Positions 1-64,000 of a stretch of DNA of 64,000 nucleotides are shown one piece after another. This DNA is from Cyanophora paradoxa CCMP329 (lineage: Eukaryota > Plantae > Glaucophyta): positions 93,496-157,495 of the forward strand of contig QPMI01000643.1 of assembly GCA_004431415.1 (NCBI GenBank). The letters run 5' to 3'. The notes below the pieces were generated by a model. The model searched no databases, had not been told where the DNA came from, and was given only the letters and a program-made list of their open reading frames with translations. The stretch's first letter is position 1. Each line of letters starts with the position of its first letter. The translations under genes were made by a program, and so were the position numbers.

Positions 1-1624
1 GCCTGCGTCTCCGTCACGAACTGCTTCATCGCTGCGCGGCCCCCGCCGCGGCGCGTCAGACGAGGGGAGGGGAGGGTGGAGGGGGCGGGTGCGGGCACCG
101 AAGAGGTCCTTGGCGGCGCCCTCGCCCTCCACGAAGCAGACGCCGACGTGGCACACCATCTTCGTGTCACTCGCGTCCCCAAGCTTCGCCCCTGCGCCCG
201 CCCCGCCCCGCCCCGCCTCGCCGCCCGCCCCCTGCGCCGGGGCGGGGGGGCGGGGGCGGGGGGCGGCGGACCGCAGATGGGGCACTCGGTGAAGCGGATG
301 AGGGCGCCGTGCTGCGAGGCGCGCCGCAGCTCCAGCAGCTCCTGCACCGAGAGCGTCGCGTCCTGGTTCTTGTCGACCTTCGAGAACTGCGGGGCGGCTC
401 GCGTGCGAGGCGAGGCGGGGCGGGGGCGGGGGCGCGGGGTGCGCGGACCAGCACGTCGAGCTCCTCGTCGGAGAGGTCTACCCCCATCGTCGCGAACATC
501 GCACCCAGCTCCGCGCGGTCCAGCTGAGTACGCGGTCAGCTACGGGGTCCGGCCTGGGGTCCTGTGTCCCGCACCTGCTTGTCCCCGCTCTTGTCGTACA
601 TGCTGACGAGGGTCTCCCAGAAGTACCCCTCCACGCCTGCGTACCCCGGACGTGAGCCAGTACCCCCCGCGCCGAGCGGGGTACGCCGCACCGGCGGCGT
701 CGAGGTACTTGAAGGCCAGGTGGAGCTGGGCGACCGGCTTGTCGCTCGGCTGCGGCTGCCCCGGGGCGTCGGGCCGGCGCCTGGGGTGGAGCGGGGCGGG
801 GCGGGGCGGGCGGGGCTGGGGTACGGCGCACGTTGCGGGAGGCGTACATGGGGACCCAGAGGTCGGCGTGTCCGGGAAGGTCGCCGAGGACACGCTGCAG
901 GGGCAGCAGCACCGTCCCGATGAAGTCGTTCTCTGCCCCGCCGCAGCCGCCGCCGCCCCCCCCCCGTGAGCCCCGCCGCCCGCGCCGGCCCCGCCCGAGG
1001 GGGCCCGCGCGGCGCACCGGAGACAAAGTCCTTGTCGAAGATTGAGAAGACGACCGAGTACTCCCGCTGCTTCTTCAGCACGGGGCTGCCCCGCCCCGCC
1101 AGCCCCGAGTGAGCCCGCGCGCCGGGGCTGGGACCGCTGCCCGGCGCGGCGCGGCCAGGCGCGGGGCGGCGAGGCGCGGCGCGGCGCACAATTTGAAGGA
1201 CTGGTTCCACTCCGGGTTGACGGTGGAGGACTTGGACTTGGTCTTGAAAGTCGCCGTGCCGAAGGCGGCGGTAACGTAGGGGTCGACCTTGCCCACCATA
1301 TCCGACGCCGCAATCTCCTTCGCCCCGATGACTGCGCCCCGCCCGCGTGAGGCCCCGCCCGGTCCGAGCCCCGCGGAGTCGCGCGCAGCGGGGTTCGGGG
1401 GCCGCGGAAAGGCGGCGCTCACTCGTCACTGTCACCAGCCCCTCAAGCGCATCGCCATCTCCGTCCGACGCTGCGGGGACTGACTGGGGCGCCGCGGGCG
1501 CCGCGGGCTTGCCCTGCGCCGGGCTCGGCGCTTGAGCTGTCGAGGCCGGTTTAGCCGGTGCGGCCTGAGCCGCCGAAGGCGCCTGAGGCTTCGCGTCTGC
1601 CTGGCTGCTAGCTCCACAGCCCAT
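1..1624 (-). CDS. PSD2: Multi-exon C2 + EF-hand phosphatidylserine decarboxylase (PSD2/PSD3 type), 5' part; catalytic domain runs off the left edge
   Basis: Spliced exons give MGCGASS (dual acylation motif), C2 domain (IGAKEIAASDMVGKVDPYV...TVNPEWNQSF...FSIFDKDFVS-ENDFIG), EF-hands (MYDKSGDKQLDRAE; VDKNQDATLSVQE), then CPIC...HVGVC...FVTETQA, the segment preceding the catalytic domain in fungal/plant PSD2. Nine GT-AG introns traced. Confidence 0.75.
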
Positions 1625-2067
1625 GGCGGTTTTCTATTTGCGTTTGGGGTACAGCCGAGTTTGGGGCGTGGAATTCCTTCGTTCGCGAATTTGAGCGGTC
1701 GGAGCGGACCAATCGGGCCAGACGACGTCAGCGTCGGATCAGGCGCGTTTGCAGCAGCAAGGCGGGAGAGCATCAGTCTTCGTCCCAGAAGGCAGCAGCG
1801 TGCTTATCTCGAGGGCGAGGGAACCGCGTCCAGCTAGCTGCAGGCGAGTCAACCGCGACGTCTGCTCGGCAGCACGAGGCGGCGTCGTATCTGGAAACCG
1901 CACTTGCTTACAGTCGCGCTGCATCTGAGCCTGCCTGGGCCCAGGGAGCCGTCAAAGCCGGCCGCATGGCCAGCTAGCTATAGATCGCCATCCACGTATC
2001 CGCCTCCGAGCCAGCTGCAGCCCCCACAGGGGCAGCGCCTTCTGCGCATGCCATATTAGCGTTGGGA
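1625..2067. promoter_or_regulatory. Shared bidirectional promoter/5' UTR region between two head-to-head genes
   Basis: About 440 bp of lower GC between divergent ATGs (1624 and 2068); contains CCAAT (~1709) and GACGTCA (~1724). Confidence 0.45.
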
Positions 2068-5000
2068 ATGGTCGTCCTCAACTCGGCGCCGGCGGCGCTG
2101 ACGGTGGATACCCCCGAGCCCGAGCGGGCCCGCAGGAGCAGCGGGGAGCTGGACTCGCCGGACCCCGCCTCGGGCGCCTCCTCGGCTGCGGAGCTGAGCC
2201 CGGCTGCGGCGAGGCTCAACCCGCTGATCACCCGCGTCGCACGCTCCCCCTCCACGGGCCTGAGCGCCCGCTCGACCCCGGCGGCGCCCTCCTCCATCGG
2301 CTCCAACCTCGGCCAGGACGAGAAGGAGAAGGGCGCCGCGAACGGCGGCTCGCCCGCCAATGGCTCCCCGGCCGTGCGCTCCTCGACGCCGAGCGCGCTG
2401 CCGCGCTCGGGGAGCCGCTCCCAGTCGGTGGAGCGGCCGGGCTCGGCCTCCGCCTCCAAGCAGGCCTTCGCCGCGTCGCGCACGGGGAGCCGCCTGCGGT
2501 GCGCGCCCCCGCGCTCCCCCGCCCCCGCGCGCGCCCGACGCGGCCGCGCAGCTCCTCGTCGATCGCCGTCGGGGCGGCGAGCATGCTCCACCACGTCCAG
2601 CAGGCGGAGGCGGCGGCCGCCGCCGCTTCCGCCGCCGGAGGGGAGCGCCCGGGGCGGCCGGCCTCCTTCTCGAGGGTGCGCTCGGGGTCGATCGTGGCGA
2701 TGGGGCGCGACGGCTCGCCCTCGCGCGAGGGCGCCGAGGGGGGCGAGGGGCCCCAGCTCGTCCGCAAGACCATCTCCTCCTCCAGGCGCGCCCCGCCCCG
2801 GGCCCGCCCGTGTGCCTGAGCTCGCCGCGCCTGAGCTCGCTGCGCGGGGCAGCTCGTACATGCTGGGGGCGGCCAAGACCATCGTCACCCTCGAGGGCGT
2901 CGGCGACCCCGCCCTGTCCGCACCCCCTCCACTCCCCCCCCCCTCCGCCCCCCTCCCCCTCACCCCCCCCTCAGGATCACGACGCTCTCGCTGGTCGAGT
3001 CGGGCCTGGCGGCGTGCCCGGCGCTGGAGGGGTACGTGAACCTGACGGAGCTGGACCTCTCGGGCAACCGCATCACCGCCCTCCACCAGTCCCTCTTCAA
3101 GCTCGCCTCCCTCACCAGCTTCAAGGTACCCCAGCCCTCCCCCCGCCCCCTCCCCCCCTCCCCCCCCGGCCCCGGCCCACGCGCCGTGTCGCGCTCTGCC
3201 CCGCCGACTCTCCCCCGCTTCCCGCAGATCAAGAAGAATGAGCTGATAGAGCTGCCGACGAGTGCGCCGGCCCGCCGGCCCCGCACCGCCGCCGCCGCGG
3301 CCGCCCTCGCTGACGCGTATCCCTTGCCGGGGCGCAGCGATCGGGCGGCTGACGGGCCTGCAGCACATCGACGCGAGCGAGAACCGCATCCAGAACCTCC
3401 CCTCCGCCCTCGGCTGGCTCTCCGACCTCGCCGTCCGCCCCCCCCCTCCCCCCTCCCCCCCCGCCCCCCCGCCCCCCCGACGGGGCCGGGGCAGAGCCTG
3501 CGGCTGCGGAACAACAACTTCGGGGCGCTGCCGGCGGAGCTGGCGAAGTGCTCGAAGCTGCGGCTGCTGGAGGCCGGGGGCAACCCGCAGCTGATGGGCC
3601 TCCCCACCTTCGTCCTCCGCAACGCCCTCGCCATGGCCCGCCCCCGCCCCGCCCCGCCCCCTCGGGTCCAGGCGGCGGGCCCTGAGGCGGGGGCGGCAGG
3701 ACTTCCTCGAGGAGACGCTCCCCCTGGAGACGATGGAGGGCTTCCGGGCCTCCCACAGGGCGCTCAACGGGCAGCTGCGCGGCGAGAAGGCGCGCGCCGC
3801 CTCCCTCGAGGAGCGCCTCAAGCAGCAGCAGGCCGAGCAGCGCGAGCTGCACGCCCGCCACGAGCGCCTCCAGGCCGAGTACAACGACCGCCTCGCCGCG
3901 CTGAGGAAGGCCGAGGAGTCGTTCGCGAAGCTGCTGGCGCAGATGCGCCCGCCCGAGTCGAACAACGGGGCGGAGGACGCGCTGCAGGGCGTCGCGTCGC
4001 TCTCCGAGAACATCGCGCGGCTGCAGGGCGCCCTGCAGGCCGAGCGGGAGCGGGGGCGGGACCTCTCGCACCACATCGAGGAGCTCGAGCGGCAGATGAA
4101 GCAGGCGGCGCGCGTGGCGGCGATGCAGGCCGAGGAGGGCGCCCCCGCCCCCGAGGGCACGGTCACCCTCGTCTTCACCGGTGCCCGCGAGCCCGCCCAT
4201 CAGCCGCCTCGCGCGGGCGGCGCGCGCGGGGGGTGACGAGGGGCGGGGGCAGACATCCAGGGGTCGACGGCGCAGTGGGAGGCGAACGCCGACGTGATGG
4301 CCCGCGGCCTCAAGCAGCACAACCAGGCCCGCCCCGCCCCGCCCCGCCCCGTCCGCCTGGCCGCGTGTGCGCCCGCCTCGACCTGATGGGGCGGGGCGGG
4401 TGCAGCTGATGCGGAACTACATCAAGAACATGCGCGGCTTCGAGGTCAAGACGGGTGCGGCGGCCGCGCCCCGCCGGCCCCTCCCCGCCCCCCGGCCTCA
4501 CCTTCCCCCGCAGAGGGGGACGCGTTCATGATCGCGTTCGCGACGACGCTCGAGGCCGTCAAGTTCACCCTCGCCGTCCAGGTGCGCGGCTCGCCCCCCG
4601 GCTTGTCTACCTATCTGTAGACACGCCGGGGCGCGCCGCGCGGGGCCACGGCGGCTTAGCGCTCCCTGCGGGTCAGATGGCGCTGGTGGAGGAGGGGTGG
4701 GAGGAGGCGCTGCTGGCGAACCCCGACAGCGCCATCGTCCGCGACGAGGCCGGCCAGGCCCGCCCCCGCCCCGCCCCGCCCCGTGCCGCCACTTGTCTCT
4801 CTCGGACGCCGCCGACGGGGCGGCCGGGGCGGGGGCAGATGCTGTTCCGGGGGATGCGGGTGCGCATGGGGATCCACACGGGCGAGCCGAGCTGCGAGCG
4901 CGACCCGACGACGAGGCGCATGGACTACTTCGGTGCGCGGGGCCCCGGAGGCGGCGGGGGGGCGGGTCTGAGGGCCGGCGGGTCGGGGCCAGGCCCGATG

Positions 5001-8000
5001 GTGAACCGGGCGGCGCGGGTGGAGGGGATCTGCCACGGCGGGCAGATCACCGTCTCCGGCTCCGCCATGAAGGTGTGCAAGGCCCCGTGCGCCCGCCCCG
5101 CCCCCGCAGCGCCTGAGGGGGCGGGGGCGGCAGCACCTGGAGGGGCACGTGAAGGAGCTGGGCGAGGAGGCCGTCTTCGAGTTCCTGGGGCCAGTCCAGC
5201 TCAAGGCGCGGCCGCCCCCTCACGCCCCACGCCCTCCTCGCTGCCCGCGCGGTCCCTGAAGCTCCTCGGGCGGCAGGGCCTGGACACGCCGGAGGACATC
5301 TACCAGATGCTGCCCAAGCCGCTCGCGAAGCGGGCCTTCCCGCCGATCAAGGGCGCGGCGAGCGTGGCGGACAGCGTCTCCCAGCAGTTCGAGGCCCTCA
5401 AGGAGAAGAACGCCGTCCTCATGTCCAAGCTCCACGACATGGAATCGTGCGCTGCGGCCCCCGCTGGACCGCCTGCGAGGGCGCGCCGTGCGACCGGGCG
5501 GCGCCGCCGCGCAGGTACACGACGGGGATGCGGGGCCAGGCGGACACGCTGGCGAGCACGCTGCGGGCGCTGGGCGCGGGGGCCGGCGGCGAGCGCGGCG
5601 CCGTGGAGATCGTGGAGGCGATGGAGCGCATGGAGGGGCTCTTCTCCCAGATCCACACGAGTGCGCCCCGCCCGGCCCAGAGGACTTTGATGCCGGCGCC
5701 GGCCGAGGCGGGGCGGGGCGGGGCGCAGTCCAGAAGGACATCGAGGAGGACCGGAAGAAGAGCCGGGCGCTGAAGGAGGACCTCTCGGCGACCGAGTCGA
5801 CGGCCTTCCGCGCCCTCCGCGACGAGAACTCCCGCCTCCTCACCGAGCTCTCCACCAGGAACGCCCAGGTCCGCGCGGCCGGCCCCGGCAGGCCCCCGCC
5901 GGGGTCGATTCTGAGCGAGCGTGGGGGCGCCCGGTCGGCAGATCGAGCGGCTGAAGGAGGCGGCGGCGGATGGCCGCAAGCGCGAGGCGGCCGCCGAGGC
6001 AAAGACCTCCGCCGTCAAGCGCGAGCTCCTCAGCATGGCCCGCCGCCCCCGCTCGCCTCTCCCGCCCCGCCTCGCCTCGCCTCGTTTGAAACGGGGCGGG
6101 GCGGGCAGACGATCGACCGGGACAAGTGGAGCGCGGAGGTGGGGACCCTCGTCGACCGCCTCCGCGAGCAGAGCGAGAAGGCGCGTCCGCGTCCCCCGCG
6201 CCGGCTCGTCGGCCCGCCCGCGCTGACGGCGGCGTCGTCCAGGTCTCGGAGCTGGGGCGGCACTTCACGGAGGCCTCCACGACCGCCGCCGGCGCCTCCG
6301 CCGCCCAGCGCAAGCTGGCCCGCCCCGTCCCCCCTGTCTTCCCCGTCCTTTCCTTCGGCCCTCTGACCGCGCGGGGCGCAGGCGGAGGAGGCGGAGGCGG
6401 CGAAGCGGGCGGAGGCGCAGGCGACGAAGCAGCTGGACTACGCGAACAAGCAGCTGCGGGCGGAGACGGCCCGCGCCAACACCCTCCAGTTCCGCCTCGA
6501 CGAGATCACGCGGGCGCGCCCCGCCCCGCCGCCCTCGCGCGCCCCCCCGCCTCCCGGGCTCGAGCTGAGGCCGCGTGGCGGGGGCAGAGCATGGAGCCGG
6601 CGCAGCAGCGGCTGGAGGCGGAGGTGCGGCGCCTCCACGAGGAGCTGCGCGCCCTCAGAGAGGCCCGCGAGGAGGAGACCGCCGCCCTCAAGCAGGCCCG
6701 CCCGCCCCGCCCGCCCTCGAGGCCTCCGACCCGCCTTGTCTGACTGGCGGCGCCCCGGCGTCTACTGCGAGCAGGAGGTGTCGGCGCGGGGCGAGCAGAT
6801 CGTGGAGCAGCGGAAGCAGCTCGCCGACTCGTACGAGTCGAACCGCATGCTCCAGCTCCAGCAGTCCACCGCCGCCACCGTCCGCCCCGCCCGCCCGCCC
6901 GCCCGCCCCGAGACGGCGCCTGAGGCGGCGGGGCGGGGCGGGGCGCAGGAGGCGGCGCTGTGGAAGGAGCGGCACGACCAGCTCTACGCCGAGTACTCCC
7001 GCATCTCCGCCCTCGGCGCCCAGGCCGAGAGCATGCGAGCCAAGGTGCCCCCGCCCGCCGCGTCGCCGAGGGCAGGGCGTGGCGGGCGGGCGCTGAGGGC
7101 GGGGCGGGGGCGCAGCTGCAGAGCGAGCGGGGCCAGCTCACCGACGCGCTCGACCACACCCGCCAGGTGCCCCCCCCCCCCCCCTCTCTCCTTTCTTCCT
7201 CTCCCCTCCGCGTTGAGCCGGGGCGCAGGCGGTGCGGGCGGCGGTGCTGGAGCGGGAGGCGGGGCGGGTCAAGCTCGAGGGCGTCTCCTCCGAGATGCGC
7301 GCCCTCGCCGACCGCCTCCAGGCCCGCCCGCCCGCCCCCGCCCTGCCTCCTCCTCTCCCTTATGCTCTTGCAGGGGGCGATGGACGAGCGGGACAAGTGG
7401 CTGGGGGCGACGGAGCGGGCGCAGGCGGAGCTCGTCGACGCGCACGAGCGGCTGCGGCGCGAGGCCGCCCGCGCCGACGAGGAGCGCGCCCGCGCCGACC
7501 GCCTCCAGACCGACCTCGCCGCCTCCGCCGTCCGCACCCTCCCCCCCCCCCCCCCCCCCCCCCCCCGCCTCGAATCGAAGTGCGCCCTCGGAAGCTCACT
7601 CTCTCTCCTCCACGCCGCAGGCGCTCGCGAACTGGGAGTACGGGAAGACCCCCGCGAAGGCTCGCGCACGCGCCATCCCCTCCCTCTGTGGTTCGATAAC
7701 CGTGCATGCGCAGGAGGCGGTGTCGGCGAAGCTCGCGCTCATCGGGGAGCTGAAGACGGCGCTCATGGCCGCCTTCAAGGCCCCCACCCCGCCCCCCTAC
7801 GTCTCCGCCCCGGGCGCACCCGGTCCGCACCCCATCCCCCCCCTCACCCGGCTCAGCTGAGCGGGGGGGGTATGCAGCGCTCTTCGCGGAGCTGATGACG
7901 ATCCTGGGGCGCTACCTCACCGCCTCGGAGCGCATGGTGCGCCCCGCGGCTCCGGCTCCGGGCGCTTCGAGGGGCTCAGGCGCCCGCAGCACATGGGCAT

Positions 8001-8232
8001 CCCGCGGGTCTTCTACAACGGGCCGGGCTCCGGCGCGGACACCAGCGTCGGCTCCGCAGGCGGCGGCGAGGCCGGCGCGGGAGGGGCGCCCCACGGGCAG
8101 CTCGCCCGCTCGGGCTCTCTCGCCCGCTCTGGGTCGACCGTCGGCGCCGGCGCCGGCGGGGCGGGCCAGCGGCAGGCGTCGCCCCTGCGCAAGTCCTCCT
8201 CCATCATCGCCCGCCGCCCCTCCATCTCTTAG
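2068..8232 (+). CDS. LRR- and coiled-coil-containing class III adenylate cyclase (about 32 exons)
   Basis: Spliced exons give LRRs (LTELDLSGNRI, LQHIDASENRIQNLP, LRLRNNNFGALP), coiled coil, cyclase motifs VTLVFTDIQGST, EVKTEGDAFM, RVRMGIHTGEP, MDYFGPMVNRAARVEG, LKGL (Lys/Asp ATP-specifying residues), and a long C-terminal coiled coil; stop at 8230-8232. Confidence 0.85.
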
Positions 8233-9599
8233 CCCCCGTGCAGGCGCGCCTCTTTGTAGTTAGCGCCTCAATATGTCTTAGCCCCCGTGCCGTGCGCCCC
8301 CTTTGTACATGTCGGCGTTCTTTAGGTAGTCACGCGACGTCGACCCTGAAGCTGCTACTCTTGTCAACTATTGTCGCGTACGTGCGTCGCTGGTAATTAT
8401 TATTCTCTGTGGTCGTAATCAGATGTACAAGTCTAGATCTGAGGGTCCCGCCTGAACTTCGGAAACAAATTGCTCGGATAGGTCCGGACAGGCAGCAAGG
8501 GGGTCCGCGTGCCACATGCACGCGCATGTACATGTGTTTTCTCTGTCCAGTTTTCCATGTACGCGTGCACGTGCGGAGGGTCCGGACGTCGACAGCGAAA
8601 AATATGTTTGATCATGATGGCACATGACGTCGACCAATTACGTATACGTATACTGATCATGACTCAGTCCCGCGCAATGCATGTCTCGTAAGCTTGTTCA
8701 ACGGTTATAATTACCTCCCTGGAAAAGAAATGTCGCAAGAAATGGCGAGGCATCCAGACGTATTAATTATAATTAATTAACAGTGTCTTGCATTAAATCT
8801 GCCTGTAGCTCTGGGCTTATGATCACCCGGTGACCCTGCATGCGCACAACTTGGCAAACTCAAGCGACGCTGACAGTATAAGGCATTCAGTATTAATTAT
8901 CAGTTCGCGATCGATCAGTCATACATACGTATATATACCGGAATGTGATCGTAAAGGGGCACTGTTGAAACACCCCCCCCCCCCCCTATCTCACCGCCCT
9001 CGGCCTCCGGTCCACGCCGTGTGACGTGCACTCCACCGAAATTGACATGATGATGTGTTCGGTCAGTCGACGCCTTGATTTATTCGAATTCAACGATCCG
9101 CAACGTGCACGTGCGAGCTGCGGCAATTGCAAGCGTACACTCCGATTCTACTTCCTCCTCCGATCCGCCCTCCCTTCCCCCCTCGAGCTCCTCGGTCTCT
9201 GCCCCGCTTCAGAGTGTCGGCGAGACTGTCCTCTTTTCCGTTTCCCCATCATTAATATTCCGGCTCCCTGAAGGGCCCCGGCGGCGAATCCCACGAGCGC
9301 CAGGAAGCGAGACAGGACCCGCAGGTGGGGTATCTAATATATTATGGAGGAGGTACTGTAGGTGAAAGGGGTCCGCAGTGTCGTCGCGCCCGTCGTCACC
9401 GCCGCCGTCACCACCACAGGGGCGCAGACCTGCGCCCCCCCTCCCCCCCCCCCCCCCCCCCCCCCCCCCGGACCGCCTCGCTAGCCTTTGTAAAGCGAGT
9501 CCCTGCGGAGCAGGAGTGGCCTTGGGTCTTGGGGTTTCTCAAGGGGTGAGGGTGGCCGCTCTTTGTTTTAAAACGGGGCCCGCAACCGCGCGCGGTTAC

Positions 9600-9850
9600 T
9601 GTTGAGAGGACTACGTATACGCCGCCTAGTAGCTTCTAGCTTGGTCTAGCAAGCGCCAGCGACACGTATACGCGTACGTATACGCCGATAGCTAGGCTTC
9701 GTCGTATAGCAACGCCGGCGCATGCTGGCGCGGCCGCGGCGCCGGCGTCGATATCGATCGATATCGCGACGTCGATCGCGACGTCGGCGCCCGGCGCCGG
9801 CGCTGCGCATGCTAGCTAAAGCGCTGGCGCTCGATCGTTAACGTTGATCG
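9600..9850. repeat. Palindrome-saturated low-complexity tract
   Basis: Nested short palindromes, e.g. CGATATCGATCGATATCG (9749-9766), CGTATACG, GCTAGC, CGCCGGCG. Confidence 0.7.
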
Positions 9851-10399
9851 CGATCGTTTGCGAAGCGACGCGCGGCGATTCCGCCGGCGAAGCGCCTAGT
9901 GACTCCAGCCTTCCAGCCGGGTACAGAGGCTCTTTGCAATTTCCATCGGCGAAGGGGAAGCAAGCTGGAACCAATGACAATCGCGCTTGTCCGTGAATGG
10001 GTGAATTGACTTTTTGTGCCAATGGCGATCGGGCTTGACGCGAACAATTTCGTTCGTACGTCCTGTTAGTGCCCATTAGAGGCCTCTCATTGAAAAACCG
10101 CCTCGGCCATCGTGTTCCCTAGGGTCGAAAATGGGTACCTAGGTCCAAAAATTTTCACCTGAATCGCATTTTGAATCCACGGACAGGACAGGCACAGACC
10201 TAAGGGCCTCTCCTTTCCCCAAGGCCGATTTCAGCTCGCGATCAGGATGCCGTGCCCCGAGGGGTCGACATGGAGAAAGTGATATGTGGCTATGAAATCG
10301 CGATATATGAGAAATTGAGGCAATAGAATCATCGATGCTTCAAATATCAAAGCTCCTGAAACCTCAAGAAAAGCCTCTGTTATAATTATTCGAAGCCTC

Positions 10400-13300
10400 T
10401 GGATCCTATGGCTCTCTGAATCGAAGCCTGCAGCTGCGGCTTTCACAACAACACATGCGTGGCTGCAATTTATTCTAGATCTGAGCTGTTCGGCCGGAGC
10501 TAATTAATTTACAGGTATACCACTCCAGCTTTGCGTTTGTTGTCCTTCTCGTAGAGGTCCTGCATGCGCATGCTCGCTTGCGGCCTGGCGCCCCGGCGGT
10601 CGCGGGCGTAACGGGCTCTCGATCGCGAACCTGGAAGAGCTGCTGCTTGATGAGGTCCAGGCGCCCCGTGTTCTGGAACGCCTCCGCCTGCTCCTCGGAC
10701 AGAAGCTGCAAGCGGAGACCAACCGGGACCGCATTTAGTGCGAAACCAGGAGAAATGGGATTTGGGGAAACTAAAAATTGAAGCCCAAGAGCGATCCGCG
10801 CACCATAGGGCCGTGGCCCGTGTAGAGAATGATACCAACGTTGCGCATGCGACGCCAGACAATCTGGCGATGCATATGGTGATACGGGTGTCGGAAATAG
10901 CAATCACGCCGACATAAACGTGCGTGGCGGCGTGCGCATGCGTGGCGTGACGTAAATTTGGAGCGCACGTAGATCGAGTGGCGCTCGGCGCGGATCGTGT
11001 TGAGGAAGAGCAGGCAGGTGATGACGAGGTTGATGAGGCTCGCCGCCTCCGCCATCACCGGCGCGGCCGACTGCGTCGCGAGGGCTTGACCCGGCCGCGA
11101 TCTGCTTTAGATCGGTAATAGCTATAGCGCACCTGCGCTGGGTCGTGCTCGATGGCGAGGAGAAGGGAGAGCACAGTCACGTGAGACGCGCAGCTCAGCG
11201 CCTGCGAGAGAGCACGATTAGTGGGCGGCGACCGCGAGAAGCTTGTACTCACCTGGACGAAGTTCTCGAGCAGCTCGACGTGGGGAAGCCAGACGAGCAG
11301 GAGCACCACCTCGAGCGCGTCGACCCCGATGAGCACGCCAAGCTGCGCCTGCGCCAGTACGTGAATGCGCATGCATGCTGTGCACGTGGATTCAACCGTC
11401 TTCCAGTTCAAAGGTATTAAGCCGTTCAAGCGAGATCTACTAACCTTCATGATTCCGTCCAGCGGATCGCTAAGCAATCCGATGGCGAGCCCCGATACCA
11501 GCTTTCGCAGCAGGCCCCACCTGCACGTCGTGAGCCCGAAATTGGCAGCACTAGCGTCTACGAAATGGCGGCCAAACGAACTGTCCGAACAAAACCCCGC
11601 AAACGGAGTGCTTGAAGCCAGCATACCTACAGCGGATTTAACGTTAGTGCGAACGCATAACAATTTGGATAGATCGGAATAGCGCACAGGGGTGAGTACG
11701 TCTGGCCCCAGTTGGCAATTGGCCAGAAGACCTTGCCTCCACGGCCCAGCTCTTCAGTTTGCCTTTCCGCGTTCAGCCTCCAGAAACCATCTGCACATAT
11801 GCATGAACAGAAAACAGAACCCGAGGTAAATAACAATAAGATGCGTATACCTCTAAATTCAAGCATCCGGAGGAGTCTTGAGGAAATGTTGCGTGCTCTC
11901 TCTCCTTTGGAAGCCTTCGCGCTCGCTGGAGGCCTAGGGCGTATTCCCGCGATGGCGTGGGATGCTTCAAGCTCAGCATCCAGGTTTTCGAATCGCGTGT
12001 ACAGAACCTGTACAAGTAGGCACTCGCAGCTTAATATTTTATCAGTCGAGCATTCATAATTTTTCATGTTTATACTACTAGAAAGCACGTCGGGCATTTA
12101 GATCCCATTTGTATCCGGAGCATCGACAAAACCCGAACCTCTTTCTTCTCAAGCAGCCGCTTCGCGACGAGGACCACGGACGCGACGAGCAGGCCGCCCG
12201 ACACGGCCGCGAGCATTACGGCGCCGACCAGGCGCCACGCTTGCGAGGAGCCCATGAGGTCCCGCGCAGCGAAGGCAGCGGCAATCGCGAAACCTGATCA
12301 TGAGCCCGGCGTCTCAAACGGGCGATATCGATGAAAGCGACTGAATACTTCGTGGGGGCACCCTCGTAGTTGTACATAAGCACCAAGAACTGGGGCTTGA
12401 GGAACCTGATCACGCGTATGCGTTAGAGTCGCTTAAGCTTGCGGCCGAAGACTCTTAAATAAAGTGCGCCACTCGCCAGAGTATGGTGGGCATGTGAACA
12501 AGCCCGAGGGCTTTCTTGCAGAACTGCACGCACAGGAGCTGCAGGAGCGTAATCTGCGCGAATGTCAGCGCAAAGTGGATGTAGCTATATAATGAAAGGG
12601 GGACCCCGATCATCCAGACTGCGAGGTAGAAGAGGGACTGCTGGAGGAGAGTCCCGCACTTGCGGACGTCCGCGTCGCAGCCGGTGCTCCACGGCAAAGG
12701 GAAGAAGCCCAGCATCCACCCGAGGCCGTCCACCGAGTCTGCAATAATTGATTTTTACGTCCATTCAATATTCGAATTCAACGATTTGTGGGGCGTGTTC
12801 TAGATCTGCGCATGCAGCAGCGCGCACCCCGGTACTCGCGCGGCATGGTCGCGTTCGAGTTCAGGTTTAATCCGAGGTACGCAGTCATCGCCATGAACTG
12901 GGCCTGTGAGAGAATTCGATTGTAAATTGTAAATGGCAATTCGCAATGAATTTTCTGACTGACATGGTCGACGATGCCCTGCAGATTTGAAGGGCTTGTG
13001 ACGATCAGGGCGCCCACGGCTGAGGCCGCCGAAGAGAGCACGCCTGATGCTGTCGCGACTCCGGATGCCACTCTGCAAGCCCTCGTCGCTTTAGAATTCG
13101 AATCGCTATATATATGCACACGCATAGCTATTAAAGTGTGGCACACCCGATTGGAGAGCCAATTGTTGCAGCAGTGCCAGCGAGCACTCCCGTGCCGACA
13201 GTGGCCGCGGCAGTCCCAGCGGACGTTGCGGCCGATGCGCTGAATGTGCGTGAGAATGCCGATTGCAAGGGCGGCAAAACAGAGTACAGAGCGCACGCAG

Positions 13301-16300
13301 CAGCCGACGTCATAGCCCCCGCAACGCTTGCGGCTGCAGATCTGTGGGTACCGGTGGGGCATACGCATGCATGAGCTCGAGTGTCAATAAAACCTCATCG
13401 TACGCACGCTGCGACGCTTGAACCTCTGTGCCGCAGTACATGCGCGAGCAATCGCGACTGTTAGTCAGGCCGAGTACACCGTGGCACTGGTGCTACGGTA
13501 CCGCAGGCGTGCGGCTGAAAAGCAGCATACATGCATGTACTCACACGGCGGCGGCAGATACTCCTGTGTAGCTTTTGCTGACATCGGGAGCCGTCGCAAC
13601 GAATGACGAGCTCACAGTGGTGCTAGTCACTGCAGCTGGAGCTGGTACCGGAGCTGGGGCCGGCGCCTGCCATTGAAATGCCTGCGAGTGTAAATTGAAG
13701 AATGCTCTAGATTAGATACGAAGTGCAAAAGACATATTCCAAAGCCGAAGTAAAAATAGATATCGAGATTAGGGTCAACTGCAATGCTTTCGCGCACATT
13801 TCGGAGGACGAGAGTTGAAAAAGCTCCATTCGGACTTGCAATTTGCAGGTCGTATGGGGTGTTCGATGCAAACCGTGCTCTCGTCTGGAGAACAACACGA
13901 CGGTTCGCCGCCGTTTGAACGGCTATCGGTGGAGCAACTGCATTAAATGGAATGCGACGTGAGAACAAATCCATACTCGGTTTTCTCTTGAATCTCTTCA
14001 ACGTCGACGTCGCGCGCACCAAATTCTATGACCTCGCTCGATACTATTTTCGGATTCGTTGCCTCCAAACGCTCGCCAGATGAAGAAGAGCTAATATACA
14101 ATTCGATTGGCTCTCCGACCTGACTCAAGATCGTTCAATGATTTAAATTCAAAGCAGCTCGTGATGTCGCATGCGCACTGGGAAGGACGACCCCCGAATA
14201 GTGACAGTCCCTCCAGCCTGCGCAGGCAGTCCTCCTCGAACCCACGAATCGAAGGCATTATAACTAAATATACAATTCGAATTCGCGCTTACGTCTGACA
14301 CTGTCTCTGGAGACTGCAAACTGGCCGCAACGCTCCCCTCTTTTGACTTGACAACCGCAAGGACATCAGCAGAGCCGACGCGGAATACAGACAACCGAGG
14401 CTGCCGTCAGGTCGACGTCCGCATGCAGTTATAAATTAGCTATGCGCACTCGAAATCGACTTTACTTTATTTCTAAGTCGCACCAGGACAGGTGGATCGC
14501 AAGGTTCTTTGTAGGAGTTCCAGCATCTCGACAGGTTGGCCCATACGAAGGTCAGCAGCCGCACATGACCGATCCGTCCCGCTCCATCAGGTTTCTCCGG
14601 AGAGCCGTCCGCAAGTAAAATGTACGCCGTGAGATTAAAGGCGTCCTGATGCACGCGTACGTTTGCAGATTAGGCCGGGGCCTAGACCTACACGGCGTGC
14701 TCATATGCATACCTTATTACTGGCCATAGGCTTCTTGACAAGAGAAACCGACACCGGGTACTCCCCCGCGAGGGGGTTCGTGTTTAGGTTGGGTCGAAGC
14801 GGAAGGCGAGGCATGCTCTTCGAATCCAAGTTGATCGGAAGCGCGTCCCCGACCCTCCAGAAGTAACTGCTCGTGTACGGATAGTATACATCCTCGTCTC
14901 CAATGCGTCCTCGCATGTGTGTCGCGTTGAAGTCGCTCTCGTAGTCTCGCACACTAAACAGGCGCCAGTCATAGGCGTTGTCATATATGTTGGTTCTGCC
15001 AGCATAACCGAATCCAGCCGTAACGAACGACACCCCTGCGAGTGCACGAAAAGAGTCGAGGGGTAGCTCTTCGACGTCTCCGGATCCGTAGCGGTTGTAC
15101 GTCATCCGGTAACAGTGGCGCAGCTCGTCTGTGTACGGCACTCCGAAGAACACAGGAAAATTAACGATAGAGCTGTAAAATATATTGTCGACGTCGACGT
15201 CCAAAGAGATGTTGAACACCTCTTTTACGGTGCGGCTTCTTCGTCCATACCCGCCGATACCGGCGCCCCACCACGGGTTTTGGACGTATTCGCTCTGTCC
15301 AAAAACAATGTCGAGAGTTGCGACGTCGACGGTGAGGATTGCGGATTGAGTCGAGGTCAAGAACCGGGTTGAGTTGTAAGGCTCCGTGATTGGGAAGAAG
15401 ACGTGAATGTACGACGTCTGGAAACCCGAATCCCATCCTCGGCCGAAATGAAATGAGTACCACCGCGTGGTCTCAGGTCGCTCAGAGTAAGCAAGCATAA
15501 CTGATTAGAGATCATGATTGCGTCATCGAGAAAAATGGAACATTCAAATGCACAGGGCGCACCGTTGGAGCATTGCTCAATATAAGGTCGAACGCGATAT
15601 CCTGACCCGTCACTGTTCACGGGCACGGTATTAAAGACGGTCGTCACATTGCCTCCAAAATGAATTGATTGCGTGGCGTTCGTGTACAAGCCGCGTTCAG
15701 GATTCTGGACTCCATAAGCCCGGAACCAGTTCAGTGGCTTCGACAATGGATCTATATACGAAGCCGGCGTCCGCCTCAGTCTGACGCTCAACGCAGTAAA
15801 CCTTGAAAAGGAGAAGTTTGCGAGCTCGAGTTCCAGCAAATAGGCGATGGAATGCGAGTCCGCGGTATTCACAACCAGCCCCACCCCTCCAGACACAACC
15901 GTGTACGTTGTCGAAGTATGTCCGGCGGGCACGACCTGCTCGAAATTCACGATATATATTAGATGCGTATATAGCAGCACAATTGCAACAATCTGAATTA
16001 TAATGCATACACGCACCTGTGTTACGAAGAACGCAGTCCCCTCCAGTTCAGCGAGAATGCCGTAAGGCGACAGCAGGTGCGAGGGCAGTGTCTCATCCCG
16101 CTGTAGCAAGTACTCCTCGAGAGCCTCTGTGCTCGACACGTTTGCTGGAACCAGCTTTGCGATTACGTCCCAGACGAACGCGACGCGCGTGATGGACAGC
16201 GAAGAGAGGTCCACGAGGACGGCGCCGTCCGTGCGCTGCATTGCTGACGGGGGAACACTCGTTCGGATGACTAAACGCAGAATGTCATGATCAGTCATCC

Positions 16301-17564
16301 GAAGATCTAGCTATATATATAGCTATGAGAAATAAGTATGATATAATATTAATATTACGGCCCCTACCTTCTGCAGACACGTTCAAAGAGCGACCGATCT
16401 CCGTGCCAAAGACAGCAGCGCCGCGTGTTGACACGATTGCGGCGCACCCACCCCCAGGGACGTTCGTATAATAGATGGGGTTCCCGGGCACGATCTTTGT
16501 CCCAGCCAAGCCGAAACCAGTCTCTGATTGCGGCCGAGGACCGAAGCCAAACGCGACCGACGTCCGGTTTCCAGCGGTAGCAATGGGGGCATGGGACACG
16601 TTAAACCCGCGGTAGTTGGAATTCGAAGTTGTGTTCTGCAGACTGCTGTTCGCGCTGCTGAGGGCTGCAGGGTAGAGGCGGAGGGAGCCGTTGCCTGCGT
16701 GGTTGCCGTAGCCAACGACGATTGCACCACCGGGAATGCCGCACGACTCCGGGGCCGGCGCGAGAAACTGGACGAAGGTGCCCGGGTCGCAGCCAGCAAG
16801 AATGTCAAACGAGTAGTCGGGGTCAACGAGGAGCCGCTGTGACACGCCCGTAGGAAGTGGAAACCGGCGCAGGAAGAGATGGCCACTCGACTGATTCGAG
16901 GCGTCGTAGCTCGCGAAGTAGCCTGGTTCGTTCATGACCATGAGCTGCTCAATGTACCAGCCGCTCATGGTATAATTATATATAATTATAATGATCGTAC
17001 CGAAATCGCTAGACGCAGTAAACAGTTGCGATTTGTCGGCGCCCTGTGCAAGTAGAGCATCATAATAATCAGTCGGATCTCCAATGAGCTCGGCCGCCCC
17101 GGCGCCCGACTCGGACGGCCGCCGGGCGCGGACCGCACCTCGGAAGGAAACGTGCCGTTGGGGGTGAAACCTGTGGGCTGGTAGAGAAGGTCTGACAAGA
17201 GAGGATCGCCGTCCGCGGAGGAGTTCGTGACGAGTGTGTTCTTCCGGAAGTACACGTATGTTCCTTTCAAAATTGCACGCATCACGCATTGCAATACTGT
17301 CAGTTGAGTTTGGGCGGGGTGTGGCGCGGCTGCGAAATCATCACTGAGTCAAGATCATCACCTTCCAAGCGGCTGCCGTCGTCGCTGAAGACAATCTGAC
17401 CTAGGCACACGTATTCAGCCGCATTGCCGTATTAACATTGTCAACGTTGACGTTGTCTGACCATTTCCGATTTCCAATTGCGATAGTGCGCACGGGAGAA
17501 GAGCCATCGCCAGAATGCATAAACTGATCTTGAGGCCTATTAGGTGCGCGCGCGGGGTTGACAT
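10400..17564 (-). pseudogene. Degenerate multi-exon gene for a large secreted-ectodomain, multi-pass membrane protein (TRP-like/adhesion-receptor-like C-terminus); boundaries approximate
   Basis: Signal peptide MSTPRAHLIGLKISLCILAMALLPCALSQ, long extracellular ORFs (16291-17289, 15357-16298, 14701-15498), Ala/Ser/Val helix plus QFMAMTAYL, and several hydrophobic segments at 10.9-12.9 kb; frames broken by AT-rich palindromic insertions. Confidence 0.55.
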
Positions 17565-17689
17565 TGCGAGCGCGACCGGCCGCGACCGGCCGGGGCAGCT
17601 TTCTGGATCCATCATGTGCATGTTGACGATTGCAACTTGGCAAGCTGCAATTGCGATTGACGTTCCCGCGCTCCAGCCGCAGGAGGAAG

Positions 17690-18420
17690 TACTAGTACAA
17701 GTGCGCGCGCGTGCACACGTGCGCGCGCGCGTTTTCGAGAGCTAGCGCTAGCTATATAGCTAGCTGCAGTCTAGCGCTAGCGCTGCAGCTGTGAACCTAT
17801 AGCTAGCTATAGGCTGCTATCCGGCCAGGGGCTAGCTAGCGTTACTACTCGGCGCGCGGACGCCGGCCTGGAAGGCTGGAACTGCCAGTGCGCACTGCGC
17901 CAGTGCGCACTGCACTAGTACTGCCACAGTGCCACTGCCTGCAGTGCAGCCTGCAGGCTGCAGCCTCAGCCTGGCACTGCTGGGCCAGTGCTGGCAGCTG
18001 CGCATGCCAGTCTGCGCATATGCATGCACTGCGATGCAGCCTGATGCAGGCTCACTGGCTCACTGAGTCAGAGCCTCTAACTTGCTCTGCCAGTCTGGCA
18101 AGCAAGACAGCAGCGCAGACTGCGCAGTGCGCACTGCAGTGGGAGCATCTGCTGCCACTGCAGTCTGCACTGACTCTGCAGACTCAGTGCAGAGTCGACG
18201 CGTACGTCTGCTGCGGTCTGCAGTCTCAGAGTCTGCAGCAGTGCAGGCCACTGCAGTGCAGTCTGCAGGGCACTGCAGGCTCACTGAGTCAGCGGCTGTG
18301 CAGGCCGGCGCCCCCGTAGTAGGGGCCCGTACTACTGGGCCCGTAGTGCCGCAGTGCATGCGCAGCTGCGCCGCCTGCGCGCGCGAAGCGATTCCAAGAC
18401 TAAATCCAAGTTCATGAATC
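17690..18420. repeat. CAG/CTG- and palindrome-saturated low-complexity tract
   Basis: Dense, non-periodic CTGCAG, CAGTG/CACTG, TGCGCA, CTCAG/CTGAG, GCTAGC units. Confidence 0.7.
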
Positions 18421-19242
18421 ATGGCCATGGTCAAGCGAATTCGAAGCGGCTGGCCGATCCGCCGGACCGGGGTACAGCGCGCGCATACCAGAATAGCCAA
18501 TCAGAATAATCGGTCACCTGATCCCCAGAATAATAATTAAAGATGTGTGTACCCCGTGTACGTATATGTGTGCGGGCCGCACGGCCCGCTCCGGGGCCCG
18601 GGCCAGGCCGGCGGCGGCCCCGGGCCCCAGTACCGTACACCGGTGCAGTACTAGTGTTGGGTAAAGTTTATTCCCCCAAAATTGCCCTGAAAACTTTCTG
18701 CAATTTTTTTTTTGGTGAATTACCGGCCACAGTCTCTAGACACCAGCACTGCGGGGGCTGCCCAGGGGGCATAAAGACAAAAAAGCAAAATAACTAAGAC
18801 AAGAGCACGAAGAAAGATAAGACAAAGAGCCAAAATCGACAATAAAAAAGGAAAGACACAGAGCTCGAGACAGATCGATTGCGAGAAGAGACGATAAATC
18901 GAGCAGATCTAGGGACAGAGGATAACTTTTTTTTGAGTTTTCCGTAGTTTATTAGGGGACAGAGCCCCTGGTACACAAAAAACATCGTTTTCTGTCTACC
19001 CTAGGCCTAGGTCTACCCTAGGCCAACTAATATACTTTAGCCTAGTCTACTCCCCACTATTGGGTCTCCGACTAGGCGCCCCAAGGGCTATACCCTATTG
19101 CGAGCCCCGCCCCCTCTACCCTTGAGGCGGCTCTCTCGGAGCCTCCCCCCCGCGACGGGCCAGGGCCGGTCACGATGGGGTGGGGTAGAGAGGTGGCAGG
19201 GGGCTGGGGCCGGGGAGATTGTTGGGCTGGCAGGCTCAGGGT

Positions 19243-21903
19243 TTAAAGCCAAGCGGCGAGATCCCAAAGATGAGAAGAGAGAGGAGGAGATCTCCGCGGT
19301 GGTACCTCACGTGTTCCCGTGCAGGACAGAGGAGCGGGCGTGGAAGGCGGTGGAGGTGGCGGTGTCGGTGGAGCGACAGGGAACAGATGGGACAGGTTGC
19401 TGGAGGGGCGAGATGGGGAGGGTGGAGCTGGAGAGCCCGTTTCGAGAAGAGGAAGGGTGGAGGAGGGGAGGGTGCGGGGAGGAGGCTGGGGTGAGGGCCG
19501 GGCCTCTTCGGTGGGGAGGGCGGGGCGGCGGCCGGTCTTGTGGGGAGGCCGGTCTTGAGGTTCGGGAAGAGGCTCGGGCACAGCTGATGCGGCTGCGGAC
19601 GACGCTCCATCCCGCCGCTGGGCGTGACCATGAGCAGCAGCAGGGGTGACGGAAGCTGCTGCAGCTGTTCTAGATCTGCGGGGGCGAGGTCCGGGTCCGG
19701 AATTATTGCCTCGGGCTGCACGGAATCCCGCCGACTCTTGAATTTCTCGAAGGAGGCGCGGGCGTCGCGTCCGCACTGTTGCCGTGCCGTCGGCTTGTGC
19801 CACTGGTGTGTCAGGCGGGGGCACTTGCGTTGGCGGGCTGTCCTTTGGACTCTGGGGCCTAGCTATAGAGGTGTCGCTGACGGCCGACGGGCGCGGGCGG
19901 GGTTGGAAGAAGGTGCGGATGTCTGCTCGCGAGTTCCGGGCCGCAGGCCTTGGGGTAGGCTGCGCGCTCAGCGGGGGCCGGTATTGGGGTTCCGGTGCGG
20001 GCGTGACTATTTTGGGCCTGGATGGGCCTGCAATGGCTTCATCTTGGGGGGCGCGGTCTGTCTCGCTGGTTTTGGGGGGCGACACTGGAGCGGTACATTT
20101 TCCTTTGCGTTTGTGCTGCGCCAGGGCTTCGGGGGAGGCAGCAGCGTAACCGCACCGGCAGCTGAGGGGGGCATCCCGTGGCAGTTCTCCCGGGGCCAGC
20201 GCAGCCACCGGTATTGCCCGGGGCTGCTCGGGCTGGGAGGCGGTGCTCGTGGGCGCCTCCGTATCCAAGGCCTGCGAGCCTAGAATCCGAGAAAGAATGA
20301 GGCCGCGCCAGGTGGCGCAGTTAGACACAGTGCCCGTGAAGGAGGGTGTGTAGGCCGTGGGGTCATGTTCCAGAGCACGGACAAGTATTTCGGCGAAGGC
20401 ACAGACGAAAATCCCGCAGTTGAAGCGATCGTTTTGGGCCGGGATGGGGAATCGGGTGGCTGAGGGGAGGGGCCAGGTGAGAGCGTCGTCGGCGCCGGTC
20501 GAGGAGCCTAGGGCTGCGCATTCGCGCTCCATGTTGAGCCATTTTAGGAGGGGCAGGAGTTGACGGCGGGCCTCTTCGGGGCCCGGGAGATTGTATCCAT
20601 CGTATAGTTCAGCACGGCGAGCACGGAGATGGAGGGCTGCAAGGATCCAGTGGCCCGGGGTGTGGATAGGGAAGAGTAATAGGTCATAGTCAAAGACATT
20701 AATTCCGCGCCCAGCGGTGCGACGGCGCAGGCGGGCGCTGCCCGCCGGCGTTATTGTCTGGGGAATAGCGGCGTAGAAAGTGTGCGGGAAAAGTAAGACG
20801 CGTCGGCGAGGGTTAATTTCTCCGCTCGCAAGAAGGTTTAGTCGGGCAAGGTAGTAGTTGATGACGTCGGCGTTCACCCAGGACGAGCCGTTCAGCGTGG
20901 CTAGGTCATGGAGCGATACGGAGGCACTGCCAAACAGTGCAGCGGGGCCGCTGCGGGCTGCCGGGAGCTCTCGGACTGCGCTGTTGGGTAGAGCGCGGGT
21001 AGGGGAGCGGCGTACTTGGGCCCAGGCGGCACGTAATGCAGGTGGGGACGGCGGAGCCGGCCACCCTGCATTACTGGCATTAATATTGGTGATGCTGTTA
21101 GCAGCTGCCGGCCTAGCTACAGGTCTAGGTCTCGGGCTCGAGCTCGGGGCGGCGGTAGGGGGCACCGGCGTTGCGGGTATCGCTGTTGTAGGGGGGGCCG
21201 TGGCCGGCCACGGTGCTGGGGGAGCAGCGCGGGTTCGAGAGCGGCGCGACTGGCTGACTAATTGTAGGTCTGATGAGAGGGTGAGCTGGCCGTTGGGTAT
21301 CCGTCGACGCGGGGCCGGGGCCACCACGGTCGAGGGGCTCGTGGGCTCATCCCTAATCCTGGCTGGCATCGACCTCGCCGGTGAGGGCTCAGCAGGGCGC
21401 GAGGGTCGAGGTGCATGAGTTTGGCGGCGAGTAATCCCGTGTCGGCGTTGCCAGGACTGGACTTCGCTATTGCGAGCCTTCCAGATTGCTTGGGTGTAGT
21501 CTATGATGGTGGCCATAATTGCGTTGGCGCATTTAAGCGCCGCCGGTCTACGTACATCTAAGTAAATCAGGGCAGGGATGAGGCTACGAGGAAGGAGGAG
21601 CCTGACGGTGTGGCGGGGAGAATCGCAGGCAAGGTCGGCGAAGAGTTTGCTGCCGAGGCTTTGCCACTGATCGGGCAGGCCATAGAGTGGCTGCGTGAGG
21701 TGCGAAGGAAGGGGGCCCGGCCGTTGGCGCTGACGCTCTGACCATCCCCAGTTTGCATCGTCAGCCAGTGCAAAGGCCGGGAACAGTTGGCGCAGCAACA
21801 GTCCGTCCTGGCGCAGGGCCGGGGGCAGCTTGTAGGCTGGGTCGCCAGCTGCAGCCGCATCGACTGCAGTTTTTAGGCGTTGAGACGATATGGTTTCGTA
21901 CAA
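19243..21903 (-). CDS. C-terminal LINE ORF segment containing a Ulp1/SENP (peptidase C48) domain at ~20280-20925
   Basis: DLATLNGSSWVNADVINYY, FPHTFY, LLFPIHTPGHWIL, ELYDG, PAQNDRFNCGIFVC: complete His-Asp-Cys triad plus oxyanion Gln. Confidence 0.85.
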   Translation of the reverse strand: MYETISSQRLKTAVDAAAAGDPAYKLPPALRQDGLLLRQLFPAFALADDANWGWSERQRQRPGPLPSHLTQPLYGLPDQWQSLGSKLFADLACDSPRHTVRLLLPRSLIPALIYLDVRRPAALKCANAIMATIIDYTQAIWKARNSEVQSWQRRHGITRRQTHAPRPSRPAEPSPARSMPARIRDEPTSPSTVVAPAPRRRIPNGQLTLSSDLQLVSQSRRSRTRAAPPAPWPATAPPTTAIPATPVPPTAAPSSSPRPRPVARPAAANSITNINASNAGWPAPPSPPALRAAWAQVRRSPTRALPNSAVRELPAARSGPAALFGSASVSLHDLATLNGSSWVNADVINYYLARLNLLASGEINPRRRVLLFPHTFYAAIPQTITPAGSARLRRRTAGRGINVFDYDLLLFPIHTPGHWILAALHLRARRAELYDGYNLPGPEEARRQLLPLLKWLNMERECAALGSSTGADDALTWPLPSATRFPIPAQNDRFNCGIFVCAFAEILVRALEHDPTAYTPSFTGTVSNCATWRGLILSRILGSQALDTEAPTSTASQPEQPRAIPVAALAPGELPRDAPLSCRCGYAAASPEALAQHKRKGKCTAPVSPPKTSETDRAPQDEAIAGPSRPKIVTPAPEPQYRPPLSAQPTPRPAARNSRADIRTFFQPRPRPSAVSDTSIARPQSPKDSPPTQVPPPDTPVAQADGTATVRTRRPRLLREIQESAGFRAARGNNSGPGPRPRRSRTAAAASVTPAAAHGHAQRRDGASSAAASAVPEPLPEPQDRPPHKTGRRPALPTEEARPSPQPPPRTLPSSTLPLLETGSPAPPSPSRPSSNLSHLFPVAPPTPPPPPPSTPAPLSCTGTREVPPRRSPPLSSHLWDLAAWL

Positions 21904-23021
21904 TAGGTTGAATATCTTAGTTTGGGCTTCGATACGGAGGGTGCGTGTTGCTGGCAGAGACCAAAGGCGTGGTCGTGGGTTTCAGGCGTCCCGCTAACGA
22001 TAGGGGGGGCCGCGGTGCCTGGCGTGCGTCTCGTGCGGCCGGGTCGCCGTTGGGGCCGTTCCGGATCCCACCGTCTTCCTCGGGGTCGGACGCAGGCGGC
22101 TGCCATGGCGGGGCTGGGGTGGGCCGGCCGTCTGGGCCTAGCACGGACGCGCAGCCTGCGCGAACACAGAGTCCATTTGGATTTATTGCACTATAGAGAT
22201 GGGGAGCGTCCCGGGCACGTTCACCCATGAGGGGTGCGAGTCCGGAGCTGAATTTCGTGATTTGAGCAAGCCTCGCATTCAGGGGGTGCGATGCATCGCG
22301 GGAGAGCCCTTTCTTGCGGTATTCGCGGGCGAGGCGCGCACGGTCGACCGGACTGCCCAAATGGCATTTTTCGGTTGCAAGGAGACGGGAGAAGTTCCGA
22401 AATTCGCACGTATTTTTTACGTGTGCTCGCGGGTCAGACTCAACTCTGTAAACTCTACGAGTGTCGTAGTTCTCGTTCCAGCAGCGCGGGGGCGAAAAGA
22501 GTAGGACCATGTCAAATCCGCCAGGGGAAAGACCGGCTCCCGGCGGGCGTGCCACGCGCGTTTTGATGCAACTGTTGCGGCCGGGGACGGGTCTTCGGGG
22601 TCAGATTGCCAGGCTGCTTCCTCAGGGTCAGCCCAGGAAGAAAGTTCCCGGCCGTCGAGTGCCTGCCGGGAGAGGTCTGCGCTGGGGTGCAGAGCCAGTG
22701 CCGCAGCGGCGAGGCGGTCGGCTCGTGCGTTGTCCCGATCAAATGCACGGTTTGGAACCCGTTCTTCTTCCACCAGCAGGGGCAGGCTTGGTAGTCCTGG
22801 TGTATGCTGACCTAGCGCAGCCCGGGCTTCGCGCCGCCTCTGTCGTTCTGCTCGCCTGGAGGCACGAGACGCTTGCTGCATTTGGTGGACGGCTCGGCGG
22901 GCGTTCCGACGGTGGATGTGGGCAGTGCCCGCGCGAAGGTGCTCGGAGATATAGTTGTAGGCGCCGGTTAGCGGGTTCGCGCGCCCTTCGTATACTCCCG
23001 TGCCGGGGCCATATTGAGCTA

Positions 23022-23999
23022 TCAGTTCCGCCTCCGTAGGTTCGGGAGCGACCGGGTCTCGGTCAGAGAGGTAGGATTCGTATGAGTCTGCGTCTGATTC
23101 CGAGTCGTGGTCGGCCACTTCAGCGGGGCGGCAGCCGGGCGCGGGCGGCGCCGAGTTATATATTCTTTCTGGTGGGCTTTGACTTTGACAAGACGTTCTT
23201 CGTATAGCATTCTGTCGGGTGCCACGGCCCTTGCTAGTGCAAGCCGGATGCACTGCACCTCAGCATACGCTTTAAGGTGATGGGAGTACGAGGCTCGAAT
23301 GCAGCTGCGAAGGGTGGCGGTGGCGCGATGCGAGACGTACTTGGAATAGTCCGCCATTGCAGTGAAGCTGTCAGTTTTCACTGTGCAGCCTTCGGGAGAG
23401 AGCAGCAGGGCGGACAGGACGGCGAGGAGCTCGCCTTTGTTATTGTTCACTGTGCCAGGACACGGGGCCACGAAAAAGTCGCTGCCGTCGGTCGGGATGG
23501 CGTCTGCAAGGCCGCGAAGTTTCGCCACCTGGTCAGTATCGACGCCGGTTGTGCCCAGCCGGTCAGCTAGTGCGTGAATTTGTTGACGGAGGGCTATCCC
23601 TCGCTGCGTGCGGGCAGCTTCGTCAGCTAGTGAGGCCGGGTTGCTCTCACGGGGCCAGACGCCAGCGTAGGCCGTGAGTGCAGCTTCTGAGGCGGCGTCC
23701 ATGGTACTGGCATCCGTGGCTGCGAGTCGGCGCTCGCGGTCGAGCGGGAGGGAGGTGCGGCCGAGCTCCGCGGCAATCAGGTTCCAAAATGGGTCAGCAT
23801 ACTCTGACGATGGGATGCAGAAGTCGCTCAACTGTCGGCGTTGGGGGTAGGCCCGAGGCGCTGTCGGCGGGGGGACGGTCCCAGGGTCGCGAGCGGCGAC
23901 TCCATCTGGCCGCTGGGGCGCCGCGTGATCATCTGGATCATAATTCCAGTCCTGTTCCCACGGGGGAGGAAATGAGTGTCGCGGAACTCGGGCCACCAC
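23022..23999 (-). CDS. RNase H domain fragment of the LINE
   Basis: AATDAS...NNNKGELLAVLSAL...TVKTDS...VKVKAH. Confidence 0.75.
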   Translation of the reverse strand: MVARVPRHSFPPPWEQDWNYDPDDHAAPQRPDGVAARDPGTVPPPTAPRAYPQRRQLSDFCIPSSEYADPFWNLIAAELGRTSLPLDRERRLAATDASTMDAASEAALTAYAGVWPRESNPASLADEAARTQRGIALRQQIHALADRLGTTGVDTDQVAKLRGLADAIPTDGSDFFVAPCPGTVNNNKGELLAVLSALLLSPEGCTVKTDSFTAMADYSKYVSHRATATLRSCIRASYSHHLKAYAEVQCIRLALARAVAPDRMLYEERLVKVKAHQKEYITRRRPRPAAAPLKWPTTTRNQTQTHTNPTSLTETRSLPNLRRRN

Positions 24000-24885
24000 G
24001 TTATTTTATCTTCAAGGAAAATGCGAGCATGCTCGGCGACACGGCCTGACCGCGACTCGGGGACCAGGCTCTGAAGTCGGGCGGGGTAGATGTAGGCTGT
24101 GTCTTCGGTCCAGCGGCACCGTTGGGAGGCCGGGTCTGAGTGGTCACATGCGCGGCGGAGAGCCTCTGCTTCCGGCGTTTTCGCTGTGAAGCGGCTGTCG
24201 CATTCTTTGGGATCCATTATGCAGCGGAAGAAGGAGACGGGTTCGCCGGTGGTGTCATATATGTGGTCCTCTCGGTCGTCCTGGCCTTTGTCTCGGCGGA
24301 CCCAGTGTTCGAGCTCAACTAGGACGCGTTCTCTGCCGTCGTCAGCGTCAGTTGTCCGCCGGATATTGCAGATGCGTCCTAGATACGCTTCCGTTGTCCA
24401 AACGAAGCCGCCGACTTTGTACTGGGGCGAGAGCAGGCCGGCTTCAAGAAGGGTACGTTGGGCTGCAGCCGGATTTTGCGCAGGCTGCAGGTGCATGGGG
24501 AAGCGGAGACGACGGGGGATGGCGCGCGGGCCGACGGGCTGACATATTGCTCGGGTGAACGACGGGAACCAGGAGGGAGGTCTATTGAGTCGCTGTTTAA
24601 TTTTCCCGCTGCCCCATAAGCTAATCCAGTCGAGCACACTGACGCCGTCGGGCCCCGTGACGTCAGCAGCTGTGAGGATATCGTGGCGCCAAAGGAATGG
24701 TGCAGCCTCACGCAGGAGGCGCGGGGGGAGCAGTGTTGTGAGCACAAAGCGGCGTTCGAGCTGCGGGTGAGGCAGGGCCGGAACGAGATAGTCCTTGCCT
24801 GAGTCGAGTTTGTAGCCGGCGCGGGTCAGATTTCGCGCTACAGCTAGTGCAAAATTGTCTCTGTAGGCTGCGGGGCCCAGCTGTA

Positions 24886-24980
24886 ACACATATGTATAAA
24901 CTTATTTAAATCCCTCGTTCATCTCGATCGCTTCGCGATCTCGATTCACTCAGGATTTAAATAAGTTTATACATATGTGT
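24886..24980. repeat. Terminal 95-nt hairpin of element A
   Basis: ACACATATGTATAAACTTATTTAAATCC (24886-24913) pairs perfectly with 24953-24980; interior is a symmetrical 18+3+18 nt with TC/TC mismatches around GATCGC-TTC-GCGATC. Confidence 0.95.
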
Positions 24981-25289
24981 CAAAATTAATACTAAAATAC
25001 GTATTTATCGATTAAATTCTTTAACTTTTTTATGCAAACTTTGTATAAATTAATGCAAACTTTGTATTAAAAATGAAAAACGCGTTTAACTTTATGCATA
25101 TTAACGATTGAATCAATTGATCTTATATCGATTGATTATGTTCTTTGTCGATTACATATATAACTGCGATTAATTTGCATTAAACTACTTAAAGAACGAA
25201 ATAATCGCGATTAAATTGCATAAATTCGCATAAACTCGATATATCTCTCTGGTATTGAAGTAGACCACCGCCCATTCTGTATCGAAAAA

Positions 25290-25560
25290 CGCAAAAAGTG
25301 TCACAGAGTTGCATTGTGTCCAATTAAACAATCGATGAGATTGCTGATTTGCATTTGTGCACCCAAAAACTGTCACAGAGTTGCATTATCTCCAATTAAA
25401 CAATCGATTATAATGGGATGGGCACTTTTGCACCCAAAAAGTGTCACATAGTTGCATGGTCTCCAATTAAACAATCGATGGGATTGCGGATTTACATTTT
25501 TGCACCGAAAAAGTGTCACAGAGTTGCATGGTCTCCAATTGAACAATCGATTAGATTGCA
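25290..25560 (+). repeat. Four tandem ~72-bp repeats
   Basis: AAAAAGTGTCACAGAGTTGCAT..TCCAATTAAACAATCGAT recurring at ~25293, 25365, 25436, 25508. Confidence 0.9.
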
Positions 25561-25669
25561 TATGTTCTATAAAACAGAATAAATGAATTCAAGTGTGACA
25601 GGTAGTATTCAAATGATATTCAGTAAGAGATAGTTTTGTTTTTGAGAAAGTCAGTAAGAGGGGTGGAAT

Positions 25670-26140
25670 GTCTGTGACGCCTGTGACGGCTGTGACGCCT
25701 GTTTTCAGAAGTCTGTCATTTTTGAAAATTTTAAAAAGTTTGAAAGTAGGTGTCACAGGCGTCACAGGCGTCACACTCAATTAAATTAGGTGTCACAGCG
25801 AAATTGCAGACCATTTCCAGTAAGACAACTTCGCATTTTCAAAAAGGTTGATTAATGGATAGTGTTTTGTAGGTGTCAGAGGTGTCACAAGACGGATTTC
25901 AGTAAGACAAGAATATATTTTCGAAAATCTCAGTAAGAGAAAGAGATTCCATTGTTAATTGGGTGTGACGCCTGTGACGGCTGTGACGGCTGTTTTCAGA
26001 AGTCTGTAATTTTTGAAAATTTTAAAAAAAAGTTTGAAAGTAGGCGTCACAGGCGTCACAGGCGTCACAGTCAATTAAAGAGGCGTCACAGTCAATTAAA
26101 TAGGTGTCACACCCGATTATCTGACCATTTTCAGTAAGAC
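25670..26140. promoter_or_regulatory. Two iteron-like candidate origin blocks of element A
   Basis: (CTGTGACGC/G)x3 - AT-rich spacer - (GGCGTCACA)x3 at ~25670-25800 and ~25963-26110, flanked by CAGTAAG. Confidence 0.55.
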
Positions 26141-26313
26141 CATCTGAAATTCTGAATTTCTCAGTGTCAACTAACTCGGAAATCGCAATACTCTATGTTT
26201 CTCCGATTTCTCCAACCCTGAAAACACACCTGTTATTCTCTCATCTATCTCATGAGATACTCTCGTTTCGCCAAAAATTGACAAACGATTTCCCATCATG
26301 CTGTAAAGGAAAC

Positions 26314-26580
26314 ATGCCGATTAACCAGCAATATCACAATTTCCATGGGACTTACATCTTGATTGTGAATAGAATGCAAGATCATTATGAGATCTTTCAA
26401 GAGATGGGATTGCGAATTACAAGGAGATCAACTCTTTGTAGATTCTTGAAAAAGAATGGTGCTAAATGGGATAAGACAATTCGCCGATGGTATACAGAGG
26501 ATGCTAAGAGTCCCCTTCTTAATATTTTCGAGACAGATGGGGAGTTTTTCTATCAGGATCGGTTTAATCATTACCAATAG
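26314..26580 (+). CDS. Small viral protein with DUF5710-like motif (element A)
   Basis: LKKNGAKWDKTIRRWY resembles the GARWD..K.WY signature; AAAATTGA at 26274-26281 upstream. Confidence 0.45.
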   Translation: MPINQQYHNFHGTYILIVNRMQDHYEIFQEMGLRITRRSTLCRFLKKNGAKWDKTIRRWYTEDAKSPLLNIFETDGEFFYQDRFNHYQ

Positions 26581-26621
26581 CCAAGAACTCCAACTGGAAT
26601 GAGTTGTCTATTCCATTCATA
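26564..26621 (-). pseudogene. Displaced 3' end of element A penton 2
   Basis: Encodes MNGIDNSFQLEFLAIGND*, matching MNGIDNSFQLEFIE* at the end of 42364-43296. Confidence 0.92.
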
Positions 26622-26904
26622 ACACATAGTAAAATGCGGAGTTTTAACCCTCGGCTTATCTTAATTGATTTTGTTGATATATCTCGTATATTCTATTTCA
26701 ATCAATCGATAATCTGTGTGTATCTTATCGAATATTCAATTATTTCGATTATTTTGTATTCTTTTCGATATTTTATCGTAAATTTCTCTTATTTTCCGAT
26801 TAGTCTTACTGAGTCTATCGATAATCTCTATATATTTCCGAATAATATAACTGAATCTCAATTAGATCTTGCCTCTGGTTAAAACTCCGCATTTTACTAT
26901 GTGT
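26622..26904. repeat. Terminal 283-nt fold-back hairpin of element B (mirror copy 55087-55369)
   Basis: ACACATAGTAAAATGCGGAGTTTTAACC (26622-26649) pairs perfectly with 26877-26904; the 227-nt interior pairs imperfectly throughout. Confidence 0.9.
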
Positions 26905-27156
26905 GATTGGTCTAAAAGTTAATTGATTTAATCGATATTATATTCATGTACTTTCTCGATTAAATTTATTTAAATTTAATTCATTTAATCGGAAACATAT
27001 CGCTTAACTCGATTAAGATCCATAAATGATTCATTTGTTTATATTAACAAATAGATCTCTTATTGAATCCAATCGTAATTATACATGAAACTTATATGTT
27101 ATTATCATGTTTTAATGAGTCTAAGGGGGGACCCTTAGGAATTTAATGAATAATTG

Positions 27157-27452
27157 GGTGTCACAGGTGTCACAGGTCCATCCCAAACTTTTGAAAATTC
27201 ACTCTTTATAGGAGAAACTTTGGGATAAACCTGTGACACCTGTGACACATACCATATTCAGTAAGGACCTCTTTTATAATGAAAAACTCAGTCATAATCT
27301 TATCTATGTATTTCTAATTAAATGAATAAATGATTTAATCGAGTGTCACAGGTGTCACAGGTCCATCCCAAACTTTTGGAAATTTACTCTTTATAGGAGA
27401 AACTTTGGGATAAACCTGTGACACCTGTGACACATACCATATTCAGTAAGGA
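27157..27452. promoter_or_regulatory. Two iteron-like candidate origin blocks in the TIR (mirror 54539-54834)
   Basis: GTGTCACAGGTGTCACAGGT-CCATCCCAAA...TTTGGGATAA-ACCTGTGACACCTGTGACAC then CAGTAAGG, at ~27158-27266 and ~27343-27452. Confidence 0.6.
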
Positions 27453-27974
27453 CCTCATATATTGTTAAAATCTCAGTGTTAGTTGGTGTAGTTGATTCAA
27501 AAAATGCATTTATACTCTGATTCATTGTTATTTCCTGTGAAATTTGAGTCAACTCAACCCACTTAGTCAACCCTTGCATTGAATTCGTAACAAAATCCAT
27601 ATACTATTACTACTTTTACGATTAATATGAGTCAACCTTGAGTCCACTTAAATATAAATATAATATAATAGGGGGAATCTAGGGGAGATGCTTAGAAACA
27701 TATGAATTATTGAGCCTATGAGACTTACATCGTCACGCTAGCCTCGTTGAGAGGATTCCGAATCTGTTTTTATCTTTGTGAGATGATGAGTTGGTGAAGA
27801 GATACATGCTTTTTAGTGTTTTGTATGGGAGTTTTCGATATGACGTCATCATGACGTTGCATATGTATATGATATATATGACACACGGGCGGACTCGGGA
27901 GATTATGACGATCACGGCGATGTGTTAATTGTCATATTGTTTATGTATATATATTTGGCGCAATCTGATTGGTG

Positions 27975-28610
27975 TGCTTGAAACCACATAATTCGTGCTT
28001 TAAACCACATAATTCGTGCTTTAAACCACATAATTCGTGCTTGAAATCACTTATTAAAAACTAATTCGTGCTTGAAATCACTAATTAAAAGATAATTCGT
28101 GCTTGAAATCACTTATTAAAAGATAATTCGTGCTTGAAATACTAATTGAAAGATAATTCGTGCTTGAAATCACTAATTAAAAGATAATTCGTGCTTGAAA
28201 TCACTTATTGAAAGATAATTCGTGCTTGAAATCACTAATTAAGAGATAATTCGTGCTTGAAATCACTAATTGAAAGATAATTCGTGCTTGAAATCACTTA
28301 TTAAGAGATAATTCGTGCTTGAAACCACTGATTAAAAGATAATTCGTGCCTAAAACCACTTATTAAAAGATAATTCGTGCTTGAAATCACTTATTGAAAG
28401 ATAATTCGTGCTTGAAATCACTAATTGATAGATAATTCGTGCTTGAAACCACTGATTAAAAGATAATTCGTGCCTGAAACCACTAATTAAAAAATAATTC
28501 GTGCTAAATGAAATCGATTACATGATATCGATTACATGAAATCGATTACGTACATGAAATCGATTGCATGAAATCGATTACATGAAATCGATTACATGAA
28601 ATCGATTTCC
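27975..28610 (+). repeat. Compound minisatellite: 21-bp x3, 31-bp x~15, 14-bp x~7
   Basis: Core TAATTCGTGCTTGAAATCAC about 18 times, then CATGAAATCGATTA repeats at 28508-28610. Confidence 0.92.
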
Positions 28611-28831
28611 ATAAAGAATAAAACATTTCGCCGAAGTTTCGCCGAAGTTTCGGTGTTTCGTTTCTCCGCATCTTCAAACGCTTGTATCTCATCACCAGAT
28701 AGTCAACTTGCAGCGTTCTGCATAGCGTTGTGAAGCGCTTGAGAAGATCTACACGTTGATGTGTATATCATATGCATATATGTATATCACACATACATAT
28801 ATTTGGAAAAAACGAGTTTTCGGCTATGAAA

Positions 28832-30217
28832 CTAGCTAGTTTTGGTCCTTTCTCTTAGTGTTCTTTGAGGTTTAGGGGCTGTATATGACTCCTTAGTAGT
28901 CTGAAAGTCATTATACCATCTCTGGCTATTCACTTCTGAAAGTTTCTGTGTCCCTGCTATAGTGAGCTTTTTGAGTTCCCTGCTAACTTTTCCAGCCTTC
29001 TCCTTCCTAGCCTCTATCAAAGGCTTATCTGGGACTTCATTAGCAGCTTCTATGCCTTCTCTCCTTATAGCAGCATCAACCCTAGCTTCCTCTTTAGCTT
29101 GCTCCAAGGCATCCACTGTAGGTGTTTCCAGATACTCAACTGCATTCACAGGCAACAGCTCATGGAATGCAAACCTGTTATCTATGATCTCTCCAGTGGG
29201 ACTCCTTAGCTTAAACTTAAAGCCTTCCCTACTATCAACTGTGTAAACCATCCTAGACCAATTGTTACCCTGTTTAGCAAAGGGGTTTTTCTCAACTTTC
29301 ACTCTAACAAACATGCCAGGCTGCATGGTATCAAGGTAAGCTATTGATTTCTTGAATCTTTCATCTTCTAATCCCACTATATACCTATAATGCTCCTCTG
29401 TAGTTTCGCCTGGCTTCATCTTAGTAGCTGAGTGAACTGTATTATTGTAATTATACTCAATATCACCTAACACATCAAAGAATCTAGCTGTGTTATTAGC
29501 TATGCAGTAGTTTGTGATCAGTCTCTTAATCTGCTTGTTAAAGGCTTCAATTCGACCTTGGCTTCTATGGTCAGCAGTTCCACTCACTTGGTGTTCTATG
29601 AATTTACTAGATAAATACTCCTGGAATATTCGATTTTGGAATTCACTCCCAGCATCTGATTGAACTTTTACTATGGGTCTTGCCACTCTCATTTCAAGCT
29701 GTTTAAATGCAGCTAATGTAGTGAGAGCTGATTTATCCCTTATAGGTATAATATACCCAGTTCTCAGTGTGGATTCCATTGCAGTCATAAAGGTATCATA
29801 GCCATTGTTTTGTTTCTTATAAGCTGGGAAAAAGAGCAAATCAATCACATAGGTATCAAGGGGCTGCCTAATTGGAACCATGGGATCTCTCTTCCTAGAT
29901 ATAGCTGGTGCATTGATCTGAACTACCTCTTGTTTTTTATAGAACTCTTGCAATTGCTTATAGGATTCATCAGGTAACTCAGCCCTCATAGCTTGAAGCC
30001 CTTTGTAACCAGTTCTCACATCATAGAATCTCTTTGCAATCTTGCTGGTTTCTTTCACTGCAATAGCAACTGGGATCTCTACTGGGACAAGCTCTTTCAT
30101 CTCTGATTTTTTGACAATTCGAGATTCCCCCTTTTCCTCCTTTGGAATTGTGATAGGCAGTAGGTTACCTTGCAGTTGCTCAGTGGTTCTCCTAACTATT
30201 CTTCCAGTTGCTGGCAT
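28832..30217 (-). CDS. Polinton-type retroviral-like (rve) DDE integrase
   Basis: YVIDLLFF, VQSDAGSEF, QGRIEAFNKQIK, YNNTVHSATKMKP; uninterrupted 461-aa ORF. Confidence 0.93.
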   Translation of the reverse strand: MPATGRIVRRTTEQLQGNLLPITIPKEEKGESRIVKKSEMKELVPVEIPVAIAVKETSKIAKRFYDVRTGYKGLQAMRAELPDESYKQLQEFYKKQEVVQINAPAISRKRDPMVPIRQPLDTYVIDLLFFPAYKKQNNGYDTFMTAMESTLRTGYIIPIRDKSALTTLAAFKQLEMRVARPIVKVQSDAGSEFQNRIFQEYLSSKFIEHQVSGTADHRSQGRIEAFNKQIKRLITNYCIANNTARFFDVLGDIEYNYNNTVHSATKMKPGETTEEHYRYIVGLEDERFKKSIAYLDTMQPGMFVRVKVEKNPFAKQGNNWSRMVYTVDSREGFKFKLRSPTGEIIDNRFAFHELLPVNAVEYLETPTVDALEQAKEEARVDAAIRREGIEAANEVPDKPLIEARKEKAGKVSRELKKLTIAGTQKLSEVNSQRWYNDFQTTKESYTAPKPQRTLRERTKTS

Positions 30218-30220
30218 CTC

Positions 30221-33200
30221 TTAATTAAAAGGAACAGAATTAATACCATCTGGTAAGATGTATCTCTTTGCATCAAAGCAGTTTAGGGCAACCCTTCTAC
30301 TCACAGTGTCTATTATTGTGTGATCTGCCCTTCTTTTCTGCTTTGCAGTCACAGTCTTGCTGATACCTGCAAATAAACACTGCTTAAAATCATTAAATTG
30401 GAGTTCCTCAGTTGAAGTCCCAGAGAGCTTACTCCTCTCAATCTCAGCAGTTCTGAAACTGTAAACTTTGGCTCTCAGACCCACATACTCCAATATAGCA
30501 GAACCTGGCATTTCATTTTTGTATTTACCTGGGGTCATTCTTGAATCACCTCCAAGGTCCAAAGAATAAGCAATATTCTCTATATCTTTTGCAATGGTCT
30601 TAGATTCAATATATAGACAGAAGGAGTCAGTATCATGGAATAGTAACTTTGCTTTTGTCCATTGGGACCTTACAGTATCATAGAAGAACTGGTAATTATG
30701 CAGTTTGGCTGCATCCAAAACATAAGCCCCAATTGCAACAGGCTTATCTAGTTTCACATGCTTTGTGTAAAACTCAAAGGCAACTGCTTTTTCGTTTATG
30801 GGGCTTGTTGATTTCACCAATGGGGAGGCTGCATATTTCATAAATAGTTTCTCACTGTTTGCAATCTTAACCACAGATCTACCTCTGCAAGATTCAATGC
30901 ATTTCCCATAGATTGAATTATTCATGAGCTTGTAGAAATCAGCCTCGAATTTATTCACTGCTTTCCTTCTCATGTCAGTATTCAGCTCAATATAGGGTTT
31001 CATTACAGGAGCCACAGTAAATGATAGGACCCTGTGAACTTTCTTTAATTTCACCCCTTTGTCCAACAGATATTGCAGAAGAGGCTCAGAAATCACATAG
31101 TTTGTCACAGAACCAAAGGTTGCAGTTAGCTTAGGGGTCTTATCAAGCTCTTCTCCTGAAAGATCTAATAGGCTCTTTTGATATTGTGATAATTCGGCAT
31201 AATCTATTATTTTCTTGTTAATAATTAGGGGAAATCACTGTGATCTAGAAACAGCCTAATTGGGTAATCCAGATCAACTTCTAGGAAACTGGATCTGTTA
31301 TCTTGTGGGTTGAATTCGGTCTCCCATCTAAAATCACCAACTGGAATTGGCTGACTCAAACAGTAGCCATACAAGTTGTTAGCATCAAACAGCATAATGT
31401 GGGAGTTTTCACCATCAGCCTCAGCATACCTACAAGGCATTGTTGCAAAGCCACCCCTGATTCCCCTCTCAACAAATTCGTATTGCTCTACATCACTTAT
31501 AAGCTCTATTTTTGCCTTGGTGGTCCTTAACATAGCATCCCAAGATAACCCAGGGGCAGATACATAATGAACTGGGTCAAGTCCATATACTGAGTGTGAA
31601 AGCCTTCTAAAAGCCTGGAATTTGTTCATTAACTCATCTACATCAGCAGCTCCAAAATCCATGAAATTGCTTGCATCAATGAACTTGTAAAGACCCCATT
31701 GCAATGACAGGTATTGATCAAAGTTTTTCGAAAGGATTTCGATTCGCTTTTTATCACCCATGCCTGCTATTTTTCTGAAAATGAATGTCCCACAGTCATC
31801 CATTTGGTCAACAACCACTGCTACTTTTGTTTGCTTTGAGATTCTCCTATGGAGATTGCAGTTTCTGCATGCAGGTGCAATGTAATTACCTGTGTGGTGA
31901 TCATGATCCCTGCATTTGAAGTTCTCCTTAGTGAACCTCTCACTGCAAAGGTAACATTGTTTGGTAGCTCTGTAAATTGCTTTCTGCTCATCTGTGAGTT
32001 CATTCATAGGAATATTGGTGAACAGGAAATCGATCAGCTCTCTTGCTTTGATTTCCAAGCATTCAAACAGACCTCCCATTGGATCCTGACCCTCAAATCG
32101 AAAATCTTGAACATCTTCCCCAGTGACTACTCTAAGGTTCACTGCTGAGACTTCCCGCTTGGATTTCGATGCATCAATGGGGATGCTTCTATGTTCAATC
32201 TTGCAGTAAACCACAACAGGAAGCCACACAGTTTTCCTGAGGTTTTTCAGTCCAAACTCTATGGTGGTCTCAGGTTTAGGGGTGATTCCCTTTGAGAGTC
32301 TCCAATCAATGCATCTGTTTGAGTCCACATGAGCAGTGAGTTTAGCCTCAGACCTGAATCGAGATAAGCATGTATCACAGTAGTGTAACTTTTGATCCTT
32401 GGTTTTATCAAGGGCAACTCTGAGAAGTCTTGAAAGGGACATGATTGTAATATAGTGACCATTCCCTTCATCATCATGAATGAGCATGAGATTAATCTTT
32501 TGCTTTCTGCCTGGGTTGCTGGATTGATGCAGTGGATATATAACATCTCCATCCATTCCAAAGATGTTTATGCTAATGCCTGCATTTTGAGCTTCGAATT
32601 TATCAATGATTTCAGCATCACAAGGAACAGGGAATGGGATATTGTCGAAATTGAGAGCCAAAGGATTGTATGTGGTTGGTGAGTATTTCCATTTGCGATA
32701 TTGTGTAAGCTCACTTCTCTTGTGGGAATTTACATCTTTCCTATGGATCCATGCCAAAATGGCATTTTCAAAGCAAGAATCATCAATATTTCGAATATTC
32801 ACTGTGGCTCTCTTGGCTGCAATTGATTCTGGTGTTTTAACATAGCAGCCACCAGTTGGGGCATAACTCATAATAGCAACTCTTAGCATTTCGATTCTCT
32901 CCAATCGATAGCTATCAACAACATTCATCTGTTCCTGACACATTTGGGCTGCTTTATTCAGCTCAGTTCGAATATTTCTCGATTTGGTTAATACAAAATA
33001 ATCGCTGTAAATGTATTTCGATATCCAAACCTGTGGATTGCTGACTTTTACGAACTTGCAGATAAACGACAAGCGAACTTTGATTGCCCTGAATTGATCC
33101 AGACTATCTCTTAAACGTTTTGGTAGAGAGGTTGCAATTCTATCTAAATATTCAATCACATCTACCACAACTTCCCTTCTGGCTCTGTATGTGAGCCAGC

Positions 33201-33465
33201 GATATAATTCATTCATGGCTGTTCCATCTTCTGCCTCTGGTTCTATTTGCCTCAGGCGATCGAGTTCATCAAGAGTCTCAACTTTGTCATAGAGGTTATT
33301 GGCTTTTCTGGTTAATTTTGCTAAAGTGGGTCTGCCCCTTGAAATAAATCCGATTTCCCGGTCATATTCAGCCTCTGTGATTTCATGGGCTGCATACAGT
33401 GTTCCCAGTAATCCCATAAGTTCCCATTTCTTCTCTCTAATGAGTCTGTTGCTAATTCGGGGCAT
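30221..33465 (-). CDS. Protein-primed family B DNA polymerase (one frameshift at 31228-31231)
   Basis: OTU-like region (NIDDSCF...GHY), C2H2 finger, endonuclease VII-like insert (CYLC...RDHDH..G.Y...AC..CN), motifs DANNLYG, KLMNNSIYGK, DTDS, GLRAKVY. Confidence 0.92.
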
Positions 33466-33574
33466 AGTTCCTAACTTGTTCCTACTAAAAGGGGAGGTTT
33501 TAAATGGGGAATTCTGAACACAAAATTTGATGAAAACTACTTAAAGAAATATCTTCTATATATATAAAAGGACA

Positions 33575-34390
33575 ATGGCAGAGAAGAAATCGTATTGCCT
33601 GGAAAAGCTCAAAGCGGCTTTAATGTTGCTTTGTGGATCTGATAACTTCAATGATTATGTTGCTCTTGGAAGTAACAGGAAACCGCTCCCTCTTTGGGCA
33701 AAGCTTGCAAAATATGGATTAAGTGACTATGACCTGCCTCCAGAGTCTGAGCATTGCGCCTGTGATCATCCAATTAAAGAGCAATGCTATATTCTGCATG
33801 TTAATAAAAAGATTGTGGTCATTGTTGGGAATTGCTGCATTTTACGATTTATTCCAAAGGGTGCCAGAGGTCAAGATATATGTGAAAGATGTGGAGATCG
33901 GCATAAAAACCGAAAGGATAATTTCTGTAATAAGTGCAGAATCGCTTTAAAGCAAGAAGAACTGGAAAGAAAAAGAGAACTTGAAAAACAAGAGGAAGCT
34001 CGAAAGAGGCAGCTTGAATTAGAAGAAAGAGAGCGAAAACAGAGAGAATTAGAACAAGAAAGAGCAAGGAATAAACATGCAGTTAATCTTTTCCTGATTT
34101 GGTGCAACCAATTTATTCCGAAAATGGATAATCTTCGCAGAGATGATATAGAGAGGTTCAGAGAGGGCAGATCTGCATTGATTGAAATGTATGCAGGACT
34201 CAGTACAACAAATACATTGGTTGCTGGGTTTCAGGTGCCATATCTCAAAAAGGATATTGCAAAAGGACTAGATTGCAGATGGAATAAGGACAAGAAAACA
34301 TGGGAGACCTTGGAAATCGAACCATTTGTAGCATTGCTAGGTAAGCATTTCAAACTAATGTATATTGAGCGATTTGGACAAAGAGGTTAG
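33575..34390 (+). CDS. Cys-rich, coiled-coil viral protein with C-terminal DUF5710-like motif
   Basis: CACDHPIK..C, VGNCCI, CxxC pairs, VPYLKKDIAKGLDCRWNKDKKTW. Confidence 0.7.
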   Translation: MAEKKSYCLEKLKAALMLLCGSDNFNDYVALGSNRKPLPLWAKLAKYGLSDYDLPPESEHCACDHPIKEQCYILHVNKKIVVIVGNCCILRFIPKGARGQDICERCGDRHKNRKDNFCNKCRIALKQEELERKRELEKQEEARKRQLELEERERKQRELEQERARNKHAVNLFLIWCNQFIPKMDNLRRDDIERFREGRSALIEMYAGLSTTNTLVAGFQVPYLKKDIAKGLDCRWNKDKKTWETLEIEPFVALLGKHFKLMYIERFGQRG

Positions 34391-34446
34391 AGAACAAAAA
34401 ATGATTTAAAGAATTCTCTATATATATTAAGAGAGACAGAGGAAAA

Positions 34447-34701
34447 ATGCCACTCAGTGAAGCCCAGAAGAGAGCTATGAAGAGATATCAGCAAACTGAA
34501 AAAGGTAAGGCTAAAATCAAAAAGTTTAACGAAAAAATAGCCACACAGCTAAGAGATCTATATAACAATGATGATACTTATAGAGCCATGAAAATAGCCA
34601 GTTCATGTCAGCGAAAGTATGCAGCCAATGCAGTCTGCTTTGTCAAGTATTTGTATGATGTCCCTTACTCAAATCGAGGGAGAAAATCGAAACATGTCTA
34701 A
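34447..34701 (+). CDS. Small basic viral protein (possible DNA binding)
   Basis: MPLSEAQKRAMKRYQQ; preceded by the shared TTAAAG...TATATA motif. Confidence 0.65.
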   Translation: MPLSEAQKRAMKRYQQTEKGKAKIKKFNEKIATQLRDLYNNDDTYRAMKIASSCQRKYAANAVCFVKYLYDVPYSNRGRKSKHV

Positions 34702-34912
34702 ATTATTTTTCCCAGCATATTACTAGGCTGGGATATGCTGTTTATTCGCTGAAATACTACTTTATCGTTTTTGTATCTGAACCACTCGATATATCATGTG
34801 GATAAATTTCGTAGGGATACTTTCTCGATTTCCAACAAAAAATGATTGGGGGACCCAAAACTACTTAAAGAAAAATCTTCTATATATATAAAAGGGACCC
34901 CGATCGCTGAAA

Positions 34913-37239
34913 ATGAACGCCAAACAGACTAAATCGCTCAAATCGCTCGCTAACTGGCTCAGATCTGATGAGGATCTAGCCAAAAACATGATTATCCCAG
35001 TGAAACCTGACAGCAAAGACCCTGTTTTCAAGCATAAGGGAGGTGCTTGGTCCTGGGAAAAGTATGAGGAAGCGCTGGCAACTAATCAGTATGTATCTTG
35101 GGGCATTCTGCTCTCAGACAACATGATGGTTATTGACTTTGATGATGAGGAGGACTTTGAGAAATTCCGAGATATGTTTCCTGATGACTTTGATGCCAAT
35201 CAGCCCATGGCAAAAACTAAAAAAGGCTATCATGTCTACTTCAAACGACCTGAGGAGTTCACTAAACTCAAAATTACCGATAAGGCTCCAGGCTTTAAAG
35301 GCTTTGAAAAGGTTGACCTGAAAACAATCACTGGAACTGGAACTTCTGGATTAATTAATGTTTGTCCCAGTGTCAACAAGACCTGGGTAATTGCTCCATG
35401 GGATGATACCTGTGATTTCAATGAGCCTACTGATGAGTTTAAAAAGTGGATTGCAGAGAACTATATCTATAAGAGTGAGTATACTGCTAGTGCTAGCTCA
35501 AATGATGAACTGGAAAAGAGTATTCTTAAAGAGCTGGTGGATATGGGCTTTATGCATCCCAATATAATCTCTAAAACTGAACTTGGCTTTAGCTTTGATG
35601 CTGCTAATAAGGGACTCAATTGCCCATGCTGCAATGGTTCCCATGAATCGAATAACTGGTATGTTATGAAAGCCAAAGGAGAAGATAAAAAGTATATTGT
35701 GTCCAGCTACAGTGGCAATTGCAAAAAACGATTTATCTTCATTGGAATGCAATCTGATATCTTCAATCTCATTGATAAATCCGCTGGCTCTGGAGGCGCT
35801 CATTATGATGTCAGTCTTGTGTGCAAAGAGGTCCTACAACACACTTGGAGATACTCCAAAAAGTCATGGTTCAAACTCAATACTGATACTGGGATTTGGG
35901 AGCATGATGACACAAACCAAAAGATTTACCTAGACATTAGTTGCCTTGTTGTCCCTCAATACCTTGGCAGGGCTGTGCATTATAGTCAAAGAGCTTTGAA
36001 GGATGAAGAGAATAGAACAGCTTTCGAAGAGAAATCGAAAACATTAATTTCTATTGCCAAAAATCTTAAACAATCAGGATATCGCAAATCCCTTCTGACT
36101 GATCTGCTCCCTCTGCTAAATGATGATGAGTTTTACGAGAAGATTGATACAGTTCCATATGTAATTGGATTCGATAATGGTGTATTTGATCTGACAACTA
36201 TGACTTTCAGAAAGGGTAAACTGGAAGACATGGTGAGCAAGAGTGTGGGTTATGATTATACTGAGAATGTAGACCCCAAGAAAGTGGAGCATCTCAATCA
36301 GATTTATAGAGAGATTGTAGATGATCCAGCAGAGCGAAACTATCTTCTGGCATCTATTGCAATTGCTTTGAGTGGATCAACAAAATCACAGAAGTTCTAC
36401 ATGTGGACTGGTGCTGGTGCTAATGGTAAATCACTTGTTCAGGAATACTGCAAACAGATATCTGGGGCTTATTACAGCCCTCTCGAAATATCCTATTGGA
36501 CCAAACCTAAGAAGAACTCATCAGATGCTACCCCTGAACTTGCCAAACTCCTGGGAAAGCGACTTGTATTCAGTAATGAGGCTGAAGATGGTGATAAACT
36601 GCAAATCTCCAAAATTAAGGAGGTCACAGGTGGAAATGAAATGACTGTGAGAGCCTTGTTCAAAGATCCAGTTATCCTTACTCCAATGTTTCAAGTCTAC
36701 ATTACAACCAATGACAATTTGACTATAAACAAACCAGACTTTGCAATTCAAAGAAGGCTTTCATACCAGAGATTTAACAATATTTTCAGAGAGAAGCCAG
36801 AAGCTGGTCAAAAGAAAGCTGACCCAACTCTGTTCACACTTCTACACAATGATGATGAGTATAAGATGGCTCACATGAAGATATTACTGGATATGTGGAA
36901 GAACAAAGAGGTTGAAGAGATCTTAAGAAATCCCCTCAATCGATTATTGAACAAGGGATAAACTTTATAGCTGAAAATGATAAGATTGGTGAATGGCTTA
37001 GGGATAATTTCGAAGTAACCCACAATGCAAACGACTTTGTTTCGAGTGATACCATTTACAAATCATACAGAAGTGTCGATGATAAAGTTGAATGTGTTTC
37101 TGTGATGAAGAGAGTAAGGGAAATCTTCAATGTGAAATCAGAGGTTAAAAGAATTCAGGGAACCAGAGCAAGGGGCTACATTGGACTTCGAAAGATAACA
37201 AGGGTTCAAGAAGACAATGGAGAGGATGTCGAATATTAA
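34913..37239 (+). CDS. AEP primase-polymerase fused to D5-like SF3 helicase (one frameshift at 36932-36935)
   Basis: VIDFDD and KTKKGYHVYF, CPCC...H Zn site, IGFDNGVFDL, Walker A GAGANGKS, Walker B VFSNE, ITTN; the shifted frame continues ENDKIGEWLRDNF...RGYIGLR to stop 37237-37239. Confidence 0.92.
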
Positions 37240-37280
37240 ACAAAACGATTTATGATTGAAATGTATATGTAATTTTATAG

Positions 37281-37391
37281 CCTTACTGGAAATGGTGTTG
37301 TTCACAGGTGTCACAGGTCCATCCCATCTAGGGGGCTATAAAACGAAAAATGACCAGGGGACGATAAAAACCTGTGAACACCTGTGACACC
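37281..37391. promoter_or_regulatory. Internal iteron-like candidate origin directly downstream of the helicase
   Basis: CCTTACTG...TTCACAGGTGTCACAGGTCCATCCCA...AAAACCTGTGAACACCTGTGACAC, same architecture as the TIR blocks. Confidence 0.65.
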
Positions 37392-37458
37392 TATCGAAAA
37401 AGACCAAAATTTGACAAGAATACTTAAGGCTTACTTGATTGTGTATAGTGAAGACAAA

Positions 37459-37680
37459 ATGGCAAAGGCTCTTGAAGAGATGACCATGACTGAGTTAGAT
37501 AAATGCATTCAACATGGAGATATTGGGGCATATATCGAAATGTCAGAAAGATTGATAGGTTACAATTTGTATGCAGCAAAACCAAAGAGGAATAGATCAG
37601 TGAATATTCACATTACAGTCTCAGTGTCTGAGAATGCAAACAAAAAACAACAAAAGCATATTTACAAAAGTTATCTGTGA
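37459..37680 (+). CDS. Small hypothetical viral protein
   Basis: ATG at 37459 downstream of AAAATTTGA...ACTTAAGG motif. Confidence 0.5.
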   Translation: MAKALEEMTMTELDKCIQHGDIGAYIEMSERLIGYNLYAAKPKRNRSVNIHITVSVSENANKKQQKHIYKSYL

Positions 37681-38013
37681 CTTGATTGCAAGTATAAAGC
37701 CAATTCCTTTGTATATAGTTTTATAGCTGCCTCAGTAGCATACTGAGACCGCTTTTTCTCGATTATCTTATAGACCTGGGGGTCCATTGCTACTTTCAGT
37801 TGGCAAATAATATTTAATCGGTCTCCCTCTGGGTCTCTGCTCCTCTTTTTGGGCTTTTCTGCGATAATAGGATGCCAGGGCTTGTTGTTTCTTATACTCT
37901 CTATATGCTGGGTCATCTCTATATCGTTTCTGCATTGCCAGAATGTGTCTTATAGACCCCTCAGTAACAGGTTCATCACTGGTAAACTCGATTAAACTAA
38001 TAGTGTCCTCCAT
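37671..38013 (-). CDS. Small basic AT-hook protein (probable frameshift at 37778-37782)
   Basis: YYRRKAQKEEQRPRGRP; the two overlapping ORFs join at a G/C run. Confidence 0.55.
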
Positions 38014-39025
38014 TTATATTCCCAGAGAAAACGTTTTCTGCTGGCAGAGAACTTCTCCTTGGATACTCCTGTTGCTCATATGTATACTCTGTGGGGTCTG
38101 CTGGCATTGACTCCACAGAAACTGTTGATCTCCTTCTCTCTCTTGCTTCTGAGGCATTATCCTCAGTATCTGACATCTCAAACTCTATTGTTGTGTCACA
38201 GCATCCACTGTGGCAATTGCTCACCACATGCAGACTGAGCATCTCAATAAACTTTCGTATTATATCCATGTCTCTAATAAAACAGAGAAAATTAAAGCCA
38301 AACTCGTCTTTTATATACTGTTGGGCTACTCCCTTTTCTACTTCAGCTTTGGTGGCACCAGGTTCAATAGTTCCCTTCTGGGTCTTTGTTTTCATTTCAT
38401 CTACTGCCTGCTCATCGATTTGGTTCTCTTTCTTAGCAATAAACTGTTTATCTGGGACACCAGTAATTCCCATTTTATAAACTTCCTTTCGAAGCATCTC
38501 CTTGAGCTTGGCTCTCTCTTTCTTCTCAGTAACATACTGCTCCAAGGCACTTGATTTAGCTTCCAAGTCTTTGAGTTTAGCAGTCATCTCATCCCATTGA
38601 GCCTTGGGAATTCGATGTATATTTTGAGTGGGAGCAGTTTTATATGTGACTTCACCAGCCATAGACTGGATTACCTTGTCTGATTCCTTACTAAGACCTT
38701 CACCTTTGCGAGCCAGTGAAAGATCTTGCAAGCCTAGACCTTTATCATCAGCAGCACCAATAATTCGCCTGGCACCCTCAGCAACAGCTTTCATTTTTGA
38801 GGCTTCAGGTGAGATGTTGAGTTGGTCACTGGTTGAAGCCTGTGGGGCTTTGTCATCGACTGATTCCTCATAGGCAGCATTAAGAGGGTCCTCTTCTTGC
38901 TGTGAGGGCTTCACCTCATTCATACCATTGAATTTCATTGGTTCAGTATTAATGGATCCATTGTTTCCACCACCTGAATAGCCAACAGCCCCAGCTGGGA
39001 TCCCTATCTTTCGTTTGGGAGGCAT
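37997..39025 (-). CDS. Hypothetical charged/coiled-coil viral protein
   Basis: 342-aa ORF in AT-rich DNA, co-oriented with the ATPase and MCP; no recognised motif. Confidence 0.7.
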   Translation of the reverse strand: MPPKRKIGIPAGAVGYSGGGNNGSINTEPMKFNGMNEVKPSQQEEDPLNAAYEESVDDKAPQASTSDQLNISPEASKMKAVAEGARRIIGAADDKGLGLQDLSLARKGEGLSKESDKVIQSMAGEVTYKTAPTQNIHRIPKAQWDEMTAKLKDLEAKSSALEQYVTEKKERAKLKEMLRKEVYKMGITGVPDKQFIAKKENQIDEQAVDEMKTKTQKGTIEPGATKAEVEKGVAQQYIKDEFGFNFLCFIRDMDIIRKFIEMLSLHVVSNCHSGCCDTTIEFEMSDTEDNASEARERRRSTVSVESMPADPTEYTYEQQEYPRRSSLPAENVFSGNINGGHY

Positions 39026-39053
39026 TGTATCTTTATTAGAATGAGAGATAATT

Positions 39054-39836
39054 TTATAAACCGCGTTTATATCGCATCAATTTATTGCTATGGACTTGGC
39101 TTTTCACTTCTTTAGGGGCTTCCTCTTTCTCTGGTGGTTTCAGTTCATCTTCTTTCTTCTTGGGCTTCCTGTGGAAGCGAGGAAAATCGAAATCTCCAAC
39201 TAAATCGGCTTTATCAACATAGTAGCCCACATTATACTTGAAAGATGTATAAACAAGGAATTGATATGAGTGGACATACTCTTCAAACAGTTGATAGAAA
39301 TCTTCTTTGCGAGGAAAAGTCGAAAACTCCTCTGCAAATGCTTCCAGCTCTTTTTGATTGCTTGCACAAACCATAATTACTATATCACTATTGCAGCGAA
39401 TAACACTTGCGACCTTTCTTAATTTTTGGGAAATAGTTATAATTGATATATTGACATGTCTGCCACGAACATAAAGCATTCCCACTGTTTTATCTCGACT
39501 GAGATCCAGCTGGTCATTTTCTATCATATCCTCTAAAATCACCAGCATATGGTTAAGTTCTTCTCCTTTCTCCCTTTTTGCCTCTCTTTCTTTTATAATT
39601 TTCGACATGTATTGGGGATCCCATGCACCCAGTTGAACAGTAGCAGCTTTGTCCCAGAAATGTGAGAATGAGGTAGCGGATATAATAAGGGTTGTATCAA
39701 TCTTTTTGGCATCATGCAGCTGTTTCAAATAATATTTTACGGCTTCAGTTTTTCCGCATCCACTTTTACCTAGTATGAGTAGTCTGAAAGGGGGTTCTAT
39801 CATTTCACCAGCATTAAATTCTTCCAGATCTTGCAT
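39054..39836 (-). CDS. A32-like (FtsK/HerA) genome packaging ATPase
   Basis: ILGKSGCGKT, LVILEDM, RGRHVNISIITISQ, IRCN. Confidence 0.93.
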   Translation of the reverse strand: MQDLEEFNAGEMIEPPFRLLILGKSGCGKTEAVKYYLKQLHDAKKIDTTLIISATSFSHFWDKAATVQLGAWDPQYMSKIIKEREAKREKGEELNHMLVILEDMIENDQLDLSRDKTVGMLYVRGRHVNISIITISQKLRKVASVIRCNSDIVIMVCASNQKELEAFAEEFSTFPRKEDFYQLFEEYVHSYQFLVYTSFKYNVGYYVDKADLVGDFDFPRFHRKPKKKEDELKPPEKEEAPKEVKSQVHSNKLMRYKRGL

Positions 39837-39901
39837 TGTTGTATATCTTTCTAAATAAGTACAGATAAAAATAATGCAGAGAGACTGAATATCGTCACAA
39901 T

Positions 39902-41271
39902 CTACAAATTTATACGACGAAGCCCATCCTTGTCCAAAATTATATAGGAATGCATGAGAGCGCGAACATTAACATCGATTACCTTATCTGAAGGCATGTA
40001 CAGGGTGAGGAATGAAGAGGAGGAATTTGTTAAATCAACATAACCAGACTGGGCAATATTTCGAATTGCCTTCTCTCCATCAATGCAGAAACTTAAACCT
40101 GAAAGGACATAGCGATCAGCAACCTTATCCATGTTAGAGCATTTGAAGGCATCAGCAATTAGCTCAGCACCTTTGAGTAGGGAAATTGGCTCAGTGGCAT
40201 AAAGTCGCTGTCCATTAATTTCAACAGTGAAAGTAATATCTTTGGAGTTGGCATAGGTCTTAAGAACACTGTGGGAGCCAGTGGATTTATCAACAGTTGC
40301 ATTATCACGAACTGAAACAAGCAGAGCATAAACAAGACCTGAGATTTGAGAGAGGTTAATTCGATTGGGTTGGGCATTGCCCTTGGCAGGGAAAGCACTA
40401 GCATCTACAAATCCAATATCAAGGGAGGGAATAGCCATGCCAGTAGTCTTTACTTTTTCAATTACAGTAGCGAAAAGCTCATCAGAAACATTAATAGCAT
40501 GCATGTAAAGGCGAGGAGAAGTAATAGAAATGACAGGGGTTGTTGCACCAAGAGTAAAGTCTGTGATGTTTTGACCAACATTTGCCAGAACAGTTTCAGC
40601 AGGGGCAGTTCCAAGACCGTCATCTTTTGAATAATCTACATCATCTGCTGCAACAGTAAGACCACGACCACCATAGGAAGTTTCAACATAACCCTTTCCA
40701 GCATCCTTAAACCAAACAGTAACAACCATTTCACCAGATAAAGCACCAAGGGGAAGGTAGTGATTTAGCCAAGGCACAGGAATTTCAACGAAAAATGAGC
40801 CACCAAGGCGGTTGGTTCCATGAGCAGGAATGCCATGAACCATGCCCATTGATCGCTTCTTTTTAGCTAGTTGATCCTCCGAATAATAGACCAGGGGAAA
40901 TGAGCAAGGAAATCAGATGGAATATGGTAGGTGTAAGATCCATAGGTAATTTCAAGTCGCTGAACTAAAGCACCAACTGGGCGAGTGTATCCATTGCGAA
41001 CTAGGTCAGTATCACCAGCAAAAGTGATGGCTGGAAGGTCGAAAGCAAGTTCGAGTTTTCCACAGAAATTGTAGCGAGGTAGCTTGAAGGAAATGCGATT
41101 TCCAACATTATTCTCAAAAGTATTGCTGGGATTCACAACAACTAGAACTGGCTTAGACTTGGATTCGAGACCAAGCATAAGGGAGTTATCCAGGAAAAAG
41201 GCTTTCGCCTCCTCTGGGGTTGTTAGGGCTTCTTTCAGCGAAAGTCTTTGAAGAGTGGAAGTGATATCCAT
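39902..41271 (-). CDS. Double jelly-roll major capsid protein (one frameshift at 40894-40897)
   Basis: About 456 aa after joining; ISFKLPR...LELAFDLP...LVQRLEITYG...YLPLGAL pattern; lies between ATPase and pentons; nearly identical N-terminus in element A. Confidence 0.8.
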
Positions 41272-41324
41272 TATATTCTCTTTTATTATACTGCAACATA
41301 AAAAATCTACCAATGATCCTTAAT

Positions 41325-42334
41325 TTATGCGAAGCTTGTAATAACTGGATAGGAAGGGTGAAGCTGCGACATTCTCATCTTAAAGTATTCATAAACTGGG
41401 TCCCCAGCTGGCTCATCACCATAGCGAATTTCAAAGGTCAGATGAACAGGTTGACCCTCAAAATCAATTGGTTCATTTACAGCATTAACAATATCAACCG
41501 AGAAAGTGGATAATCCAACCTTTTTGTTATAGTATTTATAAAGTGGATGAGCCTCTGTTGAATTGTAAACAACATGCTCACCATAATCTTTGTCAGGAAC
41601 CACTATTTTATGAAAGTAACCAGTCAGAAGACCATCCCCACATTGAACCAGATCACCCAGCTCCTTTACTCTCACAAACAAAACACTGTCCCTGGTCTTC
41701 TCAGGCTCAAAAGAAGATATAATGCCATTCACTCGACCATCAGTAAAGATTCCATCAGTGAGAGCATCATAAACTTGGGATTTGATTGGGGAATTCCCAT
41801 ATCTTCCAGGATCAAGACCAAGCAGTCTAGCTGAACTCAATAGCTTTTGGATTGTTTGTTGGCTTGGGTTTACAGCAAGTGAGAAAGCCAGGTAAAAAGG
41901 CACTGCCGAGTGGAATATAATTCGTTTCAGTGACTCATCCCATTTGCAGCGAATGGATGGTTGGGGAGTTCTGCCAATGAATTTTGAGTTGATTACATTC
42001 ACCAGCTGTTGGTGGCTTTGGATGGGGGTCTCGCGATTTACCATGAATTGTTTCCATTGTTCAAAATCAGCAGCTGGGCGAGTTGTTGGAATTCCTGAGC
42101 TTCCAGCTCCTGGAGTTTGTTCCGAATAATAAATACTAAATGTGTTATCAACTGTGACATCTCCTGCTTTGGTTTCACCACTCACCATAGGGATGCTGTT
42201 ATAAAATTCGGCTGAGACCAGTCTCACAGCCCTCACATTCTCATAACTACTGGGAGTCTAGCCACAAAGCTTGATGTGGGACCATCACCAGAGATTGTAT
42301 TAAATGAGCTAACCTCGATGTAATCCACAGGCAT
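41325..42334 (-). CDS. Minor capsid/penton protein 1 (one frameshift at 42252-42254)
   Basis: Homologue of the intact ORF 56278-57288; VRLVSAEFYNS and IDFEGQPVHLTFEI single-jelly-roll-type ends. Confidence 0.7.
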
Positions 42335-42363
42335 TCTTCTTTTATCTATATTTATATATTAAA

Positions 42364-43296
42364 ATGAACCGGCTCGTTAATATTGATAGCAGGGATAGAA
42401 GCCAAGGACAAAATGAAAACTCTTACAGGGTCACCCTCACAACTCCAGTAGAGAGACCAAGGGAATGCAGGGTTCTATATGCAGAGATTCCAAACAGCAT
42501 CTATAACAGTGTGGGAACTGATCATCTAACAGTTCAGTTTAATTACCAAGATGGTTCATATAACCAAGTGATCACACAACAAGTGTATCCCCTTCCCAGT
42601 GGCTACATCAATCAGGGTCATTTTGGGGTAACACACCCTTATAATTATGGGCTGAACTATTCAAGCTTCCAAACCATTGCAGGCAAAACAGTAGCTTTTG
42701 AGTTCAAGATATTCTATAACCCAACTACCTATAAAGTGGAGTTTTACAGTAACCATGAGTTTCGTTTTATTGCAAGCAACCAGAGAATAGGGAAGCTTTT
42801 GGGTGTAAGTTCTACTGAATACACCAATGGGTATTATAGCACTCCTCCTGTTGGTGGATCTCCCTATCGACCTGAGAACCTTTTAAAGTATGATGGCAAA
42901 CCTATTACACCTGATCACCCAGCATGGGGAATCACCTTCTCAGGACCCAGACTCTCCTCTAAGCCCTTGCAATATTATTTTGACAGCAGGAAGATGTCTG
43001 ATATGAATGCTGAGCAGTATCTGTACATGCATATTAAAGAGCTGTCCCCCTTTGCCAGCAGACACAATATAATTCCAAAATCGCAACCACAAAATCAGGG
43101 AGCTATCCTTAGATTGCAATTGAGTAAGGATATAGGGGGCTATGTTTACCATAGTGGTGAGCATGCAGAATTTATTCAAATCAATGACAGAAACCTGGTG
43201 ATAAGGGAACTCACAGTTGAATTTAAAGATTACTTTGGTGAACTGATTGATATGAATGGAATCGATAATTCTTTTCAGTTGGAGTTTATCGAATAA
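42364..43296 (+). CDS. Minor capsid/penton protein 2
   Basis: VNIDSRDR...AEIPNSIYN...LTVEFKDYFGELIDMNGIDNSFQLEF pattern. Confidence 0.72.
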   Translation: MNRLVNIDSRDRSQGQNENSYRVTLTTPVERPRECRVLYAEIPNSIYNSVGTDHLTVQFNYQDGSYNQVITQQVYPLPSGYINQGHFGVTHPYNYGLNYSSFQTIAGKTVAFEFKIFYNPTTYKVEFYSNHEFRFIASNQRIGKLLGVSSTEYTNGYYSTPPVGGSPYRPENLLKYDGKPITPDHPAWGITFSGPRLSSKPLQYYFDSRKMSDMNAEQYLYMHIKELSPFASRHNIIPKSQPQNQGAILRLQLSKDIGGYVYHSGEHAEFIQINDRNLVIRELTVEFKDYFGELIDMNGIDNSFQLEFIE

Positions 43297-44841
43297 AGGC
43301 ACCTGTGAAATCAACTCTCATTGTGGGAGCATTCACATACACAAGGGGATAAATGCGAATATATTTAATTCTGAGAGAAAAACCTATGTAAAAAGCATCC
43401 TTGATGCTGAGAGGGAACCCACTCAATAGAGCCATATCACCTGAGTTGTGAGCATTGTTAATGTTCTCACAGACATATATTTTGTTCTGCCCATCTGATC
43501 GAATAAAAGACCAGTTGATCCCATCAGTGGATGTTGCCACATTGAAAATCTTAATAAAAGCATTGGTGTCCCCTGATCCATAGGCAATCACAGAAGAGAG
43601 TTCAAAAGTATATGGGAAAGCAACTTGAAGGTATTCAGTGGGGTTTCCCATATCTGCTCAGGAGCATAGGCTCCAGCTTCCCAGCCAAATGCTGAAGGTC
43701 TAGCCATGAAAGGCTCTTTACCAGTCACAGAGGATGAGGCAGTGAAGGCATCATCTGCAAGCTGATACCAATTAGCATCCAAAGGTGGTGATGTAGTGAG
43801 AGTGGATGAAATGTAAGCCTTTGAAGGGTTCTTTAGTTCATAGTTTGCTACTAGTAGGCTGCAAAGCTTATTGATCATATCATTGTTTGCTGCAATGTAG
43901 GTTTCTGTGAAAGAAAGCATATCTGGGATTTTAGAAGTGTCATCAAGGGAGCTAACTATATGGTTTGGAAGAGGCACTGATAGCCTATAGTATCTCCCAT
44001 AATCCTGATCATAGTTGTAGGGTAACAACTCCTCCATCTTATCAAGGGCAGAAAGCTCACTTGCAGCCATGAGCATGTTAATCAATGGGCTTCCATCTGT
44101 TGAGGCAATCCATGAGAGAATGCCCCAGCTGTTGACAGTCTCATAAGCATAACCCACATAATCAGACTCTAAATGTGGGTCCACCTCTCCACAAGAGATA
44201 CTTATTACTATAATGTCATCATCATCACTGTAAATCTTCTTTGCATGGCTGTAACCACACACACTGGGATTATTGTTTCCCGAAATGGCACCATCAATGA
44301 GACAGACATATACTCCCCGATTGAAATCAACAATGCTTACAGGAGAGAAATATGTAGGAGCAGCAGAAGTAGCCCTAGCAGCAATCTTACAAGGCATAAA
44401 GTTGTAATTGTTGTCATTTGTGATAAATATTGGTTTCATATTCTGAGTATCAAAGGATGTAATCACAATGTCCTTTAGGGAATCCTGTATTAGTGATTCA
44501 CCAGTAACTGAATTGATTGCAGTCTCCAAGGGTCCCACATCATACTTTGTATTAAAAAGGGCATTTTCGATTATATTTCGAGGATTTGCGAAAATCAAGG
44601 GCAGTTGAGTTAGGTAAATATTGTGTAAATCGTTCGCTGTCAGTTTAGGTTCACCTGGTCTATCAGGATGCCTTATATTCAAACCTATTGCAATGATCCC
44701 ACCAGTGGAAGTTCCACTCACAAGATCCACAAGATCGATTATTCTCCTGCCAGTTCGATTTTCGATTTCTTTGAGCAGCCTGGTTATGATAATGCCCCTT
44801 GCACCCCCGCCAGAAAGACTTAAAACGACCTTGAGAGGCAT
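43286..44841 (-). CDS. Patatin-like phospholipase fused to an F5/8 type C (discoidin) domain (one frameshift near 43659)
   Basis: LSLSGGGARG, GTSTG, ATSAAPTYF, IDGA; then FTASS...W...EYLQV...STDGINW...YIRIYP...MRVDFTG. Confidence 0.85.
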
Positions 44842-44884
44842 CTTTTACTTATCAGGAATTTTATAAATCCATATAGTAAAAGCC

Positions 44885-47800
44885 ATGAGCTTCAATTACC
44901 CACCAAATCTAGAAACCATTCAAGAGGATAATGCAAGCAGCACCAAGCATGTGAACTTTGATAATATTAAAGTAAAGGGTTCAGTTTCAATTGACCACAG
45001 CTCTGATAATTCATCAAAGACTCAATCAAGGGAGCATGCTTTATCTGTGAATCAAACCGATCCAGATAAAGAGGAGGTCAGTGTTGCTTTTAGTTTGGGT
45101 AATGTGAAAGCAAACCAAGTGGCAGAGATCAAAGCAACAAGAAGGAGACCTAGGAAACTAAAAACCAGTGGCACTCACCCAGATATACCTTCCAGGTTCG
45201 ATAGTGGTCGATTGATTTTCAATGTTCAAGATGAGCAGGGCAAACAGAACACAGCTTTGCGAATTTACAATGAGGGCAGCACTGCAAAAGCTGAGGTCCC
45301 CCAAGTATTGCAAGTGGGTCCCATTGCCAACACAAATCAGGTCTCCTACACAAATGATGTATACCCCAAGGATATTACATATGACTTTGCGAGGAATGAG
45401 CCTTTTGGGTTTTTTACTCCAAAAGATGTCCATCAAAAAAAGCCATCAATTACAATCAACAGTAGCCCCAGTCAGCCAGTAGCAATCCATTTACACCCTG
45501 ATTTAGTCGAAATGGATAGGCACCTTTTGCCTTTGTATAGCAATGTGAAAGACCTTGGAATTCGAACCAGGCAATGGCGAAATATCCATGGCAGCAATGT
45601 GTATGCAAATGGAGAGAAGCTTGTAAGTGAGAAGACCATAAGAGAGATCTTTGAGTATTATGGACCTGTCCCAGTTCCCTTCCCTCTTCCATGGGATCCA
45701 CCGGATTTAACACCGAAAAAGCAACCAGGCAGAGAGTACACAGCAGATGAGACAGTTCCTTTTGGGCAACACATTGTTAGTTGGGAGCAAGTTCGCAATA
45801 AACCTATCTTCGAACCGAAAAAGCAAATAGATGAGCAGTATTTACCTCCTGAAGTCGATATATTAGAGCTTGATGAATATCAATTCGTTCCAGATGAGGA
45901 AGAGTATTTACCAGATGGTTTTGACCCACAAGAGTATGAATATGATCAATATGACCCAAATGAGGAGGAAATATTACCAGATGGCTTAGATCCACAAGAG
46001 TATGAGTATGAGCAGAACTATGAACCTGATGAGGAGTATTTACCAGATGGTCATGATCCACCAGCTGTTGACTATGAGCAACCTTATGAACCCCATGAGG
46101 AATTATTACCAGAAGGTTTGCAGCCTGAGGTTTTTGAGATCTTCCCTGACTGGGAGCAGATTAACAATAAACCTGCAAGGTATCCACCAGAGGACCACAA
46201 TCATGATTGGGATGAGATCTTAGGCAAACCTCAAAAGTATCCACCAGAGGATCACAGGCATGATTGGGGTGATATTGATGGAATACCAGAAGAATTTCCA
46301 CCAAGCAAACATGAACACACTTGGGATGAGATTAATGACCAACCAGAGTTCGCAAAAGTGGAGCCTTTGGCAACCCTAGGGGTTTCTCTTTACCAGACTT
46401 GCAATGTCCCTGAAAGGATCTTTTTGAATGAACACTATGTACATGTGAATGGGACACTTGCGAATTCAGCTATGAGAGGACCACTTCATATTAGGACATT
46501 ACCAGGCTCTTATGAAACCCCACCTGAACCAGGAGCAACCATACCAAATATCTTTGTGTCAAGCTACATGGAGGCTGACATACCCACAGATACTTTTAGA
46601 GTCCCAACAGACCCAGCAACCTACCAAAATTACAACTCTGCTATACAGGTTCATGTAGCAGATGTAAGCAGTTTAGATGGCTCAAGACCAATGATAGTTT
46701 TCAGTCGAGATAAGTATTCCTACATTCCCATAGTGGGAACTGCAAATGATAACTATGGGAGGGCAGAGCTTGCATGGATTAAAACAGATTATGGTGGGGT
46801 TCTGGAAGCCAATCAGAGGATGGCTGCAAAAAACATACACAACGAGAATATATCAAGAGTGGTCACAGAGGATTACCTTACTGCTGTAATACTTGTAAAT
46901 TTCGTAACTCTTGCTATGCTTGGAGATTATGTAACAAAACCTGAACTTGCAGATGAATTATCAAAATATCTTCCGCTTGTTGGTGGGACAATCACAGGAG
47001 ACCTTACGGTTAATAGTAATATTTACAGTAGCAATATAGAGACCAGCAACCTGAGAGTGAATGGAATTCTTACAGTTGGTTCAGGCAATTTTAATACCAT
47101 GAATCAACTTTACAGGGAATGGTATTCTATTACAGCAAGTAATGATCCCGCTTCAAATATTCCGAATTGTCTTTTTGCTTGGAAAGCATCAGGGGTTCAT
47201 GGTCAAAATGCAGCATCAACAATTCTTTACAATAGGGTCTCCTCAATCGTTCCATCTATAACTGTGAGTTCCACAGGAAGTCCCTACTACTCATCCAATA
47301 TCGCTATAAATAATCAGATGACTTTAACAAGCGATTCAGGGAACTACTCAGCAAACTCAACGATGACAAGAACGATTGATTGGTCACAAGGTTTGACATT
47401 CTTCTATATTGGAAGATATCATTTAACACAAACAGGTGCTTCTCATACACATTTGAGTGTGCTAAAAACAACATCACCAACGCGATTAGCCTACTATGGA
47501 GCAAATAATTCAACAAGATTAGGGACAACTACTTTCGCTATAAATGGTGTAACACAACCTCCAATTGCTGTCACAGTTCCCTCTTTGGTAAATAAATGGT
47601 ATTACTCAGACCAAACAATAACTTCTACAAGCTACACAGTGGGGCTAAATGGTGTCGATGTGGGAACTCTCACAGGAATTAATAATTATTTACCTGATTC
47701 CACTATAAACAATTTTGGATTTGGAACAATATTTGCGGGAAGCATTGCTGAGATTATTGTATTCAACAGAGCATTAACCACAGCAGAAAAACAACAAGTA

Positions 47801-50800
47801 AGGTATTACATCCAACAAATGTATGGATTCCCCAATACTCAACCTCTGACCATTTACAGAGGTTTAAAGATCACATCACCCGATACAGTGATCGATTATC
47901 TCACTGTAACAAGTAATGCTAATCTTCCTCATCATCCAACATCGAATGTGGTTCAAGGTTGGATACAAAACCACACACACACCAAAGATCAGATCACAGA
48001 TTTCGCCCATACTCACACCAAAGATCAGATCACAGATTTCGCCCATACTCACACAAAAGATCAAATAACAGATTTCGCCCACACACACACAAAAGATCAA
48101 ATTACAGATTTTGCCCATACTCACACCAAAGATCAGATCACAGATTTCGCCCATACTCACACCAAAGATCAGATCACAGATTTCGCCCATACTCACACCA
48201 AAGATCAGATCACAGATTTCGCCCATACTCACACAAAAGATCAAATAACAGATTTCGCCCACACACACACAAAAGATCAAATTACAGATTTTGCCCATAC
48301 TCACACCAAAGATCAGATCACAGATTTTGCCCATACTCACACCAAAGATCAGATCACAGATTTCGCCCATACTCACACCAAAGATCAGATCACAGATTTC
48401 GCCCACACACACACAAAAGATCAAATTACAGATTTTGCCCATACTCACACCAAAGATCAGATCACAGATTTTGCCCATACTCACACCAAAGATCAGATCA
48501 CAGATTTTGCCCATACTCATTTATGGGAGCATATCACAAATCCTCCGTTAACCTTTCCACCAGATTCACACACTCATGATTATTCCGAAATCACAAACTC
48601 TAACCACAAACACCCATGGAGTGAAATAGATGAAAAACCACGTTTTGCATCAACAGGTGATTTAGTAAATGGTGACGGATTTTATGGGGTTAGTTTCTAT
48701 CAGAGTGACACCATTCCTGAAAGATTACAATTAAGTGAATACTATTTGCACCGAAAAGGAATAGACGCAGGCACCACAATGGATGGCGAATTATACATTA
48801 AACAACCTTCAAGATCTCAAATGGTTTCAGCAGGTGGGGTGGGAGTTATAGATACTAAACCAGGTCTGTTTTTGACAAGTTATTATAATGAAGATATCCC
48901 ATTAACAGCAGGTTTACCTCCACTTCCATTAGATCCAGTGAGTTATGATGATAAAGACGCCATCTTACAAGTAAACGTTACAGATGTAAGCGCAACCGAT
49001 GGATCAAGACCGAAAATAATATTTAGTCGCTCGAAATTCAATTACGCACCACTTGTGGGACAACCAAAAGATGATTTCGGGAAATGTGAGATGGCGTGGA
49101 TCAAAACATTAGCAGGTGGCGCCTTAGAAGTCAATCAGAGAATGGCGGCAAAAAATTTACACAATGAGACCCTTTCAGGTGTTGTCACAGATGATTACCT
49201 TGAAAGCAAAAATTATGTAGACGATACAGAACTTGCAGCAGTTCTTGAAGATTATGTGACAAAATCAGAACTTGATGTATATGTGACTGAACCTGAACTT
49301 AATGTAGCATTATCTAATTATCTTCCTCTCACAGGTGGAACCATCACCAGCAACTTGGTTGTGACAAGCAACCTAACAGTTGGAGGGAAAATTCAAATGG
49401 GAACCGGAAGCTATTTAGAATCTTATAGTGAAAATTTTTATCGAATCACTTCCAATTTTGATCCAGCTTCTAATATTCCCAATTGTATTTTTGCATGGAA
49501 AGCATCAGGGGTTCATGGTCAAAATGCAGCATCAACAATTCTTTACAATAGGGTCTCCTCAATCGTTCCATCTATAACTGTCAGTTCCACAGGAAGTCCC
49601 TACTACTCATCCAATATCGCTATAAATAATCAGATGACTTTAACAAGTGATTCAGGGAACTACTCAGCAAACTCAACGATGACAAGAACGATTGATTGGT
49701 CACAAGGTTTGACATTCTTCTATATTGGAAGATATCATTTAACACAAACAGGTGCTTCTCATACACATTTGCGTGTGCTAAAAACAACATCACCAACGCG
49801 ATTTGCCTACTATGGAGCAAATAATTCAACAAGATTAGGGACAACTACTTTCGCTATAAATGATGTAACACAACCTCCAATTGCTGTCACAGTTCCCTCT
49901 TTGCTAAATAAATGGTATTACTCAGACCAAACAATAACTTCTGATAGCTACACAGTGGGGCTAAATGGTGTCGATGTGGGAACTCTCACAGGAATTAATA
50001 ATTATTTACCTGATTCCACTATAAACGATTTTGGATTTGGAACAATATTTGCGGGAAGCATTGCTGAGATTATTGTATTCAACAGAGCATTAACCACAGC
50101 AGAAAAACAAAAAGTAAGGTATTACATCCAACAAATGTATGGATTCCCCAATACTCAACCAATCTTAACTCGGGAAATTCTGAATATTATCGGCAAAGAC
50201 AGATTAACACTTAGCAATTTGGAGATACCCACACACACTCACACAAAATCACAAATAACAGATTTTGCCCACACACATTCCCGATTAGAGATACCCGATT
50301 TTGCACACGTTCACACAAAAGATGAGATTTCAGATTTTGACCACACACACACATGGAATAGTATAACAGATAAGCCTGTAACATTCACACCTTCACCACA
50401 TCTACATTTATGGAGCCATATTACGGATAGACCCACCTTAGCAGCAGTTGCGACAAGCGGAAATTATGATGATTTAATTAATAAACCAACATATACAGCA
50501 CCCACAAATTTCGATGCTACAAGTGGTATTTCCACAGACCGCACAGGTGATTGGAGATTTTTTACATTCATATCTCCTTACTCAGGAGCAAACACATGGG
50601 CTTCTGGTGATGAAGATTGTAGTGGCTACAAGATGTTATGGACTGTCCCCGCGGGAATGAAGACATGCTATATCTTCTATGTGTGTCAATACAATAGTAG
50701 ATACTTTGATGTTGTGGGAGTTTATCCATCAACAAATTCTTATACACTTTCGAGAGTAAATGCTTATTCTCCTGGTAGTGACCCAAGTGTAGAGTATAGG

Positions 50801-51631
50801 CAATATGTCGGGGTAAATTGTGAAGGGCTGAGTAAAGTTGGTGTTCAAGGGCGAATTGGAAGGATTTACCTTGTGGGTCTTGTTGGTTGGAGTAAAAATC
50901 CTGCTGTATCATCACACAGTGGCTTCTTGCATTGGGATAACATTTACGGGAAACCAACAGCTTCCACAACTGTCGGACCTCACTCTCACACTAAATCAGA
51001 TATCACCGATTTTGCACATACTCACACAAAGGCAAATATAACAGATTTCGCCCATACTCACACGAAATCGGAAATCACAGATTTCCCAACCTTAGACCCA
51101 TTTGTAGCAAATACGATCACAGCAAATAATACCATGTATGTGGGATCCGGTCAAATTTACCAACCAGACTCTCCTTTATTCTACGAACAGTGGTTCTTCC
51201 ACAATTCCGCGAACATATACGATAAAACACTATTATGTCGGGGAAATGCTTACGCAAGAGCATATTATGCAATGGATGAAACAGATAATGGTAAGATTGC
51301 GAAACTTGTTTCAGAACAACGGGTCAATAAGGATCAGTATATACAGACAGGGAGTTTTTCAAAATCCTTAGCAATCACAGGTCCGGGTCATTGGGGATTT
51401 CCACAAGTTGTCACATTCCCAAAAGCGTTTGCAGAAGCCCCAGCAGTCGTTCTCAATTTAAGAGATGGGTATAATGGTGGTTCATATGTATTGGTATATG
51501 GTGTCACAAGTTCCACAACAACAACATTTACTATTTATGCAACAATTTCGGCAAATAGAGAATACAATGAAAGCATTGGACTTTTCCACTATCAAATGAC
51601 TTATATTGCAACAGGGAAGATGGTAGCATAG
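44885..51631 (+). CDS. 2248-aa fibre/adhesin with His-x-His repeats, two LamG-like domains and a C-terminal lectin-like domain
   Basis: AHTHTKDQITDF repeats, YLPLxGGTITG shaft motifs, GSIAEIIVFNRALT twice, VTFPKAFAEAPAVV. Confidence 0.8.
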   Translation: MSFNYPPNLETIQEDNASSTKHVNFDNIKVKGSVSIDHSSDNSSKTQSREHALSVNQTDPDKEEVSVAFSLGNVKANQVAEIKATRRRPRKLKTSGTHPDIPSRFDSGRLIFNVQDEQGKQNTALRIYNEGSTAKAEVPQVLQVGPIANTNQVSYTNDVYPKDITYDFARNEPFGFFTPKDVHQKKPSITINSSPSQPVAIHLHPDLVEMDRHLLPLYSNVKDLGIRTRQWRNIHGSNVYANGEKLVSEKTIREIFEYYGPVPVPFPLPWDPPDLTPKKQPGREYTADETVPFGQHIVSWEQVRNKPIFEPKKQIDEQYLPPEVDILELDEYQFVPDEEEYLPDGFDPQEYEYDQYDPNEEEILPDGLDPQEYEYEQNYEPDEEYLPDGHDPPAVDYEQPYEPHEELLPEGLQPEVFEIFPDWEQINNKPARYPPEDHNHDWDEILGKPQKYPPEDHRHDWGDIDGIPEEFPPSKHEHTWDEINDQPEFAKVEPLATLGVSLYQTCNVPERIFLNEHYVHVNGTLANSAMRGPLHIRTLPGSYETPPEPGATIPNIFVSSYMEADIPTDTFRVPTDPATYQNYNSAIQVHVADVSSLDGSRPMIVFSRDKYSYIPIVGTANDNYGRAELAWIKTDYGGVLEANQRMAAKNIHNENISRVVTEDYLTAVILVNFVTLAMLGDYVTKPELADELSKYLPLVGGTITGDLTVNSNIYSSNIETSNLRVNGILTVGSGNFNTMNQLYREWYSITASNDPASNIPNCLFAWKASGVHGQNAASTILYNRVSSIVPSITVSSTGSPYYSSNIAINNQMTLTSDSGNYSANSTMTRTIDWSQGLTFFYIGRYHLTQTGASHTHLSVLKTTSPTRLAYYGANNSTRLGTTTFAINGVTQPPIAVTVPSLVNKWYYSDQTITSTSYTVGLNGVDVGTLTGINNYLPDSTINNFGFGTIFAGSIAEIIVFNRALTTAEKQQVRYYIQQMYGFPNTQPLTIYRGLKITSPDTVIDYLTVTSNANLPHHPTSNVVQGWIQNHTHTKDQITDFAHTHTKDQITDFAHTHTKDQITDFAHTHTKDQITDFAHTHTKDQITDFAHTHTKDQITDFAHTHTKDQITDFAHTHTKDQITDFAHTHTKDQITDFAHTHTKDQITDFAHTHTKDQITDFAHTHTKDQITDFAHTHTKDQITDFAHTHTKDQITDFAHTHTKDQITDFAHTHLWEHITNPPLTFPPDSHTHDYSEITNSNHKHPWSEIDEKPRFASTGDLVNGDGFYGVSFYQSDTIPERLQLSEYYLHRKGIDAGTTMDGELYIKQPSRSQMVSAGGVGVIDTKPGLFLTSYYNEDIPLTAGLPPLPLDPVSYDDKDAILQVNVTDVSATDGSRPKIIFSRSKFNYAPLVGQPKDDFGKCEMAWIKTLAGGALEVNQRMAAKNLHNETLSGVVTDDYLESKNYVDDTELAAVLEDYVTKSELDVYVTEPELNVALSNYLPLTGGTITSNLVVTSNLTVGGKIQMGTGSYLESYSENFYRITSNFDPASNIPNCIFAWKASGVHGQNAASTILYNRVSSIVPSITVSSTGSPYYSSNIAINNQMTLTSDSGNYSANSTMTRTIDWSQGLTFFYIGRYHLTQTGASHTHLRVLKTTSPTRFAYYGANNSTRLGTTTFAINDVTQPPIAVTVPSLLNKWYYSDQTITSDSYTVGLNGVDVGTLTGINNYLPDSTINDFGFGTIFAGSIAEIIVFNRALTTAEKQKVRYYIQQMYGFPNTQPILTREILNIIGKDRLTLSNLEIPTHTHTKSQITDFAHTHSRLEIPDFAHVHTKDEISDFDHTHTWNSITDKPVTFTPSPHLHLWSHITDRPTLAAVATSGNYDDLINKPTYTAPTNFDATSGISTDRTGDWRFFTFISPYSGANTWASGDEDCSGYKMLWTVPAGMKTCYIFYVCQYNSRYFDVVGVYPSTNSYTLSRVNAYSPGSDPSVEYRQYVGVNCEGLSKVGVQGRIGRIYLVGLVGWSKNPAVSSHSGFLHWDNIYGKPTASTTVGPHSHTKSDITDFAHTHTKANITDFAHTHTKSEITDFPTLDPFVANTITANNTMYVGSGQIYQPDSPLFYEQWFFHNSANIYDKTLLCRGNAYARAYYAMDETDNGKIAKLVSEQRVNKDQYIQTGSFSKSLAITGPGHWGFPQVVTFPKAFAEAPAVVLNLRDGYNGGSYVLVYGVTSSTTTTFTIYATISANREYNESIGLFHYQMTYIATGKMVA
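47972..48520 (+). repeat. 36-bp coding tandem repeat, about 15 copies (AHTHTKDQITDF)
   Basis: Direct reading; synonymous variants recur in a higher-order pattern. Confidence 0.95.
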
Positions 51632-51671
51632 ATATTCGTTTATTTTTCTATCCTTCTTAGTAAAAGAAGCA

Positions 51672-52517
51672 ATGGGTGAATATAATCGAGTTCAACTGCC
51701 TATATATTCCCTTGGATCCCCTGCAATGCATTTTCGCCAGCATGAAGTAAATGATGAGGTTCGTGGTTTAGAATCCACAGAGAGACCCAATTCCAATGGC
51801 AACTCCTTTGATAAAAATTCGATTATTCGAGTTAAAGAGCTGAGAGCTGATAAGAATTCTGGTGTGGTTAAAACAACTCGACTTCTTGTCACCAATGCTA
51901 ACTTCTTCCAGCCTACAAATGGAGGTCCTGATGCTTACAGTGTTGCCCTGAAAACCCTAGATTTCGACAAGAATACTGCTGCTGTTACTGTGAGATCAGG
52001 AGGAGCATTTATTGGGGGTGGTTGCAGAGTGTCAGGTCAACTCTCATCCTCCATTTCGTATAATGATGTCCCAGATACTCTAGAGCAAAATGTGGAAGAC
52101 CCCCAACGAATTCGATTATATACTCCTGTCGCACAGCAGCCATTAATTCAATTTTACATTGGATATACTGTTACTCTTGAAAACTCGGAATTAATTGAAG
52201 GAACCAAAAGAGTACTGAGAGGTCTTGCGATTCCATCTGCAATGCTTTCCCTTTGTAGAGCCAACAACAATCAAGTAGGTCATAAATACTATTTCAATGT
52301 TCAGGGATATAATCATTTCGGTTATGGCTACTGTGTTTATAATAATAATTTCACCTTTGACTTGTTTGTTACAGATATTGGGTTATATACTATAACTCTT
52401 ATCGGTTTGAGAACAGATATAGCCGCTGTATCAGCTCTTAGAGGTGTAACTCCTGATACTCTTTCAGTTACAGGGTTTTACATGGAGCCAGATGTAATTG
52501 ATGACCCAACCCCATAA
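51672..52517 (+). CDS. Hypothetical virion/fibre-associated protein, paralogue 1
   Basis: Shares GL.STE...ELR.DKN.G.VKTT.LLVTNANF...SGGA.IG.G.RV.G with the next ORF. Confidence 0.7.
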   Translation: MGEYNRVQLPIYSLGSPAMHFRQHEVNDEVRGLESTERPNSNGNSFDKNSIIRVKELRADKNSGVVKTTRLLVTNANFFQPTNGGPDAYSVALKTLDFDKNTAAVTVRSGGAFIGGGCRVSGQLSSSISYNDVPDTLEQNVEDPQRIRLYTPVAQQPLIQFYIGYTVTLENSELIEGTKRVLRGLAIPSAMLSLCRANNNQVGHKYYFNVQGYNHFGYGYCVYNNNFTFDLFVTDIGLYTITLIGLRTDIAAVSALRGVTPDTLSVTGFYMEPDVIDDPTP

Positions 52518-52540
52518 AAGATATATCCCTTTAATGTAAA

Positions 52541-53374
52541 ATGGCTGAGCAACCCCCACTTGAACGAATTATTACACCACAGCTATCATTAGCTGCCCCA
52601 GCAAACCATGTTCTGCAGCATGCTACTTTTGATGATGTGGAAGGTCTCCAATCCACAGAGGTCCAACCTACAATGAACACCTTTGGTTCCACCCACAAAC
52701 TGAGATTACAGGAACTCAGATGTGATAAAAATAATGGAATAGTTAAGACAACTAAGCTACTTGTCACAAATGCAAACTTTTCTGCTCATTATGGAGACCC
52801 AGATAGCTATGGAGATCCTCTGTCTACTTATTCTTTTGAATCTAGGTCGGGAGCTATTAACTGCAAATCGGGGGGAGCTTATATTGGTGATGGTCTTAGG
52901 GTTGGTGGGGCTGTTGGAGCGCCTTTATTTGTGAATGATCAACCCAATCCCATTGATCCTAACACCAGAATTCGAACCTATGTCCCCAGCATGAATGCCC
53001 CCTATATAATCAAAATATTCCCCATTGTGGTAAATGAACAGACAGCAGTTGTAGACTCTCTTGTTGAGATTGGTGACCACTACAAGGTTGTTGTGGATAT
53101 TCCACCAGATGTATATGCTGTATGTCAAGTGGAGGGTGGAACTCCTAATTTTGCAGTTGTGATCACCCCATATGATAATTTCGGAATTGCTTATCATGGA
53201 GTCAATTTTGGTTTGGAAGATTATCAGTTCCTGGTTAGAGCCACCAAGTTTGGTATCTACAAGTGTGTATTATATGCTGAGAGAACTGATTTTATTGCAA
53301 AGCAGAATACCTATGCTGAGTACTATGGCACTAATCGATATTTCCCCATTTTTGGGCAGGATACTGCTCCATAA
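52541..53374 (+). CDS. Hypothetical virion/fibre-associated protein, paralogue 2
   Basis: Tandem paralogue of 51672-52517. Confidence 0.7.
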   Translation: MAEQPPLERIITPQLSLAAPANHVLQHATFDDVEGLQSTEVQPTMNTFGSTHKLRLQELRCDKNNGIVKTTKLLVTNANFSAHYGDPDSYGDPLSTYSFESRSGAINCKSGGAYIGDGLRVGGAVGAPLFVNDQPNPIDPNTRIRTYVPSMNAPYIIKIFPIVVNEQTAVVDSLVEIGDHYKVVVDIPPDVYAVCQVEGGTPNFAVVITPYDNFGIAYHGVNFGLEDYQFLVRATKFGIYKCVLYAERTDFIAKQNTYAEYYGTNRYFPIFGQDTAP

Positions 53375-53396
53375 GAATATTGGTTATATATAGAGT

Positions 53397-53669
53397 ATGG
53401 ATAGTAAAACAAAAAAGTTTATTGATGCTGCTATGACAGTTCATGGTAAAGATAAATTCGATTACAGTGAGACACATTACATCAAAGCTCAAGAGAAAGT
53501 ATCTGTTAGATGTTTGCAGTGTAATAAGGTGATCCTTACCTATCCCTTTAATCATGTGAAGGGATCAGGTTGCAGGGAATGCAACAAAAAACATTCTCAG
53601 GCTTACAGGAAAAGGGCTTCTTCATCAATCACAGTGGAATATAGGGATGTTTGCATTAGGTTCGATTAG
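53397..53669 (+). CDS. DUF723-like zinc-finger protein
   Basis: FIDAAMTVHGKDKFDYS...Y...C..C...P.NHVKGSGCREC. Confidence 0.65.
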   Translation: MDSKTKKFIDAAMTVHGKDKFDYSETHYIKAQEKVSVRCLQCNKVILTYPFNHVKGSGCRECNKKHSQAYRKRASSSITVEYRDVCIRFD

Positions 53670-53698
53670 GTTTAATTAATTTTTATAAGGTATTCTTA

Positions 53699-54097
53699 AT
53701 GGAGACTCAATACAGAGGCTTTCATGTAATGCTTGATTACAAGGCTAAATCAGCTATTGCAACAGGACATGAGCATGTTAGCTTCCTAGGTAATTGGATT
53801 ATGGGAACCCTTGAACAAGCAATATTGAGACAAGGTATTAGGATTGTTCATAAACACTGTGAGATATTTGATGGCAAACTATCACCTCCTGGTTTTGCTT
53901 TGGTTCTGCTATTAGATGAAAGCCATTGTACAGCTCATTGTTATTCCAATGAAGGCATGTTAGCAATTGATATATTCAGTTGTGGTAAAGAAGCTCAGCA
54001 TAAAACACAATCAGTAGCAGATGAGATCGATAAAACAATGAATTTCTTAACATTTGAGAAGACTGAGAGACATAAACATGATAGATTCCCGTTTTGA
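53699..54097 (+). CDS. speD: S-adenosylmethionine decarboxylase proenzyme (short pyruvoyl-dependent type)
   Basis: GFHVMLD, PPGFALVLLLDESHCTAHCY..EGMLAIDIFSCG with the E-S autocleavage site. Confidence 0.85.
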   Translation: METQYRGFHVMLDYKAKSAIATGHEHVSFLGNWIMGTLEQAILRQGIRIVHKHCEIFDGKLSPPGFALVLLLDESHCTAHCYSNEGMLAIDIFSCGKEAQHKTQSVADEIDKTMNFLTFEKTERHKHDRFPF

Positions 54098-54147
54098 TGG
54101 GTTTCTATAATGAATTTCTAAAGGATTCCTTTGTTTTCTAACAATAA

Positions 54148-54212
54148 CATTGATAAGCTACTGTAACAAAAAGATATAATATATCCTTTCACTACAGTAG
54201 CTTTATACAATG
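54148..54212 (+). terminator. Hairpin downstream of the last rightward gene (candidate transcript 3' end signal)
   Basis: AAGCTACTGTA (54155-54165) pairs with TACAGTAGCTT (54193-54203), extendable to CATTG/CAATG. Confidence 0.4.
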
Positions 54213-54304
54213 ATTATTTTCCGGATTCCGGACATTTTTTACGATAGAATTCTATTGTAAGTAATTGGAATAATGTTCGATTTCATTACAGTAAAACTCA
54301 ACAT

Positions 54305-55369
54305 TCCCCTAGATTCCCCCTATTATATTATATTTATATTTAAGTGGACTCAAGGTTGACTCATATTAATCGTAAAAGTAGTAATAGTATATGGATTTTG
54401 TTACGAATTCAATGCAAGGGTTGACTAAGTGGGTTGAGTTGACTCAAATTTCACAGGAAATAACAATGAATCAGAGTATAAATGCATTTTTTGAATCAAC
54501 TACACCAACTAACACTGAGATTTTAACAATATATGAGGTCCTTACTGAATATGGTATGTGTCACAGGTGTCACAGGTTTATCCCAAAGTTTCTCCTATAA
54601 AGAGTAAATTTCCAAAAGTTTGGGATGGACCTGTGACACCTGTGACACTCGATTAAATCATTTATTCATTTAATTAGAAATACATAGATAAGATTATGAC
54701 TGAGTTTTTCATTATAAAAGAGGTCCTTACTGAATATGGTATGTGTCACAGGTGTCACAGGTTTATCCCAAAGTTTCTCCTATAAAGAGTGAATTTTCAA
54801 AAGTTTGGGATGGACCTGTGACACCTGTGACACCCAATTATTCATTAAATTCCTAAGGGTCCCCCCTTAGACTCATTAAAACATGATAATAACATATAAG
54901 TTTCATGTATAATTACGATTGGATTCAATAAGAGATCTATTTGTTAATATAAACAAATGAATCATTTATGGATCTTAATCGAGTTAAGCGATATGTTTCC
55001 GATTAAATGAATTAAATTTAAATAAATTTAATCGAGAAAGTACATGAATATAATATCGATTAAATCAATTAACTTTTAGACCAATCACACATAGTAAAAT
55101 GCGGAGTTTTAACCAGAGGCAAGATCTAATTGAGATTCAGTTATATTATTCGGAAATATATAGAGATTATCGATAGACTCAGTAAGACTAATCGGAAAAT
55201 AAGAGAAATTTACGATAAAATATCGAAAAGAATACAAAATAATCGAAATAATTGAATATTCGATAAGATACACACAGATTATCGATTGATTGAAATAGAA
55301 TATACGAGATATATCAACAAAATCAATTAAGATAAGCCGAGGGTTAAAACTCCGCATTTTACTATGTGT
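54305..55369 (-). repeat. Right terminal inverted repeat of element B
   Basis: Mirror of 26622-27686, followed by TSD TTCATA. Confidence 0.95.
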
Positions 55370-56249
55370 TTCATATCAACAAGATCACCATAATAATCTC
55401 GAAACTCAACTGTTAACTCTCTAATCACAAGGTTTCGATCGGTTATTTTTATGTATTCACTGTGCTCTCCACTGTGATAAACATACTGTCCAATATCTTT
55501 ACTCAATTGCAATCTGAGAATCGCCCCTTGATTCTGTGGTTGTGATCTTGGGACAATATTGTGGTTTGTAGCAAATGGGGAGAGTTCTTTAATGTGCATG
55601 TATAAATACTGTTCTGCATTCATGTCTGTCATCTTGGATGCTTCTAACTTGTAGTTTAAGCGAGATGCCTCGAATTCATATCCTGTGAATGTGATTCCCC
55701 ATTGGGGATGGTTTGGGGTGATTGGGATTCCTGCAAAATAGAGGAAATTCTCGGGGGCATATAAAGACCTTGCAGACTCTGGGAAATCGTAGGTTTGCTC
55801 AATTGAAGCGACCCACTCCACAGAACTAACCCAAGAAGTTTACCCAATCTCTGTGTAGATGCTACCATCTCGAATTGAACATTACTGTAAAACTCCAATT
55901 TGTAGGAAGTAGGATTGTAGTAGACCTTGAATGCATATGTGAGATTGTTGCTCCCAGTAAATGTGAAATTCAGACCATAATTATATGGACTGGTGACCCC
56001 GAAATGCCCTTGATTAATATAACCACTTGGGAGAAGGAAGACCTGTTTGGTTTCAGAGATGCCTTGGTAGAAGAATCTGACAAGAAGGTGGTCTGTTCCA
56101 ATGGAATTATAGATGCTGTTGGGGATCTCTGCATACAAAACTCGACATTCTCTTGGTTTGGTCACTGGGGTTGTGAGTGAAACTTTGTAGGAGTTTTCTA
56201 TTTGTCCATCTGATCGGTCTCTGCTATCTATATTGACCAGCCGAATCAT
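55370..56249 (-). pseudogene. Element A penton 2, interrupted by element B
   Basis: MIRLVNIDSRDR...YGDLVDM, completed at 26621-26564; additional frameshift at 55830-55832. Confidence 0.88.
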
Positions 56250-56277
56250 TTTAATATATGTTTATAGATAAAAGAAG

Positions 56278-57288
56278 ATGCCTGTGGATTACATCGAAGT
56301 GAGCTCTTTCAATACAATTTCGGGAGATGGACCAACTTCGAGTTTTATTGCTCGCCTCCCAAGCACCTATGAATTTGTGAGAGCAGTAAGACTGGTTTCA
56401 GCAGAATTCTATAACAGCATTCCCATGGTGAGTGGTGAAACCAAACCAGGAGATGTGACAATAGATAATGCAATCTACCTTTATTGGTCTGAATATTATT
56501 CTGGTGCAGGAAGCACTGGTATTCCAACTGATCGACCTGCTGCCGATTATGAGCAATGGAAGCACATTGTGATAAGTCGCAGCACACCCATTCAAAACCA
56601 CCAACAACTGGTGAATGTAATTAACTCCAAACTTGCATTGAGAGAGCCACCAGTAGCAATTCGCTGTAAATGGGATGATACACTGAAACGAGTAATATTC
56701 CATTCCACCATACCGTTTTACCTGGCTTTCTCAACTGCAATAAACCCAACCCAGGCGCAGATTCAGAGGTTTTTGAGTTCTGCTCGACTGCTTGGTCTTG
56801 ATCCTGGGAGATATGGTAACACCCCAATCCAATCACAAGTTTATAATACTCTGACTGATGGTATCTTTACTGGGTCGATGGTGCATGGTATCATATCTTC
56901 ATTTGAACCTGAAAAGACCAGGGATAGTGTTCTGTTTGTGAGAGTAAAGGAGTTGGGTGATCTGGTTCAATGTGGTGATGGTCTCCTCACTGGATATTTC
57001 CACAAAATCGTTGTTCCAGATAAAGATTATGGTGAGCATGTCGTTTATAATTCGACAGAAGCCCATCCGATTTATAAATACTATAACAAGAATCTGGGAC
57101 TTTCCACATTTTCGGTTGATATTGTGAATGCAGTTAATGAACCAATTGATTTCGAGGGTCAACCTGTCCACCTCACCTTCGAAATTCGATATGGTGATGA
57201 ACCTGCTGGTGATCCTGTGTACGAATACTTCAAGAGGAGAATGGCGGAAACACATCCATCTTATCCGGTTATTGCGAATTTTGCGTAA
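56278..57288 (+). CDS. Element A minor capsid/penton protein 1 (intact ORF)
   Basis: Highly similar to 41325-42334. Confidence 0.75.
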   Translation: MPVDYIEVSSFNTISGDGPTSSFIARLPSTYEFVRAVRLVSAEFYNSIPMVSGETKPGDVTIDNAIYLYWSEYYSGAGSTGIPTDRPAADYEQWKHIVISRSTPIQNHQQLVNVINSKLALREPPVAIRCKWDDTLKRVIFHSTIPFYLAFSTAINPTQAQIQRFLSSARLLGLDPGRYGNTPIQSQVYNTLTDGIFTGSMVHGIISSFEPEKTRDSVLFVRVKELGDLVQCGDGLLTGYFHKIVVPDKDYGEHVVYNSTEAHPIYKYYNKNLGLSTFSVDIVNAVNEPIDFEGQPVHLTFEIRYGDEPAGDPVYEYFKRRMAETHPSYPVIANFA

Positions 57289-57341
57289 ATCAAGGATCAT
57301 TGGTGAATTTTTTATGTTGCAGTATAATAAAAGAGATAATC

Positions 57342-57776
57342 ATGGATATTACTTCGACCCTCCAACGTCTTTCTCTGAAAGAAGCTCTAACAACCCGGAA
57401 GAAGCCAAGGCGTTCTTCTTGGACAACTCTCTCATGCTTGGTCTTGAATCCAAGTCGAAGCCAGTTCTTGTTGTTGTGAACCCAAGCAACACTTTCGAGA
57501 ATAATGCTGGAAATCGCATTAGTTTCAAGCTCCCTCGCTACAATTTCTGTGGAAAACTCGAACTTGCGTTTGACCTTCCAGCTGTCACTTTTGCTGGTGA
57601 TACCGACCTTGTTCGCAATGGATACGTTCGCCCAGTTGGTGCTCTTGTCTCTCGACTTGAAATCACCTATGGATCTTACACCTTCCATGTGCCTTCTGAT
57701 TTCCTTGCTCATTTCCCTCTTATCTATTACAGTGAGGATCAACTCGCCAAGAAGAAGCGTTCAATGGGAATGGTTC
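57342..57776 (+). pseudogene. Element A major capsid protein, 5' part, interrupted by the Gypsy LTR
   Basis: Matches the B MCP up to KKKRSMGMV, then sequence switches to TGTCGG at 57777. Confidence 0.88.
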
Positions 57777-58032
57777 TGTCGGATGAGAGGATTCCCACCC
57801 GGTGCAGCGTCCGTGCGGTCACGCACGGGCTGGGGCTGTAGCTGGGAGCACAAGTGGTCTATTCACAAGTGTACCCGTCCAGGGATCGCGTACCCCCAAA
57901 CGGAGTCGCGCCCGGCGCTAAGTCAGAATACAGAGAGTGCTAGAGCTAGCTGCTCGATAGCACTAGACTAGGGCTAGCGGCTACGCATAGACTGCCGGCT
58001 AGCCTAATCCGAGGGAATCGCGGCACGCGACA
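57777..58032 (-). repeat. 3' LTR (256 bp)
   Basis: Termini TGTCG...CGACA; preceded on the minus strand by the purine tract AGAGTGAGGAGT (58033-58044). Partner LTR not in the window. Confidence 0.7.
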
Positions 58033-58716
58033 ACTCCTCACTCTGCATACGGTGCGTCCTCGCACCGGACCGCGCCAAGCCGAACGTCGAGTCTGCATGC
58101 TCGACGGGGCGTCCACCCACCGCGGGGTGTGCACCAACCACGGCAGCGACAGGGCGGCGGCGAGTGAACTCCTCTCGAAGTAGAATGTCCGTCGTCAGCA
58201 ACCAGATATGCCAGGTAGCATAGCTCGCGACCGAAATAGGAGCCGATACCAGCATAGTGCATGTACCTAGGCAACCCCAGGCCAAGCTCGAAAGATGGAA
58301 AAGCATAGAACTCGAAACCCCCAAAAGCTGGCCCAAACTCGCTCCAACGGCGAGAGCCGAAGGAGAGTGGCACGGATGGGAAGTTTCACCGCTCGGGAAG
58401 AAACCAGCGAGGAGGTATCCGGGCCGCCCATCAGGCCCAACGAAAGGATAGGGCACGACTGAGTGCACCCCAGCCAGCAACCTCGAGCCCTCACGGACCC
58501 GCAGGCACCCGGGAGGCCTACACCCAGCCACTCTCCACGAGCGACGGGCCCAGATCCCAGAAAATGGAACGAAAGGCCCAGATGGCGCCCCGTGATTGGC
58601 CACCAGCCAACCCACGTCCCACCTCGGAAGCCAGGGCTGAGGCAAAGCGGGCAAAGAAATCTGCCCCACGGCGCAAGCACAGCGATCGCAAAGGGAACAG
58701 CAATGGGACGAGCTTC

Positions 58717-61700
58717 TCACAGGTCGTCGACCAAAATCGCGTCATCCATCTCAACCTCGTCGCCCTCGGCAGCCCGCTCGGGGCCCTCGGCGTCAACGTC
58801 AGGGGCGAGAGGTGGATTTTGTTCTTGAGCGGGCGAGTCCGCGAGTGCAGGGTCGATCGCCGGCTCGTCGGCGTTCACAGCAGTCTTCCGAGGCCGACCA
58901 ACGCGGGGACGGGCTTGAGACTCGGAGAGACGCGTGCGGAACGGAAGCATGCAGTCGATGTGGGCAACAGTCTCACGCAGAGGACGGGTACGGGCATCGT
59001 CCTTGGCGGAGTAGGGCTTAGCCGACCCCTTGACCGTGTAGGTGTAACCGCCAGGGTTAACACCAGTCACAGTGTAGGGCCCGACCCACGAATTGTACAG
59101 CCCTTTGTTGTGTTCGCCCATCCAGCACAATACCTTGTCGCCAACCTCAAAGCGGCGACGATGAGGCGGGTTGCCGGTGCGAGCAACCATGCGGTTCCGA
59201 TAGAACCGACGGTACTCGCGCGAGGCAGCGTCGGCGCTCGCGGCGGCTCGCGTCATCGCGAGAAGGTAATCAGCCGGGTGCGTGTGGTCGGGGTTCACGA
59301 AGCGGACGCCGGCTCCGAAGCGCACTTCGCAGGGCAGGTGCACTTCAGAACCGCGGTGCAAGACCATCGGGGAGAACCCGGTGGCGGAGTGCACGGTGGT
59401 CCGCAACGCGAGAACGATATCGGCGTTGTAAAGAGGCCAGTCAGAGAGCGGCCGCTTGTGCTCACGGCACATGGCGTAAGCGAGAGTCTTGTAGACTCCG
59501 CCCAGGCGCTCGGCGCCGCCGTTCGAGGCGTGGTGGTAGGCGGCCGCGTGCACGAACCGGGTACCCTTCTCCTTGAAGAACGCGTTCCACGCGCCCCCAA
59601 CGAGTTGGGACCCGCGGTCCGTCAGGATGCGCGCGGGCACGCCCTCGTGCGTATAGAAGTCGATCGCGGTGGCGAGCAAGGCCTCGCCGGAGATACGGGA
59701 GAGCGGGTAGATATAGCAGAACTTGGTGTATGCGTCGACGTACGCGATGATGTATCGCGAGCCGTCTTCGTGCATATCCAAGTGGAAGATATCCACCTGC
59801 CATAGGTCTCCCTTGCCCGAAGGCTGTATCACCTGAATGGCGGTACGGCGGGGCTTCGCGGCCTTCGCGAACTGACAGTGCGGGCACGACCGCACAAAGC
59901 GAGCGATGGAGGCGTACATGCCAGGCCACCAGAACCGCAGGGCGATCCGACGGGCTATCACGGGCGCGCCTCGATGGGCCCAGCCCTCGTGATAGGCGTA
60001 GAGCACCCTGTCGATCCAAGCGTCCGGCAAGACGGGTAGGAACCGGCCGGCAGGGACCAAGGGTTGCGCTCGATGACGCCGTCGTCGGCCAGGCTGAACT
60101 CGCCGGCCAGGCGTGCAAAGCGCTCCTTGGCCCGCAGGCAGTGAGCGCAGCTGGGCGAGCAGGGATCTGCGTCGCGCCTCGAGCCGCGGGTACAGACAGT
60201 TGGATTCTCGCCCTCTGCGTGGAAGGCGAGAAGCTTCTTGCAGAAGGAATCCTCCTTCTGAGCGGCGAGCAGACGCTTGCGCTTCTCGGGCGGGAACATA
60301 CGGCGCAGCGCGTCGGGGAGCGCCCCATCGACGGCTGGCGAGGGTCCGCAGGCCCACGCGTCGAGGACGGTATCCACGAAGACCGGCTTGCACGGCGGGC
60401 GAACGTCCCGGCCTCTAGGGTCGAGTTCTACCACCGCTGCGGGGCAGCGGCCTCGGCGGCGACCGTCTCAGGCTCGAGCGGGGCGGCGTCGTCGGAAGCC
60501 TGCCCGCGGCAGAGGGGCGACCTCGAGCCCGCGGCGCTGGCTTGGGTCCGGGGGGACCGGCCGAACGCGGATCTGGTGGCGAGCAGTCTCCGGGGAGAGC
60601 GAGCGTCGGCGCGGAGGCCCGGGAGGCGGCTCGCCCTCAGGGTCCTCCGGCTCCCACTCAATATGAATCGGCACCGGCCGATCCGAGGGTCGACCGGGGA
60701 GCGCCAGTGGCGCGTGTTGTACTCATCTCGAGGCTGCCGCCTCAAGGCGGGGCCGCGAGGGAAGAGCGCGTCGGGATGCAGGGGCCGCGGCTCGGCAAAT
60801 CCCTTGGCGCCCCACCGACGGGGCCCGGTTTCCGAGCGCTTCGGGACTCGCTCCGCAAGAGCGAGGGGGAAGCCGTCAGCGTCGCAGGCGTCGGAGGGGA
60901 CAGGCCCTTCCGGCAGCGACTCGTCATCGATCTCGCCCGAGGCCTCGGCTCTGCGTGAGCGTCCTCTAGCAGCGCGGCCCGGGCGCCCAGGTCGCCCTCA
61001 GGGGCGTCGGGCATCTCCGCGTCCGAGGGAGCCTCGCGCTCCTCGACAGCGGGCGCCGGGCCCGGCTCTCGTCGTTTCGGGGGCGGCGAGACGACTCTGG
61101 CGCGGGAGGCGCGAAGCGCTCTGGGGCGGCCCGCGCTCGCTTGCGCGTGGCGGCGTCAGTAGCCGAGGCGGAGGCCTTGGCCTCAGCGAACCCAGCCGAC
61201 GCAGCAAGCTTGGCGAGCTCGCGGGGCAGGCGTCGCGGCGCGCGCTCTGGCGGCGGGGGCTCGGCGTCGGAATCGGTTTCCGCAGCACCGCCAGCCTCAC
61301 CCTCAGGCTCGGGCGCGGGCGCTTCAGGGGCGCCGGCGTCGGGCTCGGCCTCAGGAGCACTGGCTGGCACAGGGGCCGCGACTCCTCCTCTGCATAAGAG
61401 GAGCGGCCCGGCGGGGAAGAGGGGGCGCTCGCAGGCGCCGCCCGGGCGCTCGGCGTCTAGCGGCTCGGCCACCTCGCTGGGGCTTCCGCGCGGAAGCCGG
61501 CGGAGTTGGCGAGCTGGCGCAGGGCCGCTCGGTCGGGCCCAGCTGCATCCTAAAGATGCCCAGCGGGACGTCGGGATCCTCAGGCTCAGCCCCTACAGCA
61601 TGTTGCGGGATGCCGAAGCCTTCGGCGCCCTTGTAGGCCGCGGGCTTGGACGAGGAACCGTCTGCACCGCCTGGCTGCCAGACGGGGTGGTCCTTAGGGA

Positions 61701-63159
61701 GACGCGAGCACGCGTCGGGACCCCCGTTCTGCTTGCCAGGGCGGTAGACGATCTCAAAGTCGTAGGCCTGCAAGAGCAGGGACCAGCGACCGAGGCGGCC
61801 GTCGTCGGGTCCAGCGTCTTCAGCCACTGGAGGGCGTGGTGGTCGGTCCGCACCAGGAACTGGGGGCCGCCCAGCAGATAGTGGCGCCAATACTTAATGG
61901 CCCAGACTACTGCGAGGCACTCCAGCTCCGTAGCGGAGTAGTTCATCTCGGCCGGCAGCAGCGTGCGGCTGATGAACGCGAGCGGCCGCTCGACGCCTTT
62001 GTCGTCGGCCTGGCTCAGAATTGCGCCGATAGCGTAGGTGCTGGCGTCCGTCTGGAGAATGAAGGGCTTCGAGAAGTCCGGGAACCGCAATATAATATCG
62101 CGGCCCAGGAGTTCTTTCAGCTCCTTAAAGGCGCGGTCGGCGGGCCGTCCTCTGGCCAACTCCAGACGGCGTCCTTCAATAGAAGGCGCTGCATGGCGTG
62201 CACCACTTTGGAGAAGTTCTCGACAAAGCGGCGGTAGTAGCCGGCGAGGCCGAGGAACGAGCGGAGCTCGTCCGCGTTCTTCGGCGTCTGCCAGTCCGTG
62301 ATCACCTTGGTCTTCGCAGGGTCCTGGCGGATCCCTTCGGCGGAGATGCGGTGGCCGAGAAGGTCGATTTCAGGCACGCAGAAGCGGCACTTCGACGGCT
62401 TCAGGCGCAGGTTCGCCTTAGAGATCGTCTCGAAGAGCGCCTTCAAGTCTAGAAGGTGCTGATCGATGGACGGTGAGAAGACCGTGATATCGTCGATGTA
62501 CGCGACGACGCAGGTGGTCAGCAAGGGCCCAGGATCGCAGTGATCGCGCGGGAGAATGCCGCGGGCCCGTTCGTGACCCCAAACGGCGTAACCTTCCACT
62601 GAAAGTGACCCCAGGGGACCACAAATGCAGTGTAGGCTCGGGAGCCGGGGTGCAGAGGCAGCTGCCAGAAGCCGGCAGTCGCGTCAGCAGTCGAGAAGAC
62701 CATCGAGCCGCGGAGGCGCTCGAGCTGGTCGTCTATGCGGGGTAGGGAAACACGTCCCGCTCGGTGATCTGATTCAGCCTCCGATAGTCGACACAGAAAC
62801 GCCAAGTGCCGTCCTTTTTGGGGGCCAGCACTACCGGCGAGCCATATGCCGCTTGGGAGGCTCGATCAGCCCAAGCTCAAGGAGTTTCTGAATTTCCTTG
62901 CGGGCGTGTTCCTCGGCGTGCGGTTCATACGCCGCGGAGGCGTGAACACCGGAAGGCGAGTCGTGAGTTTGATCACGTGCTCGTAATAGAGCAGGTTGCT
63001 GGTGCCCTCTTTGGCCTCGACCTTGTCTGCGAAGACATCCTTGTAGCGCCGCAGGAGCGCGTGAAGTTCGGCTTTCTGCGCCGTCGTGATTGACGGGTGA
63101 GAGCCGAGCTCAGGAATCTTCTTCAGCAGCTCTTGCCACTCCTCCTCTGCATTAGGCAC
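58717..63159 (-). CDS. pol: Gypsy pol (RT, RNase H, integrase), several frameshifts
   Basis: [59 protein letters not shown]; YH...AH...CPHC, QVDI, TDRGSQ, NGGAER, GPY. Confidence 0.92.
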
Positions 63160-64000
63160 CGGCCGCGGTGCCTCAGCGGGCTTCGCGTCGGGTGCTGCAG
63201 TCGTAGGGGGTGGGGCATCGGCCGGGCCGAAAGCGAGGCTGTGACCACACTCTGGGGTGGGGCCTCGGCGTCGGCGACCGGTGCGGCCTTGCGGACCGTA
63301 ACGTCGCCGCGCATGGCGCGGACTGCATCGAGCAAGTCGCGCTCCGCTTTTTCGGAGAGACCGGGGAAGGTCGAGCGCAGGGTGGCGTCTCTGGGGACGG
63401 ACACTGCTCGACTGCGGCGACGAACTCGTCGACCGAGGGGCTGTGATCGGGCCGGCGTTGGGGACGCGCTTCGTGACGACGTGCTCATAGCATCGTCGTC
63501 GAGGCTAATGATGCTCATAGCATCAAGGTCCTGCAACGGCGGTCGGCTGTGTCGAAGGGCAGCTCGCCAAACGTGACGACTATATCGTCGACGTCGTAGG
63601 GCGGTGCGCGGGTGGGTCGGCGGGCTCAGCAGGCGCTGCGCTAGACAGAGCGCGCTGCTTTTCCGCCTCATCTACGACAGAACGTAGGGTGGAGATTATT
63701 TTCTCAACGTCTTTGGCGGGCTCATATGCCGCGCCAAGCATGCGTGCTTTTCTATTAAAGTGGCGAGTCCAGTGCGGCGTTTGGCAGGCACGATTCGCAG
63801 CCGGCGAATCAAGAGGTCTGTCAATGCACTCGCACTACAAGGCATTTGCTCAGGTTCGTACTCAAAATCACCAGGCGGTAGGGCGACCGCCGAAGCGACC
63901 GCTACTACCGATCCTAGCGCAGGGTTACCGGCTGCCGGCCAGGATTGCACAACCGCACGTGAAACATTTTGTCTCCGGGTGATTATGCAGCTGGTAAGGG

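Follow-up and report, generated by a model that had tools for sequence, protein, structure and literature searches.

How did two viruses, a Ty3/Gypsy retrotransposon and a LINE come to lie inside one another at a single locus, with two capsid genes of the same virus interrupted, and does the arrangement reflect targeting or chance? In the window (the whole 64,000-nucleotide stretch of DNA analyzed here) one virus, B, and the Gypsy each sit inside a second virus, A, which itself sits inside the LINE (Table 1). This nest, the central claim of a preliminary description of the locus, is borne out by the TIRs and TSD of B, by penton halves that rejoin in register, by the LTR start and by the cut LINE reading frame, with element boundaries that were right to within 6 bp. 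The window holds only one end of A, and the Gypsy is cut at 64000, the far TIR of A and the Gypsy 5' end lying beyond it. Sibling copies were compared through assembled short-read contigs placed on the window, of which 32 of 5,454 and 16 of 661 pieces were listed; runs X21 and X22 had almost none of the sequence words sought, a result that is no sign of absence.

Table 1. Positions of the elements and genes in the window, with the evidence for each.
Feature	Position	Strand	Evidence or remark
Very high-copy repeat, interrupted by LINE	18500..18926	.	Contig depth; probable further outer layer; left limit nominal
LINE 3' part (young non-LTR retrotransposon)	18927..24885	-	Post-RT ORF region, RNase H, C-terminal Ulp1/C48 protease
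GCTGTA, predicted left TSD copy of A	24880..24885	+	Sequence; second copy outside window
A terminal non-coding region, probable TIR	24886..26124	.	Palindrome, tandem repeats, motifs common to B TIR
A small ORF, stop-to-stop 151 aa	26125..26580	+	Weak DUF5710, Pfam E 0.002
A penton 2, orphaned 3' tail, 17 codons	26565..26621	-	Holds left TTCATA, 26616-26621
Virus B, complete Polinton-like virus	26622..55369	.	28,748 bp, 39% GC
B left TIR	26622..27686	+	1,065 bp; inverted copy of its first 28 bp at 26877-26904
B rve integrase	28832..30217	-	D126-D188-E224, D(35)E spacing
B pPolB (DNA polymerase B, protein-primed)	30221..33465	-	Motifs A, B, C; vOTU-like Cys/His; frame break near 31230
B primase-D5 (SF3) helicase	34913..37239	+	Prim-Pol, D5_N E 2e-11, DUF5906; frame break near 36940
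B A32-like packaging ATPase	39054..39836	-	Pox_A32 E 6e-14
B major capsid protein (MCP)	39902..41271	-	56-65% identical to P0003; frame break near 40900
B putative penton 1	41325..42257	-	81% identical to A copy
B penton 2 (minor capsid protein)	42364..43296	+	Atlas matches at 0.97, including Sputnik V18/19 minor-capsid clusters
B discoidin (F5/8) ORF, patatin-like phospholipase, fibre-like protein	43286..51631	.	Pfam E 2e-6, 1e-20, 1e-4
B S-adenosylmethionine decarboxylase	53699..54097	+	Pfam AdoMet_dc E 5e-11; PHROG E 4e-12
B right TIR	54305..55369	-	1,065 bp, identical to left TIR
A penton 2, 5' part	55370..56249	-	66-68% identical to B penton 2; right TTCATA 55370-55375
A putative penton 1, uninterrupted	56278..57288	+	Comparison with B copy
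A MCP, first ~146 codons	57342..57776	+	tblastn with P0003; cut by Gypsy
Ty3/Gypsy 3' LTR	57777..58032	-	256 bp, TGTCG...CGACA
Ty3/Gypsy internal region	58033..64000	-	RT, RNase H, integrase; continues past window

Layers and junctions of the nest

In run X1, summed contig depth reached 143,017 and 49,200 in the first two bins of the outer repeat, the LINE standing at about 1,000, and other copies of this repeat run on beyond 18927 with different letters in four of four runs. The adjacent 55%-GC region (8331-18500) gave no Pfam match in the 16 frames scanned and no long inverted repeat. The LINE 3' end is marked by an A8 tail (18927-18934), its ORF encodes a Peptidase_C48 domain (Pfam E 7e-12), and relatives at 55% identity bear APE, RT and RNase H. 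The ORF is cut at 24886 by the end of A; two of three relatives align up to this point, the third starting slightly inside the fragment, and in relatives an endonuclease and RT are encoded upstream of it, in agreement with the earlier prediction that LINE RT would follow beyond A. In relative P0010 the RT match stops 146 residues upstream of the cut point and the endonuclease match lies further upstream; these APE (E 0.0014) and RT (E 2e-5) matches occur in P0010 only, are both below curated cut-offs, and in the present copy would lie beyond A. Assignment to NeSL/Utopia, defined by an N-terminal Ulp1 protease and a restriction-like endonuclease (RLE; PMC4640811), is disfavored by the C-terminal position of Ulp1 here and by APE in a relative.

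Virus A starts with ACACATATGT at 24886, right after GCTGTA. Its terminal region features a 95-nt palindrome with a 28-bp perfect stem (z -12.4) as well as 72-bp and 9-bp tandem repeats, and has the GTCACAGG and TCAGTAAG motifs in common with the TIR of B; a tblastx search of the left piece of A against B gave no match at E 1e-4. A foreign junction was also seen at 25784 in an A-type terminal region. Of the part of A that is visible, 57% consists of capsid genes. Compared over 309 codons, its penton 1 departs from that of B at 97 codons synonymously and at 58 non-synonymously.

At the inner junctions, the 6-bp TSD proposed for B is present as TTCATA on both sides of the element (26616-26621 and 55370-55375), a 6-mer match with a chance of about 3e-4 at local composition. 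The insertion severs the last 17 codons of A penton 2, which reads as far as DLVDM at the right junction and resumes from the left one as NGIDNSFQLEFLAIGND and a stop; once rejoined, it is in register with the end of B's own penton 2 (ELIDMNGIDNSFQLEFIE and a stop), and the interrupted allele terminates in 14 TIR-derived residues. A sibling contig joins the small ORF of A to the penton-2 tail (26237-26608, run X17). The Gypsy LTR opens with TGTCG at 57777 after GGTTC (57772-57776) and closes with CGACA at 58032, adjoined by a polypurine tract at 58034-58044, and other LTR copies start at the same base, 57777. Matches to RVT_1 (E 9e-13), RT_RNaseH (E 1e-35) and rve (E 2e-12), arranged in the RT-RNase H-integrase order of Gypsy elements, together with the TG...CA LTR ends and the polypurine tract identify it as Ty3/Gypsy. 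Uninterrupted sibling alleles were found at both capsid junctions (55370 and 57776) in two of two runs, and the MCP continuation predicted past the Gypsy was seen in A-type siblings, which run on past 57776 in frame (V-H-G-I-P-A) in two of two runs, X16 reaching H-G.

Capsid type and gene content of the viruses

A and B are Polinton-like viruses and not virophages, on the basis of rve integrase, pPolB, a double jelly-roll capsid and no maturation protease found. The MCP is, as modeled, a double jelly-roll of the NCLDV/PLV type: a model of its relative P0003 (8-row alignment, pLDDT 60) matches PBCV-1 capsid chains (E 4e-17, TM 0.56) and ranks NCLDV-type capsids first, with the Sputnik MCP at rank 48 in PDB and virophage MCPs at ranks 46 and 50 in BFVD; the Atlas places it with Capsid_N/Capsid_NCLDV clusters at 0.98. 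Searching PDB by sequence with the MCP gave no match, and only five credible relatives were found among 1.84 billion representatives; P0005, a false match through cadherin repeats, was left out of the alignment. In viral_contigs, none of seven pattern matches to MCP peptides was confirmed as a relative, and the B terminal 20-mer retrieved no relatives.

Beyond the double jelly-roll MCP, the minor capsid protein and A32-like ATPase that define Polinton-like viruses broadly were found. B, with 28.7 kb, 1,065-bp TIRs, a 6-bp TSD and a D(35)E integrase, also has the 14-40 kb length, TIRs, TSD and integrase expected of such elements, A being judged from one end only. The combination of pPolB and rve integrase that characterizes Maverick/Polinton group 1 (Polintoviricetes) was detected from motifs and from Pfam matches below curated cut-offs (rve E 2.6e-4, with phrog_956 at E 7e-11; DNA_pol_B_2 E 8e-5). 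The patterns that we take to be those of pPolB motifs were located in the B polymerase ORF, and a PDB sequence search with this protein returned nothing relevant. No adenovirus-like cysteine maturation protease was found in 22 B ORFs with Pfam or in 13 with PHROGs, a very divergent protease in unannotated ORFs being possible, and when every B frame of at least 60 aa was scanned crudely for an HW+CG motif, one 61-aa frame came up. The virophage (mavirus/EMALE type) label was ruled out by the NCLDV-type MCP together with the lack of a detected cysteine protease, and the analogy drawn earlier with Cafeteria virophages thus holds for how the system works and fails as an identity.

Penton 1 and penton 2 of B show a weak end-to-end profile match (E 0.0025, probability 12%), and the fibre-like protein has 2,248 aa with PTR repeats. 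A keyword search of the literature found no paper pairing 'polinton-like' with 'adenosylmethionine decarboxylase'. B looks complete and is predicted to be competent.

Origin of the stack

We put at about two in three the probability that the stack reflects independent, recent insertions, likely kept because they lie in redundant multi-copy repeat DNA, with the double capsid hit likely due to chance. A LINE copy would first have entered the high-copy repeat, a step backed by the sibling continuation; A would then have entered the LINE, the left junction being seen and rve-type integration with a 6-bp duplication being probable; and, in either order, B would have entered A with the observed 6-bp duplication, presumably through its D(35)E integrase, and the Gypsy would have entered the A MCP at the observed junction. 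The layers appear young because substitutions are few in the LINE (2 over about 5.7 kb in eight listed X3 pieces) and in A (2 over 1.4 kb in eight listed X1 pieces, a value biased low by a 97% likeness filter) and because the B TIRs are identical. Contig depth in X1, a rough guide only to copy number, came to about 3,000-4,000 for the A capsid module, compared with about 1,000 for the LINE and 75-128 for single joints. This copy of A is likely without capsid production of its own and, at >55 kb with its passengers, likely too big to package; loss of its capsid genes would cost little because the uninterrupted A-type capsid genes seen elsewhere could supply capsids in trans. By calculation, 1.3-4.7% of elements that take two uniform insertions would have both in capsid genes; with 30 elements of this sort, the probability of one or more double capsid hits is 0.32-0.76. 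These figures presuppose many doubly hit copies. A double capsid hit by chance among tens of copies is plausible.

An alternative that we consider unlikely is that B-type and Gypsy integrases favor resident proviral DNA, whether AT-rich or silenced/methylated, with position inside the provirus being random. A single provirus holds both insertions, with 2.4 kb between them, the B core is CpG-poor (o/e 0.38 versus 1.0 in host DNA), viral genes are described as methylated in the glaucophyte of 10.1101/2025.04.15.648976, 14 Halocafeteria viruses lie inside other viral elements, termed 'hotspots' by the authors (bioRxiv 10.64898/2026.07.28.741278), and Ngaro types 1 and 2a are reported to prefer EMALEs, the 91% of Cafeteria type 1 copies in viral DNA pointing to real targeting in a similar system (PMC8547959). 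However, A landed in the LINE at 63% GC, other B-type/LTR flanks have 57%, 73% and 43% GC (12 of 20 rows listed, biased to long unique flanks), one weak 22-nt joint sets a B-type end in GC-rich repeat, no chromodomain match was found in the Gypsy or B integrase, and host-integrated Ngaros of Cafeteria are reported to show no low-GC preference (PMC8547959). The earlier proposal that insertions land preferentially in AT-rich proviruses is accordingly unproven. At one locus, survival bias and integration preference are not separable.

It is very doubtful that the capsid module of sibling proviruses is a target of B-type viruses, which would disable competitors in this way. Such targeting would fit the C-terminal position of the severed segment and its conservation in P0001 and P0002, the 76% DNA identity of the A and B capsid modules with their common terminal motifs, and one more foreign junction in an A-type penton 1 (56496, run X16), in a stretch where nearly only capsid genes are covered. 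Against it, neither of the two other B-type flanks seen matches the capsid stretch of A (one being the weak 22-nt joint), the second hit comes from an unrelated integrase, B and the Gypsy could have inserted in either order, and many intact A-type modules remain; with this order not fixed and B possibly an intragenomic copy, the suggestion of superinfection disabling a sibling is likewise unproven. If true, capsid targeting would represent endogenous viruses competing by insertion, a sibling being knocked out and an intact 76%-identical module brought to the locus.

The apparent frameshifts are mostly sequencing errors: nine listed in the window were restored by short-read contigs; in the LINE, contigs of four of four runs fill six listed 1-bp gaps. 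Each of the three frame breaks of B sits beside a G4 or C4 run. That the nest is a chimera, put together from multi-copy repeats during assembly of a long-read contig left unpolished, is highly improbable: homopolymer errors do occur in the window (9/9 checked gaps sit at base runs), every layer is multi-copy and no contig among the matches listed (32 of 5,454 and 16 of 661 pieces) bridges any junction, yet wrongly joined sequences are not expected to show a 6-bp duplication that is exact at the two TIR ends and leaves the penton frame in register, or an LTR that begins inside the MCP with its first TG.

As a series of independent insertions, the locus provides a base-exact case of endogenous DNA virus loss in a protist genome, in which siblings and retrotransposons insert into young proviral copies ahead of point-mutation build-up.

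Comparison with known systems

The nest is a clean new example of a kind of nesting already known in other protists, virus-in-virus, virus-in-LINE and retrotransposon-in-virus cases having been reported from Halocafeteria, cryptophytes and Cafeteria (bioRxiv 10.64898/2026.07.28.741278, PMC12220804, PMC8547959). B shares pPolB, rve integrase, A32 ATPase, MCP, mCP, TIRs and a 6-bp TSD with Maverick/Polinton elements (Polintoviricetes, group 1), and differs by an extra primase-helicase, two putative pentons and no maturation protease found. As described, the EMALEs of Cafeteria burkhardae are likewise AT-rich integrated viruses of a GC-rich host, with rve integrase, pPolB and SF3 helicase, retrotransposon passengers and frameshifts that proved to be assembly errors; here, in contrast, the capsid is not virophage-type, no protease was found and the passenger is Ty3/Gypsy instead of Ngaro, and the EMALE Ngaro sites show an intergenic bias, the seven genic hits listed there not being in genes named capsid (PMC8547959). 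Cryptophyte PLVs (PMC12220804) and a Hydrurus PLV with a Gypsy (PMC10120064) similarly have PLV genes that contain GC-rich RT elements bearing terminal repeats and are expected to be inactivated by them, whereas no virus-in-virus case was found in those accounts.

Glaucocystophyceae PLVs carry discoidin (n = 11), patatin and PTR-repeat genes (PMC12220804), the same set as B, and Cyanophora paradoxa has 366 MCP hits in the catalogue of PMC10120064 (Tables S1 and S4); B was not matched to any catalogued element, and no nesting in that host was found in these glaucophyte catalogues. Also among the closest systems is Halocafeteria seosinensis (bioRxiv 10.64898/2026.07.28.741278), where 5 PLVs and 9 virophages are reported to lie within other viral elements and viruses to occupy LINE-rich loci; TIRs flanked by TSDs and palindromes at the termini are reported too, as are, in some elements, pPolB and D5 primase-helicase. 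The host differs, its passengers are mostly MULEs, its palindromes occur for the most part in non-pPolB elements whereas B combines the two, and nothing on insertions into capsid genes was found in the text. Whether insertions are directed to proviruses or simply tolerated there is left open by the Cafeteria and Halocafeteria papers and takes more than a single locus to decide; with all families young and multi-copy, the present genome suits a direct count. Compared with these systems, the locus extends virus-in-virus nesting to a probable glaucophyte host.

Two insertions in the capsid genes of virus A

The preliminary description had placed one virus (B) and a Gypsy element inside a sibling virus (A), and A inside a LINE, a nesting that is borne out by the junctions. 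B, a Polinton-like virus (PLV), measures 28,748 bp, carries two identical 1,065-bp terminal inverted repeats (TIRs) and is flanked on either side by TTCATA, a match with a chance probability of about 3e-4. To its right the penton 2 ORF of A runs up to DLVDM with 66-68% identity to penton 2 of B, and to its left stand the 17 missing penton codons, NGIDNSFQLEFLAIGND*, in register with the end of B's own penton; uninterrupted A-type copies cross 55370 in the penton frame in contigs of 2/2 public short-read runs compared. The last 14 residues of the interrupted allele come from reading into the TIR, and its product is probably defective, because the segment cut off is conserved in two penton relatives (P0001 and P0002).

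The capsid modules of A and B share 75.8% identity over 2,442 bp and their penton 1 genes differ at 97 synonymous and 58 non-synonymous codons (n=309); the two are separate sibling viruses and did not arise by duplication in place. Beyond penton 2, A has a single small ORF and then its terminus; at that place B has a block of ~12 kb with the discoidin, patatin and fibre genes among others, which A either lacks or carries in a different gene order.

The major capsid protein (MCP) gene of A is broken off by a 256-bp LTR (TGTCG...CGACA) that is adjoined by a polypurine tract and followed on the minus strand by integrase, RNase H and reverse transcriptase (RT), the Gypsy order; a chromodomain was looked for in integrases and none was found. 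A-type copies elsewhere run on past 57776 in the MCP frame in contigs of both runs compared, which is the continuation that had been predicted, and in run X1 further flanks end at the Gypsy LTR start. No contig bridges a junction among the pieces listed (32 of 5,454; 16 of 661). Separately, the low-complexity stretch of ~1.2 kb between Gypsy RNase H and integrase gave no Pfam match.

Features of the window, with positions counted within it
Feature	Position	Strand	GC
Host genes, intron-rich	1-8330		75%
Host gene, many short GC-rich introns	2068-8233	+	
55%-GC stretch	8331-18927		55%
10-kb part with several ORFs	8331-18500	-	55%
Repeat around the LINE	18500-18926		
A8 tail of the LINE	18927-18934		
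LINE (retroelement)	18927-24885	-	63%
Low-GC block, 33 kb (viruses A and B)	24886-57776		36-42%
A, stretch left of B	24886-26621		
Virus B	26622-55369		
Repeat arrays of B	27956-28650		
pPolB of B	31228-33465	-	
Fibre gene and paralogous ORFs of B, first part	44885-52517	+	
Fibre gene and paralogous ORFs of B, second part	52541-53374	+	
AdoMet decarboxylase of B	53699-54097	+	
MCP of A	57342-57776		
LTR element (Gypsy)	57777 to window end		66%
Low-complexity stretch in Gypsy	60415-61592		72%

Virus A within the LINE and the outer layers

Both A and B begin with ACACATA, A at 24886, and at each end the terminal sequence pairs with an inverted copy farther in, giving a perfect stem of 28 bp. The LINE has three relatives at 55% identity, two of which (P0009 and P0010) align with it as far as 24886; upstream of this point P0010 matches endonuclease (APE) and RT and P0009 matches RT and RNase H, at scores below Pfam cut-offs, and it is from homology that the predicted LINE RT past the far end of A draws its support. 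At its other end, the A8 tail of the LINE interrupts a very high-depth repeat whose other copies continue differently in 4/4 runs, and which is therefore a probable further outer layer of the nest. Another copy of this repeat joins a B-type terminus at 18633 in X1, and a joint from 18807 to LINE position 23134 occurs in X1 and X3 (both weak, with 22 nt on the short side).

The adjoining 10 kb, with its ORFs and AT-rich intron-like gaps, differs from the 75%-GC host genes and may be another large mobile element; a Pfam scan of 16 frames gave no match and a search for a long inverted repeat found none. The host gene on the plus strand has, by eye, putative leucine-rich repeats, a nucleotide-cyclase-like region and a coiled coil. 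CpG observed/expected ratios are 0.38 (27687-54304) and 0.55 (55370-57776), the viral coding DNA being CpG-poor, and near 1.0 in host, LINE and Gypsy DNA.

Half or more of the words of 24000-33999 occur in 19/22 public runs, one of which may be the source of the window. Six 1-bp gaps in the LINE (among the rows listed, 12 of 23) are filled in contigs of 4/4 runs and three in A capsid genes in both runs compared; all nine lie at homopolymer runs and are thus probably long-read errors, similar to frameshift errors reported for other protist proviruses (PMC8547959, PMC10120064). B itself carries three frame breaks. Against the window, the contigs listed show 2 substitutions over ~5.7 kb for the LINE (run X3) and 2 over 1.4 kb for A (run X1, where a 97% filter applied), and these few differences, together with the identical TIRs of B, would make every layer of the nest recent. 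Depth in X1 is about 1,000 over the LINE, 3,000-4,000 over the A capsid module, against 75-128 for a single joint, ratios which suggest roughly ten copies of the LINE and a few tens of the capsid module, depth not being copy number.

Origin of the nest

These data are best read as successive, independent insertions, in which the LINE would have inserted first, A would have entered the LINE, and B and the Gypsy element would have entered A in either order, the nest surviving because its targets are redundant multi-copy repeats. Several findings speak against targeting to AT-rich DNA or to capsid genes: the target of A has 63% GC, three further flanks have 57%, 73% and 43% GC (hand count; among the matches listed, 12 of 20), one B-type terminus abuts a GC-rich repeat (weak 22-nt joint; among the matches listed, 24 of 431), and a foreign junction lies at 25784 in an A-type terminal region (again among the matches listed, 24 of 431). 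The double capsid hit, a pattern chosen after the fact, would be expected by chance in 1.3-4.7% of elements hit twice, and with a probability of 32-76% in a set of 30. Targeting is favored by the 2.4 kb between the B and Gypsy insertions, by a foreign junction at 56496 within penton 1 of an A-type copy (among the matches listed, 12 of 20) and by the 91% of Cafeteria Ngaro type 1 elements that are virus-associated (PMC8547959). The nest itself stands, and the interpretation offered with it is supported in part, a preference for AT-rich proviruses or for capsid genes being possible on these few matches. Insertion directed at capsid genes was described in no paper found in a limited literature set.

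Virus B, the LINE and the nest compared with known systems

Core genes of B comprise an rve integrase of D(35)E spacing, a DNA polymerase B that is protein-primed (pPolB), primase-D5 helicase, A32 ATPase, MCP and two putative pentons, accompanied by discoidin, patatin, a 2,248-aa fibre, an HNH-like ORF and S-adenosylmethionine (AdoMet) decarboxylase (Pfam E 5e-11); a maturation protease was sought among B ORFs and none was found. In the predicted model of an MCP relative (P0003) NCLDV-type double jelly-roll capsids outrank virophage capsids, and penton 2 matches minor-capsid clusters. Inside the left TIR border, and at this end only, lie ~15 copies of a 31-bp unit with 21-bp and 14-bp arrays; within the fibre gene 702 bp are duplicated (97.7% identity) and a 12-residue repeat occurs 15 times, and the gene is followed by two paralogous ORFs (34% identity) with no assigned function. 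The pPolB has 45 residues only from FID to LSWDAM, and intact exonuclease motifs are presumably absent from it.

B works like a polinton and is best filed as a PLV in the broad sense, an assignment set by published definitions (PMC11161782, bioRxiv 10.64898/2026.06.19.733378). In the presumed absence of intact exonuclease motifs its pPolB resembles that reported for mavirus, which also has a separate SF3 helicase. The accessory genes of B agree with those reported for Glaucocystophyceae PLVs (PMC12220804), and together with the EukProt labels of the named relatives they point to a probable glaucophyte alga as host; no paper placing AdoMet decarboxylase in any PLV was found in a limited literature set. 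In the LINE family APE comes first, then RT, RNase H and a C-terminal Ulp1/C48 protease, the C-terminal Ulp1 being present in P0011, a LINE relative, and in the window LINE, whereas in NeSL and Utopia-1_TSP (PMC4640811) Ulp1 is N-terminal and accompanied by RLE; within a limited literature search this architecture is possibly undescribed. In Halocafeteria, viruses with terminal palindromes are reported to lie within other viruses and at LINE-rich loci (bioRxiv 10.64898/2026.07.28.741278), retrotransposons occur in PLV genes of cryptophytes (PMC12220804), in a Hydrurus PLV (PMC10120064) and in viral elements of Cafeteria (PMC8547959), and 366 MCP hits are listed for Cyanophora paradoxa (PMC10120064). 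The nest in the window is a confirmed observation and an example of this already described pattern.

Follow-up and report, generated by a model that had tools for sequence, protein, structure and literature searches.

How most Polinton-like viruses (PLVs) replicate their ends is unknown, as stated in a recent preprint on the protist Halocafeteria seosinensis (bioRxiv 10.64898/2026.07.28.741278), whose available sections describe terminal palindromes beside the target duplications of endogenous virophages (subtypes 1, 2, 5, and 6) and of PLV subtype 4, and propose a hairpin-priming model. The main text of this preprint makes no mention of mismatches or imperfection in the palindromes, and it was the only report on terminal palindromes of these viruses that we found in the literature outside subscription journals. 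Neither hairpins nor palindromes are mentioned in PMC12721341, and PMC11296320 mentions hairpins for poxviruses only. Four other kinds of genome ends, as described in the accessible portions of the respective papers, are relevant here. The 3' overhangs of Streptomyces chromosomes carry sheared G:A loops and undergo terminal-protein patching and fold-back repair (PMC4513846, PMC5449611), the closed telomeres of poxviruses exist as flip and flop forms, that is, as both complements (PMC8956199), and the left ends of parvoviruses are resolved asymmetrically, with one orientation reported (PMC1185569). In mavirus, loss of the polymerase exonuclease together with an SF3 helicase is described with no link to hairpins, the word "hairpin" being absent from the accessible text of that study (bioRxiv 10.1101/2024.03.18.585575).

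The locus examined here is an AT-rich island of 33 kb (24886-57800) lying within GC-rich eukaryotic DNA in the window, the whole 64-kb stretch of DNA that was analyzed; the short, GC-rich introns of the surrounding DNA point to a microbial eukaryote as the probable host. The island contains two elements. Element A begins at 24886, within a LINE-like element carrying RNase H and Ulp1 domains, and the contig of the host flank ended at 24886 in three of the four sequencing runs, supporting this left boundary. A Ty3/gypsy element (an LTR retrotransposon) interrupts A near 57800 and the other end of A lies beyond the window, so that the inverted repeat, target duplication, and replication genes of A are outside view. 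Element B (26622-55369) is inserted in the last codons of an A gene and is bounded by a terminal inverted repeat (TIR) without a single mismatch between its two copies, and the identical 6 bases on either side represent its target duplication. The capsid-region genes common to A and B are 76-87% identical at the nucleotide level. The boundaries are as follows.

26616..26621, plus strand: left copy of the 6-bp target duplication of B, within the final codons of an A gene
26622..27686, plus strand: left TIR of B, 1065 bp, identical to the right copy
54305..55369, minus strand: right TIR of B
55370..55375, plus strand: right copy of the target duplication of B
55376..57790, no strand assigned: remainder of A in view, with homologues of the B capsid-region genes and the start of the A major capsid gene

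The first-pass annotation had placed a 95-nt hairpin at the start of A and a 283-nt hairpin at each end of B, and these coordinates and lengths proved to be exact. As it also reported, all three hairpins run from ACACATA to TATGTGT and close with a perfect 28-bp stem, and those of B lie directly inside the target duplication, flush with its 6 bp at both ends. In the list below, the strand given is the one that would fold with its 3' end at the terminus, which is the minus strand for A and for the left end of B and the plus strand for the right end of B.

24886..24980, minus strand: terminal hairpin of A, with the 28-bp perfect stem, three tandem GA/GA, one G·T, and a GAA loop
24930..24936, minus strand: GCGAAGC mini-hairpin at the apex of A, with its stability taken from the available text of PMC13037366
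26622..26904, minus strand: left terminal hairpin of B, with a stem of 26622-26649 paired with 26877-26904 and a 227-nt interior
55087..55369, plus strand: right terminal hairpin of B, oriented to its terminus as its left counterpart is

The hairpins of A and B had been said to differ in sequence, and their stems indeed differ at 12 of the 28 positions; all 12 differences are matched in the opposite arm, while the first 7 and last 2 stem bases are common to both. Since the two hairpins of B are one sequence, the number of independent ends is two rather than three, and all three ends in view (two of them independent) show a single orientation of the interior. The A hairpin folded with a z-score of about -12 to -14, a value that none of 200 shuffles equaled, and inverted 20-mer pairs within 300 nt, a count that takes in the iteron pairs described below, numbered 35 across 24886-57800 versus 0 in each of 20 base shuffles. 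Even the interiors alone, under a fold-back score neutral to strand, outscored every dinucleotide shuffle (0 of 300 as good for A, 0 of 60 for B). The predicted fold of A is one unbranched rod, and a rod is also favored for B, where two apex registers compete. The flanks of each hairpin differ, and the 8 bases on either side are unequal for all three. None of the hairpins is thus itself framed by a target duplication, which rules out a MITE or fold-back transposon, in agreement with the earlier claim of a conserved structural end. The hairpin is a real, conserved end structure.

The earlier emphasis had been on pyrimidine mismatches in the hairpin interiors. Such mismatches are present (6 of 7 in A, 26 of 33 in B), but on the 5'-ending strand only, where the mismatches read T·C, T·T, and A·C; it is the complementary strand that is informative, its oppositions being G·A, A·A, and G·T. 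These counts come from an unbranched fold-back whose scoring treats both strands alike. When read on the 3'-ending strand, all seven mismatches of A are G·A (six) or G·T (one), and 31 of the 33 of B are purine-purine (26) or G·T (5), made up of A·A 17, G·A 9, and G·T 5, with one C·C and one A·C as the remainder. The share of purine-purine and G·T mismatches in B was reached by none of 60 shuffles and was stable under all six scoring settings; the 17 A·A mismatches stand in a strand that is 47% A. The same share in A is explained by composition, 197 of 277 shuffles reaching it, and in A only the register of the mismatches, not their purine-purine and G·T share, is special. The longest run of Watson-Crick, GA, AA, and GT pairs closing the apex extends in A over 18 positions on the 3'-ending strand (reached by 0 of 500 shuffles) versus 6 on the other, and in B over 28 (10 of 500) versus 8 (369 of 500).

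A tandem GA/GA stands at columns 30-31, directly after the stem, in both A and B. In total A has three tandem GA/GA, two of them in the symmetric Py-GA-Pu context in which tandem GA is described to form sheared pairs (PMC10085684, available text), and B has two. The apex of A reads GCGAAGC, a motif reported in the accessible part of PMC13037366 to melt at 76.5 C, to resist 3' exonuclease, to be less stable as RNA than as DNA, and to occur at priming origins. The sole GNA triloop of A with at least two closing pairs stands on the 3'-ending strand; the B apex has no GNA cap. Under standard DNA energies the two strands differed by only 2-4 kcal/mol (-32.5 versus -30.6 and -50.3 versus -46.0 kcal/mol), and the bonus for sheared pairs is an assumption. 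Neither strand of the A interior, taken alone, folded significantly (z about -1.4). Two contig variants, among the variants listed, were placed on the fold: one fits, turning a bulge into G·T, and the commoner one misfits, turning G·A into C·A. Since the mismatches on the 3'-ending strand are nearly all purine-purine or G·T, this strand likely folds into a cap, and a bias towards tolerated pairs on one strand is what would be expected if that strand alone folds repeatedly.

B has the capsid protein, A32 ATPase, pPolB, rve integrase, TIRs, and 6-bp target duplication by which PLVs and Polintons are recognized. Its replication and capsid genes, together with the repeats of both elements, are listed below.

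25673..26106, no strand assigned: inverted pairs of 9-bp TGTGACGCC-type repeats in A, candidate origin iterons by presumed role
27160..27433, no strand assigned: two inverted pairs of TGTCACAGG repeats within the B TIR, candidate origin iterons
28832..30217, minus strand: rve integrase of B (PF00665 at E 2.6e-4, below the cut-off; PF00665 found in two of three homologues)
30221..31234, minus strand: C-terminal piece of pPolB with motifs B and C, in a frame different from that of the N-terminal piece
31225..33465, minus strand: N-terminal piece of pPolB with a terminal-protein fold, an OTU-like domain, a degenerate exonuclease with an HNH/EndoVII insert, and motif A
34913..37239, plus strand: AEP primase-SF3 (D5) helicase, with its C-terminal tail in another frame
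37301..37391, no strand assigned: third inverted pair of iterons, immediately after the primase-helicase gene
39054..39836, minus strand: A32 packaging ATPase (PF04665, E 5.9e-14)
39902..41271, minus strand: double jelly-roll major capsid protein, in two pieces

The capsid protein of B matched Capsid_NCLDV clusters in the atlas at 0.97, with a low recognition score. No maturation protease family was found among the scanned B ORFs, a scan that could miss a divergent one. The pairs of inverted 9-bp repeats, two per B TIR, one behind the primase-helicase gene, and a variant form in the end of A, resemble the origin iterons of primase-helicases; those near the termini sit 0.5-1.2 kb inside the ends.

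The pPolB attributed to B is indeed encoded, in two frames. In a structure model that is weak overall (mean pLDDT 44), residues 95-204 matched a Y-family little-finger fold (Z 8.3, rmsd 2.9, 100 residues aligned), residues 209-343 matched OTUD1 (Z 6.2), and residues 413-692 matched the phi29 polymerase (Z 8.1). The little-finger fold is also reported as the best match of PRD1-like terminal proteins, and the layout of the B polymerase is the terminal protein-vOTU-palm layout described there (bioRxiv 10.1101/2024.03.18.585575, available text). A Foldseek search with the model found nothing at E ≤0.001, and comparison of the B polymerase with solved structures by sequence was likewise negative. 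A HMMER search with the polymerase returned 8648 homologues at E ≤0.001, and a word-index search with a polymerase piece returned none. The exonuclease region shows a deletion of ~100 residues and has degenerated in each of its three motifs, and the HNH domain inside the polymerase retains its DHDH motif. Among the five sequences aligned out of 150 listed hits and loci, selected for their score or for one matching stretch, the exonuclease loss recurs in P0006, an unbroken 1083-aa relative with 45% identity, and is similar in P0088, while P0007, P0010, and L013 do not have it. Since the loss is common to the unbroken P0006, it does not reflect decay of the B copy.

Relatives with comparable ends were sought in viral_contigs, where scans with single proteins gave no relatives and 36 loci (L006-L041) came from alignment scans. 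Identity was 23-35% for nearly all of these loci, and four were short HNH-only matches at 45-52%. A perfect stem of at least 20 bp was present in 5 of the 28 loci L006-L033, in no case shown to be a terminus, and in none of the 8 loci L034-L041; as none of the 36 has a demonstrated complete end, these stem counts are no evidence of absence. One locus (L025), which may be incomplete, carries an end-to-end inverted repeat of 101 nt with no hairpin of this kind, and the hairpins of L013 were rejected as termini because they are located behind or between genes. Searches with DNA patterns in viral_contigs gave only five chance matches with 7-8-bp stems, the pattern of the A apex had no match there, and the phage collection gave no match. 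Since the 36 loci are distant and have no proven terminus, the comparison is confined to A and B.

The best reading of these data, which we put forward tentatively and a little short of an even chance, is that only the strand ending 3' forms a cap, which protein priming then completes in the manner of Streptomyces telomeres. This scheme starts from the palindromes, the strand bias, the flush position, the single orientation, and the gene set of B, from which we infer its later steps. The primase-helicase would fire at the iterons or aid strand displacement, leaving the 3' end single-stranded, and this strand would then fold through sheared G·A, A·A, and G·T pairs, under GCGAAGC in A, into a structure that may resist nucleases. 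The terminal-protein polymerase would prime on the AC/GT repeat at the extreme end and copy through the cap, rebuilding the 5' strand and restoring an open end for insertion by the integrase. A 5'-ACAC tip fits slide-back protein priming. If the 5' strand is rebuilt in this way, the interior would never be inverted, and selection would act on one strand only. From time to time the outer arm may be recopied from the inner arm by fold-back, a process that we liken to Tap-mediated telomere repair and that could keep the 28-bp stem free of mismatches. We rank this scheme first because the genes it calls for are present in B. It is also close to one of the two alternatives raised in the first-pass annotation, a single-strand fold-back serving protein priming. 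The other alternative, a poxvirus-like closed telomere, fits less well, since hairpin transfer or the resolution of cruciforms exchanges the complements, as between flip and flop, and would not favor one strand; the observation that all three ends are in one orientation has a one-in-eight chance under flip and flop and is weak evidence on this point.

In the strongest rival, which we consider unlikely on balance, DNA synthesis would be primed by the folded 3' end itself. The free genome would then be closed by hairpins at its ends or joined head to head, until nicked open before integration, perhaps by the HNH domain inside the polymerase or by the integrase. The Halocafeteria preprint puts forward this model, which has a parallel in the single-orientation left end of autonomous parvoviruses. 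The 3' terminus coincides with the end of the stem and is paired to its own template, so that the 3'-OH would be a perfect self-primer, which favors this rival, and the first bubble, a GA doublet in a 3-nt loop, is like the CT/CTC bubble of the parvovirus left end (PMC1185569, available text). The Halocafeteria preprint, as far as its available sections go, ties terminal palindromes to non-pPolB replicases, and B has an AEP-SF3 gene; the HNH motif of its polymerase is intact. On the other hand, with simple hairpin transfer the interior would be turned over at every round, leaving no selection for one strand over the other, the terminal-protein fold is kept in B, and HNH inserts are general in this polymerase group, for which reason we gave up the idea that the EndoVII domain acts as a dedicated hairpin resolvase. 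A Pfam scan of 30 element ORFs, each covered once or more, found no HUH/Rep or resolvase family, a negative result that does not settle the matter. Likewise, no strand-changing joint was listed in the contigs of the four runs, a test with almost no power because the stem of 28 bp compares with words of 31 letters.

Protein-primed strand displacement of the adenovirus or phi29 type, in which the fold-back merely replaces a long panhandle and there is no internal origin, would account for the retained TP-OTU-palm architecture. Under this reading the hairpin might form a duplex origin on the displaced strand or a 28-bp duplex handle for the integrase or packaging motor, and the exact 28-bp length of both stems, with their conserved first 7 and last 2 bases, is footprint-like; the mismatched hairpins of vaccinia serve packaging, as described in the available text of PMC8956199. 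However, a panhandle is already possible with the perfect 1065-bp TIR, and the primase domain and the iteron pair behind the primase-helicase gene are left unexplained. We regard this reading as improbable.

Marginally less probable still is a by-product, either ends once folded back, copied, and decayed without function or an RNA hairpin ending outward transcripts; fold-back copying alone yields perfect arms, so the 12 two-sided stem differences need not reflect selection, accidental annealing is raised in the available sections of the Halocafeteria preprint, and the distant relative L013 has A-mismatched hairpins of similar size between its genes rather than at its ends, but decay predicts neither the strand bias nor a GA/GA register shared by two elements of different length and sequence, and an RNA role is at odds with the greater stability of GCGAAGC in DNA (PMC13037366, accessible part), with the absence of any Rfam family at gathering score in 24500-28900, and with there being no gene that terminates near the A hairpin.

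The proposal that these ends represent an undescribed system was too strong, as terminal palindromes and a hairpin-priming model are already contained in the available sections of the Halocafeteria preprint (bioRxiv 10.64898/2026.07.28.741278). What is new here is the non-canonical pairing of one strand and its association with a terminal-protein polymerase; no prior description of such pairing was found in the literature outside subscription journals and bioRxiv supplements. According to the same sections, the Halocafeteria ends are like those of B in having a palindrome within a TIR that adjoins the target duplication, in an endogenous virus of protist type with an rve integrase. They differ in that the palindromes there were detected at no more than 4 mismatches and a gap of no more than 10 (52 nt in the example given), whereas the hairpins here, at 95 and 283 nt with 7 and 33 mismatches, fall outside such a near-perfect-arm definition, a comparison made with the stated settings of the preprint and not with its program. 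They also occur mostly with non-pPolB replicases, whereas B has both pPolB and AEP-SF3. The Halocafeteria palindrome sequences may show the same strand bias. The preprint treats the joint presence of pPolB and primase-helicase as a transient state, and the strand-specific cap, if true, would offer one reason for elements to carry both. The asymmetric interior provides a built-in marker, as orientation counts would separate protein-primed fill-in (one orientation) from hairpin transfer (two).

B also resembles mavirus-type viruses, as described in the accessible text of bioRxiv 10.1101/2024.03.18.585575, in having kept TP-vOTU and lost the exonuclease alongside an SF3 helicase and an rve integrase, but the loss in B lies in an HNH-bearing pPolB of Polinton type, and the helicase is fused to an AEP primase. 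Poxvirus telomeres, in the available text of PMC8956199, are likewise AT-rich, incompletely paired terminal hairpins, but they are covalently closed, are cut by a Holliday-junction resolvase, and are not integrated flush with a target duplication. The left end of autonomous parvoviruses (MVM, LuIII) shares the 3' hairpin, the small purine bubble, and the single orientation, and differs in its single-stranded DNA genome, its Y shape, and its need for the NS1/Rep nickase (PMC1185569, available text); no such nickase was recognized here among the Pfam hits. If the strand-specific cap is correct, selection at the telomeres of viruses in a eukaryote would act on non-canonical G·A pairing, a convergence with the ends of Streptomyces and parvoviruses. 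A bolder claim, which we regard as doubtful, is that a PLV lineage independently evolved Streptomyces-style telomeres, with replication by the primase-helicase starting from the subterminal iterons, the 3' overhang closing up by way of sheared purine pairs, and the proofreading-less pPolB being reduced to a terminal-protein end-patching enzyme; if true, this would be a third mode of PLV end replication, beside strand displacement and hairpin priming, and one readable from sequence by its one-strand purine mismatches. The likeness to Streptomyces, within the available text of PMC4513846 and PMC5449611, lies in folding of the 3' strand only, in sheared G:A and GNA loops, in a terminal arm complementary to an inner arm, in the terminal protein, and in the fold-back repair proposed above, the G:A and GNA motifs being present on the 3'-ending strand here as a sequence pattern. 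Streptomyces ends differ in forming several short hairpins instead of one rod and in belonging to a bacterial, non-integrating system with unrelated proteins and no B-family polymerase. Overall, Streptomyces is a working analogy for the ends of A and B, with no membership implied.

The Polinton-like virus A was found to be inserted into a LINE-like retroelement. The related virus B is nested within A, having been inserted into one of A's genes at the 3' end (target duplication 26616-26621 / 55370-55375), and B itself carries a homologue of this gene at 42364-43296. The target of A and further features of B were as follows.

19243-24885, minus strand: LINE-like retroelement encoding RNase H and, at the C terminus, a Ulp1 protease domain
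27956-28610: tandem arrays of 31-bp and 14-bp units, just inside the left TIR of B, ahead of the integrase gene end
43588-44841, minus strand: patatin-like phospholipase
44885-51631, plus strand: fibre-like protein of 2248 aa with a duplicated domain, in which a 12-residue His-Thr repeat recurs exactly approximately 16 times; weak match to Pfam PTR
53699-54097, plus strand: S-adenosylmethionine decarboxylase

Several core genes (30221-33465, 34913-37239, 39902-41271 and 55327-57790) were each read in two frames, yet the TIRs of B are identical. Since contigs differed from the window by single-base indels in the compared stretch, decay and errors in the assembly are equally likely explanations of these split genes.

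Inverted pairs of 9-bp repeats, adjoined by a CAGTAAG motif, were located at four positions.

25673-26106: inverted 9-bp repeat pairs
27160-27433: two inverted 9-bp repeat pairs
37301-37391: inverted 9-bp repeat pair
54560-54833: two inverted 9-bp repeat pairs

The repeat differs by one base between A and B, the pairs also differ in orientation, and these differences may reflect distinct origin specificities of the two viruses.

In a lineage of HNH-bearing Polinton-type pPolB that includes that of B (31225-33465, minus strand) and its homologues P0006 and P0088, the exonuclease motifs were gone together with approximately 100 residues, while the terminal-protein, OTU and polymerase motifs were kept. 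This loss was apparently separate from that in mavirus.

As to further hairpins, contigs indicated at least one additional type, which shares the start base of the B hairpin and has a different interior (one joint at 26720-26835). Palindromic sequences were also present in three distant viral loci found by protein.

L026 8854-9212: clustered short perfect palindromes upstream of an A32 ATPase gene
L027 5707-6065: clustered short perfect palindromes, likewise upstream of an A32 ATPase gene
L013 3942-4057, 11236-11357 and 12446-12548: related imperfect hairpins of 100-120 nt, behind or between genes

The hairpin-bearing region of L013 is a pPolB-rve-DUF5710 region, and its hairpins resemble the 3'-end transcript hairpins of giant viruses.

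Follow-up and report, generated by a model that had tools for sequence, protein, structure and literature searches.

Endogenous PLVs are already well documented in Cyanophora paradoxa, related contigs having been mentioned, in the portion of the literature covered here, as early as 2021. The supplementary tables covered record 366 MCP genes for this species, falling into two clusters outside the named groups (PMC10120064 Table S4), and no virophage MCPs among its elements (PMC10120064, PMC12220804 supplements). Among the 156 annotated elements of the same supplements, whose columns were read by position, rve is recorded in 85, PF03175 (pPolB) in 49, D5_N in 40, lipase in 89, AdoMetDC in 66 and a protease in none (nine columns).

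With respect to replication, Krupovic and colleagues proposed, in the sections of their paper covered here, that loss of the pPolB exonuclease accompanies the gain of a helicase, on the basis of two lineages that have lost nearly all of this domain; the published cases are the pPolB of mavirus, with a separate S3H, and the pPolB-S1H fusions, and compensation by the helicase was proposed (PMC11071308). A further survey, again as far as covered, reported 20,702 integrase-linked pPolB1 with conserved exonuclease motifs across all surveyed taxa (10.1101/2023.08.22.554363). In the passages and supplement rows covered, our literature searches found no account of exonuclease loss or of iteron-like repeats in C. 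paradoxa elements.

Here we analyse element B, a TIR-bounded element of 28.7 kb integrated in C. paradoxa DNA (positions 26622-55369 of the window, i.e. the whole analysed stretch of 64,000 nucleotides). We consider it fairly probable that B is a complete PLV genome, likely recently inserted, whose frame breaks likely stem from sequencing error and whose polymerase is predicted to be devoid of proofreading. As an insertion B is ordinary, and its interest is moderate, residing in the pairing of this predicted proofreading-less polymerase with a second replicase. A first-pass annotation, made from the sequence alone, had described a gene mix between classic Mavericks and PLVs; the mix is real, but it is not new, being already tabulated for C. 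paradoxa elements, and both element type and gene mix of B are thus known.

Element B, its insertion site and its genes

The window contains the following features, with strand where one applies.

1-8200, intron-rich host genes, 75% GC
8300-24885, mixed repeats
24886-57776, AT-rich viral island
24886..26621, left part of sister element A: terminal palindrome (24886-24980), iteron-like repeats, tail of penton-like 2
26616..26621, plus strand, left TSD copy, 6 bp
26622..27686, plus strand, left TIR of B, 1,065 bp
27159..27432, iteron-like 9-bp repeats within the TIR, paired in inverted orientation to form two palindromes, mirrored at 54559-54832
27956..28605, plus strand, 31-bp tandem array, non-coding
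28832..30217, minus strand, rve (DDE) integrase, 461 aa, unbroken (Pfam rve 2.6e-4, below cut-off; IS481-type DDE model 4.7e-12)
30221..33465, minus strand, pPolB with terminal protein, vOTU, exonuclease remnant with EndoVII insert and palm motifs A/B/C; frame break ~31228
33575..34390, plus strand, Cys-rich protein, 271 aa (weak DUF5710 match, 1.7e-4)
34447..34701, plus strand, basic protein, 84 aa, no family
34913..37239, plus strand, Prim-Pol, D5_N and superfamily 3 helicase; frame break ~36932
37300..37392, degenerate internal iteron-like palindrome, directly behind the primase-helicase gene
37459..37680, plus strand, 73-aa ORF, no family
37674..38013, minus strand, two short overlapping frames; putative break 37778, no homolog
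37997..39025, minus strand, 342-aa protein, no family, no protease signal
39054..39836, minus strand, A32-type packaging ATPase, unbroken (Pox_A32 5.9e-14)
39902..41271, minus strand, MCP, 56-65% to P0001; frame break ~40894
41325..42334, minus strand, penton-like protein 1, 81% to the copy in A, motifs common to penton-like 2; frame break ~42252
42364..43296, plus strand, penton-like protein 2, unbroken (6ncl P1 E 0.093, best PDB match, weak; DUF5901 E 0.015)
43286..44841, minus strand, patatin-like lipase, then F5/8 discoidin domain; frame break ~43640
44885..51631, plus strand, fibre-like protein, 2,248 aa, unbroken; phage tail repeats, internal 702-bp duplication
51672..53374, plus strand, two related ORFs, 281 and 277 aa, no family
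53397..53669, plus strand, 90-aa ORF resembling an HNH-type endonuclease domain (PHROGs 1.6e-8)
53699..54097, plus strand, S-adenosylmethionine decarboxylase (AdoMetDC; Pfam 5.1e-11)
54305..55369, minus strand, right TIR of B
55370..55375, plus strand, right TSD copy, 6 bp
55370..57776, right part of A: penton-like 2, penton-like 1, start of MCP
from 57777, LTR retrotransposon, which cuts A

The identical TIRs and perfect TSD described in the first-pass annotation were borne out, as the two TIRs are 100% identical over 1,065 bp (the blastn match being one chance base longer) and the same 6 bases flank B at 26616-26621 and 55370-55375. Insertion took place close to the 3' end of A's penton-like 2 gene, within its final codons, and the reading frame of this gene resumes beyond B. 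The right part of A is 76% identical to B, their MCPs differ by 29 synonymous and 6 amino-acid changes in 107 codons, and A carries two frame breaks of its own, in MCP (~57393) and in penton-like 2 (~55830-55848). Likely, B was inserted recently into an older sister element by its own rve integrase. The CpG observed/expected ratio is 0.40 in B and 1.01 in host DNA, and C. paradoxa is reported, in the part of the source covered, to methylate repeats and viral genes (PMC12344493).

The host contains tens of copies related to B. Depth ratios were 26-30 relative to the lowest-depth family contigs and 40-82 relative to GC-rich host contigs, rough values that are not copy counts. Run X19 covers B at a depth of 0-4, in genes and spacers alike, and is uninformative on expression. 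Among the best-supported 40 of 649 substitution rows, 38 are coding, and of these 33 are synonymous and 5 non-synonymous, against an expected synonymous share of 22%. The B family is under purifying selection.

The closest capsid relative, P0001 (tig00020904_g15213), is listed as a C. paradoxa MCP by HHpred match in PMC10120064 Table S4, and another MCP in the part of that table covered starts almost like that of B. Atlas placed the B MCP at 0.98 to Capsid_N clusters, a recognition below its strong threshold, and a search of the MCP profile against PDB sequences found no capsid. P0003 was discarded as a repeat-rich false match, which leaves 5 of 6 rows, the query among them, as true MCP relatives. 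The two penton-like identities are weakly supported by sequence matches, and comparison of the ATPase with viral contigs found no related locus.

The combination of rve, pPolB and primase-helicase with no adenain-like protease, as originally noted, was upheld by family and motif searches: no Ulp1/adenain match was obtained in B with Pfam, NCBIfam, PHROGs or a motif scan, and the largest free gap outside the tandem-repeat region is 219 bases. A very divergent protease could conceivably be present among the unnamed ORFs; for the 342-aa ORF, Atlas gave no usable lead (0.88). An Ulp1 protease at 19243-21516 was considered and rejected as the protease of B, as it lies outside A and B and has a best E of 0.17 against B.

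Lipase belongs to the mavirus gene set, and B shares with mavirus the functional set of rve, exonuclease-less pPolB, separate S3H and lipase. B could hence act as a provirophage in the manner of mavirus, remaining silent until the alga is infected by a giant virus, in whose factory B would then be replicated, and giant-virus insertions are reported in C. paradoxa (PMC12344493), as is such behaviour for PLVs of other algae, in the parts of these sources covered. We nevertheless regard this as doubtful, since the B capsid is NCLDV/PLV-like and outside the virophage columns, no protease was found in B, and literature searches turned up no helper virus. It is, moreover, a proposal on lifestyle only, and compatible with B being a complete PLV genome.

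Frame breaks in the window sequence

B was initially described as probably an intact, recently integrated virus without internal stops, in which six one-base frameshifts looked like homopolymer errors. The absence of stops was confirmed, all 21 frame pieces being open over 23,922 coding bases. The breaks were tested with short-read contigs of three DNA runs, X1-X3 (12 of 24 indel rows), which are one base longer than the window at 31227, 36931, 40893, 42251 and 43639. The longer form accounts for 5584/5626 of depth at 31227 in X1 (X2 has no cover there), for all depth at 36931 in X2 and X3, for 80-96% at 40893, for 47-100% at 42251 (all in X2, about half in X1 and X3) and for 70-80% at 43639. 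Homology places frame switches in pPolB at ~31228 (against P0007) and in MCP at ~40894 (against P0001), and penton-like 1 switches frame at ~42252 in B, where A is in frame; comparison confirmed that A has the correct frame at the matching MCP and penton 1 sites. The breaks at 31228, 36932, 40894 and 42252 and a missing base in the patatin gene thus stood as annotated, but the last was moved from ~43659 to the G run at 43640 because the short-read contigs are longer at 43639. The putative sixth break, at 37778, does not figure among the 12 indel rows.

All five read-supported breaks are single-base losses in G/C runs of 3-5, with no gains. G/C runs make up 418 of the 1,415 coding runs of at least 3 bases, A/T runs being 2.4 times commoner, and the exclusive G/C bias has a P of about 0.002. 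For PacBio, the loss of a single G or C from a run of 4-6 is described as the predominant error (PMC8574707), and viral insertions of protists are reported to contain artefacts of this kind (PMC10120064), each in the part of the paper covered. A decay model assuming 10 substitutions per indel predicts 2.8 stops and 5.3 TIR mismatches; none of either was seen (P 0.06 and 0.005).

The single-copy host flank behaves differently. Of its listed DNA contig pieces, 23 of 24 match without a gap, and by run X2 none of its 315 G/C runs is short, whereas in B this holds for 5 of 292 (Fisher p 0.025); no assembly-wide homopolymer error was seen in this flank. Since the flank is clean, an error reading requires a polishing failure confined to repeats. 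Mapped short reads served to correct the published assembly by majority rule, according to the portion of its description covered, and effective polishing of unique DNA combined with failure in repeats, as described for protist viral insertions (PMC10120064), fits the data, albeit as an added assumption. If the window derives from that published assembly, the TIR identity could also have been inflated by majority-rule polishing. Furthermore, the short-read contigs pool tens of copies, and at many sites all of them disagree with the window sequence; because they mix copies and often lack the haplotype of this one, they demonstrate open frames for the family and not for the B locus.

Alternatively, B may be young but damaged, its losses being real and due to slippage of its own non-proofreading polymerase before insertion, or to the host afterwards, with sister copies remaining functional. 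The gap-free single-copy host DNA speaks for this, as do the greater slippage expected of an exonuclease-less polymerase and the fact that the contigs are not tied to the B locus. We find it unlikely, however, given that the read-supported breaks are exclusively G/C losses despite the commoner A/T runs, that B has neither stops nor TIR mismatches, and that the MCP of A, an element of a different age, is broken in a like manner; at 36931 (X2, X3) and 42251 (X2), moreover, only the longer form is present, though contigs drop rare variants.

Long-read error, in our judgement, is therefore quite probably the cause of the frame breaks and the likeliest one, although the family contigs cannot be tied to this copy. 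The initial description of B as intact, recent and error-bearing is supported by the identical TIRs, the open frames, the G/C bias and the longer family contigs, and is weakened by the clean host flank and the mixing of copies. Taken together, B is a real endogenous PLV of a catalogued family, probably intact and young.

The pPolB exonuclease region and the terminal repeats

The pPolB was compared with the 120 listed of 160 homologs, which are Polinton-type and in many cases carry the EndoVII insert. Its Exo I site is at ~32200 and Exo II at ~31800, and a deletion lies between ~31669 and ~31620. P0007 (1,083 aa) matches it end to end at 46% identity, and in both proteins the Exo I D, the Exo II N and D and the Exo III Y and D are all changed or deleted, as is the conserved K-G-x-F-P-Y block. 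The other 119 homologs retain these residues in 114 (Exo I D), 115 (Exo II N), 118 (Exo II D), 119 (Exo III Y) and 118 (Exo III D) cases. The spacer that bears Exo III is 17 residues long in B and P0007 versus a median of 111 in the homologs, and ~95 residues including Exo III are gone from both proteins. Polymerase motifs A, B and C and the vOTU Cys/His are kept in both. This dismantled exonuclease, the most unusual feature of B, was overlooked in the first-pass annotation.

The predicted fold of P0007 (pLDDT 90.8) matches phi29 polymerase with Z 18.8 (rmsd 3.2, 482 aligned), and its upstream domains resemble a Y-family little finger (Z 9.2) and OTU (Z 7.1, middling), a layout that equals the architecture published for Polinton pPolBs in the part of that work covered. 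P0007 may derive from the same host species as B. In a quick-method tree of 38 of the 120 homologs, the N piece of B and L001, B and P0007 pair on a long branch, with 0.63 changes per site on the branch to each of the two. L001 is the one distant element matching P0007 in viral contigs, and its polymerase keeps exonuclease-type motifs; a search of metagenome contigs with the pPolB piece found no related locus. We predict from these residues that the B polymerase lacks proofreading, and B likely adds another, independent example of a lost exonuclease accompanied by a gained helicase. Independence from the mavirus pPolB is likewise likely, judged from the EndoVII-type relatives; the tree is unable to show it because it has no root and no mavirus row.

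The helicase is encoded by a separate PrimPol-S3H gene that lies beside pPolB, and candidate sites for its loading are found in the TIRs. The iteron-like motif gave 15 matches versus 0 in 100 shuffles, and its paired inverted 9-bp repeats occur twice per TIR and also in the left end of A. In addition, the first 28 bases of the left TIR recur inverted at 26877-26904, so that each end of B can fold back (z -11.6, for a stretch chosen for its arms), and A likewise bears a terminal palindrome. The iteron-like repeats are likely helicase-loading sites, and TIRs have been proposed as origins for primase-helicases in other PLVs, in the literature as far as covered.

We propose that B would leave the chromosome as linear DNA, by excision or by copying, and that pPolB would start synthesis at the TIR ends with its own terminal-protein domain as primer, the vOTU then cleaving this domain off. 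The separate PrimPol-S3H, likely loaded at the palindromic iteron-like repeats, would unwind the DNA and perhaps re-prime it, replacing functions lost with the exonuclease domain; these roles of repeats and helicase we infer from sequence. Packaging would be driven by the A32 ATPase, into a double jelly-roll capsid that bears fibres and the two penton-like proteins and is formed with no maturation protease, the patatin-discoidin protein may aid binding and membrane entry, and integrated copies would likely be silenced by host CpG methylation.

That pPolB is instead a relic being lost, with PrimPol-S3H as the true replicase and the iteron-like repeats as its origin, appears quite improbable. 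In its favour, many PLVs replicate by AEP-S3H alone (PMC11071308, in the sections covered), the iteron-like palindrome recurs directly behind the primase-helicase gene and PF03175 was matched in only 49 of the 156 glaucophyte elements of the supplements; against it, motifs A, B and C and the vOTU dyad are kept in B and P0007 despite 46% identity, and the P0007 model is a well-formed polymerase.

Wider meaning and comparison with known systems

With both replicases side by side, B likely represents a third exonuclease-loss lineage, at an intermediate stage. Because B offers this stage, the trade-off between exonuclease and helicase becomes testable with purified enzymes. More tentatively, we suggest that this could be a still-active glaucophyte lineage midway in exchanging proofreading for a helicase, independently and for the third time, with an exonuclease shell and EndoVII insert devoid of catalytic acids, a captured primase-helicase and an iteron origin, in which a mutator replicase would feed a swarm of hundreds of diverse proviruses. 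Our analysis further suggests that, of the hundreds of viral insertions which this model glaucophyte carries, many have remained intact and not decayed, and that residual long-read errors in repeats can make young proviruses look dead.

The closest known systems are the endogenous PLVs of C. paradoxa itself (PMC10120064 Tables S2, S4; PMC12220804 Table S6), which share with B the capsid family, rve, pPolB, D5-like helicase, lipase, AdoMetDC and a discoidin-patatin fusion, the latter described for glaucophyte PLVs, and which like B have neither protease nor tyrosine recombinase. In the parts of these sources covered, the elements are only counted and annotated, and exonuclease loss, iteron-like repeats and the integrity of a single copy are not treated.

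Polintons/Mavericks with the Alpha-adintovirus-type pPolB (Polintoviricetes) are likewise similar, and the nearest polymerases of B are of this type. From the Polinton set, B has the TIRs with a target duplication of 5-6 bp (here 6), an rve integrase (weak Pfam match, DDE residues seen), the TP-vOTU-pPolB with palm domains and EndoVII insert, and, as predicted from sequence, the packaging ATPase and double jelly-roll MCP. In contrast to Polintons, its Exo I-III are dismantled, no Ulp1/adenain maturation protease was found, a PrimPol-S3H is added and the capsid is very distant.

Mavirus and its endogenous forms also combine rve, a pPolB without a working exonuclease and an S3H in a separate gene (PMC11071308, as far as covered). 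B has this set, which is a functional likeness and not membership, as neither a virophage-type MCP nor a protease, as in Maveriviricetes, was found in B. Among PLVs, the pPolB-S1H (Tlr1-like) elements share with B the loss of the exonuclease with helicase gain, the AEP-S3H elements share the AEP-S3H replicase, and both are without protease; B differs from them in that its helicase is unfused to pPolB and in that both replicases occur together with rve. By the definition of PMC12220804, in the part covered, B is a PLV in the broad sense, possessing MCP, putative mCP, ATPase and TIRs, a length within 14-40 kb and no recognised protease.

Replication and fibre genes of element B

Across the primase-helicase block (33236-37771) of B, the TIR-bounded endogenous Polinton-like virus, the depths of the contigs add up to a value several-fold lower than across its capsid and integrase blocks. 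Such depth is a poor measure; taken at face value, it looks like a block present in some members of the family and missing from others. Three successive plus-strand genes (33575, 34447 and 34913), the last encoding the primase-helicase, share a TATA-repeat motif 15-35 bases upstream of the start codon. Within the gene for the fibre-like protein, a 702-bp segment is duplicated, with 16 differences between the copies, and the gene also holds a 36-bp tandem array (47143-50160 and 47971-48519); the reading frame is kept throughout both.

Nested insertions and the left flank

The order of nesting at 24886-57776 is that A, the older sister element, inserted into a retroelement-like ORF (23831-24901) and was in turn the target of B. 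The MCP of A is interrupted at 57777 by an inserted LTR retrotransposon, and the missing remainder of this element may be located outside the window.

Features left of the viral island
1-8232: host genes (a C2/EF-hand-like gene; a leucine-rich-repeat adenylate/guanylate cyclase)
14701-17337, minus strand: three neighbouring ORFs of 265-348 aa, ~53% GC
19243-24885: retroelement-like sequence that includes a Ulp1 protease domain and, by a weak Pfam match, an RNase H-like stretch

The Ulp1 domain (Peptidase_C48, 5e-12) and the RNase H-like stretch belong to a region outside both A and B. None of the three minus-strand ORFs has a Pfam match; they read like fragments of a single large extracellular or structural protein. 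The host genes contain numerous short introns, several of which, judged by eye, appear to have GC donor sites.

A distant relative

L001, an IMG/VR contig found by searching with a relative of B's pPolB, encodes at 33-12480 a Polinton-type pPolB that retains exonuclease-type motifs, together with ORFs that by eye are capsid-, penton- and ATPase-like; it is a relative of B at a distance only.

Follow-up and report, generated by a model that had tools for sequence, protein, structure and literature searches.

Iteron-like repeat blocks in the TIRs and behind the primase-helicase gene of a Polinton-like virus of Cyanophora paradoxa as candidate replication origins

Phage P4, according to the NC_001609 annotation from which the crr and ori features used here were taken, carries crr 46 bp behind the alpha gene as two 120-bp repeats with a period of 180, each holding a doublet of 9-bp period and inverted copies of it. 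The SaPI origin, as described in the available text of PMC9371898 and 10.64898/2026.10.17.759575, lies downstream of rep over a length of about 300 bp, holds 6-12 iterons, of which two or more opposed ones stand on each side of a clearly AT-rich centre, and is bound by a winged helix. The ORF904 origin of pRN1, a circular archaeal plasmid, is an essential inverted repeat of about 100 bp (21-nt stem, 58-nt loop) located 54 bp behind the gene, described in the accessible portion of PMC4234260 as a single-copy stem-loop without iterons. The tails of P4 alpha and of the pRN1 protein have been aligned with Rfx (PMC2777425, in the part available). For most Polinton-like viruses (PLVs) the start of replication is stated to be unknown in the available part of 10.64898/2026.07.28.741278, a work on Halocafeteria virophages and PLVs which proposes hairpin priming and mentions there no internal or TIR iterons. 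PLV inverted repeats have been proposed as the origin for a primase-helicase under the 'end module' hypothesis of PMC11296320, in which Gezel-14T has a repeat of more than 300 bp in the TIR and again behind the end module; the accessible sections of that paper define no iteron units or geometry, and the words 'iteron' and 'origin' are absent from its supplement. A literature search, with most subscription journals outside its coverage, found no description of iterons in PLVs or virophages.

The window analysed here (64,000 nucleotides of C. paradoxa CCMP329) holds a PLV of 28,748 bp, element B (26622..55369), nested in a relative, element A, and bounded by the 6-bp target-site duplication TTCATA at 26616-26621 and 55370-55375. 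Its left TIR (26622..27686, plus strand, 1065 bp) is identical to the right TIR (54305-55369, minus strand), each end bears a terminal palindrome with 28-bp arms (26622..26904 on the left), and the termini begin with ACACAT, a type of terminus compatible with slide-back priming. Element B has the TIRs and the 5-6-bp target-site duplication by which PLVs are recognised, and its predicted genes include the expected A32 packaging ATPase (39054..39836, minus strand), an integrase, and both of the alternatives pPolB and primase-helicase. The rve integrase (28832..30217, minus strand) is a weak Pfam match, and the Polinton-type family B polymerase (pPolB; 30221..33465, minus strand), which contains an endonuclease VII insert, is split over two frames. 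A frameshifted gene at 39902..41271 (minus strand), 56-65% identical to P0163, has one eukaryotic homolog and no Pfam or PHROG match; from its size and gene context it is the probable major capsid protein, which in PLVs is of double jelly-roll type. Terminal palindromes next to the target-site duplication and nested elements are shared with the Halocafeteria virophages and PLVs, some of which also combine pPolB with D5 (10.64898/2026.07.28.741278, in the part available).

Each TIR of element B contains two repeat blocks, in agreement with the paired 9-bp inverted repeats of the original prediction, apart from the spacer, which had been put at about 50 bp and measures 55. Block 1 (27158..27248, plus strand) consists of two copies of GTGTCACAG, the spacer and two copies of CTGTGACAC; block 2 (27343..27433, plus strand) starts 185 bp after it, and CAGTAAG lies 3' of each (27259 and 27444). 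Exact GTGTCACAG units stand at 27158, 27167, 27343 and 27352 and inverted at 27231, 27240, 27416 and 27425, with a mirror set at 54558-54833 in the right TIR (blocks at 54558-54648 and 54743-54833). Both blocks of a TIR sit in 142-bp direct repeats, 93% alike, with a period of 185. The unit is near-palindromic, TGT-C/G-ACA.

A fifth block (37281..37391, plus strand) was predicted at these positions 40 bp past the helicase stop, and it is present, beginning 41 bp on from the stop at 37239 with its first unit 59 bp on, and does lie 3' of the gene; but the stop belongs to a fragment read in a different frame, only one unit per arm is exact (37308 and 37382), and CAGTAAG is on the opposite side from that of the TIR blocks (37282, minus strand). 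The order is TGTTCACAG and GTGTCACAG, a 55-bp spacer, then CTGTGAACA and CTGTGACAC, the variant second units being at 37299-37307 and, inverted, at 37372. The internal spacer matches that of the TIR blocks only over its first 11 bases. As for folding, TIR block 1 forms a 20-bp stem (z -9.3), and the internal block gives z -2.85. Exact 9-mers between 24886 and 57800 number 23, against 0.2 in 100 base shuffles, and 20 shuffles gave no inverted double-doublet, counts by which a chance origin of the blocks is ruled out; an assembly artefact was rejected as well, the region being covered in four of four sequencing runs. Strand skew at four-fold sites was uninformative: plus-strand genes show no switch at the internal block (p 0.91 and 0.65), and it is the capsid gene that causes the AT difference among minus-strand genes (p 0.013).

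The main frame of the primase-helicase (34913..36961, plus strand) comprises, by Pfam, a Prim-Pol domain at the N-terminus (PF09250), D5_N and an SF3 ATPase (DUF5906). It ends at 36961 in the window because the C-run near 36931 lacks one base that is present in the contigs of all four sequencing runs, in which the gene is continuous through a C-terminal winged helix, here out of frame (36940..37239, plus strand). A model of this tail (pLDDT 85) suggests an RFX-type fold, a call that rests on Foldseek, where RFX5 (E 8.5e-5) and RFX1 (E 4.2e-4) are the sole two matches at E<=0.001, together with a weak profile match to RFX1 (E 0.016). A single-sequence fold of the tail (pLDDT 46) was unusable, and the tail of P4 alpha went undetected by sequence with a winged-helix profile. 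The nearest relatives of the helicase are eukaryotic-virus proteins (E 1e-161 to 1e-57), far closer than the best phage matches (E about 1e-12 to 1e-14), and so a recent capture from phage is rejected; the 'captured' helicase first envisaged is, by these sequence comparisons, of eukaryotic-virus stock. The gene lies 8 kb inside the element, beside pPolB and the rve integrase, unlike the PLV end module as the available part of PMC11296320 presents it.

Element B resembles P4 in having a D5-like SF3 helicase (25% identity to alpha over 193 aa) with a predicted C-terminal winged helix, iterons clustered some 50 bp behind the helicase gene and a second, remote cluster; like crr, each TIR has two direct repeats, with a period of 185 rather than 180, containing doublets of 9-bp period. 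The arrangement is reversed, however, the double repeat being in the TIRs and the single block behind the gene; the primase is of Prim-Pol and not of Toprim type as in P4 (PMC4234260, accessible portion), and element B is a linear eukaryotic virus bearing an integrase and pPolB. The first crr iteron, the octamer TGTTCACA, equals the variant unit of the internal block, a likeness noticed after the fact. With the SaPI/PICI Rep and PriRep5 proteins, as far as the available descriptions go, element B shares an SF3 helicase with a winged-helix tail, predicted to be self-loading, and opposed iterons with element-specific words directly downstream of the gene, with 2+2 exact units in the TIR and, internally, 2+2 with one variant per arm. 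In contrast to the larger SaPI origin, there are just 2+2 units, four extra copies at the ends and a 55-bp spacer that is not AT-enriched (65% AT in the TIR, with surroundings at about 66%, and 55% internally), and so the AT-rich centre of a SaPI/PICI-type origin is not seen. In pRN1 ORF904 (PMC4234260, accessible portion) the domains follow one another as they do here, Prim-Pol, SF3 and then winged helix, with an inverted repeat behind the gene as well, and element B differs from pRN1 as a linear TIR element with tandem units. The five blocks are likely a modified form of an origin type already described elsewhere, and it seems rather more probable than otherwise that they are bound by the winged-helix tail of the element's own primase-helicase and act as replication origins.

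The comparable layout recurs elsewhere, and this recurrence behind D5 genes, with the modelled RFX-type fold, argues for an iteron-type origin with the winged helix as its candidate reader, as originally proposed. Among 26 unselected D5_N genes from 151 sampled bacterial genomes, strict inverted doublets were found at 10 gene ends, compared with 5 of 81 in-gene control windows (p 2e-4), and loose ones at 14 compared with 6 (p 1e-6); they are mostly of period 9, each gene having its own word. The GTCACA pattern occurs at 59 loci in GTDB. Of the 50 frames that end at the block there, 19 carry primase/helicase-type families, against none of 32 frames starting at it, and at 40 of the 59 no recognised helicase gene ends at the match; the strict pattern had no match in GTDB. 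A primase/helicase-type gene adjoins 13 of 26 viral loci, and none was recognised at the other 13. In all these counts, loci that are related do not make independent samples.

In PLVs the comparison covers one pair, with one other D5-bearing PLV. In the PLV L305 a GGGCCGTCA block follows the D5 gene at a distance of 17 bp, the sole such array in the 5.4 Mb of giant-virus and PLV loci examined, and the visible end of L305 is without this iteron; its sister L306, with structural proteins 50-64% identical, has pPolB instead of D5 and no array in its contig, the ends of which may truncate the TIR. The pPolB of L306 has no pairwise similarity to that of element B. The expectation of the motif behind D5 genes of other PLVs has this one pair in its favour and did not extend to the giant-virus core genes that make up nearly all of 176 eukaryotic-virus D5 loci, 175 of them lacking a block; the helicase and ATPase relative scans returned almost exclusively such core genes and two PLV contigs, and a capsid-based scan no PLV contig. 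The TIR location of blocks is seen in elements A and B only. The TIR spacer of element B is weakly like the spacer of L305 (p about 0.013-0.05) and the spacers of element A (p 0.009-0.07), values uncorrected for 28 comparisons. In the same host a sister helicase family, with about 85% likeness in the winged helix and about equal depth, is followed by a block with TGTGACAGG on the left arm and CCTGTCACA on the right, the central base being swapped on both, as read from short-read contig pieces and loose ends; judged from sequence, this two-arm swap is a compensatory change. The units thus differ among element B, element A, the sister family and L305, as the claim of element-specific iterons required.

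Other copies of element B were seen through short-read contigs of four runs, and in three of the four a contig joins the TIR flank to an internal-type arm. This, the greater degeneracy of the internal copy, which is a mosaic of both TIR arms, and the Gezel-14T repeat (PMC11296320, in the part available) would suit an internal block that is a neutral scar, a TIR piece copied as a mobile helicase moved according to the model of that paper, with the TIR blocks serving otherwise. We give this little credence, since what is shared amounts to no more than about 110 bp, precisely the iteron arms with their 55-bp spacing, since blocks stand behind the gene in bacteria and L305 alike, and since in the sister family a change in one arm is accompanied by a change in the other. 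The converse proposal, an origin 'copied into the termini', is not supported because the sequences do not show which way the copying went; the less degenerate copies are those of the TIRs, and the post-helicase spacer of L305 resembles the TIR spacer more than it does the internal one.

It is very improbable that the blocks serve as operators for transcription or are recognised by the integrase, the packaging ATPase or an RFX-like factor of the host. TIR inverted repeats are often protein-binding sites, a small ORF (37459) follows the internal block, and the iteron unit resembles an RFX half-site. A promoter role was nonetheless rejected, as another motif, ACTTAA(A)G with TATATA, is common to the stretches upstream of 33575, 34447, 34913 and 37459, and the block was not found at the other 18 gene starts inspected; furthermore the layout trails helicase 3' ends and not gene starts, and is absent from L306 despite common packaging and capsid genes.

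Under the origin reading the winged-helix tail would bind the units sequence-specifically and the helicase would load itself on both arms, melting the spacer so that synthesis of DNA could be primed by the Prim-Pol domain, in the manner of the P4, SaPI and pRN1 replicons. The paired TIR blocks may then act like crr, as a second, remote iteron cluster, or may alternatively be the origins in actual use, 0.5-0.8 kb in from each end, the terminal palindromes or pPolB completing the ends. A second initiation route beside protein priming, as first suggested, is plausible, but the data are also compatible with helicase loading for a protein-primed fork. It is unlikely, though less so than the operator and scar explanations, that the TIR blocks only load helicase ahead of a protein-primed pPolB fork with all synthesis starting at the termini; element B does retain an integrase and a pPolB of Polinton type in which palm motifs are present, its termini are of the ACACAT type, and four of the five blocks lie near the ends. 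Against this the same layout stands behind the helicase in replicons without pPolB (L305, bacteria), the helicase retains its Prim-Pol domain, and the internal copy, 10.6 kb from the nearest element end, is conserved with a compensatory change.

The unit being near-palindromic, one central change per arm yields a new, oppositely read unit, and such units would give co-resident elements separate specificities. More doubtful, if worth entertaining, is the wider proposition that these PLVs replicate from P4-like multipartite TIR iteron origins fired by their own primase-helicase, with terminal hairpins finishing, protein priming dispensable, and nested or co-resident replicons kept apart by the central-base flip together with the winged helix; if true, that flip would be a viral counterpart of plasmid incompatibility groups, PLV replication would be tied to the P4/SaPI/pRN1 scheme, and there would be a sequence handle on the proposed replacement of pPolB by primase-helicases. 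The proposal of TIRs as primase-helicase origins (PMC11296320) had, in the part available, no defined sequence; from this locus come a candidate of 91 bp, a candidate reader of 99 residues and the natural specificity variants of elements B and A, the sister family and L305.

Element A, whose helicase lies outside the window, starts on the left with a hairpin-like terminal palindrome (24886..24980). Its variant unit in the opposite polarity was predicted correctly: two blocks (25672-25776 and 25963-26070, plus strand) are built of GCGTCACAG x3 with the arms facing outwards, around spacers of 76-81% AT, and single GCGTCACAG units recur about every 72 bp at 25298, 25370, 25441 and 25513.

By base composition an AT-rich island, spanning roughly 24.9 to 57.8 kb and consisting of two nested elements, A and B, is enclosed by GC-rich host DNA (up to 78% GC). 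Element B (26622-55369) has identical 1065-bp terminal inverted repeats (TIRs) and a 6-bp duplication, TTCATA; A has its left end at 24886 and its body resumes at 55376, where its genes are 76-87% alike to those of B. B encodes an rve integrase, a Polinton-type family B polymerase (pPolB) with an endonuclease VII insert, an A32 ATPase, a Prim-Pol/D5_N/SF3 primase-helicase, a probable capsid protein, a patatin-like phospholipase (43588-44841), a 2248-aa fibre-like protein with 36-bp repeats (44885-51631) and an AdoMet decarboxylase-like protein (53699-54097), and because of this gene set it would appear to be a Polinton-like virus (PLV) of a microbial eukaryote. Profile searches gave no family match for the probable capsid protein, which has a single eukaryotic homolog. 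B sits in the discoidin (F5/8) gene of A (26616-26621 and 55370-57790), and a second interruption of A, by a GC-rich insertion resembling a retroelement, lies in its capsid gene at about 57790. The stretch 8000-24880 is of intermediate GC and holds Ulp1-protease and RNase H-like frames, probably of other mobile elements. By inspection the palm motifs of B's pPolB (31225-33465) look intact, and its exonuclease motifs look altered and shortened relative to what we take to be the Polinton consensus.

Each TIR of B contains two blocks, built of GTGTCACAG twice, 55 bp and CTGTGACAC twice, then CAGTAAG, and set within 142-bp direct repeats of period 185; with one further, internal block at 37281-37391, the paired inverted 9-bp repeats are present as originally described. 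The internal block keeps its claimed location behind the helicase and the 55-bp spacing, but one unit per arm is a variant (TGTTCACAG); compared with the TIR blocks, CAGTAAG is on the opposite side and the spacer differs beyond its first 11 bases. A does carry related blocks, as triplets of GCGTCACAG with arms directed outwards, reversed relative to those of B, and since the unit is nearly palindromic (TGT-C/G-ACA) such opposite polarity takes little beyond a central base change. Across the island the 9-mer has 23 copies, versus 0.2 in shuffles. The TIR copies are more regular than the internal copy, which combines features of both TIR arms. That the internal block is a neutral scar we consider improbable. 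CAGTAAG also has six copies in the left end of A (25621-26138) and one within the terminal palindrome of B (26805, 55180), often 10-25 bp past an iteron-like unit, and is possibly the site of a second protein. Just inside the left TIR of B lies an array of about 16-20 copies of a 31-bp unit (27956-28605), which the right end lacks.

The helicase gene ahead of the internal block is interrupted in the window copy, in which its frame closes at 36961 and the final 99 residues sit in another frame. At the C-run near 36931 one extra C is found in contigs of all four host read sets (76-100% of depth), and so the helicase gene of the family is continuous, ending at 37239. In B the genes for polymerase and capsid protein are interrupted at C-runs of the same kind (four-C runs at about 31240 for the polymerase, 36931 for the helicase and 40900 for the capsid), and the frame breaks thus look like long-read error, the read check covering the helicase site alone and decay of the window copy being also conceivable.

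The 99-residue tail is homologous to those of the nearest helicases and, modelled with 12 homologs, forms a winged helix (pLDDT 85) for which Foldseek returned only two hits at E<=0.001, the RFX5 and RFX1 DNA-binding domains. Tails of pRN1 and P4 alpha are aligned with Rfx in a section of PMC2777425, and sections of 10.64898/2026.10.17.759575 and PMC9371898 describe SaPI PriRep5 iterons as bound by a winged helix; a sequence-level profile search gave no winged-helix match for the P4 tail. The closest helicase relatives are eukaryotic-virus-type proteins (the relative P0011 at 41%, E 1e-161), and stand in a clade of 8 (support 0.97) in a tree of the 190 cores left from 340 after de-duplication. 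Phage matches reach only about 1e-12 to 1e-14, and so the data do not point to a bacterial satellite as a recent source; the "captured" part of the prediction is not upheld.

The record of P4 gives its cis-required region (crr) as two 120-bp direct repeats of period 180; each repeat contains type 1 iterons as a doublet of 9-bp period, together with inverted copies, and the TIR module of B has the same build. The crr reaches to 46 bp behind alpha, and 4.7 kb away, at ori, there is a second cluster; the variant unit that both arms of B's internal block contain is the first crr iteron, TGTTCACA, a match noticed post hoc. The essential origin of pRN1, as given in part of PMC4234260, is a 21-nt stem with a 58-nt loop lying 54 bp behind the Prim-Pol/SF3/wH gene, a geometry that B's single block matches. 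Multi-site origins of this kind therefore have precedent. By the lack of an AT-rich centre, by its type of primase or by the form of its genome, B falls outside the SaPI, P4 and pRN1 replicons, but its candidate origin may work as theirs do. For eukaryotic viruses, portions of PMC11296320 propose origins in TIRs in general terms, without units, and report for Gezel-14T one repeat common to TIR and post-module DNA.

A GTCACA doublet, 28-58 bp and an inverted doublet were matched at 25 viral loci and one more; 20 of these loci supplied the 26 frames scanned out of 47 candidates. A VapE or AAA_25 helicase ends at the block in 9 of the 26 loci and a PHROG primase lies there in 2, a Prim-Pol/D5_N gene begins directly after it in 2, and a recognised helicase or primase gene is absent at 13, among them L101, the unscanned mirror of L097. 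In two actinophage-like contigs (L099/L086, L108/L098) the exact unit of B is found in two blocks separated by about 36 kb, of which one stands directly upstream of a Prim-Pol/D5_N gene; in AT-rich phage contigs (L085, L088-L090, L092, L103) the block is intergenic, without an adjoining helicase gene. In GTDB, where 59 loci match, 19 of 50 frames that end at the block are of primase/helicase type, namely D5_N (4), VapE (1), AAA_25 (6), DUF3631 (7) and a CHC2 primase finger (1), as is none of the 32 that start near the block; DUF3631 is in part presumed to be of this type (one of two tested matched primase-helicase PHROGs). From the gene side, a strict inverted double-doublet lies behind 10 of 26 bacterial D5_N genes (from 20 of 151 sampled genomes, one phylum) versus 5 of 81 in-gene windows, and a looser one behind 14 versus 6; the period is mostly 9, and the word differs from gene to gene. 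The loci are partly related, and so p values for this excess overstate independence. It seems unlikely that the blocks are regulatory or integrase sites.

Among 176 distinct D5-like loci of eukaryotic viruses, of which nearly all are core genes of giant viruses, the expected downstream block is present strictly at 1 and loosely at 2, compared with 3 of 1693 ends of other genes as a control; a smaller pass gave 1 of 154. The sole strict locus, L305, is a 16-kb PLV that lacks pPolB and has genes of D5, GIY-YIG, A32 and capsid-like type, and in it GGGCCGTCA twice, a spacer and three inverted copies stand 17 bp past the D5 stop; the start of the spacer in B's TIR copies weakly resembles that of the L305 spacer. 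In its sister L306, with structural proteins 50-64% identical, pPolB replaces the helicase and the contig shows no L305-like array, a comparison of one pair in which the 123-bp TIR of L306 may be incomplete. The iteron of L305 is absent from its visible right end, which has an imperfect hairpin (16045-16176, z -13); terminal palindromes also occur in A (24886-24980, z -12) and B (26622-26904 and 55087-55369, z -9.6), and none was seen in the pPolB-only L306 (z -1.4). Part of 10.64898/2026.07.28.741278 links such palindromes to non-pPolB replication genes. A short word, GGCAACTGT, is repeated three times at 15347-15375 of L305, and the L306 TIR (1-115) has two different doublets, all without inverted partners.

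A concerted change of both iteron arms is seen in one sister family, in contigs. The host holds a second helicase family at about equal depth, with some 50 differences in 330-360 bases of winged helix and downstream DNA, whose read contigs continue into TGTGACAGG in the left arm and CCTGTCACA in the right, so that the central base is changed on both arms with symmetry retained and polarity as in A; A's own helicase gene lies outside the window.

From layout and domains the likeliest reading, held with moderate confidence, is that the helicase acts at the blocks as an origin-binding protein: its winged helices would bind the doublets, two rings would load head to head, the spacer would open and the Prim-Pol domain would prime, while the TIR pairs would be partners in the manner of crr or the working origins close to either end. 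The ends might be completed by pPolB or by terminal palindromes as in A, B and L305. Counted against this helicase-origin reading are spacers without AT enrichment and a strand skew without information. Given that B has both pPolB and helicase, the blocks could instead load the helicase for a protein-primed fork, which we think rather unlikely. The library searched yielded no account of iterons within the TIRs of PLVs, and the parts of PMC12220804, PMC10120064 and 10.1101/2025.10.09.676808 at hand define no origin; to this the locus adds TIR-embedded crr-like pairs, a polarity flip between nested elements and a compensatory variant. A motif resembling a promoter, ACTTAA(A)G, in most cases with a TATATA run after it, is shared by the regions upstream of 33575, 34447, 34913 and 37459, preceding the divergently read replication-side genes of B, and a similar one precedes the helicase of L305 (1-406).
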